64,000 bases of DNA, taken from positions 32,042,645 to 32,106,644 of the forward strand of contig NC_081364.1 of assembly GCF_030684315.1 (NCBI RefSeq), written 5' to 3'. A program made the translations under genes and the position numbers. The stretch comes from Stegostoma tigrinum. Lineage: Eukaryota. Of this stretch, positions 1 through 64,000 are shown piece by piece (positions within the stretch are counted from its first letter, which is position 1; each line of letters starts with the position of its first letter). The notes beneath the pieces are model-generated. The model was given only the letters and a program-made list of their open reading frames with translations. It did no database searches and was not told the origin of the DNA.

Positions 1-504
1 TTTTTAAAATATTCCTTAAATGAAGATTTCTGAAAAGGAATATATAATTAGCACTCCTGATAAACACCAGGTCTTAGAAAAATTCATATAATCCTTTGCA
101 ATGGAAAAAGAAACTCATTTAGGCGAGTTATCTTTCAAGAAGATAATAGCTACAGTTCAGATCCAGGGCAAAACAGTGCTGTGCAAAAGAGGAGAGGACT
201 GTTTTGTGTTAACGAGCAAGCAAAATGCTTTCAGGGATTTAGTTTCTGTCAAAAGAAAAACAAGCCACTTGAAGGAATAGGAGGTATTCAAGGTGTGCAT
301 TGCTTGTGATAATAGTATCCAGGAAAATTCAAGCAGTTAGGAGTAATTCTCAAAAGATACTGAAAGTTTCATCATGGCAAAATGTAGAAGCAAACTTATA
401 CTAGACATCTGGGAGTGACTCTAGGATTGTTCCTTTTATAATATATACCTGCTAAAAACATTGCATACGGTTGGAGAATTTCCTATGGCATATTTCAGAT
501 ATAT

Positions 505-1545
505 TACAAAGAAAACAAAGAACAGGCCCGTTCAGCCCTCCAAGCCTATGCCAACACATTTTGCCCTTTCATACTAAAACTGTCTTCATTTACAGGATCG
601 GTATCCCTCTACTCGCTTCTTATTCATGTAATTGTCCAAGTGCTTCCTGAATACTGCTATTATGTCTGTATGTGTCCACCTCCTCCTCTGGCAGTATGTT
701 CCAGGCATTGGCCACCCTTTATGCTGAAAACTTGCCTTACACACCTCTTTAAAACTTACCACCACCGCCACCGCCCCCGCCCCTCCGCCCCCAACCCACC
801 TTGCACCTTGAACCTGTGTCCCCTAGCATTTGACCCTTCCACCCTGGAGGAAAAATCTCACTTTCCACTCTATCCATGCTATACACAATTTTATAAACTT
901 CTATTAGGCTGCCCCTCAACCTCCAGCGTTTCAGTAAAAAACAACCAGTCTGGCCAACTTTTCTTCATGGCTAAAACCCTCCATACCATGCAACATCCTG
1001 GTAAACCTTTTCTGTACCCTCTCCAAATCACCCACATCCTTCTGGTAGTGTGGTGACCAGAACTGTATGCATTATTACAAATGTGGCCGAACTAAAGTTC
1101 TATAAAGCTGCAGCATAACTTATCTATCCTTCTGCTTAATGCATCATCCAAGGAAGGAAAGCATGCCATCGCCTTTTTTACTGCCTTATCTACCAGCACT
1201 GCCACCTTCAATGATCTGTGGAGCTGCACACCTAGACCTCTCTGCATACCAATACTCCTAATGGTTCTGCCGTTGACTCTATAATTTCCACCTGCACTTA
1301 ACCTTCCAAAATGCATCACCTCACATTTGACTGGATTAAACTTCCTCTGCCATTTTTCTGCACATGCCTCCAAATGATCTATATCCTGCTGTATCCTCCG
1401 ACAACTTTGCTGATGATCCACAATGCCACTAAATCTTTGTATCATCTACAAAGTTACAAATTAGACCAGCTACGTTTTCATCCCAATCATTTATCTAGAT
1501 CACGAACAGTAGAGGTCCCAGCACTGATCCCTGTGGAACATCAGT
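505..1545 (-). mobile_element. CR1-clade LINE, 5'-truncated 3' portion (ORF2 RT C-terminus and 3' UTR), degenerate
   Basis: ORF 1092-1445(-) reads IQQDIDHLEACAEKWQRKFNPVKCEVMHFG, typical of the CR1 RT C-terminus; frameshifted; CR1-like tail near 505-550. Confidence 0.85.
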
Positions 1546-1654
1546 TACACAACGCAAATTTACCTTTTCATTACTTTGATAGCTTGATTTGAATTTGCAT
1601 TGCCATTCCTCCGCAACACTGGGTCTAAATCTAGGGAGCAATTACTTATCTCCC

Positions 1655-1756
1655 GAGGACTATACCACTTGAAGGTGTTAGCACACCAGCTTTGTGGGGC
1701 AATTAGGAATGGGGAATAACGCTGGCCTAGCCAGCGATCCCCACATCCCATGATTG
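1655..1756 (+). mobile_element. L2-like LINE/SINE 3' tail fragment
   Basis: ggggcaattaggaatggggaataacgctggcctagccagcgatccccacatcccatga resembles the tails at about 27570-27640 and 44390-44450(-). Confidence 0.5.
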
Positions 1757-2330
1757 TTTTTGTTTTAAGCATGTTTTTTGTGCTAAACCTATATTTTAAA
1801 TTTTGGTGATGGCTCCTTTTGGGAGGCTTATCTAGGAGATGGTTTCTGATTAAACACCTTGCTTTCAGTAACTGATCATGTGGCCAAATGTTCTGGCAAT
1901 ATTAGGTAAATGATCAACAATAAGTTAATTGTAGGGGGAGTAGATTTTGAATGGTGGGGTCTAGCATCCAGCCACCAAGCCAGTCGGTGGGCTTGAAATG
2001 GACATCAGTTACAAGCTGGTTGCCTGAGATGGAGACTGAGGTGTCCAGGAAGGGGAGGGATGTGCTGGAGATGGCCCAGGTGAACTGAAGGTTGGGGGGG
2101 GAAGGTGTTGGTGAAGTGGATGAACTGTTCGATCTCCTCAAGGGAGCAAGAGGCGGCGCCGATACAGTCATCAATGTATCGGAGGAAGAGGTGGGGTTTG
2201 GGGCCTGTGTAGGTGCGGAAGAGGGACTGTTCCACGTAACCTACAAAGAGGCAGGCATAGCTGGGGCCCATGCGGGTGCCCATGGCCACCCCCTTAGTCT
2301 GTAGGAAGTGGGAGGAGTCAAAAGAGAAGT

Positions 2331-3315
2331 TGATGTCCATTTCAAGCCCACCGACTCCCACAGCAATCTAGAATACACCTCCTCCCACCCACCCTCCTGC
2401 AAAAATTCCATTCCCTATTCTCAATTCCTCCGCCTCCGCCGCATCTGCTCCCACGATAAGACATTCCACTCCCGCACATCCCAGATGTCCAAGTTCTTCA
2501 AGAACCGCAACTTTCCCCCCACAGTGATCGAGAACGCCCTTGACCGCGTCTCCCGTATTTCCCGCAACACATCCCTCACACCCCACCGCCGCCACAACCG
2601 CCCAAAGAGGATCCCCCTCGTTCTCACACACCACCCTACCAACCTCCGGATACAACGCATCATCCTCCAACGCTTTCGCCATCTACAATCCGACCCCACC
2701 ACCCAAGACATTTTTCCATCCCCACCCCTGTCTGCTTTCCGGAGAGACCACTCTCTCCGTGACTCCCTTGTTCGCTCCACACTGCCCTCCAACCCCACCA
2801 CACCCGACACCTTCCCCTGCAACCGCAGGAAATGCTACACTTGCCCCCACACCTCCTCCCTCACCCCTATCCCAGGCCCCAAGATGACATTCCACATTAA
2901 GCAGAGGTTCACCTGCACATCTGCCAATGTGGTATACTGCATCCACTGTACCCGGTGTGGCTTCCTCTACATTGGGGAAACCAAGCGGAGGCTTGGAGAC
3001 CGCTTTGCAGAACACCTCCGCTCAGTTCGCAACAAACAACTGCACCTCCCAGTCGCAAATCATTTCCACTCCCCCTCCCATTCTCTAGATGACATGTCCA
3101 TCATGGGCCTCCTGCACTGCCACAATGATGCCACCCGAAGGTTGCAGGAACAGCAACTCATATTCCGCCTGGGAACCCTGCAGCCATATGGTATCAATGT
3201 GGACTTCACCAGTTTCAAAATCTCCCCTTCCCCTACACCATCCCTAAACCAGCCCAGCTCTTCCCCCCCACCCACTGCATCCCAAAACCAGTCCAACCTG
3301 TCTCTACCTCCCTAA
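2331..3315 (+). pseudogene. PLE ORF C-terminal part (RT thumb, Zn-finger-like linker, GIY-YIG endonuclease), open frame but N-terminally truncated
   Basis: ORF track 2308-3315; near-identical to the C-terminal part of ORF 61627-63117. Confidence 0.9.
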
Positions 3316-3539
3316 CCTGTTCTTCCTCTCACCCATCCCTTCCTCCCACCCCAAGCCACACCCCCATCTACCTACTAACCTCATCCCACCTCCTTGACCT
3401 GTCCGTCTTCCCTAGACTGACCTATCCCCTCCCTACCTCCCCACCTATACTCTCTCCACCTATCTTCTTTTCTCTCCATCTTCGGTCCGCCTCCCCCTCT
3501 CTCCCTATTTATTCCAGTTCCCTCTCCCCATCCCCCTCT

Positions 3540-3567
3540 CTGATGAAGGGTCTAGGCCCGAAACGTC
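3540..3567 (+). ncRNA. Minimal type-I hammerhead ribozyme motif in the PLE terminal repeat
   Basis: CTGATGA, then stem II (GGGTC-TA-GGCCC), then GAAAC and a GTC cleavage triplet; stem III is reduced to palindromic ACGT, as in known PLE minimal hammerheads. Confidence 0.75.
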
Positions 3568-5671
3568 AGCTTTTGTGCTCTTGAGATGCTGCTTGGCCTA
3601 CTGTGTTCATCCAGCCTCACATTTTATTATCTTGGAATTCTCCAGCATCTGCAGTTCCCATTATCTCTGATACTATTTCATCAACACCATATGATTTTAA
3701 AAGTCATAAAGCAGCTTTCCGCTATTAGTTACTGTACCTCAAATACTTGCCAATCCTTTGAGAAACGTGAAGGATTATCATTTGGCAAATAGTTCGAACA
3801 ATGATTTTTTTTACGCTACATTGACAGCTTACAAATGAAGTTATCTTATTCCCTCAAAACTTAGAAAAGAGATTCTTTGCCGGGACTTTATCAAGGCACC
3901 AGACCAAGTTAAGACCCACTGGCAACAAACAGTAATAATGTGCTGGCATCTCTTTAAGTCTTAAATATCCATTCAGAAGGAAATACATCAAAGCTGCCAA
4001 GTTCAGACTCAATTTACTCCAACACATGTACAATAGCATCCATCTAATACTAAGCTCTTTCCTTCCATTCATTTTCTAGCGAGTTCATTTACAATCTGCA
4101 GTAATTCAATGCTGTTCTACAAACAGTAGAATCTGTGCTCCAAACAATCATTCATTTTTTCCAATAAGATCACTTCATGAACAGTGACAACAATAGTGTT
4201 ATCCTGTGGTTTGGTAGAGCATGTAAAACAGACCTAACTTAGAAAAAGAATGAAGAACTATACATTTGAGTATTGGATGTTTTTTGTAAATCTCCGACGC
4301 ACAGATTGACAAATGAAATTTGCAAAAATGTACATTCTGATGCCTTTCCAAATTCAATGGAATTGATACACTCCCTTGACTGTAGACTTAAGAGATCGGA
4401 TCTGCTGTGCACTCTTCTACTTTTCCCCAGACTCAAAAAAATGCAGATGCAGCATATCCCAGCTGCAGTCTAAGATATCCCAAACATTAGAACTATTGTT
4501 ATCTTGGTGGAGACCAGTAATATTTAAAAGAAAAATCAAACTTCTAGTTAACTGAAAGCATTAAGCCACAAGATTTCAAATTTAAAGTTTGAAAAAATCT
4601 TTCACCATACAAGACTGAAACAGAGCAAGTAGTATTAACTTAAAATTATCTTTCATAAACACTCAGCACTCAAAAATGTCAACAGTGCACACAGTTTCAT
4701 TTGTATTCCCATCTTACTTCACAGGACCTTTATGTTGCTCACGGGACCAACAATGGGTGTGCCATTGCATTCAGGAGTTAAATTTGATTTTCGTCAGTCT
4801 TCCTGCTATTATCAGAGGTACAAGGCTTTTTCATTGTTGCTCCATTAACATCCAGCTAAGCAAACCTCCAACTCTTGCTTAGCATCTCACGGTTGTGGAC
4901 ATTCAGCCGAAGCCTTGGCTTCACTGCTTTCTGTCTTTGTGTTTCCAAGTCAGAAAACATCCTTGATTCAGACAGGCCTCAGTTATTGGTCAACAGCTTC
5001 TGACTGATTCTCTCTGCTTGTCTCAAAACTGATCCCAGTCTCCAACAGAATACTTCTGTGAGATATCATATGAATAAAACCCAACTAACACGAGTACCTC
5101 CCTGCAATCCATCTCCACTGCAACCTGGCATCTGAAGATGTCCCAGTTAGTGATTTCAACAAATTATCTTTATCGCCAAATACCTGTTTGATTCAAGATC
5201 ACACATGAATAATTTGTATCTCTAATGGGGACAACTACAATCATTGCAAATTCACTGGCTTTACTACAAAGCTGCGAGGGCTACCTAATGTTTATTTTTT
5301 TCTTAAAACAACAGAGATCTTCTACAATTATTGCCCATCCAAGTACCTGTACTACACTTCCTCATCAGGCATTTTTCCAATTTTGATGAAGGCCTACACT
5401 GTGGGCTTTAACTCTACTCTTTGGTTGGTTGACTTGAGGGAAATTGATTTTACTAATCAACTAGTAACAAACTGAAGTAATATGTATGCTCACATCACAA
5501 GGTGATTCTTATGACATCTAATCTGCACATTTGTGCTAAATATCTTGGATTCAAATCATTAAACAAGAATGCTCACTGCATATAGTGCAGTAATTTATTG
5601 TTACGTGTTTTATGAAAATAGAGTTAATTATGTATAAGTCACCATGATCCGATGCGATTTTAATTACATTA

Positions 5672-7100
5672 AGTCATAAAGGTCTATAGCATGGAAACAG
5701 GCCCCTCAGCCCAACTTGCCCATGCTGCCCAGTTTTCACAATTTAAACTCGTCCTATTTGCCTGCATTTGATCCCCATCCCTCCATACCTTTCCCATCCG
5801 TGTAGCTGTCTACATGTTTCATAATTGACAAATTTGCATCCACTTCCATCACTACCTTTGGCAGGGCCCCTTCCAGATACTTACAACCTGTGTTAAAAAA
5901 ACATGGTCCCTGGACTCTTTTGTACTCTTGCCCCCTCACCTTAATCCTATGTCCTCTAGTTTTAGGCTCCCCTATCATGAGGGAAAGCTGTCAGTTATCT
6001 ACCTCATCTATGTCTCTCGTGATGTTATGTACCTCTGTAAGGTCACCCCTCAATCTCCTACACTCCAGCAAAAAATGTCTCAGTTCATCCAATCTCTCAT
6101 GTAACTCACAATTTTCCAGTCAAGATAGCATGCTCATAAGATTTTTCTGCACTCTTTTTAATTTAATAATATATATTTTCTGCAGTTAAGGCAAATGGAA
6201 CTGCAGGCAGTACTCCAAACGTGGCCTCACCAAAGTCTTGTACAGCTGCCAATGGGCACTCCAACTCCTATAGTCAATGCTCTGGCCAATGAAAGCCAGC
6301 ATGCTGAAAGCTGCCTTCACCGCTGTCTGTGACTCCATTTTTAAGGAGCTATGAACCTGTACTCCTAGATCTCTTTGTTCTTTAGCACTCTCCAGGGCTC
6401 TACCATTGACTGTGTTAAGTCCTGCTCTGGTTTGCCTTACCAAAATGCAATACGTTGCATTTAACTAAATTAAACTCTCTATCTGCTATTCCATCTCCTA
6501 CTGGCCCAGTTGATCAAGATCTCGCTGCATTCCCAGATAACCTTCCTCTGTCTAATATATCACCAATCTTGGTGTCATCCACAAAATTACTAACTACACC
6601 TCCTAAACTGTCAACTAAATCATTTATATAAATGACAAACAACAGCAGACTCAGCATCAATCCCTGTGGCACACTGCTGCTCAGAGGCCTTCAGTCTGAA
6701 AAAACAACCTTCTAGTACCACACTTCCTCTTCCACCAGCAAGCTAATTTTGTATCCTGTTGGCTAGCTCTCCCTGAATCCAGCAAAATTTAAATATTCCT
6801 CAACAAGCTACCACATGGTACCTTGTTAAAGGCCTTGCTAACGTCCATGCATATAATGTCTACTGCATTTCCCTCATCTACATTCTTGGTCACCCCTCCA
6901 AAAAACAAATCAAATTCATGAGATACAATTTCCCACACATAAAGCCATGCTGACTATCCCAAATGAGTCCTTGCCTCTCCAAGCACCTGTAGATCCTGTT
7001 TCTCAGGATCCCCTCTGACAACTTACCCACCATGGATGTTAGGCTCACCGGTTTGTAGTTCCCAGGCATTTCCCTGAAACCTTTCTTAAATAATGGTATT
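5672..7100 (-). mobile_element. CR1-clade LINE 3' portion, degenerate
   Basis: Minus ORFs EQRDLGVQVHSSLK...LYKTLVRPRLEYCLQF and KTRGHRIKVRG; CR1 tail at about 5675-5730. Confidence 0.9.
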
Positions 7101-8904
7101 AATTAAAAATTGAAATAAATCATGCTAAGTTAGGTCAAATTTTGTTTGTGTATTTCATCCATGGCTTCTCAATTTCCTAAGTGACTACGGGATGCCACCA
7201 AAGCAGTCCGAGGCCACAACACCAAGGAGAAAGCACAATGAAGCAACCCCCACCACAGCTGACCAGACCCACAGCCCCACCTCTGCAAAGGCCACCTCAT
7301 CACCACCATTACTCCAGCCACCAGCATAACCAGGAGACAGTAACAACTCGAGGACCAGGGTCCATCTCAACCAAGAACCAACCAACTGTCCAAATCAACT
7401 CCCAAGTTCCAAGAGATATTCACTCCAGGGATCATTCACTCTGCCATCACTGCAGGCACTGCCAAAACATCAGAATAAGGATGGACCCTAATTTATCAAT
7501 GCTGGAAACAGCCACTCAAAACCGCAACTGCCATAGCCATGAGAAATGGACCGGATCCGATATCCGACAGCTCTCCACAACCTCTCTCTCCACAACTGCA
7601 ACCACAGAAGAAAAGACTAATTTGATTCAAAAGTAAATGAAAAAAATAACTTTAAAAAGGGAAGGAAGTAGCCAGCCATGCTAGAGGAAGCAAATGAGCC
7701 TGGGAGCCTAAATATCTCCTATCCTGCTACCTCTGACGTGTTGATATCAAAAAGGCAAGAAGCATAAAGGTTGTAAAAGTCTGTGTTACAATTACACTAA
7801 TTAAACAATGCATCACATCAAATGTTTATTGATTTTTCATCGTGATCCCTTTATGTAATGAGCTGTTGCTTGTGAACCCCTTCCCACTACACTTTCCTAT
7901 TCTTAAACGCTAGACAGGATTTAATTGAAGGAGTATGAATGGCTCCCTATTATCTCAAAGAGATAAGCAGATCAAGCAGGCCAATTCAATATGGACGATA
8001 GTGCCAATATTCCTCCCTCTTAACCTAGCCGCACGGTGGTCAATGAGAGCTCCCTCATTACCAACCACTGGAACAGATTCTGAATTGAATCTGGGCATTT
8101 CTTAGACTTTAGGATTCAACTCTTCAATAGGTGAACTCTTAGCTGTTAAAGAACAAATCAATAGTACTTTGAGGAAACCAGTTGGCAACCGTAATGAAAA
8201 CATGTATGTTATCTACACGAACCTGGTCAGGAATATTGCCGTGGGTTGTCCCCTGTCTCACTGTACTGGTTTCTACACCAATCTTGCTAATAGGAATTTG
8301 TGCATAAGTTTCTTGCAGAAGTCATCTGTAAACACACAGCCACCGGGTATGGTAATAAAAGTGCGAGGAAGTTGGACTGTTTCCTTCATGGCATTTTAAA
8401 CTTGAACAGTAGCTCTTCTTCCACCATTGTTATGCAAAACAAATGTGCATCAGTTGGAAATGTGACTACACAGACAGGATTCTTCTGAACTTCTGAGGGA
8501 ACCAATGGTCAAAAATACTTTGGGGTGTTATAAATCTCATGCACATAGTAGGTCTTACATTAAATATTTTACAAAAGAATGTCAAAAATTACTGCAAAAT
8601 CCAGCAACCTTGGTTATGTTATTTGGGCTGCATCACATCAAAATGTTTAGCCATGTATCTGTGGTCATCAGAACTAGCTCACATGAAGGAATCCTCAGAC
8701 TTTTAGAAGAGGAAATTAGACAATATAAAGAAGGTGCATTTCAGAAGAAGTAACTCAAAAGACAATACAATTAATCAAGGAAATTAGCATGCAGACACAG
8801 TCATTTATGTACAGACTTCATCAGGAAGAAAATTGCTCATTATGGCTTTTATTGAATACTACATTGAAAATTACAAGGAGTGTTCCAGTCAGTCAATCTC
8901 TTTA

Positions 8905-9310
8905 CAAGCATCATTACACACAAGTACAAGCAATGGGAGACCATATTGTCCATCGAGCCTGCTCCATTATTCATCATGGCTGATCACAGGCTTGAACTCC
9001 ACTTTCTGGCCCATTCCCCATAGCCTTTCGTGCTCTTTGGATCAAGAACATTATCTCCCACAGCTTTAAATATATTCAGTGGCAGAAACACCACAACTTC
9101 CAAGGGCAGAGAATTCCATGGATGCACAACCCTTTGAGTGAAAACATTTCACATCACAGTCCTTAACGATCATCCCTTATCCCAAGACTGTGCCCTGCTT
9201 TAGTTTGCACTGATCATCTGGAACCTATTTCACAGCTTCTATACTATTGAAGTCCATTCAGAATCATGCAAGTTTCAATTAGATCTCTCATTTTTCTAAA
9301 CTGCAGAGAA
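8905..9310 (-). mobile_element. Old CR1-like LINE 3' fragment
   Basis: Resembles the 3' end of other CR1 copies (agaattccatggatgcacaaccctttgagtgaaa); heavily decayed. Confidence 0.55.
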
Positions 9311-12300
9311 CGTACCATTAAGTAACACTCACAAATCTGAGGAATGCCATTTAGAAATTTACATGGGCGTTTATAATTTTGAATGGTATTTTCATTTTCT
9401 GCTACCCTTGAGCTTATAGTATCTAGTTAATACAAAATACTCCCCGTAATCTGACACAATTGTGATTACAAAGAAAAATGTTGTTCGCTTGTATTGTCAC
9501 CAACAAAAACAAACCTGCAGCCACTTAGAGATGTTAAATGGCTATTTCACAAACAAGTCCCTACAGTAAATTTTTCAATACGACAAACATTTCACTGGAT
9601 AATAAAACCTGCTGAACATTAATAAAACATTGCCTTATGTTATCAGTTACAAATGATTTTAAAAATTTATAGGTTTTTTTTGAGGATCTAAATGATCCAT
9701 ATCAATTCCAAGATGATCTGGAAATAATGTTTTAAATGGTATCACAAACATCTCAAAGCATTTCACATACTTTCAGCAGTAGTGGTTATTACACTGGCAA
9801 ATGTGACAGCCATTTTGCAAAAAGTAATTAATTTAATTGCAAAATTAACTTGCTTCCTCAATTAACACGATCAAAAGCAAATGTTGCCTAGAGAACCAGC
9901 AGAACTGATTTAAATAATACCACAGGATTTTTAACATTCACGAACTACCAGAATAGGCAGAGAGACCCTTATAAGACTCATATGGCTTAGCCAACGGAAT
10001 CAAAGAGTGTTACTGCGTTGACAACATCATCTCAAAAGCTGATTTTAAAATCTAGAAAAATCAATTATTTGAACATTACACGCACTTTAACACACACCTA
10101 CAAAAGTTGCTGGGAATGATGTTCGCACTGATCAGGCTATTTCTGACAGCTAAATATTACTATGAGTCCTGGTGTTTCATTGCTATTCACACCATTTTTT
10201 TTACACTGCTATTCGTAATACTACCAAATAAAGCCAAGAAATAAAATTGAAGTAGTATGACCAGGGCATTGAGCAGTCAAATGACTAGGTAAGTAGAGGG
10301 AAGGTAGAAGTCTCTCCCTTCTAACACTCTGAACAAGGGGGCACGAAGTAGAAGATATAGCAATTTCGTATAGGGACCGACATTTATAAAAATGCCTTTA
10401 CAACATTTGCATGTACAGATAGTTTAGGAAATGTGTTGGACAATCCTGCAAAGAGAAAAACAACCAACTCAGTATCAGACATCTAAGTCGAGCAGGCTTG
10501 TAAAGAAAAAACAGAAGAGTATATATATTTCTAAAAATACATTTGTTGAAACAATTTCTAAATAACCTGTTTGCTTCTCCTTCACTACAGCTAAAAAAAA
10601 ACTGTGGACTGATCCTGAGGCTGGTAACCCCTTCCACCCCTTCTCTCCCTTAGATTCTGTGGACAGACTCAATGGACTGACCCTGACACATCCACCTCAG
10701 GGCCATGACCACCACAGCTCCAAACAAGTAGTTCTCAGGCTCCTGACTAATGTCTGTACATCCCCCAGTGTTCACCTTACACCCAGTTTGGCTGCTATGG
10801 GACTACAGGACTGGCTGTGACCTGAACTAAAGAGGCAAAAACCCCCCAACCAAAAACACTGACAGGATAGCTGACAATGGCCAATTCCTGAACTGGTATG
10901 GGAGGCTGCCCATGACTTACTGTGTCAGGAGCCCCTGGACTTCAGTGATGGCTGCTCCCCTATGACTTTGAGACACACCTGCTTGCTTGCTGCACATGAA
11001 GTACTTTTGCCTCATAAGCTGTTGACACATGGTGCAGGCGAGAGCTTGATGTAGCACACTGCCATATAGCAAGCTGTACACCCTCTAAACTGAAGACTAC
11101 TAATTAGCAAGAAAAACTGCCTGGATGCTAATTGGCACAACAAGGCAAGGCATAAATGATGCAAGCATGCAGTTTGGTGTCAAATGAGCTGGTAGTAAGA
11201 GAGCAAGGGAGCAATCCTGAGATACAGCCTGGCCCAATCCAGGTGAGCTCTGTACCTGTTCCCATGTGCAAAGCATCCCTGTAGCAGCTTTTCAATCGTA
11301 GTTGTTGGTGTGACCTACAATGCAAGTCTGTGCTTCCCGAGTGCCTGCAGCGTATTGAAGGAGTGCTGCGTGGTCACGAGGAGTTGGCAAAATGTTGGAT
11401 ACCAAAGTCAGTGTACAAACGGTACAAGCAGCTGGTGCCCATGGATCATGCCTTGAGAGCCTATTTAGTGCCAAGCAACATGAGGCTCCTCACAGACAGC
11501 AGTGAGCTAAAGCCACCAAGCACCAGCTCTGACTTGCACATCGAGGCTTTTTGACAGTTAGTTTGTTTGGCATATTTGGCAAGTTAGAAAGCTGAATTTA
11601 ATGCTGAGGCAGGTTGTGGAGCTAAAGTGGCATATAACAAACTATGGTGCCCTTTAATTGGTAAATTGTCACTCAGCAAAAGCATTAAAGCTGCAATAAG
11701 AGTGTCCTTGGTGGACCTCTTTGTCTGATTCTGCCACAAATCCCTAAAGCCCATGCAGCTCAAACCCCAAGAAGATTCCACCCTATACTCTATTATCATA
11801 GCTTCAACAGCACAGTTGTGCAATGCCTAAGAGATTTGACGTGCCATGACAGATTTACCGAACATGTGTTCACACCTCCAATTTCACAAATAAAATGTTT
11901 CCTCATAATCAGTGGAACCGGGGGGAGAAAAGTCATGGAGTCATAAGCAAAACCCACTCTTTAGGATGTGCAAAGAGACTGTCACACATCTGATAATGGA
12001 TTAACTGCCCAGCCTTGACTGAGGAGCGGGTCAATGTAGCATAAAGGAGGACAACAAAATACAAATAACTTAAATGTTCTACGCAGCTAAAAAATAAATT
12101 ATCTAGCTGTGATTTTCTACCCTTTCATCTTGTAAATTGAATCGCATTGCCAAACTGATGCTCTGTCAAATTCTCTCGTAACAATGTGCAGAGCAGTCAT
12201 CTGGTGTTTAGATCTGTGATAGAGTATATATACTGTATATATAAATTGCAAACATGAGATATTACACATTTGTTCACTGGCGACACACCATTATTTGCAA

Positions 12301-12929
12301 GCTCTTAAAATTACCTTTTAAACATGATCCTAACTTAGCAATTATGTTCATTTCACCCATAGCTAAAACTCTAAACTCAATGGCATCCCTTTATTTACAG
12401 AATACACTAAATCAAGTTAATTTTGCTTCACAAGTTTGTGTATTCTGTTCATCTCGAGAGAGTTGTCATTCCCAGAAACCGTAAAATAGGGATTAACCTA
12501 TATCACCAAAATGTCTATCAAAAATGATAATTCATAACACACAAGCTTAAAACAAAAGTCTGAATTTTCTTAGAAAATTGTTTAGCAACCCAAAAACCAG
12601 GAATTTAATTTGAACATTTTTAATTAGAGTGAATGTCTTATCACGAATAAGCTGAGATGCAGAGCCATCAGAAAAAAGGTGGCATTTATTCTTGCAATGA
12701 ACAAGTAAAGAATTCAATGCAGTTTTATTGCCAGCTGATGTCATATGAGCATCACTAGCAAGGTCTGCCTAAGTTGTCCAAACAGGATTTCCCTTGAAAA
12801 GGTGGTCGTGAGCAGATTTCTTGTACAGCTGTAGTCCATGTGCCACAGTAATATTAGGAAAAAAGTTACAGGGTTTGACCTAGTGACAATAAAGAAATAG
12901 CAATAGCCGTCTGGATTGTGCAAGACTTG

Positions 12930-13230
12930 AGGTAATATTCTTCCTGTGAGACTGCACCCTTGTTCTTTGTGGTAGATGCCACTAGGTTGGACAGTGTGAG
13001 CTTTTTGAGTGTTTTTAATATTTGCATCAACTCAGTCGAGTGGAGAGTTTTTCGTTCCAGTTTTGATTTGTGTTGAATCATTGCCAGCTCTGATCTGCGT
13101 GCGCTCTTGTAGCCATTGAATTTTATGGCTGTTCCACTTCAGATCCTGATCTATAAAAATCACAGGATGTTGATGGTGGGGTATTCAGCAATTGTCATGC
13201 CATTGAAAGTCATGGAAAGATGGTCTTGAC
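12930..13230 (-). mobile_element. L2-like LINE fragment, degenerate
   Basis: Minus translation QDLKWNSHKI resembles the DQKLNWTSHI RT C-terminal motif; similar to 26975-27645. Confidence 0.5.
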
Positions 13231-13859
13231 CACACCCCTTGCTTGAGTGTGGTGGCTGTCAAGTTAATTGCACTACCATTCGTCGCTCACTAAAGCCCTG
13301 AAGTCCTTTGGCACAATGGCGACTTCACCTCACTTGACCCTACATGGTAATTATAAAGCCCAACCTTAACCAGACAACTGTAGTTAGCATGGAAAGAATG
13401 CCTGCCATTCAGCTTACAATCACTGCAGATGAATTTTATCATATGGTCCAGCATATTAGTAGCTGGATGGTTCAGCCGATGACACCCCTCAGTAGCAACT
13501 AATTACATCATGACATGCCTGATGTGGATGATAACACTTGTCAACTATTTGCAAAGCACTACTAACAAGTCAACAGCATCTTGTCAGAAGGAAACCGTAT
13601 GACATAGCAACACTTGTGGAGCATAAAATGTCAACAAACAGCAAGGCGAATTTCATTTTAAAAGTTGCAGTTCATTGAGAGATAAATTACAAACACATAA
13701 TGGTAATTTACTGATCTAAAAGCGAGAGACCTGGCCAAACGATTTGAAGGAGGGTTCAAATCCTACCATATCAAAATCAAAACTGAATTAATAAATAAAA
13801 TCTGGAAGAAAATGTTAGTATAGGCAACCATGAAATTTTCAAACAGTGTAAAACCCCAG

Positions 13860-14766
13860 AAGAGTGGATTAGCAAATTTGTGGACAATACGAAGGTGGGT
13901 TACGTTGTGGGCAGTGCGGAGGACTGTTCTAGGTTACAAAGGGACATTCATAGGACATAGAGCTGGGCTGAGAAGTGGCAGATGAAGTTTAACCCTGAAA
14001 AGTGAGAGGTGATTCATTTTGGAAGGGCAAACTTGAAAGCAGAATACAGGATTAACAGACTCTTGGCAGTGTGGGGGAGCAGTGGGATCTTGGGGGTTCA
14101 TGTCCACAGTTCCCTAAAAGCTTCCACCCAGGTGGGTACAGTTGTTAAGGCGGCGAATGGTGTGTCAGCTTTCATTAATAGAGGGATCAAGTTCAATGCC
14201 ATGAAGTTATGCTCCAGCTATACAAAAGCCTGGTTCGGCCACATCTGGAATATTGTGTCCGGTTCTAGTCACCGCATTACAGGAAAGATGTGGAGCCATT
14301 GGAAAAGGTGCAGAGGAGATTTACCAGGACGTTACCTGGAATGGAGGGAAGGTCTTATGAGGAAAGATTGAGATAGTTAGCGATATTCTCTTTAGAATGA
14401 CGAAGGGTGAGAGGTGACTTGATAGAGGTGTACAAAATGATCAGAGGTATAGATAGAGTAGACAGCCAGAGACTTTTTCCAAGGGTGGAGGAAGCTATTA
14501 TGAGGGAACATAGTTTTTAAAAGTGAGTGGACGTAGATATAGGGAAGACATCAGAGGTAGGTTCTTTACTCAGACTGTGGTCGGGGCGTGGAATGCATTG
14601 CTGGAGAATGTAGTGGAGTTGACCTCATTAGGCGTATTTAAGCGGCTTTAGATAGGCATATGGACGATCGTATAAGGTAGGGGTGGAGGTTAGATAGACC
14701 TTAGGATTAAGGTAAAAGTTTGGCACAACATCGTAGGCCGAAGGGCCTGTACTATTCTATGTTCTA
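13860..14766 (+). mobile_element. CR1-clade LINE 3' portion, inserted into an older SINE (remnants about 13725-13858 and 14770-14885)
   Basis: Starts at the SKFVDNTKVG motif, includes IHFGRANLKAEY, ends in ggccgaagggcctgtactattctatgttcta. Confidence 0.9.
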
Positions 14767-15669
14767 CTCAACATGGAAATGTGGTTAACTCTGAAGTGGC
14801 TTGCCAGTCATTAGGGAAGGTACTCTCAACAATCTTCTCAGAAGAGTGACGAGCAACAAATGCTGGATTTCAAATGACTTCCATCGTTTGTAATCAAACT
14901 ATATTTTACATTGAAAATGACAAATTTATTGATTGGGTTGAAACTACCAAATATGTTTGAAAAGACTGAGCAGCACCTGAAGTGACTTATTTAATCTGAC
15001 TGCTACTATTTCTAAGATGAACAAACACTGACATAGCTAGATCCTTTATATTACAAAACCACAGCAAAACAGCCAGGATATCAACAGTAGCTCACCAGAT
15101 ACAATTAAATTTGGCAAGTGTGAATGACCCACCTTCTGAACCACTTGCAAAACACCCAAACAAATTCAGCTGGGTACAGACCACACTACTGAACTCGATC
15201 AGTCTGGATAATAAAGTCTGCTGGATAAAGAAACTGTATTGACTATATAATCTAACCATCTTTAAACAGCAGATTTGGAACAAGATTTCCATGACCATAC
15301 TGGGTAACTGGTCACTTTGTGAGAAATGTGAACATGTGATGAGTGAAATACTCTTTCTAGGTCAAAGTGAGACCAGAAAAATGCTAAGTGGGACTCTATT
15401 TCAAATCTATCTTGCAAACCTCAGCCCTGCCTGCTTTCCAACCAGCCTCACAACACAGGCAGTAACTTGAAAAAAATCAATTCCAGAGGTAAAAAAGGGC
15501 AACTGTTAGCCAATATCTTTAAATTGTCTCAATATCACAATATCTTTAACATCTCTCAATATTTATCCAATATCAGTTGCAACCGTCACATGCAATTTTT
15601 TTTTAAATCTTTCGGGGTCATTCTTCAAAGCTGCATGCGCACTTTCGAAAACATCACTCCATCAAGAAA

Positions 15670-16085
15670 CCCATTCTTTAGCATAAACATTCACTCTCTT
15701 CACCTTGAGGTACATAATGGTTAAAAACATGCAACATCTACAAGACTTATTTCAACAATAGGCCAAAACTCCTTTGACAGCAACTTGCAAACCATGACCT
15801 CCACCACCTTGAAGAACAAGGGTAATGGACACATGGAAAAGCCATTAGATGCAATTTCCCTCCAAGGCACATACTATCCAGTCACCGAACTATACAATCA
15901 TACCATCATCAATGTTGGTCAAAAACTTACAAACCCTGTCCTGAACAGCACTGTAATATTATTGCTCTTATATCACAAGGACTGCAATGATTCAAGACAG
16001 CAGAACGGACAACCTTGTGAGCAGCAATTAAGAATGGATAATAAATTCTAACTTTCCATCCATGCTCACACCTTACGAATTATTG
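15670..16085 (+). mobile_element. L2-like LINE 3' fragment, degenerate
   Basis: Collinear similarity with 27050-27640 (aaacattcactctcttcacc ... gcaattaagaatggataataaatt). Confidence 0.55.
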
Positions 16086-16632
16086 AAATTCATTTACAAA
16101 AAGAAACTTTTCCATGCATAGAGACAGAAAAAGAATGCTAAAAAATAGCGTGACAATACGATGGCCTGAAGAGGTTATTTTTGTCCTAGTTTTTCTTTGA
16201 AAAATACAAAAGCTTTAAGGCATAGTTACCAAGATGTCTATTGAAAACTCAAAACAGCTTATTAGATATTGGGTTCTTTTTTAAAGTTGGAACTATAGAA
16301 GCAGCCTGAATGGGTGTGGTAAAACGCACACAGAACCAAGTTTTTAGTTTCATAGTTTTTCAGAAGCTATTGTTGCTGGGTCTGTTGCTGCAGTACACCT
16401 CTCCTCACTATACTCAGTTCTCTCGTTTTTCCTTCTGGGCTGCTGCAGTTACACGAGGTATTCTGTTTTCTGAATTTGCCTTTTGCCAACAGTGTTTATA
16501 CAATGTTACTATACTGGAACAGTTACTGTATAGTAACTGACTAATCTATCATACCGTTAGCAGTAAGTCTATGGAAAAACCTAAGTCAATCGTTTTCTTT
16601 ATTTTGTTGTATCTCAACTAGCCTGTATTTGT

Positions 16633-16853
16633 GATAATAAAGTGTGAAGCTGGATGAACACAGCAGGCCAAGCAGCATCTCAGGAGCACGAAAGCTGACG
16701 TTTCGGGCCTAGACCCTTCATCAGAGAGTAGAGAGGTCTAGGTCCGAAACGTCAGCTTTTGTGCTCCCAAGATGCTGCTTGGCCTGCTGTGTTCATCTAG
16801 CTTCACACCTTATTATCTTGGATTCTCCAGCATCTGCAGTTCCCATTATCTCT
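16633..16853. mobile_element. Palindromic PLE mini-element (two inverted pLTR arms) with TSD
   Basis: Arms about 16633-16728(-) and 16733-16853(+); flanking direct repeats ctagcctgtatttgtg (16618-16633) and ctagactgtatttgtg (16852-16867); intact hammerhead at 16697-16724(-). Confidence 0.92.
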
Positions 16854-17957
16854 AGACTGTATTTGTGTTTTGTTTCAAATCTGGTGGCTTGACTGGTTAT
16901 GTTCCAGATGCAATTCAACACCTTATACTTAAATTTAAAATAAGAAAACATTACGGTCTGAGCTAAATTCTTGACATTTTTTTTTGGGGGGGGGGTTCTG
17001 GTGGTCTTGTCTTTAACAATAGTTTCTAACTGGGCTTAAATCATGAAGAAAATATTTTATCTTCACACTAAAATTTTGTTTAAACACAAGCTCCAACAGT
17101 AAAATAGTATATACGTATGCTTCTAACTGTATCTCTAGGAACATCAGCATGGTTTCATCCAAAAGATTAAAAAAAAGTGACTTATTTTCCCCAACCTAAA
17201 AAAATACCCCCTGAATATTTCACCCTGCAAAACTTAAATCTTTAAAATTAACACTCAGGTACACTGTATTCTGCAGAATTAAAAGTGTTCCACAAACAGT
17301 ATCAAATGATAAAGTTTCAATTATAAATATAGACAATCAAGGTTTTGATCCCAATTTTCACTCCAATTAAATGAGTTTCAAGTGGATTAAAATCACCTTT
17401 TTGAATCCAAAATGGGAGTGGTTACAAAATGGGCCCATCATTTTAACAATTAAAGTTCAACTTCAGAAAACCTTTCTTTGCAAACTCAAAGTCCATCTAT
17501 ATAGTTGTATAATGTTTTCCAACCAATGATTTAAAAAAATGTTTTGGAGCCATTTATCATTATTTAGACTGAAAAGGAGAGTAAACAAACCTTGTTCCAA
17601 GTATACAGAGATTAGTTGCTTTTAATCATCTGTCAAATCTGAAAAATATCCTGCTCCTTATACCTTCAATACTACTTTAAAAAACTTAAACAAAATTTTG
17701 CTTTAATGGAACTGTTAGTTTAACAGAAGTCTGCAGATGTCTTAAAATGTTTACAGTTATTTTGTCAGTTCATGTAACCTATTTAGAAAGGAGAGATAAA
17801 GAATGTCTTCACTTCAATATGGTCTTTATTCCATCAGTAATACGGCTTATAGTCACAAAATGGGCAAAACGCCAAGCAGAGAGACAGGTAACATTCAAGT
17901 ACATAACTAAATGAGACTTTTTTAGGATTTACAATAAGAGTCAACACACAACTTACG

Positions 17958-18086
17958 GAGATAATGGGAACTGCAGATGCTGAAGAATCCAAGATAATAA
18001 AATGGGAAGCTGGATGAACACAGCAGGCCCAGCAGCATCTTAGGAGCACAAAAGCTGACGTTTCGGGCCTAGACCCTTCATCAGAG
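17958..18086 (-). mobile_element. Solo PLE pLTR fragment with tail and intact hammerhead (18057-18084)
   Basis: Reverse complement of about 3538-3667. Confidence 0.92.
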
Positions 18087-18386
18087 CTTCCAGGTGGAAC
18101 TAGCTAACCTGGTTGCAAGGAAACCACTACCCACTTACAGTCTGATCGAGGCTGAATTTTTTTTCATAATCAGCAAGTCACTGGGAATGCAATCTCAAAC
18201 TGATCAACTTTCTTTATTCATGATTCTGACACAATCATCTACATTTTCAAACTACTTGGAAGAAACAAAATTCTACTGGTTTCTTTTTTGTACCATTTCC
18301 ATTTATAGTATAATTGTAAAGAGGATGCATACAGCATAGGAAAGTGTGGAAGACCTATTCAAACAAGACTAACACACAAGGAATTG

Positions 18387-18539
18387 AAGATAATAAAATG
18401 TGAGGCTGGATGAACACAGCAGGCCAAGCAGCATCTCAGGAGCACAAAAGCTGACGTTTCGGGCCTAGACCCTTCATCAGAGAGGGGGATGGGGAGAGGG
18501 AACTGGAATAAATAGGGAGAGAGGGGGAGGCGGACCGAA
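18387..18539 (-). mobile_element. Solo tail-less PLE 3' fragment with TSD and intact hammerhead (18453-18480)
   Basis: Reverse complement of about 3481-3633; direct repeats acacaaggaattg (18374-18386) and acgcaaggaattg (18539-18551). Confidence 0.92.
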
Positions 18540-20229
18540 CGCAAGGAATTGGCTGTGATTTCTGTTTTTAAAAAAGCTTAATTATCTGTCCTAAACGATC
18601 AAGGCACTGGCAAATAAACCCATGGAGGAACTTTATCTGCTTTTCTTTGGAAATGGGTTAGGGGACCGGGAAGCAGGTTCAGTTTTACACTGCCATTTTG
18701 TTTAAAAAGAGACAAGCCATAGTCATGTTCACCAAAGAGAGTTGATACAAGTATACTGAGCTCTGTGTATACTGACATTCACACATTCGCTGGCCGCTAG
18801 GCAAGTGATTATTCCAAAGTTAGAAGGGAGATCTCCTGCTGGCAAATACTTTGAACTCAAGAAATGGAATTGTCATTCCACTTGGAATTTAGCTCAGATT
18901 CTAAAATGTGAAAAGTTTGTTTCACAGCAGCTATAGTTCTAAACAAAGTGCAAGAGCAACTTTTTGTCAGCAGAGGAGGAGGAGGCAAAAAATTTAAGTT
19001 CTAGACCTTACTCCTGCCATTTAATAAGATCATATCTGAACACTGTTGCCTTAACTTCACTTTCCTGCTTTCCCCCCATTCACCAAAATCCTCCACTCAA
19101 ATGCAGATTAAATACTGCCCAGTTCAGCCTTGCATATACACAATGGCAATTTCTCCACGACTCTTGGCCCCTTGAACAACCATGTGAACTTAACCAGATC
19201 CTGTGTTTTTGATCTTACTGGAGGGTTTGATATTAGCAGAGACAGAGAGGGGAATTTATTTTTCTTGAAACAGAATACCAGGGGATCATTTGGCATTTTA
19301 TAGCTACACTTTCCATCTGAAAGATGGCACCTCCAATAGTACAGTATGCCCACAATAATGTGAGCAGTGTCAATTTTAGTGAGTGCCAAAGGCTGTTACA
19401 TCCATGCTAAACATGCATGGAAAATAAAAGGAGACAGGAGTAATTTACTCACTCCAGAACACTGGAAACAATTACTTTGCAAAAGTCTACACTTCATTTA
19501 AAGCCAAGACTAAACAACGGTGTTATCATCCAGCTGGGGACCAATCATATTTTGTCTGGCTTGAAGTCGACAAAGTTTGAGATCCCTGGTACTTACAAAG
19601 AGAATAAAGACAGAAAATTCCACTATTTAGAAGGAACAAAACAAAGTTCACTTTGGAAAGTTAGAGCAGTAAAACAACCTAAGGTAAAAAAACAAGAGGT
19701 AAAAAAGACTGCACTTCAAATGGCTAATGCAGTCAACACCAGGACCCTGAAAAGGTGGGTATATCAGAGCCAAATAAGTCGGGCCCACAGCTCAGGCCTG
19801 GGTCAGGGGTGGGGTCATTGAGTTCAGCACAGCAGCCTGGCCTACGGCCAGGGGCAGCACAGGCTTCTATGTTTTCTGCCCTTGCCTGTGGTCAAAACAT
19901 ATCCTATCAAAATGCTAGCGACACTGCGGGACACCAAATATTATTGCCAAGTTGTCTGCTTTACAAGGGAGTACAATTCATCAGCTTTGATGCTCTGGCT
20001 TTGGAACTCCCTCACAAAGTCCCTCTAAAAAGATGCTGAAGAATGTGGAAATTACCACAGGGAAGTGCTGATGTTCCATACCTTTCATAAATGTGTAAAC
20101 ATGTGGTCAACTCTCCCTTAATAATAATGATTGAAGGCAGCAAGGGACAGTTTGGTTCAATGACAGGAAAGACAGCGAAGCCAATTTTTGCCATACGTCA
20201 ATCATCAAGCAATATTTCAAGGGACTAAC

Positions 20230-21075
20230 GGATTTATAGCTGGCAGTCCTTGAACTAGAAAAAACATACAGAAGGGTACTGGGAGATAAAGGGAAGTAAA
20301 GGAGAAATACACCAGGCTCAACGAAGTCAAGGTTAAGAACTGCCAGATGTCAGTCAGGAGCAACCCTGGCCGCTCAGGAAAGTTAAAGGTAAAAGTCAGA
20401 GTCTGTCAAGGCATGGGCCTCAGCCCACTCTTGTTCACCACCAGCTCAGAGTGACCATGAAGGCTGACACAACAACCTACTGTCAAACATGCTGTAACAA
20501 TCATTGCCAAAATCGGGGGAAAGAAACAAGCACATTTAAGCCAAATAGCAGAAGACCCTGAATAACAGCAAGAAATCAATATATTCCACTTAGCCCTTGA
20601 GGACTAAAATAGAAGACTGCGGCACCCTGACCGTCACTGTAACAGAACTGAGGCAGACAACTGCACTTAACTGTTTGGGCTCAATTAACCAGAAAGATAG
20701 CAAGTTGGAAGGGGATAGCCACATAAATAAATGGTGATTGGCATGACCTGGAATCAAATTTGACACACTGGCGAAAGAGGCCGTCACAAGACCCACGAGT
20801 ACCTGGCACAGTTGTACAGGAGTGAGTCCTGGCCCTTAAAGAAAGAGGAGAAAAAACAAATGTGGCAGAGATGAGGATGTTGAGGCGGATGTGCTAAATC
20901 TCAGAAAGAGTCTCAGCTAGAAACAACAGCATCTGAGGAAAGGTCAGGTGACTGAAGGGTTCAAGAAGTTGCAGGAGAGGAGACTGGAATGAGGCAGCTA
21001 CGTGAATCCAGTCTAGAATGCAAGTAATGCCGTATCCAACTACGGGAACAACTGATATCAGAGAACCCAAGAAGG
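20230..21075 (+). mobile_element. RTE-clade LINE fragment, heavily decayed
   Basis: Frameshifted remnants resembling GLSPLLF and LYRSESWPLKK...VAEMRMLRRMC, typical of the RTE RT C-terminus. Confidence 0.65.
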
Positions 21076-21291
21076 CATCTTATGATAGGCCCTTCTCTGT
21101 GGTCTGGCAGTTGTGTTGACTGTTGGGTATGAGTTAAGTATGGTATCAATTGAACAGTTACTCAGGATTTATTAATAGTTTAACTTTTCCTGAGTAATTA
21201 TTCACTTAATTTCATTTGAACGCTCCAAATTCTCTCATTAAAATGGAGACTTGCACATGGTTCCAGACATAAGGGGATTGCCCTGTGAAAT

Positions 21292-21509
21292 CAAGACAAC
21301 AAAATGTGAGGCTGGATGAACACAGCAGGCCAAGCAGCATCTCAGGAGCACAAAAGCTGACGCCTCGGGCCTAGACCCTTCACCAGAGAGGGTGAAGGCC
21401 CGAGGCGTCAGCTTTTGTGCTCCTGAGATGCTGCTTGGCCTGCTGTGTTCATCCAGCCTCACATTTTGTTGTCTTGGATTCTCCAGCATCTGCAGTTCCC
21501 ATTATCTCT
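21292..21509. mobile_element. Palindromic PLE mini-element with TSD; hammerhead core mutated in both arms
   Basis: Arms about 21292-21390(-) and 21391-21509(+); direct repeats tgccctgtgaaat (21279-21291) and tgccccgtgaaat (21509-21521). Confidence 0.93.
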
Positions 21510-22289
21510 GCCCCGTGAAATGTTCAACTTCCCATGCAGTTCACTCATAATCTATGACTGGAATTGCACATGTTACCCACTTGCAACACCCATCTATGCT
21601 GGAATAATGACTGGCCCCTGGAAAATCCTGGTCAATGATACAATATATACATGACAAAGTATGTTTGTCTTGGGAAAAGCCCATACCAAAGCTATTTGAA
21701 ATGACAAAATTCTCTCAGAGGCATGTCCATGATCCAGAAGGAACTTCCTTTCTATAATAACCAGAACACCAAAATCAACACCATGCCAATATGTGAAATA
21801 CTTTGGAAGCAAAAAAATCCAGTAGGCTAGAGTTTGATAAATCACAAAATAAGCAAATGCAGGGCTACCATGGGTTTAGAAAAGTTCTTATTACACTCAG
21901 CAACTTCAATTGCTTGTAGCAAGCTAGAATCTAGGTCAATGAAATAACAGAATGGAAAATAGTTACTTCACATTTAATTTTATCTAAAATTAAACCGAAC
22001 ACAAGATATCCCAGGGAGATGTGGAGTATGCAAACAAAATATGGCATTTTGAAGTGACAAAATATTCGTTCCAGACAATTTATGCCCAAGACTTCTAAAA
22101 GGGATAAGGATTACAATTAGAGATTATCGTTCTGAAAACCATGACATTTTTGAATTAGTGAATATCCTGTGGAACTGCTTATCCATAATATGACGATAGC
22201 GTTGTGCATTCTGCTGCCAGTAAAAATGTGTTCAATGCTCAGGTCTGTACTCCATCAGTTAACCTAGTTAAAAATGTATAATGAGCACG

Positions 22290-22580
22290 CACTAAAACAT
22301 AAGATTACAAAACACTGGAGGAGAAGCAGGTTATTCAGTCCATCAAGGCTGCTGTGCCATTCAGTGAGACCACAACTGATCTGATGATGTTCTACACACT
22401 TCCCTACCTTTTTTCCATAACCCTTCATTCCCTTGCTGATTAAAAATCTGTTTATCTCAGCCTCAAATACACAATGATGCCTCAACAAGCCTCTGTGGTA
22501 AAAAAAATTCCACAGGTTCACTCTCCTCTAAGGGAATAAATTCCTCCAATTGCTGTCTGGAAAGGGTGGCCCCTTTTCTT
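22290..22580 (-). mobile_element. CR1 LINE 3' end
   Basis: Minus translation VNLWN...AEINRFLISKGMKGYG plus CR1 3' UTR; similar to 34600-34810. Confidence 0.8.
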
Positions 22581-25500
22581 GACGTAAATTAGAGCATAAA
22601 TACTGTCTAAAAAGAAACCTCTTGACCTCAACTGCCTCAATTCCAAAACAAAACTAACTAGCATAGACATGGTCTACACTTTGCAGATGACGACAGTATT
22701 GTTGCCCAAATTTGCACACCATGTGTTATTTTGCATTCAAAAATTACTGCCACCAAAATGAAACACATTCCAATCCAGAAATGTTCTGTCAAGTTTTCCA
22801 CCTCCCATATTTGTTGATAGAATATGTCGAACATTTCCCAGACGTTACAGCTACCTCATTCCCAAGACCACTATTGACCAGGTGATTCAGTGCCAGATCA
22901 GCAGCACGAGCTCGGTCTGGTCTGAGTTCTAACGAAGAATAGGTGTAAGGATCAAATTAATTCTCTACCGCTGGTTGTTCTATCTAATCTTTCTAATGTA
23001 ATTGCAATGCTGAGAGATAAATTATTTAAAGCTTGTTTTATAACTCTACACTTGGAAATCACCAGGGACGTAATTCCATTCCAGAACAATTTCCAGCTTA
23101 ATGCATTTCCAGTCTCAACATGGAGATTAACAACCAGATAACGCACTTTTGTTTGCAGAAAATGAAATTTCTAGAAGCATGGGATATTCTGAGATAGTTT
23201 CTTCATTCACCAATTCTAGTCTAAAGCCCAGTGTTATTCTAGTCTTCTCCCTCAGAACAGATACAACTCATCCACCAAATCAAGCCATCATTATTCTCAA
23301 CCTCTCACGTAAACATGAGTTGCCTTATCTCAACTTCCAAAGGTGCCAAAATGCTGTGCTTCTTCGTTAGTTCCACATATGTTTCTTCACTCAATCTTGA
23401 CATCAAGCTCGATAGGATGCCTCTATTTCCCCATATTTGGGAACGTTCTTCCAACACCTCTCATATGAATTGTCAGCAGAGTACAGTAAAAGCTAACCAT
23501 GAATCTTGCTTCCACTTTTGCCACAACAATTCATTTACCAATAATGTTGTGGCCAATGCTGCTGAACGATTCTTGTTCCATTGTTTTTGAGATATTTACA
23601 ATAATTTAAAATTCAGTGATGCAATAGTGGGAAATTATACATTATGATAAGGGTGTACAATACATGCTGGTATTACTTGAGAATGTACATTTTAAAATAA
23701 AGGGAGAGGTTTCTTTTTAAGAGGTCAGGAAGTAATTCGGAAGAGCATCCTAAATAGATTATTTAAAAGAAAGCAAGTGATTCAGTTAGGTGCCTAGAAG
23801 GATACCTGTCTAGGCAATCCCTGGATTGTAAAAGGATTTTGTTCTTGAGTCCATTTATACACAAATCCTACACAGTTCAGGACCATATAAAGCAGCCATT
23901 CACAGATACAGGAAATCTTCACATCAGATCTTTAAAATTGCATGCTTGTCTGGAATCACATTCGTAAGTATGAGTGTTCACAAGACGGATCTCAGAGTTG
24001 GAGACCTCCATTATGTTAATCAATCAAATGTTAGTACTATTCAGTTTCATGACATGAAAGCATTCTCGGGGTTACTGTTTTAGTTTAGACTTCAGGAGAA
24101 ATAGGAGTTCAGTTCATGGCAATAGCTTCCTCTGAGCAGAAGAGTTTTAGTTATGAAGTCTCCACCCTTGAGAGTTTGCAAAGGGTTTTTTTTAAATTGG
24201 CAGAAATGAAACAAGGTGTAAAAGGTGAAAGTAAGTTTACACCAGCCAAGCTGGAAAGAAGCTATAAAACTGTTTCAGCAGTCAAAGAGGGAAAACTGGA
24301 AGAAGTCAGCAAAGGAGTGAAAGAGCTGAGACAGGAATGATATTCCTTTGGCACTGACCATCTGTAAAAGGATATTGCTGGGACACAGCATGAAACATGT
24401 CTGTCATATACACAGCTTAAATGCTTTCCTTCCTTCTGTAACAGACTCATGTTTTTGTAATAAAGAATATCAGTAACCATGTGCAAATTGGTTCAGTAGC
24501 TAACCAGCAGAATAACCAATTAAAACTTTTGATCTGTCAAGCCAAGTTTGGATTCTGAGACTTGACCTGCCCAGTATTACCATCAGCTGCCTCGCTTTTG
24601 TGAAAAAAAATCCACTTCCAACAATGAACAATATATGAATAATACTGCACCAGTTAAATACATCAATTTTTTTTTAAAGTTGCCGAGTATGTAAACAATT
24701 GCACTTTATTAAGCAGGTTCAGTAACAATTCACATTGGCAACTATACAAGCATATTTTAGTAATCAAAACTGTAACATAGCCAGCACCATTTCCATCCAA
24801 TTTCCCAATTGTACACAAAGTGGAAACTCTATCCCTATATATTGACTTAGAGCAAGAACAGAGTGTCAAAAGATCCCAGGCTTCATGCATTAATTACTTC
24901 TGTTTTCAGCTATGAAAAACAGCGAAGAAAGAGGAACCATTAAAAAAAGTGAGGCAGACCTGCCAAACAATTAACCAACAAATTGGAAAAAGATGCAGAT
25001 ATTTTCATAAATTCAACCTATTACTTCATCAAGCATCATGGACTATGCAGAGGAACTTTGATTTTTTTTTCAAACTTAGGGATCTCAAACAATGAAAAAG
25101 TTTTAATTTAGAACCTTTAAGAATATTTACCGACACCATGTAAATGATGAACAGCAACGTTCAATATTATTAAAAAGAAAAACAAATTATTATTTGTTAA
25201 TTATGATACAGGTCACACAAAGTCATCTTTAAAATTCCAAGTGATGGTACAGCTATGTGGTAGCAAACAATAAAGGAGAAGACAGTGCTCTCTGTGCTTC
25301 CTCAACGTGTACCATCCACCACTCAGTTACACCCAATTCAACAGTTCCATGGCTTTGCTAGGTTTCTCCAGGCAGTAATACAGTCAACAATAGGCCAGAA
25401 ATGGACCTTTTCTTGACAGGTGGGATTAAGTGTTACTGGTCAGCAATTACAACTGTATTTCATGCCCCAAATCTCTCATTGAACAGAAGCAGCTGGCACT

Positions 25501-25774
25501 TCACAAACCCTGTTAACATACTCCTTCCTTCACAAGCTCACATACAGAACCAACTCATGCAAAGGAACATCCAATCAAATTCCTGATTCTGACATTCTGG
25601 AAAGAAGCACTACCCAAAATATATGTGCGAACACGTTTGTTACTGTGGCTTTACTGGAAGGTCTTGAAACTTGTAAATTATTATCACTATCAGAAGAGTA
25701 TCATAGATTGCAGCAAACTGATGTTCCAGGAACAGATCATGTGCCATCAAGGTGCCCCAGAAAAACTAAAATCA

Positions 25775-26265
25775 ATGGAAAAGTTGCCTCTTGGGCCCCT
25801 TCTATATCTTTCCCCTCTCACCTTAAACCTATGCCCTCTAGGTTTGGACTTTCCACCCCAGAGAAAAGACCTTGCCTATTTACTCTATGCTTACCCTTCA
25901 TGATTTTGAAAACCTTTACAAGGTTACCGCTTTACAAGCTTCCACCCTCCAGGGAATATAGCCCCAGCCAACTTAGCCTGTCCCTGTAGCTCAAACCCTC
26001 CAACCCTCAAATCTTTTCTGAACCCTTTCTAGTTTCACAACGTCGTCCCAATTAGAGGGCGATCAGAATTGCACGCAATGCTCCAAAAGTGGCCAAACAA
26101 GTGTCTTGTACAGCCACCACATGACCTCCTAACTCCTCTACTCAACGCACTGACCAATAAAGCATACCAAACGCCGCCTTCACTACCCTATCTACCAGCG
26201 ACTCCACTTTCAAGGAACTGTGAACCTGAACGTCAAGATCTCTTTGTTCAGCAGCATCCCCCAGG
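25775..26265 (-). mobile_element. CR1 LINE internal fragment
   Basis: Minus ORF EQRDLDVQVHSSLKVESLVDRVVKAAFGML. Confidence 0.85.
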
Positions 26266-26685
26266 GCTTCACATTCCTGCTTTTTTGCCACACGAAAAAT
26301 AGATGAGAGTCTGGAATTTGCAGTCAAAGAAACAAATATTTTACTCTCTCTAACATGTTCCCGCCTCCATTCGGAAGTGAAAATCCAGCCCAGTTTCTGT
26401 CTCTGCAGGTGTTACTAAACTAGCTGAATATTTCCAGCATTTTCTGTTTTTATGTTCAAATTATTTACTTATCACTGGCAATGTCCATGCAGCAGTTCCT
26501 TTCTGCCGTAGACGGGTTGGCTACTTTCCAGGTGTAATACATCTTCAGAATCTATCTTTATTCATTCTGTACTCGAGCACAACGTTAGGGGTAGTCTTCT
26601 TTGCAATTGTAAAGATGTATGGTTTATGGCAAGGAAGCAAACTGCCTTTTTACCTGATCTTAAGATTGTGCATGCCTCAAGATAC

Positions 26686-26882
26686 CAGAGAGTGGTAAGG
26701 GCGTGGAATGCCCTGCCTGCCAGTGCAGTTAAATCAGCCTCATTATGGGTATTTAAACAATCTTTGGATAAGCATATGAATGATGATGAGAGTGTAGGGG
26801 GATGGGCTTAGATCAGTTCACAGGTTGGGGCAGCATCGAGGGCTGAAGGGGCTGTTCTGCGCTGTATTGTTTTATGTTCTAA
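26686..26882 (+). mobile_element. CR1 LINE 3' end
   Basis: QRVVRAWNALP...FKQSLDKHM plus tail gggctgaaggggctgttctgcgctgtattgttttatgttcta; homologous to 14570-14766. Confidence 0.85.
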
Positions 26883-26974
26883 ATCGGGAAAAACTCTGCA
26901 CTGTTTGGAGCCATGTCCAGCACAAACAAAGATTGTGGCTATCCATTGTCAGTTATCTCAATGAAATTTGAATG

Positions 26975-27645
26975 AATGCAGGTCCAACAATACTTAAGAA
27001 GCTTGACACTAGCTAGGGCAAAACAGCTTGCTTCATTGGTGCCACATTCACAAACATTCACTTCTTCCACCATTGACGCACAGTAGCAGAAGTGTATACC
27101 ATCAACAAGATGCACTGCAGAAATTCACTGAGACTCCTTAAACAGAGAACTTCAAACACACAACCACAACCATCTAGAAGAACAAAAGCAGCAGATATAC
27201 AAGGACACCACTACTTGCAAGTTCATTCCCAAACAACTCACCATCCTGATTTGCAACTGCAGGCAGCCCACAGGTTGTGAACGGGTTCCATTCGAGTCTG
27301 TACACAAGTCAATATGTACCCAACACAATGCACAGCCATATCACGGAAATGTTCACAAGTACAGGAAATGTTCATGTGTCGGATCTTTAAAGTTACACCA
27401 CTGTATGAGGTCTCATTTGCAAGTATGAGCGTTCTTAAGTCAAACATTCATAAATCAGGGATCCGCCACATGTATATATCTTGCTCAAAATTCTGGTGCT
27501 CCCTCCCGAAAACATCATGTGTTTACCTATACTTAGACTACAGCAATTCAAGGCAGCAGCTCACCACTGCTTTTGGAAGAGCAACTAGGGATAGGCATTA
27601 AATGTTGGTGCAGCCAGTGATGCCTACATTCTTGAATGAATAATA
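26975..27645 (+). mobile_element. L2-like LINE 3' portion interrupted by a DNA-transposon MITE
   Basis: VYTINKMHCRNSLRLL motif and tail gcaactagggataggcattaaatgttggtgcagccagtgatgcctacattcttgaatgaat. Confidence 0.65.
27260..27472. mobile_element. Probable Tigger-like (Tc1/mariner-pogo) non-autonomous element
   Basis: Degenerate TIRs caggcagcccacaggttgtgaac ... attcataaatcagggatccgccacatg followed by TA; it interrupts the LINE. Confidence 0.45.
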
Positions 27646-28107
27646 AATAAAATTAAGACAAACCGATCTTGAATATCCATAGTATTGTAACACACTTTGC
27701 TCACTTGATTTTGAAGCGCAATCTCAGTTTTGATTGCGCTTCAAAAAAATGTAAAAAGCAACAAACAGCTAAATTCTCTGGAGAAAATGTTGACATTAAA
27801 ATACTTTTTAAAAATACCATATTACAAAAGAAAAAATATGCAATGTATAGCTGAATCCCAAAACCCAGAACAATATTTCCAAATACTAGAGGTAATTGAT
27901 CTACTGGCAAGCACCATCTCACTCAGTTTTCCTTTCTGTTGAGGCCAACTGAGTGGGAAATCTGGCAGGGCGTCCAACAAGCAGTCTATTATGTTCTCCT
28001 TTTCAAGTCCCTTCCAGATGAAAGCTCCACTTATAGGTTCAAATGTTGTTCACCTTTTTAAAGAAAAGCTAATGCTTGTAACTTCATCTCAGAAAAAAGA
28101 AAAATCC

Positions 28108-28425
28108 TAGAATCATAGAATCCCTACAGTGTGGAAACAGGCCCTTCAGCCCAACAAGTCCACACCGCCCCTTGGAGCATCCCATCCAGACTCATCCCCC
28201 TATAACCCACACACCCCTGAACACTATGGGCAATTTAGCATGGCCAATCCACCTATCCTGCACATTTTTGGACCATGAGAGGAAACTGGAGCACCTGGAG
28301 GAAACCCACGCAGACACAGGGAGAATGTGCAAACTCCACACAGACAGTCACCAGAGGGTAGGATCAAACCCGGGTCCCTGGTGCTGTGAGGCAGCAGTGC
28401 TAACCACTGAGTCACCATGCCGCCC
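28108..28425 (-). mobile_element. tRNA-derived SINE, HE1-like (elasmobranch)
   Basis: Minus strand starts gggcggcatggtgactcagtggttagcactgctgcctcacagcaccagggacccgggtttgatcc (Pol III A and B boxes) and ends in a CR1-like tail with gattcta repeats. Confidence 0.85.
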
Positions 28426-30384
28426 CAAAATGCTCAGGAATCCAAAAAGAGAAGAAAATTCCCACAGCTGAAAGATGCTTTAGAGGATCTAAAAATGTGG
28501 TATCTAGTATCACAAAAAGAAAATGCTTCCTGCATGTCTAATGGAGAGTTCCTGAATACAGCATAAAATATTGCATAACTTTTCAGATGATGATATCTAT
28601 CATCTAAGCGAAACATATAAATGTTTTTATTTGATTTGTGTACTAACACAGATGGATACTAATAAAGTGACAGCTTTCGTTCTATCCACAGGGTCACTCT
28701 CCATTTTGCAGTCTCAAATTCAGTCCAAGTAGCTATTTTGAAACACCATGTTTTACTGATCAAAAAAATCAATGGAACTTTTGCTAGACATTATGACAGA
28801 CTGTGATAGTTATTTCACTTTGGAGACAGTGCTGAATGACATGGATTCACACAGCTCTCTCTCTCATGACTCAGACTGTACTCCTGATTTAATTCCTCCC
28901 TGAAGCAAGAGAAAATGGTTAAATTGTTAACATATGTCAATAAACACTGATGCACATTGGTTTCACTTCATTCTTTGGAAGCCTTGGGCAACAGAAATAA
29001 CTCCCTGCCATGGCCCACCATGGCAAAGCAGTCCCACGCAGTGATCTTATACCAGGATATGCCTCAACTTTGCATATAATGGAAATCTTGCTGTAATGCC
29101 TCATTTTAAACATCTGAAGTTAAAGATCTGACGTTTCCACTTCAAAAATATAAGTGATCTGAACTCCATGAGTAAACTTGACAAAGAGATGTCATTCTGA
29201 ACCTTCTGAAGACTTCTACTGCCAGTGCCAGACGACTGCTCCAAAGGAAATGATGCTTTTACACATTCACTAATCAAAATCAAGATAATTTTACACAATT
29301 ACTGTGACTTCATTCTTTTCTTGCCCTCTAAGTGAAAGAGTTGTGTTTCAATTGACCTTTTCTATTGTATAGAAGTTAAACAGGATAGGACATTGCTATT
29401 ACATTTTTCAAGAAAAATATCTCTGCAATTTATGGAATCCAAGCACAGCATTGTTAAATTGCTTCTGTGTGTAAAAGGATTCAAGATTATTCTGGTGGAA
29501 TGCAGTTCAAGTCAATTAATAGAATGCAGTGCCAGTGATTTCACAGAACAACTTTAGGAGTTACATTCCACTATGTTGTTTAATGCATTTCATCTTTTAC
29601 AGTATACTTCTTGATTATATTATTTGGCAGTCATTACCACACCACAATGATAAAAATTGGATAGGGCTCAAGCTGCAAAAAAATGATGGTCGGTCATCAA
29701 CTTTCAAGCATGACTTGTTAAGTCAGGATTATGCAAGGCTTCATATTTAATGCCAAAAAACACCAATGTAAGCATCTGTATGTTTTTTCAATGTGTTTGT
29801 ACATTTTTCGCCAACTCATTCAAGGATAATTGAATCAAATAAATGTCAGTTGTGTTCCATGGTCCGAACTCTTCTAGCAATACAGTAAGATTTAGCCATC
29901 AACATTAAACTGTGAATACCAGTGCTCAGCTTGCAGTACATCAACAAAGAACAACAAAGATTGAATAGCAAGTTACAAATTGAGAACGTTCAGCAGTGAA
30001 CTTATTTCTCTGATTTCCAAGTACATTGCTTGTATCCCAAGTCATCAGTACAGTTCTACTGGTTGGAAGTAAATTACTATGATTGAACTTAATCATTATG
30101 AACTACAAGGTTTCACACAGGGTGCAGATAGCAGGGTGCTAAAGATTTCCGCACACATTAAATGTGAAAAATTTCTAATATCTTTCCAAGATTCTTTAAC
30201 ATTACAAAACTTTACAAGTCTTATATCGAAAGACTTAACTACTTCTAGCAACACCAACATGAATCCAGGTGCCACCTTAAAATGTCTTGACTTTACATAG
30301 AAAATACCACTGGGAGCAAGTTTGCCATTTACAAATTTGGTATCATATACCATTCTGTCAACACATCATGGAGTTGGGGGAACA

Positions 30385-30510
30385 CAGAAGGATCTCAACC
30401 TGTAACGTCAAATTTCCTGCTTCTCTGATGCTGCCTGGCCTGTTGTGTTCCTCCAGCTCCACATTGTGTTGACTCTGACTCAAGCAATTGCAGTTCTTGT
30501 CAACTTCTCT
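30385..30510 (+). mobile_element. Old PLE pLTR fragment (diverged subfamily)
   Basis: gaaggatctcaacctgtaacgtcaaatttcctgcttctctgatgctgcctggcctgttgtgttcctccagc is homologous to the young pLTR. Confidence 0.7.
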
Positions 30511-32809
30511 ATCATTCTCTGCTCGCCTTTTTCTGTATCACCATGTTTACAATCTTGGGTCCGACGAAAACACTTGTATCATAAGCAGAAATTGGAATAT
30601 ATCTGAAAAATATGCATGCTACCACAACTTTTCATCTTGCATTCATCAAACAAACACGGTAAAGTCAAGATTTTCCACAGCACAACATCGTGGGCCGAAG
30701 GGCCTGTACTGTGCTGTACTTTTCTATGTTAAGTAATCACTACTTCTATGCCGCAGGAGAAAATGACGTGCTGATTGGTTGGAAATTTTATTCCAGTTTG
30801 CTATCTCTCATATGAACTCACAACCGAGCCAAAGGCTTTGGACCTGATAAGCGCCTTCATTTTCCCAGGAGGACAGAGATACTTTGGAAGCTTCAGAAAC
30901 ATGCCTCTATTTTCAGCAACATTTAAGCAGAAATAACAGGGCATCAAAAGCTTCAAAACAATATAACAGGATGGAGAACTAGTTGAACGAACTTAAATCA
31001 CCTGCTACCAAAATGATAGCTATTCAGTTCATTTGTTAGAAAATGTTGGTCAAGGCTGCCAAACAAAAAATTGAACTACGGGGCTTAAATATTCTTTCGC
31101 TCTATTGCTTTTATAATCTCTCAGTCATGGAAGCAAATATCTTAGTCCCATCTTGACATCCGCTTTCCTTCACATAGGTGCTTTTCTCCAGTGGAGATCA
31201 ATAACTGATATCTTTGCGATCACTGTGATCACAGAAACCTCAGATGCTCAAATTTCAAAAGCTACCATGATGAAAACTGGCCAAATCGACTTACGAACAG
31301 AAGAATTTTTTTAAAAAATCAGTCTTCATGTGAAAAAGGCGGGTTTGACTGGTAACCAATGGAATTCTAATGTGCCATCAATTTTGCATGTTGGACTACA
31401 TTCCTAGAGCAACGTTGTTAATGATTCACCGCCATGACAGTGAATATTGGCATGAAAATCCAACAAGGGACAGTGTATAACATGTGCCTTGAAGAAATGC
31501 AGTGTGCATTTCAGAATTGATCAATTTTTCCACCACGTCCTACGTCCCTGACAATTTTGTATAACTAAAATTGATATTTGCAGTTTCATGAGATCACCAT
31601 TGTCACTTATGTTTCCATCACTACAAGCCCCTTTGATATTTACATCACCACTTAGGGAGAACACAATATTCTTTTCATAGAATCGAAGATTAAAAGGAGA
31701 AGAGAAATGTGGAATACGTCAAAGCATATTCTAATCCAAGATCAGGTTTACTGCATTGTCCAAGAAAAAAAATTATTGCCAAATGAGCACCATTATTTAG
31801 AAATGAATGTATATTATATAATCTACCTTTCCGGTCAACTTATTCACCTCATTGTTGGCTATCCATCAATTTGAGGATGTTGTCTACTCAGGGTCACAGA
31901 TTCCTGTCATGAGTTTTCATAACATCATAAGATCTACGAGTAGTAATAGGCCATTCAAATAGAGTCAGCTCCAGCATTCAATGAGGTCATGGTTAATCTG
32001 ATAATCCTCAAATCTCAATCATCAATGACATTCAATAAACTAGACACACAAATAACTTAAAATAAATTGAACCTTTTTAGGCGTGAATGGACTGATAGGG
32101 ATCATGGTTTTGTTTTGGCAGTTCTATGAGTGACAGATTCAACCACACATTGTAAGACCAGATACTTAACAAGCCACTGATTAGGCAGTAAACCAACCTT
32201 ACATGTTTCAGAGATTGTGCAAGGATGCCCATGAGAAAATGGAATCCAGTATTGCTCTTTTTTTCTTCTCAGTCATTGTTCTTGCCTCATCATTAAGGCA
32301 TTTGGACTCAAAGCATGATGTATCTTAACAAACAAGTTGTCACCATTTTGAACAATTTGTAGCAAGATGGCCAGAGCAGCCACACTTTGGGGAGAACTTT
32401 AAGACTGTCTTCATTATTTTATTTGTCCTCGTCTGGAGCATTAGAGGATGACAGAAACAGGATAATGTGTGGGGGAGACTTTGCAATCAGCAGGACACAA
32501 CACTCGTTTCCACATGAGTTCTTCCTGAAAGATTGTACAACTGTTTTCAAGAATGAGTGGCATTTGATTCTCTCATTATATCCAACAATGCCTTGACTTA
32601 GATATGGTGGTGGAATTGCTCTAGTGCTAGGCATATAGGCCAGGTGTTGCTTCAGTACAAGAGTCTGGTGTCAACAGGTACTTCTACCCTAGGACATTTT
32701 TTGCCAAATACTCAGTGGCTCTATTGGTACAAGGTGGAGACAGCACTGCTGACATAGTGGTGGATCTCCCTGTCAGAGTCCTTGTGCTGGAGGAAGCTGA
32801 CAAATTCAG

Positions 32810-32995
32810 CAGCAGAGAGAGAGGGAGGGAGGGAGGGAGGGAGAAACACGAGACAGAATGAAAAAGGGAGAAAGGGGGAATGGGACAGCGAGAAAGAGAA
32901 AGAGAGTATGTGTGCAAGAGGAAGACAGAAAGTGGGGGGGGGGAAGATGGAGGGCACAAACGAGAAAGAGAGGGGGCAAGGGCAAGAGGGTGAGA
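32810..32995 (+). repeat. Purine-rich (GA/GGGA) low-complexity tract
   Basis: gagagagagggagggagggagggaggg and downstream A/G runs. Confidence 0.7.
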
Positions 32996-33094
32996 CTGGA
33001 AAGCATCTGCTGCCACTTTACATTTCCAGTTAGAGAGACACCACTCTGTGGGTGAAAGGAATATTGTCCATTTGACCTTTTCACTTTGATCAAC

Positions 33095-34815
33095 TGAGGG
33101 TAGTAAAAAGGCAGAAGTGGACACTGGACCACTGAAAAATGAGGAAGGAGAAGTAATATTAGGGAGCAAGTAAATGATGGAGGAACTGATTAGATACTTT
33201 GCATTTGTCTTCATATTTAAATACACCAGTAGCATATTAGATCTTCAGAAGAATCAGAGGCAGAGCTGTGTGTAGTGACCATCACCAAGGAAAAAGTGCT
33301 GTAAAAGCTGCAAAGGTCTGAAGGTAGGTGAACACCCACACTGAATGGGCTACACCCCAGAGGTCTGAAGGAGACTGCTGAGGAGCTTGTAGAGGCATTG
33401 GTGATGTTGCAGGAATCACTGGAGTCAGGGAGGATCCCAAAGGACTGGAAAACAGCTAAGCTAACATTTCTACATGTAAGAGGGAGGGAGGCAGAAGTTG
33501 GGAAATTATACGTCAAATTAGCCTGGCCTCCATCTTTGGTAAGATTTTGGAGTCTATATTAAAGATTAGACTGTAGAGTATTTGGAAGTACATTATAGAA
33601 CATGGCTGAGTCAGCACCGCTTCAACAAGGGGAGGTCACGCCTGACAAATCTGTAAGAATTCTACGGAGGTGGTAACAAGCAAGTTAGAGAAAAGGAAAA
33701 CCAGCTGCAGTGATCTACCTGGATTTTGAGAAGGCCCTTGACAACATGCCACACAGGAGGCTGCAAAATAAGTTAAGAGCCCATGATGTTACGGGAAAGG
33801 TACAGGCATGGATAGAGAATTAGCTGACTGGCAGAAAATAGAAACAGTTGGATAAAGGGTTTTTTTTCAGGATGGCAGCCAGTGAATAGGGGAGCTCAGG
33901 AGGGGTCTGTGTTGCCACCACAACTATTCAAGTAATGCATTAATGATCTGGATGAAAGAACTGAGGGCATTTTTGCTAAGTTTGTAGATAGCACAAAGCT
34001 AGGTGGATGGGCAAGTAATGTTGAGGAATTGGGAAGGCTGCAGAAGGACTTGGATAGGCAAGGAGAGTGAGCAAGGAAGTGGCAGATGGAATATCATATG
34101 GGAAAGTGTGATATTACACACTTTGGTACAAAGAATAGAGGCGTAAGCTATTTTCTAAATGGAGAAAAGCTTTCGAAATCTAGAACCCAAAAGGGAGTCC
34201 TAGGATTCTCTTCAGGTAAACATGCAGCTCCAGTTGGCAGTTAGGAAGACAAATACAGAGTTAGCATTCATTCAAGAGGGCTGGAATAAAAAAAGCAGGA
34301 ATATGCTCTAAAAGATTCTGGTTAGACTGCATTTGGAATGCTGTGCGCAGTTTTAGACCCCATAGTTAAGGTAGAATGCACTAGCATTGGAAGGGTTCCA
34401 GGAGATTTACAACCATCATCTTGAAGTGCTTGTGATATGAGGAATGGTTGAGGAAAATGGGTCTGTACTTGAAGTTTAGAAGAATGGGGGTGGGGCATCT
34501 GATTGGAGCTTACAGAACACTAAGAGGCCTGGATAGAGTGACACGGAGAAAATGTTTCCACTAGTAGGACAGACCAGGACCCAAGGGCAGGGACCACATT
34601 TTAGAACAAAGATGAGGAGGAATTTCTTCAGCCGAGTGGTGGAGTTCTATGAACTCATGGCCTACACAGCGGCAGACACAGAGCATATTTAGGGCAGAAA
34701 TAGGTTCTTGATTAGGAAGGAGATCAAGAGTTGCAAGGAGAAGGCAGAAGACTGGGACTATCTTTGATCGAATGGTGGAGCAGACTCTCGGCGGAATAGC
34801 CTAATTTCTGCTTTT
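33095..34815 (+). mobile_element. CR1 LINE, long degenerate ORF2 RT region and 3' end
   Basis: Remnants of PKDWKTA, QHRFNKGRSRLTNL, YLDFEKALD, FAKFVDSTKLGG and KWQMEY, with stops and frameshifts. Confidence 0.88.
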
Positions 34816-35209
34816 ATATCTCCTGTATCCTTCACATATATCCAAATCCTCAAATATATAAACTCCAGATTCTAAACAAAGTATTCTAAAATGGTAGAAT
34901 TATTGCAAAATGGTTTCTAAACATCAAAAGCACATGCAGTAATTTTCAATGGATTTTCATACCGAACATCCCCCCGGCAAGCAAACTCTTTTTGCACCAA
35001 TAAATCATGCATTTCATTGAGCCATCCATAAATTATCATATGACAAAATATTCAACCCTGAAGCAGATTGTTAGAATACTTTTAGAACATTCCACCATTA
35101 ATTTAACACTAGTTCATTGAAAGGAGAGGAAACAAGCCATCAATTTTTATTTCTGCAACACTTAAAACTTTCACAACTTTTCGTATTTGTAAATCATGTT
35201 TAACTGTCA

Positions 35210-35665
35210 TGTCCTCATAGTCCAAGATCCCAAACACACCTTCCAGGTGAAACAGTGATTTATGTGCAATTCTTTCAAGCCAGTTTACTGTATTCACTAA
35301 TCACAATGTATTTTCCACTGGAATGGTGAGACCCAGCGCAGATTGGAATCTGCTCCGTCTGTCTGTATGTCTTGCTCTCTCCATCTGTGTCTCTAAATAG
35401 TGGATCTATTTTCTAGCATTCCCAATTACCAATAGCAGCTATTTATCATCCCTGATTCTCCTTTAACATTCTGTAGACACTTGCACTGTTCTACTTGCTC
35501 CTCTTTAGCCTCCGTCAACAGCATAGAAATCATTGTTCCTTTCAGTTCCAAAGGAAAGTCATTGGACATAAAACATCAACTTTTATCTCTCTCCACAAAT
35601 ACCTGCCAGGTTTCTACAGCATTTTGTTTTTATTTCAGATCTTCAGCATCTGCAGTTCTTCACTT
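35210..35665 (+). mobile_element. Ancient PLE remnant (GIY-YIG region and old pLTR)
   Basis: ccaagatcccaaacacaccttccaggtgaaacag...gtttactgtattc...ggtgagacccagcgcagattgg resembles PKxTFxxKQ...VYCI...GETxRRL; ends in tcagatcttcagcatctgcagttc. Confidence 0.6.
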
Positions 35666-38600
35666 TTATTTACATTCAATGAAAAACTAGCTTTTGTTTC
35701 TTTGCTTCTTTCTGACTCGACCTTAGATCCATTTTAAACGAGCAAAATATTTTTCTGCTATTAACTAACAGGTAGTATTTCCATTTTGCTTTTTATCCGG
35801 GTGTCGCACATGGTAACACTCAATACTTATATTGTGGTTGAAGATAAAGCACAATCCATAGAGTCGTGGTATACACTGCTCAAATCTGCTAAAATCAAAA
35901 ATCTATACACGCAAGTTAATAATTTTTCCTGCTTGTACACAGTGACTTCAGCAGAGAAGTATGCTTTATGATTCACATTCTGCAAAACAATTCTTGTGAA
36001 AGTCAACAATGTGAAATATCAATCTTTGGTATCACTCCCTACTGTTTCTCCCTGCACAGCTGGCAGGGTCCACCATTTCCTGTTTAATTTCAGATTTGCA
36101 GTATCTGCAGCTGCTTTTTAGGAGCCAGTCATTAAACAGAACTATACAAAATTAAATAACTAAAATTACTGTAGTAATCCTTATGGCTTGATTTTGCATA
36201 AATTCTAAGGGGCCCCAGGTACCTTATCGCATGGCTATCCTGCTCCAAGTGCCCAAAGATCTAATGGTCGAGTATCCACCTGCTTATTGTCATGAAAACT
36301 CATGGCAGAAACCCACAATCCTGGATAGATATCCTCTTCAAACCTAGGGACAGCCAACAATGGGATAGATAGATGAACTGAAATGATACATTTTATAATG
36401 ATGGTGCTAATTTGGTAATAAATAATTTTAGTTTCAAAATACAGCAAATCTCATCTTGGATCAGAATGTCTATATAAACATGCTTTGATGTATTTCACAC
36501 TTTTCTCATTGTAGACCAAGAACAGGCCAAGTGAATAGTCACTATCATTTTAGTTTACATCAAATTCCAACATGTTAATGCCTATTTTTGCTTTGGTTCA
36601 CATTGCAAAGAGAAAATGGTAATGCAATAAAAAATTTACTATTAAAATAATTTATTAATCTTGCCACATAAAACAAAAAATTCAAAAGAGGGCATTATGT
36701 TAATTACATTCCAACAGGACTCAAAACTCAAGCTTTGCTTAAACCCACACATCCTAGTTTAATTTCAATGCATTCTGTCAAATACGACAAATCCTTTTTA
36801 AATATCTATTGTGAAATGTTATGCAATGCTTTGACTGTTCAAAGGAACAAGCATTAGGGCTGCCACAAAATGAAGTGCCTACCTGACTGCTAAAAAGCAA
36901 AGAAATATGTTAACAGCAATTTGTTGTTTAAATTAAGACTTAATTCCCCCAAAAAGGTCAGTAAGGTTCACATCTGAAGTGTCAATTAGTTAGACCAGCT
37001 GTGTTAAAGGCTGAAGTTTGATGGTCTATCTGAAAAATTCATTTGCTCTGTTGTAACAGTACTTCCTAATAGTCTTTCAATATCACAAGACTGGTGCAAC
37101 CATCTGCCACTAATTCACTTAGCTAAGGAAGAAATTCATGATAAATTTCATTCCTTGTACAATGACTAAAAGTGAAGAAGAAAACCTGTTAAATCTGTCC
37201 AGTTTTGAAGTCTGGAAATTATTCAAAGCGATTGGCTGCTTAGCCGGTGGGATGTTAGAGATCCCTCCCATATTTAGCATAGAAACCCATGCTGTAGAGA
37301 TCAAAGAATCTCCAAGAAGACTTATTCAAGGTTAATGATAATTGCAAGTACCATCACTTCATCAGTGACTACAATGCTCTGGTCAAGTGTACACTGAAAG
37401 ATCAGTAGTAAAGCTAGAAATGTCAATTTTAGAAACAAAAAACATTTGTGTTAAAACTGTAAAGTCTAACTTTGTGGAGTACTAGACATCAGTGTTTGGT
37501 GGAGGTGTTGAACCACTGCAATTTGGCATCCATAGGGAGCAGTGGTTAGTTAATTAGATATTGGCCAGAACTCAATATAAGGGCAATGTGGAATAGAAAT
37601 TAAATCATTAAACCCATGAATTCCCCCAATGGCGGTTTTATTTTTGAAAATATGAATAAGTATTTCAAATACACCAGAGTAAATGTAGCAATGAATCAGA
37701 AGTGACTTGCCTAATGGTCAAATTACAAACCCATTACACTGCGATGGCACACAGGCAAAAAAATATTTTGAGTGGGTATTTAATAAGTGAATCAAGCAGA
37801 AACTCAGCTAGTCCAATTTAAAAAAAAAGTTGAATCTATGTCAATTTCTTATTTTCTTAATTTTGATGGAGCCCCTTCCTATTAACATTACACAAGCAAT
37901 GCAAAAACCAGAGGACTGTAGACTTCACAAACAAACAAACAAACTATAATACCTGAGTTTGACTGTACAAAGTCTGAATCTTCTAACATGGGTTGTTATT
38001 CCCATTTTGTCCATTTATCTTTTGCACAGCCTTCCAATGCAGGAACAAGTCCAGCAAGCTACACAGGCAGCATCCTTGTTTTTATACCTGCTGCATTCTG
38101 TATTTAAAGGTCGTAAAGCATTTTTGATAGCTACTGAGGAAAAAGTAAATCTGTAAGTTCAAGGAAAGGGAATAACAGAGTGAGTAGGTGTGGGGTGAAG
38201 TGTCAAGTGTGTCTTGAAAGGTGCTAGGTGTGTAGTAGAGTGTCACATCTGTGAGGGGTTTACAGGTCATATATAAGTGGGTAAGAGTATATCGCAGGTC
38301 AGTTGGGTGTCCATGGCCAGGAAGGGTGGGGGCCAAGGGAGTGCGATGTGTGTGCACGCGCCTATGAATATGGGGAGTCAGGTGTCCAAGGTCAGGGGGC
38401 GGAGAGGGGAGGCTCATTCAGGACCATTAATTTGGAGAAGTATGCAAGCAATTAGGATTCCACGTGTGGGTTGAGGGTTGGGATAGCAGTCATATAGTTG
38501 AAGGAGTTTTCATTTTCTAACTTTTCCAGGCTAACTCTGAAGATCAATAAGTCAGAATCCTGTGCAGTCTCCAGCTCTACCTCAAAGCTGGGAGATTTTC

Positions 38601-40010
38601 TTTTCCCCAGAGGGTTGCAACCACCAGGTAATTGCTCAGTGGAAATTTAAAACCTTGCCAAAAGTGTAAAGGGAGATCACTTATGTTACATTTACTGTGC
38701 ATGCAGCATTCAGGATGTAGATCACTGTAGATCTGCAGAAGTACTCAGGGGAGCATAATGGGACTGCTTGTGAAGCTGTGACTGGATTATGTACCAACAC
38801 AGAACAATTAAATCTTCAAATATTAATAATAGCCCAAAATGGTGTGCTGCTGCCCTAAGGTTTGGGCATTGGGTGGGTAAAGTCTTACAGAAGGCAAGGG
38901 TGCAGAAACAGAGCTTCACAATGGAGCCAACAATATGGACGCATTTGGGACAAAGTCCAACCAAAGGAATTTAGTTGAAATACAAAGGATATGATCACAG
39001 GTTAGCCATCTTTGAATTATTTTATGTTGTACATTGGGCTTATAACAAATTAAGAAAGCAGGTGAATGCGTGAGTTAACACATTCGTTCATGGACAACTG
39101 AAAACACTGTTGGGGAGAAAAAAGTCCTCTAAAGAGATCATTTTGACCTAAACCAAATACGTACATACAAAAAGCTTGGTTCAATTAGAATATAACAAAA
39201 CATTTGGGAAGGATAAGCTATGAAATACAGGGGAGGAGTAGGAATGAGACCAATTATGAGGAAGAATCATGTGGGTGGGGGTACAAGGAACGAACTATAT
39301 CATACATACTTTCAAGCCAGCTGCAAAAGTGGAGGAAACAAAAAAGGATGAGTTAGAAGTGATTTGAAATTGAGATCTAGTAGACAACTTTCTTGGAGTT
39401 ACTGAAACTTTATGCATAGGACTGTATACACATCAGAAAGGATTAAAGAAATACAAGGATGGAGTGCCAACTAAGAGGAACAGTTTAGGCATTAGCACAG
39501 AACGTTGTACAGATATATTAGCAACATTTAGAAAAAAATTATAAAAGTATATTTCAGGTCACTCCAAAATAATGTGGGGATGTAGGGCATGTGCCAATCT
39601 GCTACAGCCTTGATTGCAACCGAAGGGAATTTCAATCTTTCCAAAATAGACTGGGACTTGCATTGAGGGCAATCTCGTGTGAAAATGGTCACTAAGTAAT
39701 TCTGAAACTGTTCATATAAAGGGAGGGAATAGTGGAAAGTTTTAGGAAGCTGGCAGTAAACAAGGCGAGGCAATATTCAGTCAATATGCTGGCATAGGCA
39801 GCTAATAGTATTGTAAGTTATGTCATAATAGCATTTGCAAAGCTCATAAGAATCAGAGACAATGTTCTATTTGATTAGGCATTACTAATTATGACATGTC
39901 TTTAAAAAACTACACGTTAAGGCTTAAATTTACGAATCTGCAAACGGGGAAACTTCAAGACTTTGAGTATCGCAGATCTGGAGGATAAGAACAAAACACA
40001 GATATTACCT

Positions 40011-42258
40011 GAGATAATGGGAACTGCAGATGCTGAAGAATCCAAGATAACAAAGTGTGAAGCTGGATGAACACAGCAGGCCAAGCAGCATCTCAGGAGC
40101 ACAAAAGCTGCCATTTCGGGCCTAGACCCTTCATCAGAGAACCACACATCAACGAATACCAGTCACGTTTGGACATTGAGCAGTTTTTCCGCCGCCTTCG
40201 CCTCCACGCTTACTTCTTTAACCGGGAGCCTAACCCTCCCTCCACTGACCCCTTCACCTGCTTCCAACACAAGTCCTCCTCCTGGACACCACCCCCAGGC
40301 CTCCTACCCTCCCTCGACCTCTTCATGTCCAACTGCCATCGAGACATTAACTGCCTCAACCTCTTCACCCCTCTCACCCACTCCAACCTCTCCCCCGCAG
40401 AATAGGCAGCCTCCGCTCCCACCCCACCCTCACCATCAAACCTGCAGACAAGGGAGGTGCAGTGGTAGTATGGCGCACTGACCTCTACATCTCTGAGACC
40501 CAACGCCAACTCTCCGACACCACCTCTAACCGCCCCCTTCATCATGACCCCACCCCCGAGCACCAAACCATAATCTCCAGTACCATCCATGACCTCATCA
40601 CCTCAGGGGACCTCCCACTCACAGCCTCCAACCGTATTGTTCCCCAACCCCACACGGCCTGTTTCTATTTCCCTCCCAAAATCCACAAACCTGCCTGCCC
40701 TGGTCGACCCATTGTCTCAGCCTGCTCCTGCCCCACCAAACTCATCTCCACCTATCTCACTCCATTTTCTCCACTTTGGTCCAGGAACTCCCTACCTACG
40801 TCGGTGACACCACCCACGCCCTCCAGAACTTCCAATTCCCGACCCCAACACCTCATTTTCACCATGGACGTCAAGTTCACCTGGGCCATCTCCAACACAT
40901 CCGTCACCTTCCTGGACACCTCAGTCTCCATCTCAGGCAACCAGCTAGAAACGGATGTCCATTTCAAGCCCACTGACTCCCACAGATACCTAGAATACAC
41001 CTCCTCCCACCCACCCTCCTGCAAAAATTCCATCCCCTATTCCCAATTCCTCCGCCTCCACCGCATCTGCTCCCAGAATGAGGCATTCCACTCCCGCACA
41101 TCCCAATGTCCATGTTCTTCAAGGACTGCAACATTCCCCCCGCAGTGTCGAGAACGCCCTTCAGCACGTCTCCCGCATTTCCCGCAACACATCCCTCACA
41201 CCCCGTCCCCACCATAACCGCCCCAAGAGGATCCCCCTGTTCTCACACAGCACCCCACTAACCTCCAGATACAACGCATCATCCTCCGACACTTCCGCCA
41301 TCTACAATCCGACCCCACCACCCAAGACATTTTTCCACCTCCACCCTTGACTGCCTTCCGGAGACACCACTCTCTCCGTGACTCCCTTGTTCGCTCCACA
41401 CTGCCCTCCAACCCCACCACACCCTGCAACTTCCCCTGCATCCGCAGGAAGCACTATACTTGCCACCACACCTCCTCGCTCACCCCCATCCCAGACCCCA
41501 AGATGACTTTCCATATTAAGCAGATGTTCACCTGGACATCTGCCAGTGTGGTATATTGTATCCATTGTACCCGGTGTGGCTTCCTCTACATTGGGGAAAC
41601 CAAGTGGAGGCTTGGGGACCACTTTGCAGAACACCTCTGCTCTGTTCGCAATAAACAACTGCACCTCCCAGTCGGGAACCATTTTAACTCCCCCTCCCAT
41701 TCTTTAGATGACATGTCCATCATAGACCTCCTGCAGTGCCACAATGATGCCACCCGAAGGTTGCAGGAACAGCAACTCATATTCCGCTTGGGAACCCTGC
41801 AGCCCAAATGGTATCAATGTGGACTTCACAAGCTTCGAAGTCTCCCCTTCCCCCACCGCATCCCAAAACCAGCCCAGCTTGTCCCCTCCCCCCACTGCAT
41901 CCCAAAACTAGCCCAGCCTGTCTCCGCCTCCCTAACCTGTTCTTCCTCTCACCCATTCCTTCCTCCCACCTCAAGCCGCACCTCCATTTCCTACCTACTA
42001 ACCTCATCCCACCTCCTTGACCTGTCTGTCTTCCCTGGACTGACCTATCCCCTCCCTACCTCCTACACCTATACCCTCCTCTCCACCTATCTTCTTTTCT
42101 CTCCCTCTTCGGTCCGCCTCCCCCTTTCTCCCTATTTATTCCAGAACCCTCTCCCCATCCCCCTCTCTGATGAAGGGTCTAGGCCCGAAACGTCAGCTTT
42201 TGTGCTCCTGAGATGCTGCTTGGCCTGCTGTGTTCATCCAGCTTCACACCTTGTTATC
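40011..42258 (+). mobile_element. PLE copy B: inverted pLTR (40011-40140, minus) plus forward body with an internal RT deletion, flanked by a TSD
   Basis: PADKGGAVVV and PKIHK...GRPIVS motifs; GIY-YIG; direct repeats cacagatattacctga at 39997-40012 and 42258-42273; intact hammerhead at 42167-42194. Confidence 0.95.
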
Positions 42259-42651
42259 ACAGATATTACCTGATGGAATTTTAGGAAGATATTAACATTG
42301 ACCAACACTTGTGCCGGATTTTAAGGATCCCCATCAATCTTCTCAGCATGTTCCCTGTTTCTAGAAAAAGTCTCAGATTATTCTGAACCATTAAAAGTTG
42401 CTCATACAATCAATGACACAGGTGAAACATCCTCTGTCCCTGCCCCAACAATCCTATCCATATCACTCCCAAAAGGAAGACTTTCCAAAGTGTCCAAGTT
42501 TGAGGCCAACACCAAATTGCACATTGTGAGCAATGGCGCCAACTTGAGATAATCCGTGTGATCTGGAAAAGCAAGATCAATGATTAAAGAGATGGCAAGT
42601 GAACTGTGAGAAGTGCATATATTTAGATTTGGAAGTGGTTACTAAAATTAT

Positions 42652-42838
42652 GAAAAACAAAGAACTGCGGATGCTGTAAATCAGGAACAAAAACAAAGTT
42701 GCTGGAGAAGTTCAGCAGGTCCGGCAGCACGTGTAAAGGGAAAAACAGTGTTAACCTTTCACTTTGTGAGGAAGCGACACTGGACCCAAAACGTTAACTT
42801 TGTTTTTCCCTTCCAGATGCTGCCAGACCTGCTGTACT
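42652..42838. mobile_element. Older-family palindromic PLE mini-element
   Basis: Inverted arms (cagcaggtccggcagca...gttaac / gttaac...tgctgccagacctgctg) with a decayed hammerhead tgaggaagcgacactggacccaaaacgtt. Confidence 0.65.
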
Positions 42839-43147
42839 TTAATTATTACTTTAGTATTAGCAGGTGGTCCCAAAAGTAAATTATTGAAACACAGCTGTTT
42901 TGTAATGTTATGAAACCAAGATAGCACTTAAGTTCGATTTGGCCTTGCTGAGACAGTACCTGGAATGGGGTGTTTAGTTGCCATGCCTGCCTTACAAGAA
43001 AAATAAACACAAAACCTTTGAAGTCTGGAGAAGGTTTCTGAGAAGTTTGCACAATAATGAGTTCAAATCGACACTTGAACTTTATACTTTATGCAGTACT
43101 CCACACCAAATTCAATTAAAATGAGGACAGGACAACACAATTCTGAA

Positions 43148-43245
43148 GCTCTTGTGACGCAGTAGCAAGGTAGTGCAACTTACGTCTGGGCCAGGAGGCC
43201 TGGGTTCAAGTTGTACCTGCTCCAGGAGGTGTGTAATAACATTTG
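43148..43245 (+). mobile_element. tRNA-derived SINE fragment
   Basis: B-box-like ggttcaagt; similar to 59950-60060 and 45030-45148(-). Confidence 0.5.
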
Positions 43246-44387
43246 AAAATGTCTAAACTGAAATTATAAACAGGTATTTCCAATGCCTGTCAAACTGCAA
43301 AACTAAACAATACTGCATCACAAACCATTGTCTTCAATTGACAAACAGTGAAAAGTAAAAGACTCAGAACACCCTGGCAGCTGTAATACAGTGTGGCTCA
43401 CAATGCTTGAAATTCTTACTCTATTCCAAGAATACTGACAGACAGGTCAAATGCTGAGAGATATAAGTGAGCAGAAAACTGTCTCCAAACAAAAGTCAAG
43501 CAAAATACACATTTTACAAAACTGTCATGATACTGCAGTATAATCAGATGGAACTTCATGACCACCAACAAATCCTGACATTGAAATGTACAGCAAGTAG
43601 TGGGACCACATGAAGTGGGGGGTAGCAGAAGTATAAAAGCAATATTATCAAGGTCATCCAAATGGTGTGCAGCCTACTGCGGTCAAGGTTCGCCAGTTAA
43701 AGAAGTGGATTTTCCATGCCACTAGTCTTGAGGGTAGACTGTCACTGAAAGACAACCACTGCTGACGCAGCAAGGATACTTGCATTTCAGATGCCTTTGT
43801 TAATGTTGACAATTGTTTGCTTCCCACCCCTTCCCACAATCAAGCAGGATAGCCCAAGCAGGGAGGAGAAGACAACCCCTTAAGCACTTCCAGCAGCATT
43901 GCCAGGGTCTGCCTTTGTCACTAACAGCCCCATGTAATTAAGCCACTGTGTTTCAAATAATTTGGAAAATAAACCTTAATCGGTTTGTCAATATTAGCCA
44001 CAAGCCTCAGGTTAAGGTACTGACACAGCTCTCCAACATTTCAATAGCCCAGCCTATTCTTGCAGGACTTGGCAAATCTCAGCATTTATTTTAGAATTTT
44101 GATAACAATTTACTTCTGAATGTTTCTAATCAGAATTTTAAACAAGCTTTCCCCCTCCCCATATAAAAACACCTGTTGAATAAACTAACAGCTGACTGTA
44201 CGGTTAACAGGTCCCAAAGTTAGAGTAATGTCTCAACCTCGGTACGAAATGGGAATCAGTTCAAATGCAGGTCAACAACTAGCAGTGTCCTGCTCAAATG
44301 CAGATATCCAACTTTAACCATAATATGGACAAGAGAAAATTGAGATATGGACATTTTTATGTGTTGAACCATTCCTTCTTTCTAAAA

Positions 44388-44705
44388 ATTCATTCACAGA
44401 ATGAGGGCATTGCTAACCAGGCAGCATTTATTGCCCATCCCTAATTTGTCCAGAGAAAAGTTCAGAGTCAACCACATTGCTGTGGGTCTGGAATCACACG
44501 TAGGCCAGACCAGGTAGGGATGACAGTTTCCTTCTCTAAAGGACATTGGTGAACCAGATAAGTTTTTCCAACAATTGACAATGGGTTCATGGTCATCATT
44601 AGCCTCTTAATTCCAGATATTCTTTCACTGAATTCAAATTCCACCATCTGCTGTGGCGGGATTCAAACCCAGGTTTCCAGGAATAATACCACAAGGTCAT
44701 CACCT
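44388..44705 (-). mobile_element. SINE with B-box-like head and L2-like tail
   Basis: Minus strand gggtttgaatcccgccacagcagatggtggaatttgaattca...ggatgggcaataaatgctg; partial copies at 13725-14885 and 55705-55845. Confidence 0.65.
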
Positions 44706-45183
44706 CCTCACATCTTTCCATCTGTTCAGAAAGTTAGACGTTGATTCCTTTATTTTGAATTAAGATAGCTTCAAAAGCAAAATGATTTCTCACCACTGTC
44801 ATAAATATGATTTCTCCTCATTTAAACCCAAGTTTAAGAGACGTTTAATTTTGTGGAAGTTAAAGAAATAAAATGGCTCACATCCAACGGAAAATGCTGT
44901 GCAATAGTTTCATTAGGCAGCTGAGCCATTTTTCAAGTGCATTCATGGAGTAGTAATGCCCCATCCCTGAGCCAGAAGTCCCAGGTTAACGTCCCAACTG
45001 ATCAGAGTTGTGAGAAAACACACCTGACCTATTTTTCAGATCATCCTGCTCAGAGGTGTTATTACATACCTCTGGAACATGTGGGGCCTGAAGCCGGGTC
45101 TCTCAGTCCACAGGTCGGGACACCACTGCTGCGACATAATGCGACCCAACAAAATACATTCAAAACAGGTTGATTAAAAATAT

Positions 45184-45335
45184 CAAGGCGCAGAGCTGGA
45201 TGAACACAGCAGGCCAAGCAGCATCAGGGGAGCAGGAAGGCTGACATTTTGGGTGTAGAACATTCTTCAGAAGAAATTTCTGCCCCGCACCTTGTTATCT
45301 CAGATTCTCCAGCATCTGCAGTTCCTGCTATCTCT
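45184..45335. mobile_element. Asymmetric palindromic PLE mini-element (CTGAAGA subfamily) with degenerate TSD
   Basis: Long tail-less minus arm plus a short tailed plus arm; flanks tgattaaaaatatc (45171-45184) and tggttaaaaaatatc (45335-45349). Confidence 0.8.
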
Positions 45336-45529
45336 GGTTAAAAAATATCTACAGGTGACGCATTAAAAAAAAACTAAGTCAGTCTTGTTTAATTCCCAAC
45401 CTGTTGAGTTCTCTCATTTCAGAGTGGCAGGAGCGCCTAATGGACTTCTTTGCTCTAATCACCACCTAATGGCCCCTATTAGAAGTCCATGCAGATGAAT
45501 ATCAAGATGATAACAGGACTTTAGCTTCA

Positions 45530-46140
45530 CAGAGTCAGAATGTTCAGAACACAAAAAGAAGAACTTTACCCTGCTGCGTACACACCAAACATTCATCTAT
45601 TCACATCCAGTTTCCAGCGTTTGGCAGATAGCCTTGTATTCTTACGGCATTTCAAATTTCTAAACAGTTTAAATTTTTCAGGACTCCTACCTCTACAACC
45701 CTTTTCAACAATGAGTTCTAAACACCCGTAACACTCTCTGTGAAAAACTGTTTCCTCAACTCCTCTCTAAACTGCCTGCTCCTTCTCTTCAAACTGTACT
45801 CTCTGGCCCATCCACCAAAGGGAAATGTTTCTTGCTGTCTAATTTGACTCTGCCCCTCAGAACTCTACTTCTTAATCATATTGCCTGTCAGCCTTCTCTA
45901 CTGTAAGGAAATAACTTAGCTAGTCCCCCTTCATAGCTGAACCACTCCAGCCCATACTAATGAATCTCTTCTGCACCCGCCCAGCTGCAATCACACCTTT
46001 CCAGTAATGTAGTTACCAGAACTGCGCACAATACATGAGCTGTAGCCTGAATCACACTGCATACAACTCACATCATATCTTCCCTGCTCTAGTATTCCAT
46101 GCCTTGACCAAAGGCAGGAATCTCATATTCCTTAAGCACC
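45530..46140 (-). mobile_element. Old CR1 LINE 3' fragment
   Basis: Similar to other minus CR1 copies (aatctcttctgcaccc, accagaactgcgcacaatac). Confidence 0.65.
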
Positions 46141-46374
46141 TTGGTTGCATAGCCTCTCGTTGTTGAATCGCCAGGCAATTTTGTCAATTCATATGTTAAA
46201 TAAAATAACCAGTGGAAAAAGGGTACTTAAATTCAAAATGTTTTGAATCAAGGAACATAATTTCAGATGACAGAAATTACCTATTAGAAGTGCATGCAGA
46301 TGCACTGAAACTCTGGCGAGTTTCTCTGTATAAATCTAAATTTTAAACTTAAAGTCACTAGTAACCAGGAGATA

Positions 46375-46535
46375 AAAACCAGGGCTGGACAACTCAGCAG
46401 AACTAGCAAAATCTGTAGACTGTGTGAAAGAAAGAGTAAAGATTTTGAGTCTTGGTCCACAGATGCTCCCAGACCTATGTTTCTCCAGCAATTCTGCTTT
46501 TGTTTCAGATTTTGAACATCTGCAGTATTTTCCTA
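46375..46535. mobile_element. Older-family PLE pLTR inverted mini-element
   Basis: gctggacaactcagcag...ccacagatgctcccagacc...tcagattttgaacatctgcagtatt; possible degenerate TSD agtaaccaggagata / agtaaagcaggagata. Confidence 0.55.
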
Positions 46536-46560
46536 TCAGTAAAGCAGGAGATACTTGGTT

Positions 46561-49500
46561 AGAGATAATGGAAACTGCAGATGCTGGAGAATCTGAGATA
46601 CAAAGTGTGGAGCTGGATGAACACAGCAGGCCAAGCAGCATCTTAGGAGCACAAAAGCTGACGTTTCGGCCCTAGACCCTTCATCAGAGAGGGGGATGGG
46701 GAGAGGGTTCTGAAATAAATAGCGGGGGGTGGATCAAAGATGGATAGAGGAGAAGATACGTGGAGTGGAGACAGGCAAGTTAAAGGGGTGTGGATGGAGC
46801 CTGTAGAGGTGAGTGTAGGTGGGGAAGTAGGGAGGAGATAGGTCAGTCTAGGGAGGATGGACAGGTCAAGGGGGCGGGATGAGGTTTGTAGGTAGGAAAT
46901 GGAGGTGTGGCTTGAGGTGGGGTGGGGGGGAAGTGTACAGGTGAGAGGAAGATCAGGTTAGGCAGGCGGGGACAAGCTGGGCTGGTTTTGAATTGCAGTG
47001 GGGGAAGGGGAGATTTTGAAGCTGGTGAAGTCCACATTGATACCACTGGGCCGCAGGGTTCCCAAGCAGAATATGAGTTGCTGTTCCTGCAACCTACGGG
47101 TGGCATCATTATGGCACTGCAGGAGGCCCAGGATGAACACGTCATCTAAGGAATGGGAGGGGGAGTTAAATGGTTCACGACTGGGAGGTGCAGTTGTTTA
47201 TTGTGAACCGAGTGTAGGTGTTCTGCAAAGCAGTCCCCAAGTCTCCACTTGGTTTCCCCAATGTAGAGGAGGCCACACCGGGTACAGCGGATGAGTATAC
47301 CACATTGGCAGATGTGCAGGTGAACATCTGCTTGATGTGGAAAGTCTTGTTGGGGCCTGGGATAGGGATGAGGGAGGAGATGTGGGGGCAAGTGTAGCAC
47401 TTCCTGCGGTTGCAGGGGAAGGTGCCAGGTGTGGTGGGGTTGGAGGGGAGTGTGGAGCGGACAAGGGGGTCGCGGAGAGAGTGGTCTCTCCGGAAAGCAG
47501 ATGAGGGTGGGGATGGAAAAATGTCTTTGATAGTGGGGTCGGATTGTAGATGATGGAAGTGTCGGAGGATGATGTGTTGCATCCAGAGGTTGATGGGGTG
47601 GTATGCGTGGACAAGGGGAATTCTCTTTTGGTGGTTATTGCAGGGACAGGGTGTGAGGGACGAGTTGCAGGAAACACCGATGAAGGCGTTCTCGACCACT
47701 TATGGGGGTGGGGGGGTGGGTGGAGTTGTGGTCCTTGAAGTACAAGGATATCTGAGATGTATGGGAGTAGAATGCCTCAACCTAGAAGCAGATGCGGCAG
47801 AGGCGAGGAAATTGGGAATAGGGAATGGAATTTTTGCAGGAAGTGGGTAGGAGGTGGTGTATTCTAGGTATCTGTGAAAGTCGGTGGGCTTGAAATGGAT
47901 ATCGGTTTTTGGGTGGTTGCCTGAGATGGAGACAGTGTCATCCAGGAAGGTGAGAGATGTGTTGGAGATGGTCCAGGTGAAGTTGAGGTTGGAGTGGAAG
48001 GGTGTTGGTGAAGTGGATGAACTGTTCGAGCTCCTCTTGGGAGTACAAGGTGGCGCCCATACATTCATCAATGTAACGGAGAAAGTGGTGGGGTTCAAGG
48101 CCAGTGTAGGTACGGAAGAGGGGCTGTTCCACGTAACCTACAAAGAGGCAGGCATACTTTGGGGTCATGCAGGTACCCATGGCCGCCCCGCCTTTGTCTG
48201 TAGGAAGTGGGAGGAATTGAAAGAGAAGTTGTCGAGGACGAGGACAAATTCAGCTAGGTGGATGAGGTTGTCGTTGGAGGGGGAGGACTGGTGCGGGACA
48301 GCACGAATCGGTGGGCCTTTAGGCCATCTGCATGGGGAATGCAGGTGTATAGGGACTGGACGTCCATAATAAAAATGAGGTGTTGGGGACCAGGGAATTG
48401 GAAGTTCTGGAGGATTTGGAGGGCATGGGTGTTGTCACAGACGAAGGTAGGGAGTTCCTGGACCAAGGGAGCCGAGGGAGCAGAGGGCTTCACGTTCTGC
48501 GGGGGAGAGGTTGGAGTGGAGTCCAGGAGCACCCCAGGCCTCCTACCCTCCCTCGACCTCTTCATCTCCAACTGCTGTCGAGACATCACTCGCCTCAATG
48601 TCTCCACCCCCTCACCCACTCCAACATCGCCGCAGAACGCGCAGTCCTCTGCTCCCATCCCAACCTCACCATGAAACCCGCAGACAAGGGAGGGGCAGTG
48701 GTGGTATGGTGTAATGACCTCTACATTACTAAGGCCAGACAATAACTCTTCGACACCACCTCCAACCGCTCCCTGGGTCATGACCCCACCCCCGAGCACC
48801 AAACCATCATCTCCCAACCATCCACAACCTCATCACCTCAGGGGACCTCCCACCCACAGCCTCCAACATCATTGTTTCCCAACCCTGCACCACCCGTTTC
48901 TATCTCCTTCCCAAAATCCACAAACCCGCCTGCCCTGGTTGACCCATTGTCTCCACCTGTTCCTGTCCCACCGAACCCATCTCCACCTATCCGGACTCCA
49001 TTTTCTCCCCCTTGGTCTAGGAACTCCCTGCTTACATCTGTGACATCACCCACCCCCTTCACCTCCTCCAGAACTTCCAATTCCCTGGTCACCAACACCT
49101 CATTTTCACCAATGGTCATCCAATCCCTATACACCTGCATTCGACATGCAGATGGTCTAAAGGCCCTCCGCTTCTTGCTGTCCTGCAGACCCGACCAGTC
49201 CCCCTCCATCGACACCCTCATCCACCTAGCCGAACACGTCCTCACCCTCGACAACTTCTCTTTCAATTCCTCCCACTTCCTGCAGACAAAGGGAGCGGCC
49301 ATGGGTACCCGCATGGGCCCAAAGTATGCCTGCCTCTTTGTAGGTTGCATGGAACAGTCCCTCTTCCACACTTACACTGGCCCTAAATCCCACCGCTTCC
49401 TCCGTTACATTGACAGCTGTATCGTCGCCGCCACGAGCTCCCAAGAGGAGCTCGAACAGTTCATCCACTTCACCAACGCCTTCCACCCCAACCTCACCTG

Positions 49501-50862
49501 GACCATCTCCAACACATCCCTCACCTTCCTGGACATCACTGTCTCCATCGCAGACAACCACCTCAAAACCGAAATCCATTTCAAGTACACCGACTCCCAC
49601 AGCTATCCAGAATATACCTCCTCCCACCCACCTTCCTGCAATAATTCCATCCCCTATTCCCAATTCCTTTGCCTCTTCCGCATCTGCTCCCAGGATGAGG
49701 CATTCTACTCCCATATATCTCAGATGTCCTCGTTCTTCAAGGACCGCAACTTCCCCCCATAGTGGCTGAGAACGCCCTCGACAGTGTCTCCCACATTTCC
49801 TGCAACTCATCCCTCACACTCTGTCCCCGCAATAACCAAAACAGAATCCCCCTCGTCCTCACATACCACCCCACCAACCTCCGGATACAACGCATCATCC
49901 TCCATCACTTACACTGTCAACAATCTGACCCCACTACCAAAGACATTTTTCCATCCCCACCCTCATCTGCTTTCTGGAGAGACCACTCTCTCCATGCCTC
50001 CCTTGTCCGCTCCGCACTCCCTTCCATCCCACCACACCCGGCACTTTCCCCTCCAACTGCAGGAAGTGCTGCATTTGCCACCACACCTCACTCCTCACCC
50101 CTCACCCACATCCCAGGCCCCAAGAAGACTTTCCACATCAAGCAGATGATCACCTGGACATCTGCCAATGTGGTATACTGCATCCGCTGTATCCAGTGTG
50201 GCTCCCTCTACATTGGGGAAACCAAGGGAGGCTTGAGGACTACTTTGCAGTACACCTACGCTCGGTTCGCAATAAACAACTGCACCTCCCAGGCGCGAAC
50301 CATTTTAACTTCCCCTCCCATTCCTTAGACGACATGTCCATCCTGGGCCTCCTGCAGTGCCACAATGATGTCACCCAAAGGTTGCAGGAACAGCAACTCA
50401 GTCGACTTGGGAACCCTGCAGCCCAATGGTATCAATGTGGATTTCACAAGCTTCAAAATCTCCCCTCCCCCCACTGCATCCCAAAACCAGCCCAGCACGT
50501 CCCCACCTCCCTAACCTGTTCTTCCTCTCATCTATCCTCCCACTCCCACGTCAAGCCACACCTCCATTTCCTACCTACTAACCTCATCCCGCCCCCTTAA
50601 CTTGTCCATCCTCTCCGGACTGACCTATCCCCTCCTTACCTCCCCACTACAGGCTCCATCCACACCCCTTTAACTTGCCTGTCTCTCCACCTATCTTCTC
50701 CTCTATCCATCTTCGATCCACCTCTCCCTCTCAATTTATTTCAGAACCCTCTACCCATCCCCCTTTTCTGATGAAGGGTCTAGGCCCAAAACGTCAGCTT
50801 TTGTGCTCCTAAGATGCTGCTTGGCCTGCTGTGTTCATCCAGCTTCACACTTTGTTATCTCG
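46561..50862. mobile_element. PLE copy C: 4.3-kb head-to-head inverted pair (minus arm 46561 to about 48520, plus arm about 48531-50862), decayed
   Basis: RT and GIY-YIG remnants on both strands (e.g. QTKGAAMGTRMGPKYACLFV at about 49280); degenerate TSD gatacttggttag (46550-46562) / gatgcttggatag (50863-50875). Confidence 0.93.
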
Positions 50863-51758
50863 GATGCTTGGATAGGATTGTTAACAATCAGCAAGCCTCT
50901 GCCATTATCGAGAATGCTTTAGCAAAACATAATAATGGCCTTACACATGTCGAGTTAAGATAATGGATTCCTTTCTCCATCCCAGGTTTAAGCTCCAAGC
51001 TTGAATGACATTTAAACTCATTCAACCAAAGTGCATCATTAGTGAAATTTAGGGTCATTTGGCTAGTTACAGTGTTTGAAAAAGATACAGTTATCTAACT
51101 CTAAATATGGGAGAATAAGGAGGAGAAACATTGTTCAGCACGCTATCCTGTGCCATGTGTTCACACCTCCAGCTCCACAATCATTGAGAGAAAGTAATCT
51201 GACACAAGGAATTCAGGTGGTCAGATCATCCCATTGACCGAGGAAATGCTTACAGGCTAAAATAGGATGGCTGTAGCTGAAAAGTTACACGTTTTTTGCC
51301 TATATTAAGCCAAGTAGTTAATTGAGAAAGCAAGGTATTTAAACTACTTTATGCCAATGAACAAATACTTTCTGTTAAACAATCTCTAAGGATAAAACAC
51401 AGATTTCACTAAGCACTAGTAAAATTTATATACTTTGACTGAGAGCAATGAAATCATCACTAAGGAGAAAAATAAATTTTGCTCGAATTTTCTATGATGT
51501 TGCAAACTGGTAGCTGTGGGTGGGGGTGAGGTTGGAGGTTGGAGGTTAGGGGTTAATCAGCATTCAGCCGCAACACAGGATCATCTTAAGACTCATAATT
51601 GTAACCGGTACTAAAGCACATCTAATGTTACTCCATTTCCTGCTCAAACCACAGAATACTCACGTACATTAATGTTTTATAAATACTTCTTTCACAGATG
51701 GTAATCATTTTGTCAGTTTGTTTACATTTTTGACACCCTGATTTATTGGCACTCTGCT

Positions 51759-51850
51759 AAACAGCCCTATTAACGAGGTTACTTCCAATTATTAGATCTC
51801 TTTATGTAGTGTGTAACCAAAAAGTCATGGTGGTCAGACAACAAAATATT
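51759..51850 (+). repeat. 92-bp direct repeat, copy 1 (copy 2 at 53456-53547)
   Basis: aaacagccctattaa(c/a)gaggttacttcc...cagacaacaaaatatt, one mismatch. Confidence 0.95.
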
Positions 51851-52575
51851 TCTCCCCCAACTTTCTAATTCCATCAAATATAAATGCACTTCAATAGTCT
51901 TCAAAATTTTACTGAAAAGCTGAATACAAAAGAAATCTTTGTGTTCTATCCATTCAACTGCAAATTGAATACACATACAATTATTGATAAAAATTCCGTG
52001 TTTATGCAATTGCATAAAATATGCATAATTGCATAAAATAAACCTGGCCATTGAATATTACAAAGATGGGCACCAGATAAATTGTTTGATCTTTGTCGCA
52101 GTTATGCAAAATCCTGTTACACATTTTTTTCAGTCCTCTATGCTGTATCGCAAGTCAGCAGGCCAGTCATGCATTCAAAATGTTAGTCCTGACAGTTGGG
52201 TTTTACAGCACAGGTGCAAGACAGCTAAGTAATATTCAGTGATTAATGTTCATTAAGGAAAAAAGTTGCAAGCGTAAAGCCTTTTACAGTTCTATTAATG
52301 TACACTGCAACATCAAATCTCAACAGACAGATTTCATTTGCTGAGTAGCTAGTACATGTTTTTTTTTCACAAGAGTACTCATTTTATTACCAGAGATTGG
52401 GCCATTCATCCAAATATAAACTGTTCTGCTTTGATTGCCTTTCCATGCATTTACGTTGACTTATTTCTTTGACACTTGCACAGCTAAGACTTCCACAACA
52501 TTTACAAAGACAGAATTTGATTCTGATTACACCAGTCATTGAGATTGACAAATTATTTAGTCTGGGAAAGAAGCG

Positions 52576-52706
52576 CCTCTGATGAAGGGTCTAGGCCCGA
52601 AACGGCAGCTTTTGTGCTCCTGAGATGCTGCTTGGCCTGCTGTGTTCATCCAGCTTCACACTTTATTATCTTGGATTCTCCAGCATCTGCAGTTCCCATT
52701 ATCACT
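52576..52706 (+). mobile_element. Solo PLE pLTR fragment with tail; cleavage triplet mutated GTC->GGC
   Basis: Matches 3537-3668. Confidence 0.92.
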
Positions 52707-53455
52707 AAAAGTGAATAGCATTTTTCAAAGAGTGATGAATCCTTTTCATTCACAAAGGGAGAATGAAAACTACAAACAGACTGAGAAATACATTTCACTA
52801 AAATAGCAATTTACAGGGCTATAAGCCACATGAAAATGTTTTATGTGGTAAGCCATATCCAACAGCTGCAAAACATTGAAACATTCATTGTATCTCCTTT
52901 CATCCTATTCAAACAACATCTCTGTAGAGTAACTACAATTTTAAAACTTTAGGCAGTTCTTGTAATCTGACCTAAGCTCATTTTTATCTGACCCCAATGT
53001 TTTCACATCATTAATAAAGAAAGAATCTAAACAGAGGCTGCATATACTGGTACAAGAAAAGTTTACATAGCTTCATTTAACCCTCTGAAATCTACTGAAA
53101 CAATTTGCTATTCTTCAAGCACACAGTAAAATGCATGGATCTAAAATAATACACATTTGTTGACCAGGGTCATGAGTCATTTGGTACAATCATACACCAC
53201 TTATGACTGAAATTCTGACTTAAGAATTTAAAATAATAAAAAAGGTTGGTCCCTGACTTTAAGGTAACTTTTAATTTTGCCCATGCCAAGAAAAAATATA
53301 TTTGAAATAAACAACAAGTATATATTAAGCTTATTATGTATCATAATTTCTAGAAACACAAACTTAGCAAGAGGAAGCTCAGAGCTACTTAACAAGGAAT
53401 AATTACAGTTCCTTTACCATGTCTAATGAAGTAAATGTTTTATTCCACAAATATA

Positions 53456-53547
53456 AAACAGCCCTATTAAAGAGGTTACTTCCAATTATTAGATCTCTTT
53501 ATGTAGTGTGTAACCAAAAAGTCATGGTGGTCAGACAACAAAATATT
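53456..53547 (+). repeat. 92-bp direct repeat, copy 2
   Basis: See 51759-51850. Confidence 0.95.
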
Positions 53548-54254
53548 GCCAGAGTCTAGGGTGCACAATTTTAAGATTGTGGAAATTAAAGAATGCAAAT
53601 TAAAACACTTAAATATATAGTCTCAATAGAATTAATGTATATATATTCTGCTTATCTATGATTAAGGTCATCAGGGATTTATTGGGATATTTCCCTGCAT
53701 GTTACAACTTGATGCTCGTCACTGAAAACAAAATCAATCTCTAAACATGATATTTTCTATACCAGTCTAGTCATTCTCCACATCTGTCCCCGACCCTCAA
53801 GGTTACTTGGTGAACTGATGAATGAGCCAAGTGTTATATTTCTTCTTTGCTTACCTAAAGTTTTTAGCTTTCACTTTACAATCAACAATCCAGTAAAAGG
53901 AAAGTACACGTGAAGTTTGAGAACAGGACCAACCATTATTCAGAGGAAAAGTTAGTACATGAAAATGCACCAATTGGTGGATGGATTGTGCCCAGAATGC
54001 ATCTGCTGAGACAAACCTATTTAATTAGTTGTAGTTTATTGAAGCATTACAAGGATAATTTATCAGTATACATGCAGCCCAACAGATATAGCTTCCAAAA
54101 TACTTCAAATCTACAATTACTGAACAATTCAACACAAACAAATGTGGTTCAAAATTAACATACTTATCCACTTTCAAACACATCTCAGCAGGTGGTACAG
54201 TCCACAATAAATGGTTGTTTCAATGTTGCAAGGAGACGCAGAATTTCTACTTTT

Positions 54255-55470
54255 TCCTCAGCCATCCATCATCAACTACAGTCCCTTGCAGACGGGGATG
54301 ACTCTCTTCCACACTCATCCTGTGTCCGTAGATGGCTGTACAAACCAATGCGGCTGCCACAGGCTCTGTTATACTTGGGGCAGGTGCTGGTCATGGGAAG
54401 GGGTGGGTGGGGCGCTGGTGTGGCAACACACTCATTTTGCTGTTTTCACTTGGCTTCCATTTTTTCCCAACGGCAAGTCTCGAGGTGATCAACACCTTCC
54501 CAGATGTCCCTCGTCCACTTTGGAGGGTGTTTGGCCAACGATTCCCAGGTGTCGGTAGAAATGCTGCACTTTGCCAGTGAAGCCTTGAGCGAATCATCAA
54601 AGTGCTTTCACTGTCCACCTAGGACTTGCCAGCTATTTCAAAGCTGGGAATACAGCGCCTGCTTGGGGAGTTTCGTATCAGTCATACAGATGACATGTCC
54701 AGCCCACTGCACCCAATCAAAGGTGGTCAATGCCTCAATGCTGGGGATGTTGGTCTGGTCAAGGACATTGGTCTCTGTGTGTCTTTCTTCTCAGCAGATT
54801 CACAGGATCTTGCGCAGGTGGCATTGGTGGTACTGCTCCAGTGCCTTGGGCTGTCTGCTGTAGACAGTCCACCACTCAGAACCACAAAGGAGGATTGGAA
54901 CCACCACAGCTCTGTAAACTATGACCTTGGTGTCGGATCCAATGTTGTTGCCCTCAATACCCTTTTTCTCAAGCCGCTGAAGGCTGTGCCAGCACACTGG
55001 AGGCAGTGCTGGATCTCTTCATTGATAACTGCATTGGTCAACAGGACACTCCCATGTTATTGGAAGTGGCCAACATTCTCTAAGGCCTCCCAGTCAACCT
55101 TGATGATTGGGGGTTCACTCCACAATGCCGGGCCAGGCTGATGAAGGATCTTTGTCTTGTGCATGTTCAGGATGAGGCCCATGCTCTCATGTACATCTGT
55201 AAAGGTGCTGATGATGGTCTGTAGTACGTCCTCAGAAATTGCACATACACGACACTGGTTGGGATGACTTTGGTTTTGGCTTGAAGGCGGAGGATGATGA
55301 ATAATTTCCCACTGGTTCTCTAAATTAGTGCCACTCCAGCAGGTAGCTTGTCAGCAGGGAGGTGAGGCTTTGCAGCAAGGGAGATCGGGAACTGTGTTGG
55401 GGCGGTAATGCAGCCCTGCTTGACACTGGCCCAAACAGGGAATGGATCTGTGGTAGAGCCTATTACACAC
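54255..55470 (-). mobile_element. RTE-clade (BovB-like) LINE 3' portion, degenerate; a second short fragment at about 55993-56085
   Basis: Minus ORFs DTKVIVYRAVVVPILLCGSEWWTVYSRQPKALEQYHQCHLRKIL; 55316-55406 is similar to 55994-56085. Confidence 0.85.
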
Positions 55471-57880
55471 AGACACAAACAAAGCAAATATCAACCACTA
55501 GCTATTCTACGGCTGTTCTTTGAAGAGAGGATATCAAAACTTTTTTCTTCATTCAGCAATGAACACTTCAACCTCTCTCCAGCCAACCTCATCCTCATCA
55601 CCTTAGTGAAAGGTACCATTCTAGCTTCTAAATGAATTCCTTGCTTACAGGATCTCAATCTCCTGAATCTGTAAAGCTGGAATACCCTACTCACATGGAC
55701 AAACAGACTTTACCTGCTCCAGCCTACATGTGACTCCAGACCCAAAGCAACATAGCTAACTCTTAACTGCCCTCAAGGCAAAGGGAGATAGGAAATAAAT
55801 GATGGTCTATCTAGCGTTGTTCACATACCATGAACAAATAAAAACACAATCTAATCCATTCATTAATTTAACAATTCAAGAATCAAGTCCTCTTAGCACT
55901 TGTATTAAGTAAAAAAAACAGCCCTTCGTCTACTGTGGCAACTGACAGCCCTTAAACAAAAACGAGATGACAAGATGAATAATTTCCTGCTGATTCTCTA
56001 AATTAGCACCACACCAGCAAGGAGCTTGTCAGCAGTGAGGTGAGGCATTGCAGCAAGGTAGATTGAGAACTGTGTTGGGGCAGTGAACAAGTCATCTTGT
56101 TGCCCCCTTTTAAGCTTTCTCAGGGCTCTACATCACCATTAAATTCTTGTTCAACTTCTTGTTGCTACTGGAAGGCCAGAACTGTATACACTGTTCTAGA
56201 TGTGGATTTACCAAGGTTTTAGTCAAGGAAAGGACAGTATTGCTTATTTTAGATTAAATTTGCACTGAAACATCCCAAGGCATTATTTGCTTTTCCATTA
56301 ACTCGAGTTGTTCACTATAGAAGAGACACTTTTCAACCTTAGCAAATTTTAATATGCAGCTCTTAAGTGCATACATTTGAAGTAGACTGTAGCCAAACTT
56401 ATCACACCATTTTTAGCCACATAATTTTGCACATACATCTATTTCTACTCAATTTATTTTTCTCGTCCCTGAATCTCAGACTTGCAAATAATGCTGACTC
56501 TTGTAGAACTCCGCAGGTTTACCCTGCACAAAATCACTTGTGTTAATGATCAGTCTTTGCCACAATATCAAACTATTTCCTGTTCCTACTGAGCATGTGC
56601 CTGTCAAACTACACGACTCAATTGAATCATTGGCTTTAGGATGGTACCTTGTCAGAGAGCTTCCAAACTCAAGGTGTTGAATACTGAATAGGTTTTCAAT
56701 GTGCATAACTTTGTAGCTTTCATAAATAAATATTCAAATTTTTTGGAGCAGGGTTTTCCTCCAGGTACCATGTTAAAATTGCCAAATCACCTCTTCATGA
56801 CTAAGAGCACATCTCCGACACTCCGATAAATCCAAGCAACAGTTGACAACAAAAAACAATTAAACCGAGGGCCCTGCAAATGTCTGCTTATAACTCAGCA
56901 CATTTTAAAATGTTGGTAGCTTACAGTACTCCCTCCAGCTTGTGGCAACAATCACAGCCACAGTGTAAGCAAACATGAGCAAATGGCTCCTGGAGCACAG
57001 ATCCCATTCTTTTTGAACACACATTTACACAAGCATGGTCAAAGCACTACTTTTTTTCCACCAAATCTGCATTGACTTGGCATGTTTAGTTCAGGCATCA
57101 ACCTTATACTGCATTACTGGTAACCCAGCGCCATCTTCAGTAATGATGACAGATGCAAAGCAACCATTAAAAGCCTCATACTGCACACAGTCACCAGGAT
57201 CTGCCCTGATTGACGCCCTGCACTGTCCTCAATGGCTTACTGACACCAGGTATACATTAAGAAAAAGTCTGACTATTTTCCAATCTTCTCATGGTCCTCT
57301 TCACTTGCAGTAATTTGGCTGCTCTGCATCTCTTACTGACTTCAGTTGACTCGAATACCCATCTTTGATTAGCTTTATTTTCTTTCAACCTATACATTTA
57401 TTTTTGCTTCCATTTGGTTCATAAGACATGTTTAGTTCACCAATTTAATAGAATTCTATTTTGTACATCTTCATTCCAGAGATATAACAGCCTTGGACCT
57501 CAGGTTAAAAAAACAGATATGAGACATAGAGAAAAATACACAAATGAAATAAATAGTTTGAATTTTTTTGTATTCATTTTCCAATCAAAATCTTCACAGC
57601 TATTAATGATTCCAGGCTTGTTAATTCCAAAGGGTAGAGAGGATGAATGACAATAATTAACAATAGCCACTGTCAAGAAAAATGTATAAATTGAGTTTGT
57701 GTGTATTAATCAGGGGAAGACATGCTTCACCTTCATTTTTCAACATTCTTGTGGATTCATGGGGATATGTCTGGAGGGCTAGTTTGTATACAAGCATTTT
57801 ACTGAAGTTCCAAAACCTTGAGGGGAACAGCTCAGTATGTTAAACAAAACTATAAGGGTGCATTGACTCAGAGGAGGCAG

Positions 57881-57997
57881 CTGATGAAAGGGCTATGCTC
57901 CAAAAGCTTGCAATTTCCAATAAACCTGTTGGACTATAAGCTGGTGTTGAGAGATTTTTGAATTTGTTCACCCCAGTCCAACAGTAGCACATCCACT
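57881..57997 (+). mobile_element. Terminal fragment of a second PLE-type family with a decayed hammerhead
   Basis: ctgatgaaagggctatgctccaaaagctt followed by aataaacctgttggact...agtccaacag (internal inverted repeat). Confidence 0.55.
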
Positions 57998-58135
57998 TCC
58001 TACAGGAGGCAGAACAATCTCGAAAGTCAGTCAGTGTAGTCAGTCAGTGTAGTGCATGTGAGAGACTGAAGGTCTGTTATTTAGGGAATTCATGGGTTCA
58101 TGGTGAATTTCGAGTCACAACAGGTTTATTTTACA

Positions 58136-58333
58136 GACATAGTAGGAACTGCCGATGCTGGAGAATCTGAGATAACAAGGTGTAGAGCTGGATGAGCACA
58201 GCAGGCCAAGGAGCATCAGAGGAGCAGGAAAGCTGAAGTTTTGGGTCTGGGCCCTTCTTCAGAAATTCTTTTTCCTACTCCTCTGATGCTGCTTAGCCTG
58301 CTGTGTTCATCCAGCTCTACACCTTGTTATCTC
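58136..58333. mobile_element. Palindromic PLE mini-element (CTGAAGA subfamily) with perfect TSD
   Basis: Tailed minus arm plus tail-less plus arm; caggtttattttacag at 58121-58136 and 58333-58348. Confidence 0.9.
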
Positions 58334-59949
58334 AGGTTTATTTTACAGTTTGTTTTAGATGCCTTGTGTAACAGCTGAAGAAATAAAACCATCTCAAATG
58401 CAGAAATTTCCTGGAAGGAAAGATTAAAAGCATATTAGACGTTTCAAGAAGCTTTAGTCTGAGTTTTGAGTGTTTGCAAGGATAAAAAACAGCGTGAATT
58501 TGAATTTTTTTAGATGAAATTTCTCTAATCTCTCCATGTCTAGTGTAATATAGTCTGTTTCTTTTTCCTCTTGTCTAATAATGGTTGTCTGTCTTGTTTT
58601 AAAATTACACTGGCAACTCTTGTGAATCTGTTCAATAACTAAGAAAACCAAAATGTTAGCAAGCTAGGTTTGACTCTGAACCAGTCTTGCCCAGTGTTAA
58701 GGGCAAAGGACAGGTTGACAAGAGGAGATTTACTCGTAGAGAGCTCAAATACAAATTAGTGTCTGTTTTTCACTGGCCAGGGGCTTTACCTTTGTTGTGT
58801 GGAAACAGAGGTACCAATTAATCATACATGTTCCTCCCCTGACACTGCTATACCACTTCTACACAGATACCGATAAGTGTTTACCATTATCTTCACAAAA
58901 AAAAGGACTGGTTAACTTTGGCCAGTAGGGCAACTCAGTTAAATTTCCTCAAGCCTTCTGCTATTTTGCATACTGAGCCTATAAGGATTTGGGAATGGTA
59001 TTGGGTTGTCTAATCATGTTAAATTTGATAGTATAGCAGATTCAAAAATTGAGACAGCCACTGCTAAAATTGTGAACTTTAAAGATGTAAGATGAAAGAC
59101 TGTTTTTGACACAATAAACGGCACAAGTATTTGCAGCTTTCAGTTACAATTTTACCATACTTGTACCATTTGTTTGAATTTTTGTAAATATATTATATTG
59201 CATGGTAATTCTGCATCCACATTATTTTCCTAGGCCCTGGTTGCAAGAACAAACCCCCAGAAGGTTAGTGAAACCTGCTTCTTCCAGATCTGAAAGTGGC
59301 ACTTCAGTAATTTACAGTTTTCTAACAGGGACAGGTTGTTGAGTAAACACTTGTTACGATAATATTTGCTACGCTCATTACAATGTGACAAAGCAATTCT
59401 GAGTTAAGGGTCGCAGCTTTTTATTCGCAAACCCTTCCATAGATGTGCACATAATAACTCTTCATTATTTCAAAAAGATAAAAGATCCTGATGAATTTTC
59501 TCATGATCATGATGTCATAACAAAATTGTTGCTTCTATTAAATCAGAAAATTTGATCCGCATTAAATTTCTTCTTGGGCTCAGAACTAATAAAACACTGA
59601 ACAACAACTACATAACCAGCTGTGATGCAGTTATACAACTACATTAAAAACTCTAATGAACATTTATTCACTAACTTCATAACGCAATAATTCAACCTTA
59701 AAATTAGACATAGATCACCTCACAAGCAAATAATAATTCATGCTAAAATACAGAAAGCACTTTCCTGAACACTTTATAAAGAATAATTTCCATCAATGCA
59801 TGAACGTGTTCTTAATCCAGGAGCAGCAAACTAGTCTGTGAGCCATGGAAACCATCTTGGTAGCCATGGCCTGTCGCATTCACACCTTTCATCAGGCAGC
59901 TGAACATTGAGAGGTAGTGAGAACATGAGTAAGTAGATGATGCCCCACT

Positions 59950-60060
59950 GGGCCCTCTTGTGGCACAGTGGTAGTATCCCCACACTTGCAGTGGAGGCCC
60001 GATCTCAAGTCCCACCTGGTCCAGTGGTGTGTAATAACATCTTTACAAAAGTTGATTAGA
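59950..60060 (+). mobile_element. tRNA-derived SINE fragment
   Basis: tggcacagtggtag A-box-like; similar to 43148-43245. Confidence 0.5.
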
Positions 60061-60687
60061 GTCTTAGGTATTTTTAAAAAAACACCCCTTTAAGTAAAGA
60101 GGTCGAGTGGAAACTTTTCTCATTGACTTTATCCTGTCGACAATATATAGTAGGCAGAATCTTGAGTCTTTCTTCCACAAGGTGCGCTTGGTGGCAGGAG
60201 TCACTAAATCAGCTGCGAGTATAATGGTTGGAAACCCTGTCATTTCCTCCTTTACCCCAATTAAATCCATGGCAGGAAGGTCCATTGGTGGCATTCCAAT
60301 CTTACCATCAAATCAAGCTCTCAAGGCTTCATCTGACCACTGCTGGTATTATCCACCTGGTGGGTTCACTTTGCAGGGAGCACAACAAACAAATCCTGGT
60401 GTACTTGCTTGTAGGATCCTAAAGGGTTCTCTTGTGCAAAGGCACTCAAGGGATCCAGTATCTGCAGGGCGGGACAGAAGGGGTGAGCTCGGACCCAACC
60501 CCTGCCCTTTCTGTCAACCCATCTCCTCCTCCCATTCAAACACGGTATACCTACGTTTGCTTGTGCCTGGGAACCATCTCCATGCTAAGCCTCAAGTGGA
60601 TGCCATACCAACAAGCTTTCATCGCCTGCCAGTGGAATTGTTGCGAACAAAGTTATCGGCTTCTGATTAGCTAGCAACTGCTCGGAG

Positions 60688-60895
60688 GACAGGTAGCTCA
60701 GTTGATTGGATGGCTGGTTGCAATGTGGAGTGACACCAACTAATAGTGGGGCTTCAATTCCAGTACCAGCTGAGGACTCTCTTTTCAACCTCTCCCCTCA
60801 ACTGAGACATGGTGGCCCTAACGTAAAACGATGTTCAGTGTCTTTTCTCTAAAGAGAGAGCAGCTCTATGCAGTAGGGCTGTAGCAACTTAACTG
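60688..60895 (+). mobile_element. tRNA-derived SINE, degenerate
   Basis: ggtagctcagttg A-box and gcttcaattcc B-box-like motifs. Confidence 0.5.
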
Positions 60896-61626
60896 TTACT
60901 AACAGACAGAATCTTAGCCCCTAGGGAAAATGCTGACCTGTCAAGTGCACGAGTGGCACACAGTTGAGCTTTTTGAAAAGAAGAGATACAGTTATCTCAC
61001 CAGCTCTCCAGTTGATAGCAAGACGCCCAATGCCTCCATAAGATTCTGCTCTCCATTGTTATTATAGATAGTTTTCTGCAAAGAAAAAGACGCTGATTGC
61101 TAGGAAAAAAAAAAACTATCACTAACTACTGGTCTCAGGTCACCAATCCTCTCAGATTGCTTGGGAGTCCTCAGTCTTCTGGACGCTGCTGCTAGCAAGC
61201 CTGACAAAATTAATTTCAGGCTTTTAAAAACTGGAATTTTTGAGCTTTCTAAAAAAATAACTTTTAACAGTATTAGAGATAATGGGAACTGCAGATGCTG
61301 GAGATTCCAAGACAACAAAATGTGAGGCTGGATGAACACAGCAGGCCAAGCAGCATCTCAGGAGCACAAAAGCTGACGTTTCGGGCCTAGACCCTTCATC
61401 AGAGAGGGGGATGGGGGGAGGGAACTGGAATAAATAGGGAGAGAGGGGGAGGCGGACCGAAGATGGAGAGTAAAGAAGAAAGGTGGAGAGGGTGTAGGTG
61501 GGGAGGTAGGGAGGGGATAGGTCAGTCCAGGGAAGACGGACAGGTCAAGGAGGTGGGATGAGGTTAGTAGGTAGCTGGGGGTGCGGCTTGGGGTGGGAGG
61601 AAGGGATGGGTGAGAGGAAGAACCGG

Positions 61627-63117
61627 TTAGGGAGGCAGAGACAGGTTGGACTGGTTTTGGGATGCAGTGGGTGGGGGGGGGGAAGAGCTGGGCTGGTCGT
61701 GTGGTGCAGTGGGGGGAGGGGATGAACTGGGCTGGTTTAGGGATGCAGTGGGGGAAGGGGAGATTTTGAAACTGGTGAAGTCCACATTGATACCATATGG
61801 CTGCAGGGTTCCCAGGCGGAATATGAGTTGCTGTTCCTGCAACCTTCGGGTGGCATCATTGTGGCAGTGCAGGAGGCCCATGATGGACATGTCATCAAGA
61901 GAATGGGAGGGGGAGTGGAAATGGTTTGCGACTGGGAGGTGCAGTTGTTTGTTGCGAACTGAGCGGAGGTGTTCTGCAAAGCGGTCCCCAAGCCTCCGCT
62001 TGGTTTCCCCAATGTAGAGGAAGCCGCACCGGGTACAGTGGATGCAGTATACCACATTGGCAGATGTGCAGGTGAACCTCTGCTTAATGTGGAATGTCAT
62101 CTTGGGGCCTGGGATGGGGGTGAGGGAGGAGGTGTGGGGACAAGTGTAGCATTTCCTGCGGTTGCAGGGGAAGGTGCCGGGTGTGGTGGGGTTGGAGGGC
62201 AGTGTGGAGCGAACAAGGGAGTCACGGAGAGATTGGTCTCTCCAGAAAGCAGACAGGGGAGGGGATGGAAAAATGTCTTGGGTGGTGGGGTCGGATTGTA
62301 AATGGCGGAAGTGTCGGAGGATAATGCGTTGTATCCGGAGGTTGGTAGGGTGGTGTGTGAGAACGAGGGGGATCCTGTTGGGGCGGTTGTGGCGGGGGCG
62401 GGGTGTGAGGGATGTGTCGCGGGAAATGCGGGAGACGCGGTCAAGGGCGTTCTCAATCACCGTGGGGGGAAAGTTGCGGTCCTTAAAGAACTTGGACATC
62501 TGGGATGTGCGGGAGTGGAATGTCTTATCGTGGGAGCAGATGCGGCGGAGGCGGAGGAATTGGGAATAGGGGATGGAATTTTTGCAGGAGGGTGGGTGGG
62601 AGGAGGTGTATTCTAGGTAGCTGTGGGAGTCGGTGGGCTTGAAATGGACATCAGTTACAAGCTGGTTGCCTGAGATGGAGACTGAGAGGTCCAGGAAGGT
62701 GAGGGATGTGCTGGAGATGGCCCAGGTGAACTGAAGGTTGGGGTGGAAGGTGTTGGTGAAGTGGTTGAACTGTTCGAGCTCCTCTGGGGAGCAAGAGGCG
62801 GCGCCGATACAGTCATCAATGTACCGGAGGAAGAGGTGGGGTTTGGGGCCTGTGTAGGTGCGGAAGATGGACTGTTCCACGTAACCTACAAAGAGGCAGG
62901 CATAGCTGGGGCCCATGCGGGTGCCCATGGCCACCCCCTTAGTCTGTAGGAAGTGGGAGGAGTCAAAAGAGAAGTTGTTGAGTGTGAGGACGAGTTCCGC
63001 TTGGCGGATGAGAGTGTCGGTGGAGGGGGCCTGGTCGGGCCTGCGGGACAGGAAGAAGCGGAGGGCCTTGAGGCCATCTCCATGCGGAATGCAGGTGTAC
63101 AGGGACTGGACGTCCAT
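61627..63117 (-). CDS. PLE polyprotein, 5'-truncated but uninterrupted 496 aa: RT motifs, thumb, Cys linker, GIY-YIG endonuclease
   Basis: DVQSLYTCIPH (motif A), QTKGVAMGTRMGPSYA (B'), RYIDD (C), CNRRKCYTC, VVYCIHCTRCGFLYIGET...EH...ANHF...EQQLI. Confidence 0.9.
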   Translation of the reverse strand: MDVQSLYTCIPHGDGLKALRFFLSRRPDQAPSTDTLIRQAELVLTLNNFSFDSSHFLQTKGVAMGTRMGPSYACLFVGYVEQSIFRTYTGPKPHLFLRYIDDCIGAASCSPEELEQFNHFTNTFHPNLQFTWAISSTSLTFLDLSVSISGNQLVTDVHFKPTDSHSYLEYTSSHPPSCKNSIPYSQFLRLRRICSHDKTFHSRTSQMSKFFKDRNFPPTVIENALDRVSRISRDTSLTPRPRHNRPNRIPLVLTHHPTNLRIQRIILRHFRHLQSDPTTQDIFPSPPLSAFWRDQSLRDSLVRSTLPSNPTTPGTFPCNRRKCYTCPHTSSLTPIPGPKMTFHIKQRFTCTSANVVYCIHCTRCGFLYIGETKRRLGDRFAEHLRSVRNKQLHLPVANHFHSPSHSLDDMSIMGLLHCHNDATRRLQEQQLIFRLGTLQPYGINVDFTSFKISPSPTASLNQPSSSPPPTAPHDQPSSSPPPPTASQNQSNLSLPP

Positions 63118-63173
63118 GGTGAATATGAGGTGTTGGGGGCCAGGGAATTGGGCCCCAACACCTCATATTCACC

Positions 63174-63569
63174 ATGGACGTCCAGTCCCTGTACACCTGC
63201 ATTCCGCATGGAGATGGCCTCAAGGCCCTCCGCTTCTTCCTGTCCCGCAGGCCCGACCAGGCCCCCTCCACCGACACTCTCATCCGCCCAGCGGAACTCG
63301 TCCTCACACTCAACAACTTCTCTTTTGACTCCTCCCACTTCCTACAGACTAAGGGGGTGGCCATGGGCACCCGCATGGGCCCCAGCTATGCCTGCCTCTT
63401 TGTAGGTTACGTGGAACAGTCCATCTTCTGCACCTACACAGGCCCCAAACCCCACCTCTTCCTCCGGTACATTGATGACTGTATCGGCGCCGCCTCTTGC
63501 TCCCCAGAGGAGCTCGAACAGTTCATCCACTTCACCAACACCTTCCACCCCAACCTTCAGTTCACATAG
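63174..63569 (+). pseudogene. PLE RT fragment of the right arm with a premature stop (TGG->TAG)
   Basis: Identical start to ORF 61627-63117; ttcacatagg versus ttcacctggg in the other arm. Confidence 0.88.
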
Positions 63570-64000
63570 GCCATCTCCAACACATCCCTCACCTTCCTGG
63601 ACCTCTCAGTCTCCAACTCAGGCAACCAGCTTGTAACTGATGTCCATTTCAAGCCCACCGACTCCCACAGCTACCTAGAATACACCTCCTCCCACCCACC
63701 CTCCTGCAAAAATTCCATCCCCTATTCCCAATTCCTCCGCCTCCGCCGCATCTGCTCCCACGATAAGACATTCCACTCCCGCACATCCCAGATGTCCAAG
63801 TTCTTTAAGGACCGCAACTTTCCCCCCACAGTGATTGAGAACGCCCTTGACCGCGTCTCCCGCATTTCCCGCGACACATCCCTCACACCCGTCCCCGCCA
63901 CAACCGCCCCAAGAGGATCCCCCTCGTTCTCACACACCACCCTACCAACCTCCGGATACAACGCATCATCCTCCGACACTTCCGCCATTTACAATCCGAC

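Follow-up and report, generated by a model that had tools for sequence, protein, structure and literature searches.

The inverted two-arm insertions in the window, that is, in the whole 64,000-nucleotide stretch analysed here, are real, target-duplicated, one-step events of a Penelope-like retrotransposon (PLE) of the shark. The two halves of each probably stem from the joint copying of one RNA, not from independent copying, and we lean, if only slightly, towards coupled twin priming on that RNA as the way in which they were made. The family accounts for ∼19% of the window, with an arm roughly every 3 kb.

Self-BLAST and mapping to the left arm of the insertion at 61.3k, our mapping reference, recovered all seven insertions where a sequence-only reading had placed them, including the seventh, which runs off the window. 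As that reading had claimed, direct repeats flank all six complete insertions and the outer ends are element 3′ ends: in 7/7, the left arm is antisense, the right arm is sense, and the element 3′ ends point outward. The two-arm insertions, the other copies and the main features of the element are as follows, with arm positions in brackets counted back from the element 3′ end and TSD denoting target-site duplication.

16620..16866, two-arm insertion 16.6k between TSDs 16620-16632 and 16854-16866: tailless antisense arm 16633-16728 (-132 to -37), ∼6-nt filler, tailed sense arm 16735-16853 (-119 to -1)
21280..21521, two-arm insertion 21.3k between TSDs 21280-21291 and 21510-21521: tailless arm 21292-21392 (about -134 to -34), tailed arm 21391-21509 (about -126 to -1, with a 7-nt gap); small loop and 2-nt microhomology at the centre
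39998..42271, two-arm insertion 40k with a perfect 13-bp TSD: tailed antisense arm 40011-40140 (130 bp; -131 to -2), tailless, internally deleted sense arm 40141-42258 (2.1 kb; about -2.5 kb to -37)
45172..45348, two-arm insertion 45.2k, older subfamily, with a degenerate 12-13 bp TSD: tailless arm 45184-45271 (-129 to about -42), tailed arm about 45282-45335 (about -55 to -1); overlap only ∼15 nt
46550..50873, long two-arm insertion 46.6k between TSDs 46550-46560 and 50863-50873: tailed arm 46561-48529 (about -2.4 kb to -1), tailless arm 48530-50862 (about -2.4 kb to -33); 5′ ends 11 nt apart
58122..58347, two-arm insertion 58.1k, older subfamily, with a perfect 14-bp TSD: tailed arm 58136-58263 (-129 to -1), tailless arm about 58271-58333 (about -97 to -36), contained in the tailed arm
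61275..64000, young long two-arm insertion 61.3k, right arm cut by the window end: tailed arm 61275-63150 (about -1875 to -1), partner from 63151 (from about -1868); small-loop centre
18374..18551 with TSD, minus strand, single-arm tailless copy (18387-18539) with its own 13-bp TSD
17958..18086, minus strand, single-arm tailed pLTR, 5′ end at about -130; a TSD was looked for and none found
52577..52706, plus strand, single-arm tailed pLTR, 5′ end at -130; a TSD was looked for and none found
30387..30496, plus strand, old, diverged single-arm pLTR (76% identity)
1982..3668, additional inverted pair: antisense -1354 to -1706 (1982-2335) joined to sense -1379 to -1 (2331-3668); a TSD was looked for and none found
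61275..61405, minus strand, reference pLTR with a minimal hammerhead core near its 5′ edge and a 35-nt tail
61627..63162, minus strand, open frame of 511 amino acids, C-terminal part of the PLE protein with RT, CX4CxxC linker and GIY-YIG

The four single-arm copies and the pair at 1982-3668 had been omitted from the sequence-only reading. This pair was considered as a case of L1-style twin priming and dropped: its left junction was not seen in the sequencing runs, and in 4/4 of them the left-flank contig leaves the reference and continues for 322-323 nt off it, so that the junction in the window may stem from a later deletion or from the assembly. A possible host exon at 32631-32795 gave no Pfam match. 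The window holds no full-length copy; its longest arm ends at about residue 103 of an 803-aa homolog.

The anchored direct repeats around the six complete insertions score 7-16, a range in which random sequence rarely falls: among ∼3,000 random flank pairs, 0.23% reach 7 and none reaches 12. Their unambiguous core is 11-14 bp long, and the length of ∼13-16 bp first proposed is obtained only when 1-3 shared bases are included. Chance neighbourhood, which the sequence-only reading had named as a possible undoing of its case, falls far short within the window, with eight adjacent outward pairs observed versus a mean of 0.037 and a maximum of 2 when 20 arms are placed randomly (20,000 trials). We also rejected an assembly artefact as the source of the long pairs, because their arms diverge: those of 61.3k differ at 12 of 850 sites (1.4%), and those of 46.6k, which has a TSD, by 11.6-13.8%.

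RT, GIY-YIG and linker motif in the 61627-63162 frame bear out the original assignment to PLEs. EN+ PLEs are defined by a CCHH motif with two Cys inside the GIY-YIG core (PMC8557442); in the frame, a CxxC lies between the two Tyr motifs of GIY-YIG with two His downstream, and the RT precedes a C-terminal GIY-YIG in a single ORF. The full-length homolog P0006 has the same RT-to-GIY-YIG order. Pfam matches to RVT_1 (E 1.6e-4) and GIY-YIG (E 1.5e-3) are both below the curated cut-offs, while 858 homologs were found at E<=1e-20, those from carpet sharks with 88-95% identity. Of 120 homologs examined, 100 have a GIY motif that can be scored, and 95 of these carry the linker. By these motifs, the family is a Neptune-type PLE of the carpet shark, a clade assignment set by linker motif and vertebrate host only; a CX2-5CxxC linker upstream of GIY-YIG is also found in Nematis. 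No solved structure matched, and the exact 31-nt pLTR pattern had 0 matches in viral, genome and metagenome contigs.

In the reference pLTR, one and the same TTATCT-type motif precedes both start sites that bound the 35-nt tail, and the tail is found on exactly one arm in 6/6 complete two-arm insertions, with a probability of at most 0.016 if each nick picked its start site independently. Neither arm contains the other in 16.6k, 21.3k and 40k, in agreement with the arm end-points reported before, and most clearly in 45.2k (4/6 in total). Since the arms of 45.2k are almost non-overlapping, two primers are needed. The idea of two primings is thus upheld by these non-contained arms and by a purified PLE protein that cuts and extends both strands (PMC11167929).

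That the two nicks prime independently, as the sequence-only reading had it, is not supported. Fully independent cDNAs, made from different RNAs or from freely chosen start sites and end-joined later, would agree with the non-contained arms, the unique centres, the very unequal arms of 40k and the extension of both strands in vitro, for which no difference in start site between strands is reported (PMC11167929); we nevertheless consider them improbable, given the tail asymmetry, the matched 5′ ends of both long pairs and the variants common to the arms of 21.3k. In 46.6k and 61.3k, the arm 5′ ends lie about 10-11 nt apart, 2.4 and 1.9 kb into the element; by a post hoc estimate, two such matches out of two have a probability of 4e-5 to 6e-4 under independent exponential truncation (scale 0.5-2 kb). 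The arms of 21.3k are identical over ∼80 bp, with variants absent from 13 other arms. They also have three A-to-G changes in common, for which ADAR editing was considered as a possible origin. This identity may also be a product of post-insertion homogenisation, because the TSD of 21.3k carries a mismatch. In 46.6k and 58.1k, each arm has its partner as nearest neighbour, and in 21.3k the partner is the nearest or ties for that place. In 16.6k, 40k and 45.2k it is not the nearest neighbour, which counts against coupled priming, although there are few differences and these could have arisen after insertion.

The main rival, which we regard as unlikely, is fold-back plus capture: the cDNA 3′ end snaps back and copies its own strand, making the inner second arm a DNA copy, and a short cDNA primed at the other nick supplies the outer end, with or without the tail, by annealing. 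Small loops of 5-9 nt at the centres of 21.3k, 46.6k and 61.3k, 2-nt GG/CC stems at 21.3k and 61.3k, the private variants common to the 21.3k arms and the containment of one 58.1k arm in the other all point this way, and junction palindromes were interpreted as self-priming in PMC3846280. Fold-back is at odds, however, with the hardly overlapping arms of 45.2k, with 40k, where the “loop” would measure 2.4 kb, and with the left, tailed arm of 46.6k, which lacks two blocks of ∼90 and ∼350 nt present near the centre in the right arm. The terminal hairpin that it predicts was found as such in none of three folded nascent ends, whose stability is ordinary (z -0.56 to 0.79). The same matched ends and small loops are what fold-back predicts, and sequence alone cannot separate it from coupled priming.

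The centres of the insertions argue against amplification as a unit, which the sequence-only reading had named as the behaviour of a true MITE. All seven in the window differ, including 4/4 of the mini-elements; thus there is no amplification as a unit in the window, and these are not MITEs. Movement of the mini-elements by a DNA transposase is accordingly barely credible, even though they are 150-220 bp long, TSD-flanked and present in high copy number, with a long internal inverted repeat in 3/4. Besides their unique centres, their termini are offset by the 35-nt tail, leaving no true terminal inverted repeats, their TSDs vary in length (12-14 bp) with no common sequence, and the cognate protein is an RT-EN, carried by 2-4 kb copies that obey the same end rules. 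Among the 15 of 1,054 contig joints listed, only one head-to-head centre recurred (3539 to 3638; at least 5, 5, 1 and 2 contigs), a weak check, as joints of arms that overlap may go unscored.

The same centres bear on templated inversion, in which the EN resolves, at the tail, an intermediate that is then integrated whole: either RNA read through from, or antisense to, an existing inverted copy, or cDNA in hairpin or circular form. Antisense self-priming and a tail arising from EN resolution have been proposed (PMC3846280 and PMC8557442, respectively), and organism A shows recurrent opposite-strand joints of tailless end to tailed end, the junction expected of such an intermediate (at least 27+29+12 contigs in run X1 and at least 26+36+15 in X3). 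These joints are few compared with 369,183 X1 contigs, are absent among the joints listed for two organism B runs and could be nested insertions into a pLTR. Together with seven different centres and with both ends lying on the two RT start sites of the type seen in vitro, this makes templated inversion improbable.

Coupled twin priming is supported by the TSDs and the tail asymmetry in 6/6 insertions, the common start-site motif and the matched ends of the long pairs, in six to seven insertions of one window. In this model, the endonuclease would make a cut staggered by ∼13 nt in the target, and reverse transcription of a single RNA would be primed from both nicks, using the two start sites that lie 35 nt apart on it. 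One subunit may begin at the tailless site and run ahead, while the other begins on the still-free tail and displaces the first cDNA over a variable distance, almost none in 45.2k and up to the common end in 46.6k and 61.3k. The cDNA 3′ ends would then be joined via 2-nt microhomology or filler. In LINE-1 twin priming, two nicks prime one RNA, giving an inverted 5′ part within one TSD and a join by microhomology. There, chance decides which internal site the second primer uses and the parts have almost no overlap, whereas in the shark the second start site is fixed 35 nt from the first, and the arms therefore overlap into palindromes. The coupled model predicts that the tailless arm usually reaches further 5′, as it does in 4/6 insertions (16.6k, 21.3k, 40k and 45.2k), but not in 58.1k and 46.6k. 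Two primings are not obligatory, since a TSD-flanked single-arm copy exists (18.4k).

The short products would arise when both cDNAs halt at or before a hotspot at -130. Seven window arms have 5′ ends at about -130, and the same breakpoint with unrelated flanks occurs in at least 663, 664, 141 and 165 contigs of the four sequencing runs; it may reflect the 5′ end of the RNA or a site where the RT stops. On this view, the mini-elements of 150-220 bp would be dead-on-arrival products rather than a separately mobile family. They carry an extra tail of 33-41 nt at one end in 4/4. Scaled for 38/97 positions, the tail bin of the run contigs is about half of the core bin in organism A and not in organism B, a ratio that carries no evidential weight. 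The description of the mini-elements as hairpins fits their inverted arms, but hardly 45.2k with its short overlap. Their description as ribozyme-bearing is likewise only partly apt: by pattern, a hammerhead core (helix II plus minimal helix III) is present in 7/18 arms, one with a broken helix II, but intact in only 1/4 mini-elements; “ribozyme-bearing” mostly denotes a relic motif. Rfam returned no hammerhead among 12 matches, and the predicted fold of the pLTR RNA is no more stable than that of shuffled sequences (z 0.33); miRNA models matched at 58.1k and 63.1k, below their thresholds. Self-cleavage by the hammerhead requires a dimer or protein, according to PMC4209133 and PMC11167929.

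As an arrangement, the two-arm form was known before. The textbook PLE layout has pLTRs placed head-to-head within a TSD and a tail of 30-40 bp at one end; it was published as the most frequent one in 2013 (PMC3846280). The claim of a majority pathway holds within the window (7/12 loci, 95% CI 28-85%; 7-8/12 with the extra pair) but is not novel; single-arm copies are likewise abundant genome-wide in the sequencing-run contigs. Inverted pLTRs are frequent or most frequent in A. vaga Penelope (PMC3846280), in D. virilis Penelope (PMC2377424) and in the scheme of PMC8557442 (fig. 2), as in the shark. The shark family shares with EN+ PLEs a TSD around the whole unit, a tail at one end, junction palindromes and a pLTR hammerhead. 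It differs from them in its very high density, many products of 150-220 bp that lack an ORF, 5′ ends sharply concentrated at -130 and no direct-tandem pLTR among the 12 window loci, and its TSDs of 11-14 bp compare with 8-10 bp in the Adineta vaga examples (PMC3846280).

The literature basis of the coupled model is Poseidon PAc of Anolis carolinensis, whose GIY-YIG/RT protein cuts and extends both strands in vitro and prefers AT-rich targets. Its two RT start sites delimit the tail, it is predicted to form a dimer, and it works without hammerhead cleavage (PMC11167929). PAc belongs to another clade without the CX2-5CxxC linker of the shark family, and the accessible part of that paper reports no two-ended product, inverted insertion or start-site coupling. 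A literature search, with subscription papers, Repbase and Dfam outside its reach, listed no paper dealing with the shark family or with coupled twin priming of PLEs. The mini-elements resemble MITEs, as described in the accessible part of PMC8969392, in being small, non-coding, inverted-repeat-bearing, TSD-flanked and abundant, but differ in their retrotransposon origin, variable TSDs, unique centres and lack of true terminal inverted repeats. Non-LTR retrozymes, derived from PLE pLTRs and reported in one chondrichthyan in the accessible part of bioRxiv 10.64898/2026.07.22.740005, are likewise short, non-autonomous and hammerhead-bearing. Retrozymes form direct tandem arrays, whereas the shark copies are single or inverted, with no pLTR tandem array among the 7 TRF rows of the window.

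Such short products could pass for MITEs or miRNA hairpins. The origin of the inverted and tandem structures of PLEs and of their one-sided tail is called unresolved in PMC8557442 and PMC11167929, and the dense shark family gives strict, countable rules that, given a genome and the existing in vitro assay, would separate the models: the one-arm tail, the matched ends and the -130 hotspot. Possibly, though we would put this at somewhat less than an even chance, the inverted insertions are the footprint of a dimeric RT-endonuclease, with both nicks primed on one RNA at the two motif copies, one subunit per site. If so, a single step would account for the tail asymmetry, the mirror-image arms and the matched truncation points, and the shark family would be a natural library for reading an open step of the PLE cycle.

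Self-comparison of the window, together with mapping to the left arm of 61.3k, an insertion that runs off the window end, revealed one repeat family with 12 loci, covering 12,274 of 64,000 bases (19%). At eight of these loci an antisense left arm meets a sense right arm: the seven named in the sequence-only reading (designated by their start; 16.6k, 21.3k, 40k, 45.2k, 46.6k and 58.1k are complete) and one further inverted pair:

1982-3668, antisense left arm and sense right arm, without target-site duplication (TSD) around the pair

The other four loci have one arm each. When 20 arms were placed at random 20,000 times, no trial gave more than two adjacent outward pairs, compared with eight in the window. 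Anchored direct repeats flank all six complete insertions with scores of 7-16; among ∼3,000 random pairs, 0.23% reached a score of 7 and none a score of 12. The two-arm insertions are real and had been correctly spotted. TSDs of 13-16 bp had been claimed; they are present, but their unambiguous lengths are 13, 12, 13, 12, 11 and 14 bp, the longer figure counting one to three bases common to the element ends. The single arm 18.4k has its own TSD of 13 bp, and comparison of the flanks revealed none at 18.0k, 52.6k and 30.4k. Older inverted dispersed repeats, distinct from this family, are also present (977-1364 vs. 13964-14348; 31701-31931 vs. 36283-36506).

The window contains a reading frame for a Penelope-like element (PLE) protein:

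61627-63162, minus strand, PLE protein frame of 511 amino acids with reverse transcriptase (RT), GIY-YIG and linker

Pfam matches to the RT and GIY-YIG domains are weak and under the cut-off. The frame also carries an internal CxxC followed by two His and a CX4CxxC linker, a type that, in the excerpted text of PMC8557442, marks Neptune and Nematis and is not in Penelope/Poseidon. Zebra shark (95%) and whale shark (88%) provide the closest homologs, followed by bamboo shark and rays, which makes a carpet shark the most likely host. We propose a putative Neptune-type PLE, its clade set by linker motif and host. At 35220-35345 lies a short piece of the GIY-YIG region from a less closely related PLE (amino-acid identity 52%), and a 39-40 bp unit 3′ of the endonuclease region differs in copy number among subfamilies (41843-41922, 61671-61761). 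At 32631-32795 (+), 55 codons without stop resemble a host exon, with no Pfam match.

The terminal 130 bp of the element constitute the pLTR. The mini-elements (16.6k, 21.3k, 45.2k and 58.1k; 150-220 bp) had been described as ribozyme-bearing; an intact minimal hammerhead core occurs in 7 of 18 arms, and of the four mini-elements a single one has it. An Rfam search did not find the hammerhead; minimal motifs of this type require a dimer, according to the part of PMC4209133 consulted. In the core of 21.3k (21360-21410), both arms carry the same three A-to-G changes, read on the sense strand, which could be template RNA editing, a source variant or later conversion.

Both nicks had been proposed to prime independently, given that neither arm lies within the other at 16.6k, 21.3k and 40k. 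Arm mapping agrees and extends this to 45.2k, whose arms overlap by just ∼15 nt; two primings are therefore needed. Their independence did not hold up. The tail, ∼35 extra nt at the 3′ end, is on exactly one arm in six of six insertions (probability ≤0.016 if the start site is chosen freely), and a TTATCT-type motif lies ahead of both start sites, tailed and tailless. The arms of 61.3k end ∼10 nt apart, at about –1875 from the element 3′ end; in 46.6k, a 9-mer (48521-48529) is the antisense of sequence 11 nt past the right-arm start, at about –2.4 kb. By a crude, post hoc estimate, two such matched ends have a probability of 4e-5 to 6e-4 under independent truncation. Across ∼80 bp the 21.3k arms are identical, and both have two adjacent G variants that are absent from all 13 other arms compared. 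Because of the one-sided tail, common start motif, matched ends and 21.3k variants, we conclude that the primings were not independent; fully independent cDNAs are an unlikely explanation that fits less well than coupled priming. Beside the 46.6k centre (48470-48530), the left arm of this 4.3-kb palindrome lacks ∼90 and ∼350 nt, a pattern that would fit either deletions relieving a long hairpin or skipping by RT.

On balance, we favor coupled priming: both nicks of a staggered target cut of roughly 13 nt would prime on one RNA, each at a different start site, the trailing cDNA would displace the leading one over a variable distance, and the two cDNA 3′ ends would be joined via microhomology. 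The displacement step assumes that the RNA outlasts copying, since PLE RT is not known to carry RNase H. L1 twin priming is an analogue. Against coupled priming, the partner arm is not the nearest neighbor in 16.6k, 40k and 45.2k, the tailless arm is longer in just four of six insertions, the 40k arm ends lie 2.4 kb apart, and 21.3k arm identity may reflect later homogenisation. Fold-back combined with the capture of another cDNA also predicts matched ends and is a less probable but serious candidate. A templated or resolved hairpin intermediate fits more poorly than coupled priming, and we consider it doubtful. Identical central junctions would have spoken against the earlier reading, but all seven centres differ from one another. 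MITE-type movement is highly improbable: it fits less well than coupled priming, and the mini-elements fail MITE tests, acting like dead-end truncated retro-insertions.

Contigs of four of 19 listed sequencing runs (two each from organisms A and B) were placed on window 1400-4300. Summed depth increases toward the element 3′ end; in organism A it is about twice as high within the pLTR core bin (16.5M vs. 7.9M; 25.0M vs. 11.5M), depth not being equal to copy number. A loose end with unrelated flanks at 3539 (about –130) occurs in all four runs (663, 664, 141 and 165 contigs, among the 24 of 7,577 rows listed), and seven window arms have 5′ ends at –129 to –134. Its presence in every run indicates that this boundary is a family-wide hotspot and that single-arm copies are common. 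The claim that paired insertion is the majority pathway thus stands for the window (7 of 12 loci; CI 28-85%) but is tempered beyond it. The hotspot is sharp and coincides with the hammerhead's 5′ edge, directly after a pyrimidine tract; cleavage is predicted elsewhere, at about –100. The hotspot may be an RNA start or an RT stop. At the 1982-3668 pair, the left-flank contig runs off the reference for 322-323 nt after 1972 in all four runs, so the junction (1973-1982) may represent deletion of the flank and most of the left arm, or an assembly feature. Among the joints listed, opposite-strand joints between tailless and tail ends recur in organism A (27, 29 and 12 contigs in X1; 26, 36 and 15 in X3), with none in the organism B runs. 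They map to 3631-3670, and we interpret them as tail-to-tail; they may come from nested insertion or have been left behind by an intermediate. In the 2.0k copy, the tailless end is complementary to bases just past the tail, which could aid priming there.

In the excerpted text of PMC3846280, an inverted pLTR completes an insert bounded by a 9- or 10-bp TSD, one of the inverted pLTRs optionally has a 31-bp tail, palindromes occur at the junction, and head-to-head is the most frequent form; in that of PMC2377424, the most frequent D. virilis form has inverted terminal repeats. The inverted layout, as the sequence-only reading stated, and its prevalence are therefore already published. For priming at both nicks, the part of PMC11167929 consulted provides an in vitro precedent: a purified PLE cut and extended both strands, two start sites bounded the tail and a dimer is predicted. 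The insertions thus mostly represent the known PLE layout in a new host family; what they add are countable end rules, which make the mechanism of PLE insertion testable.
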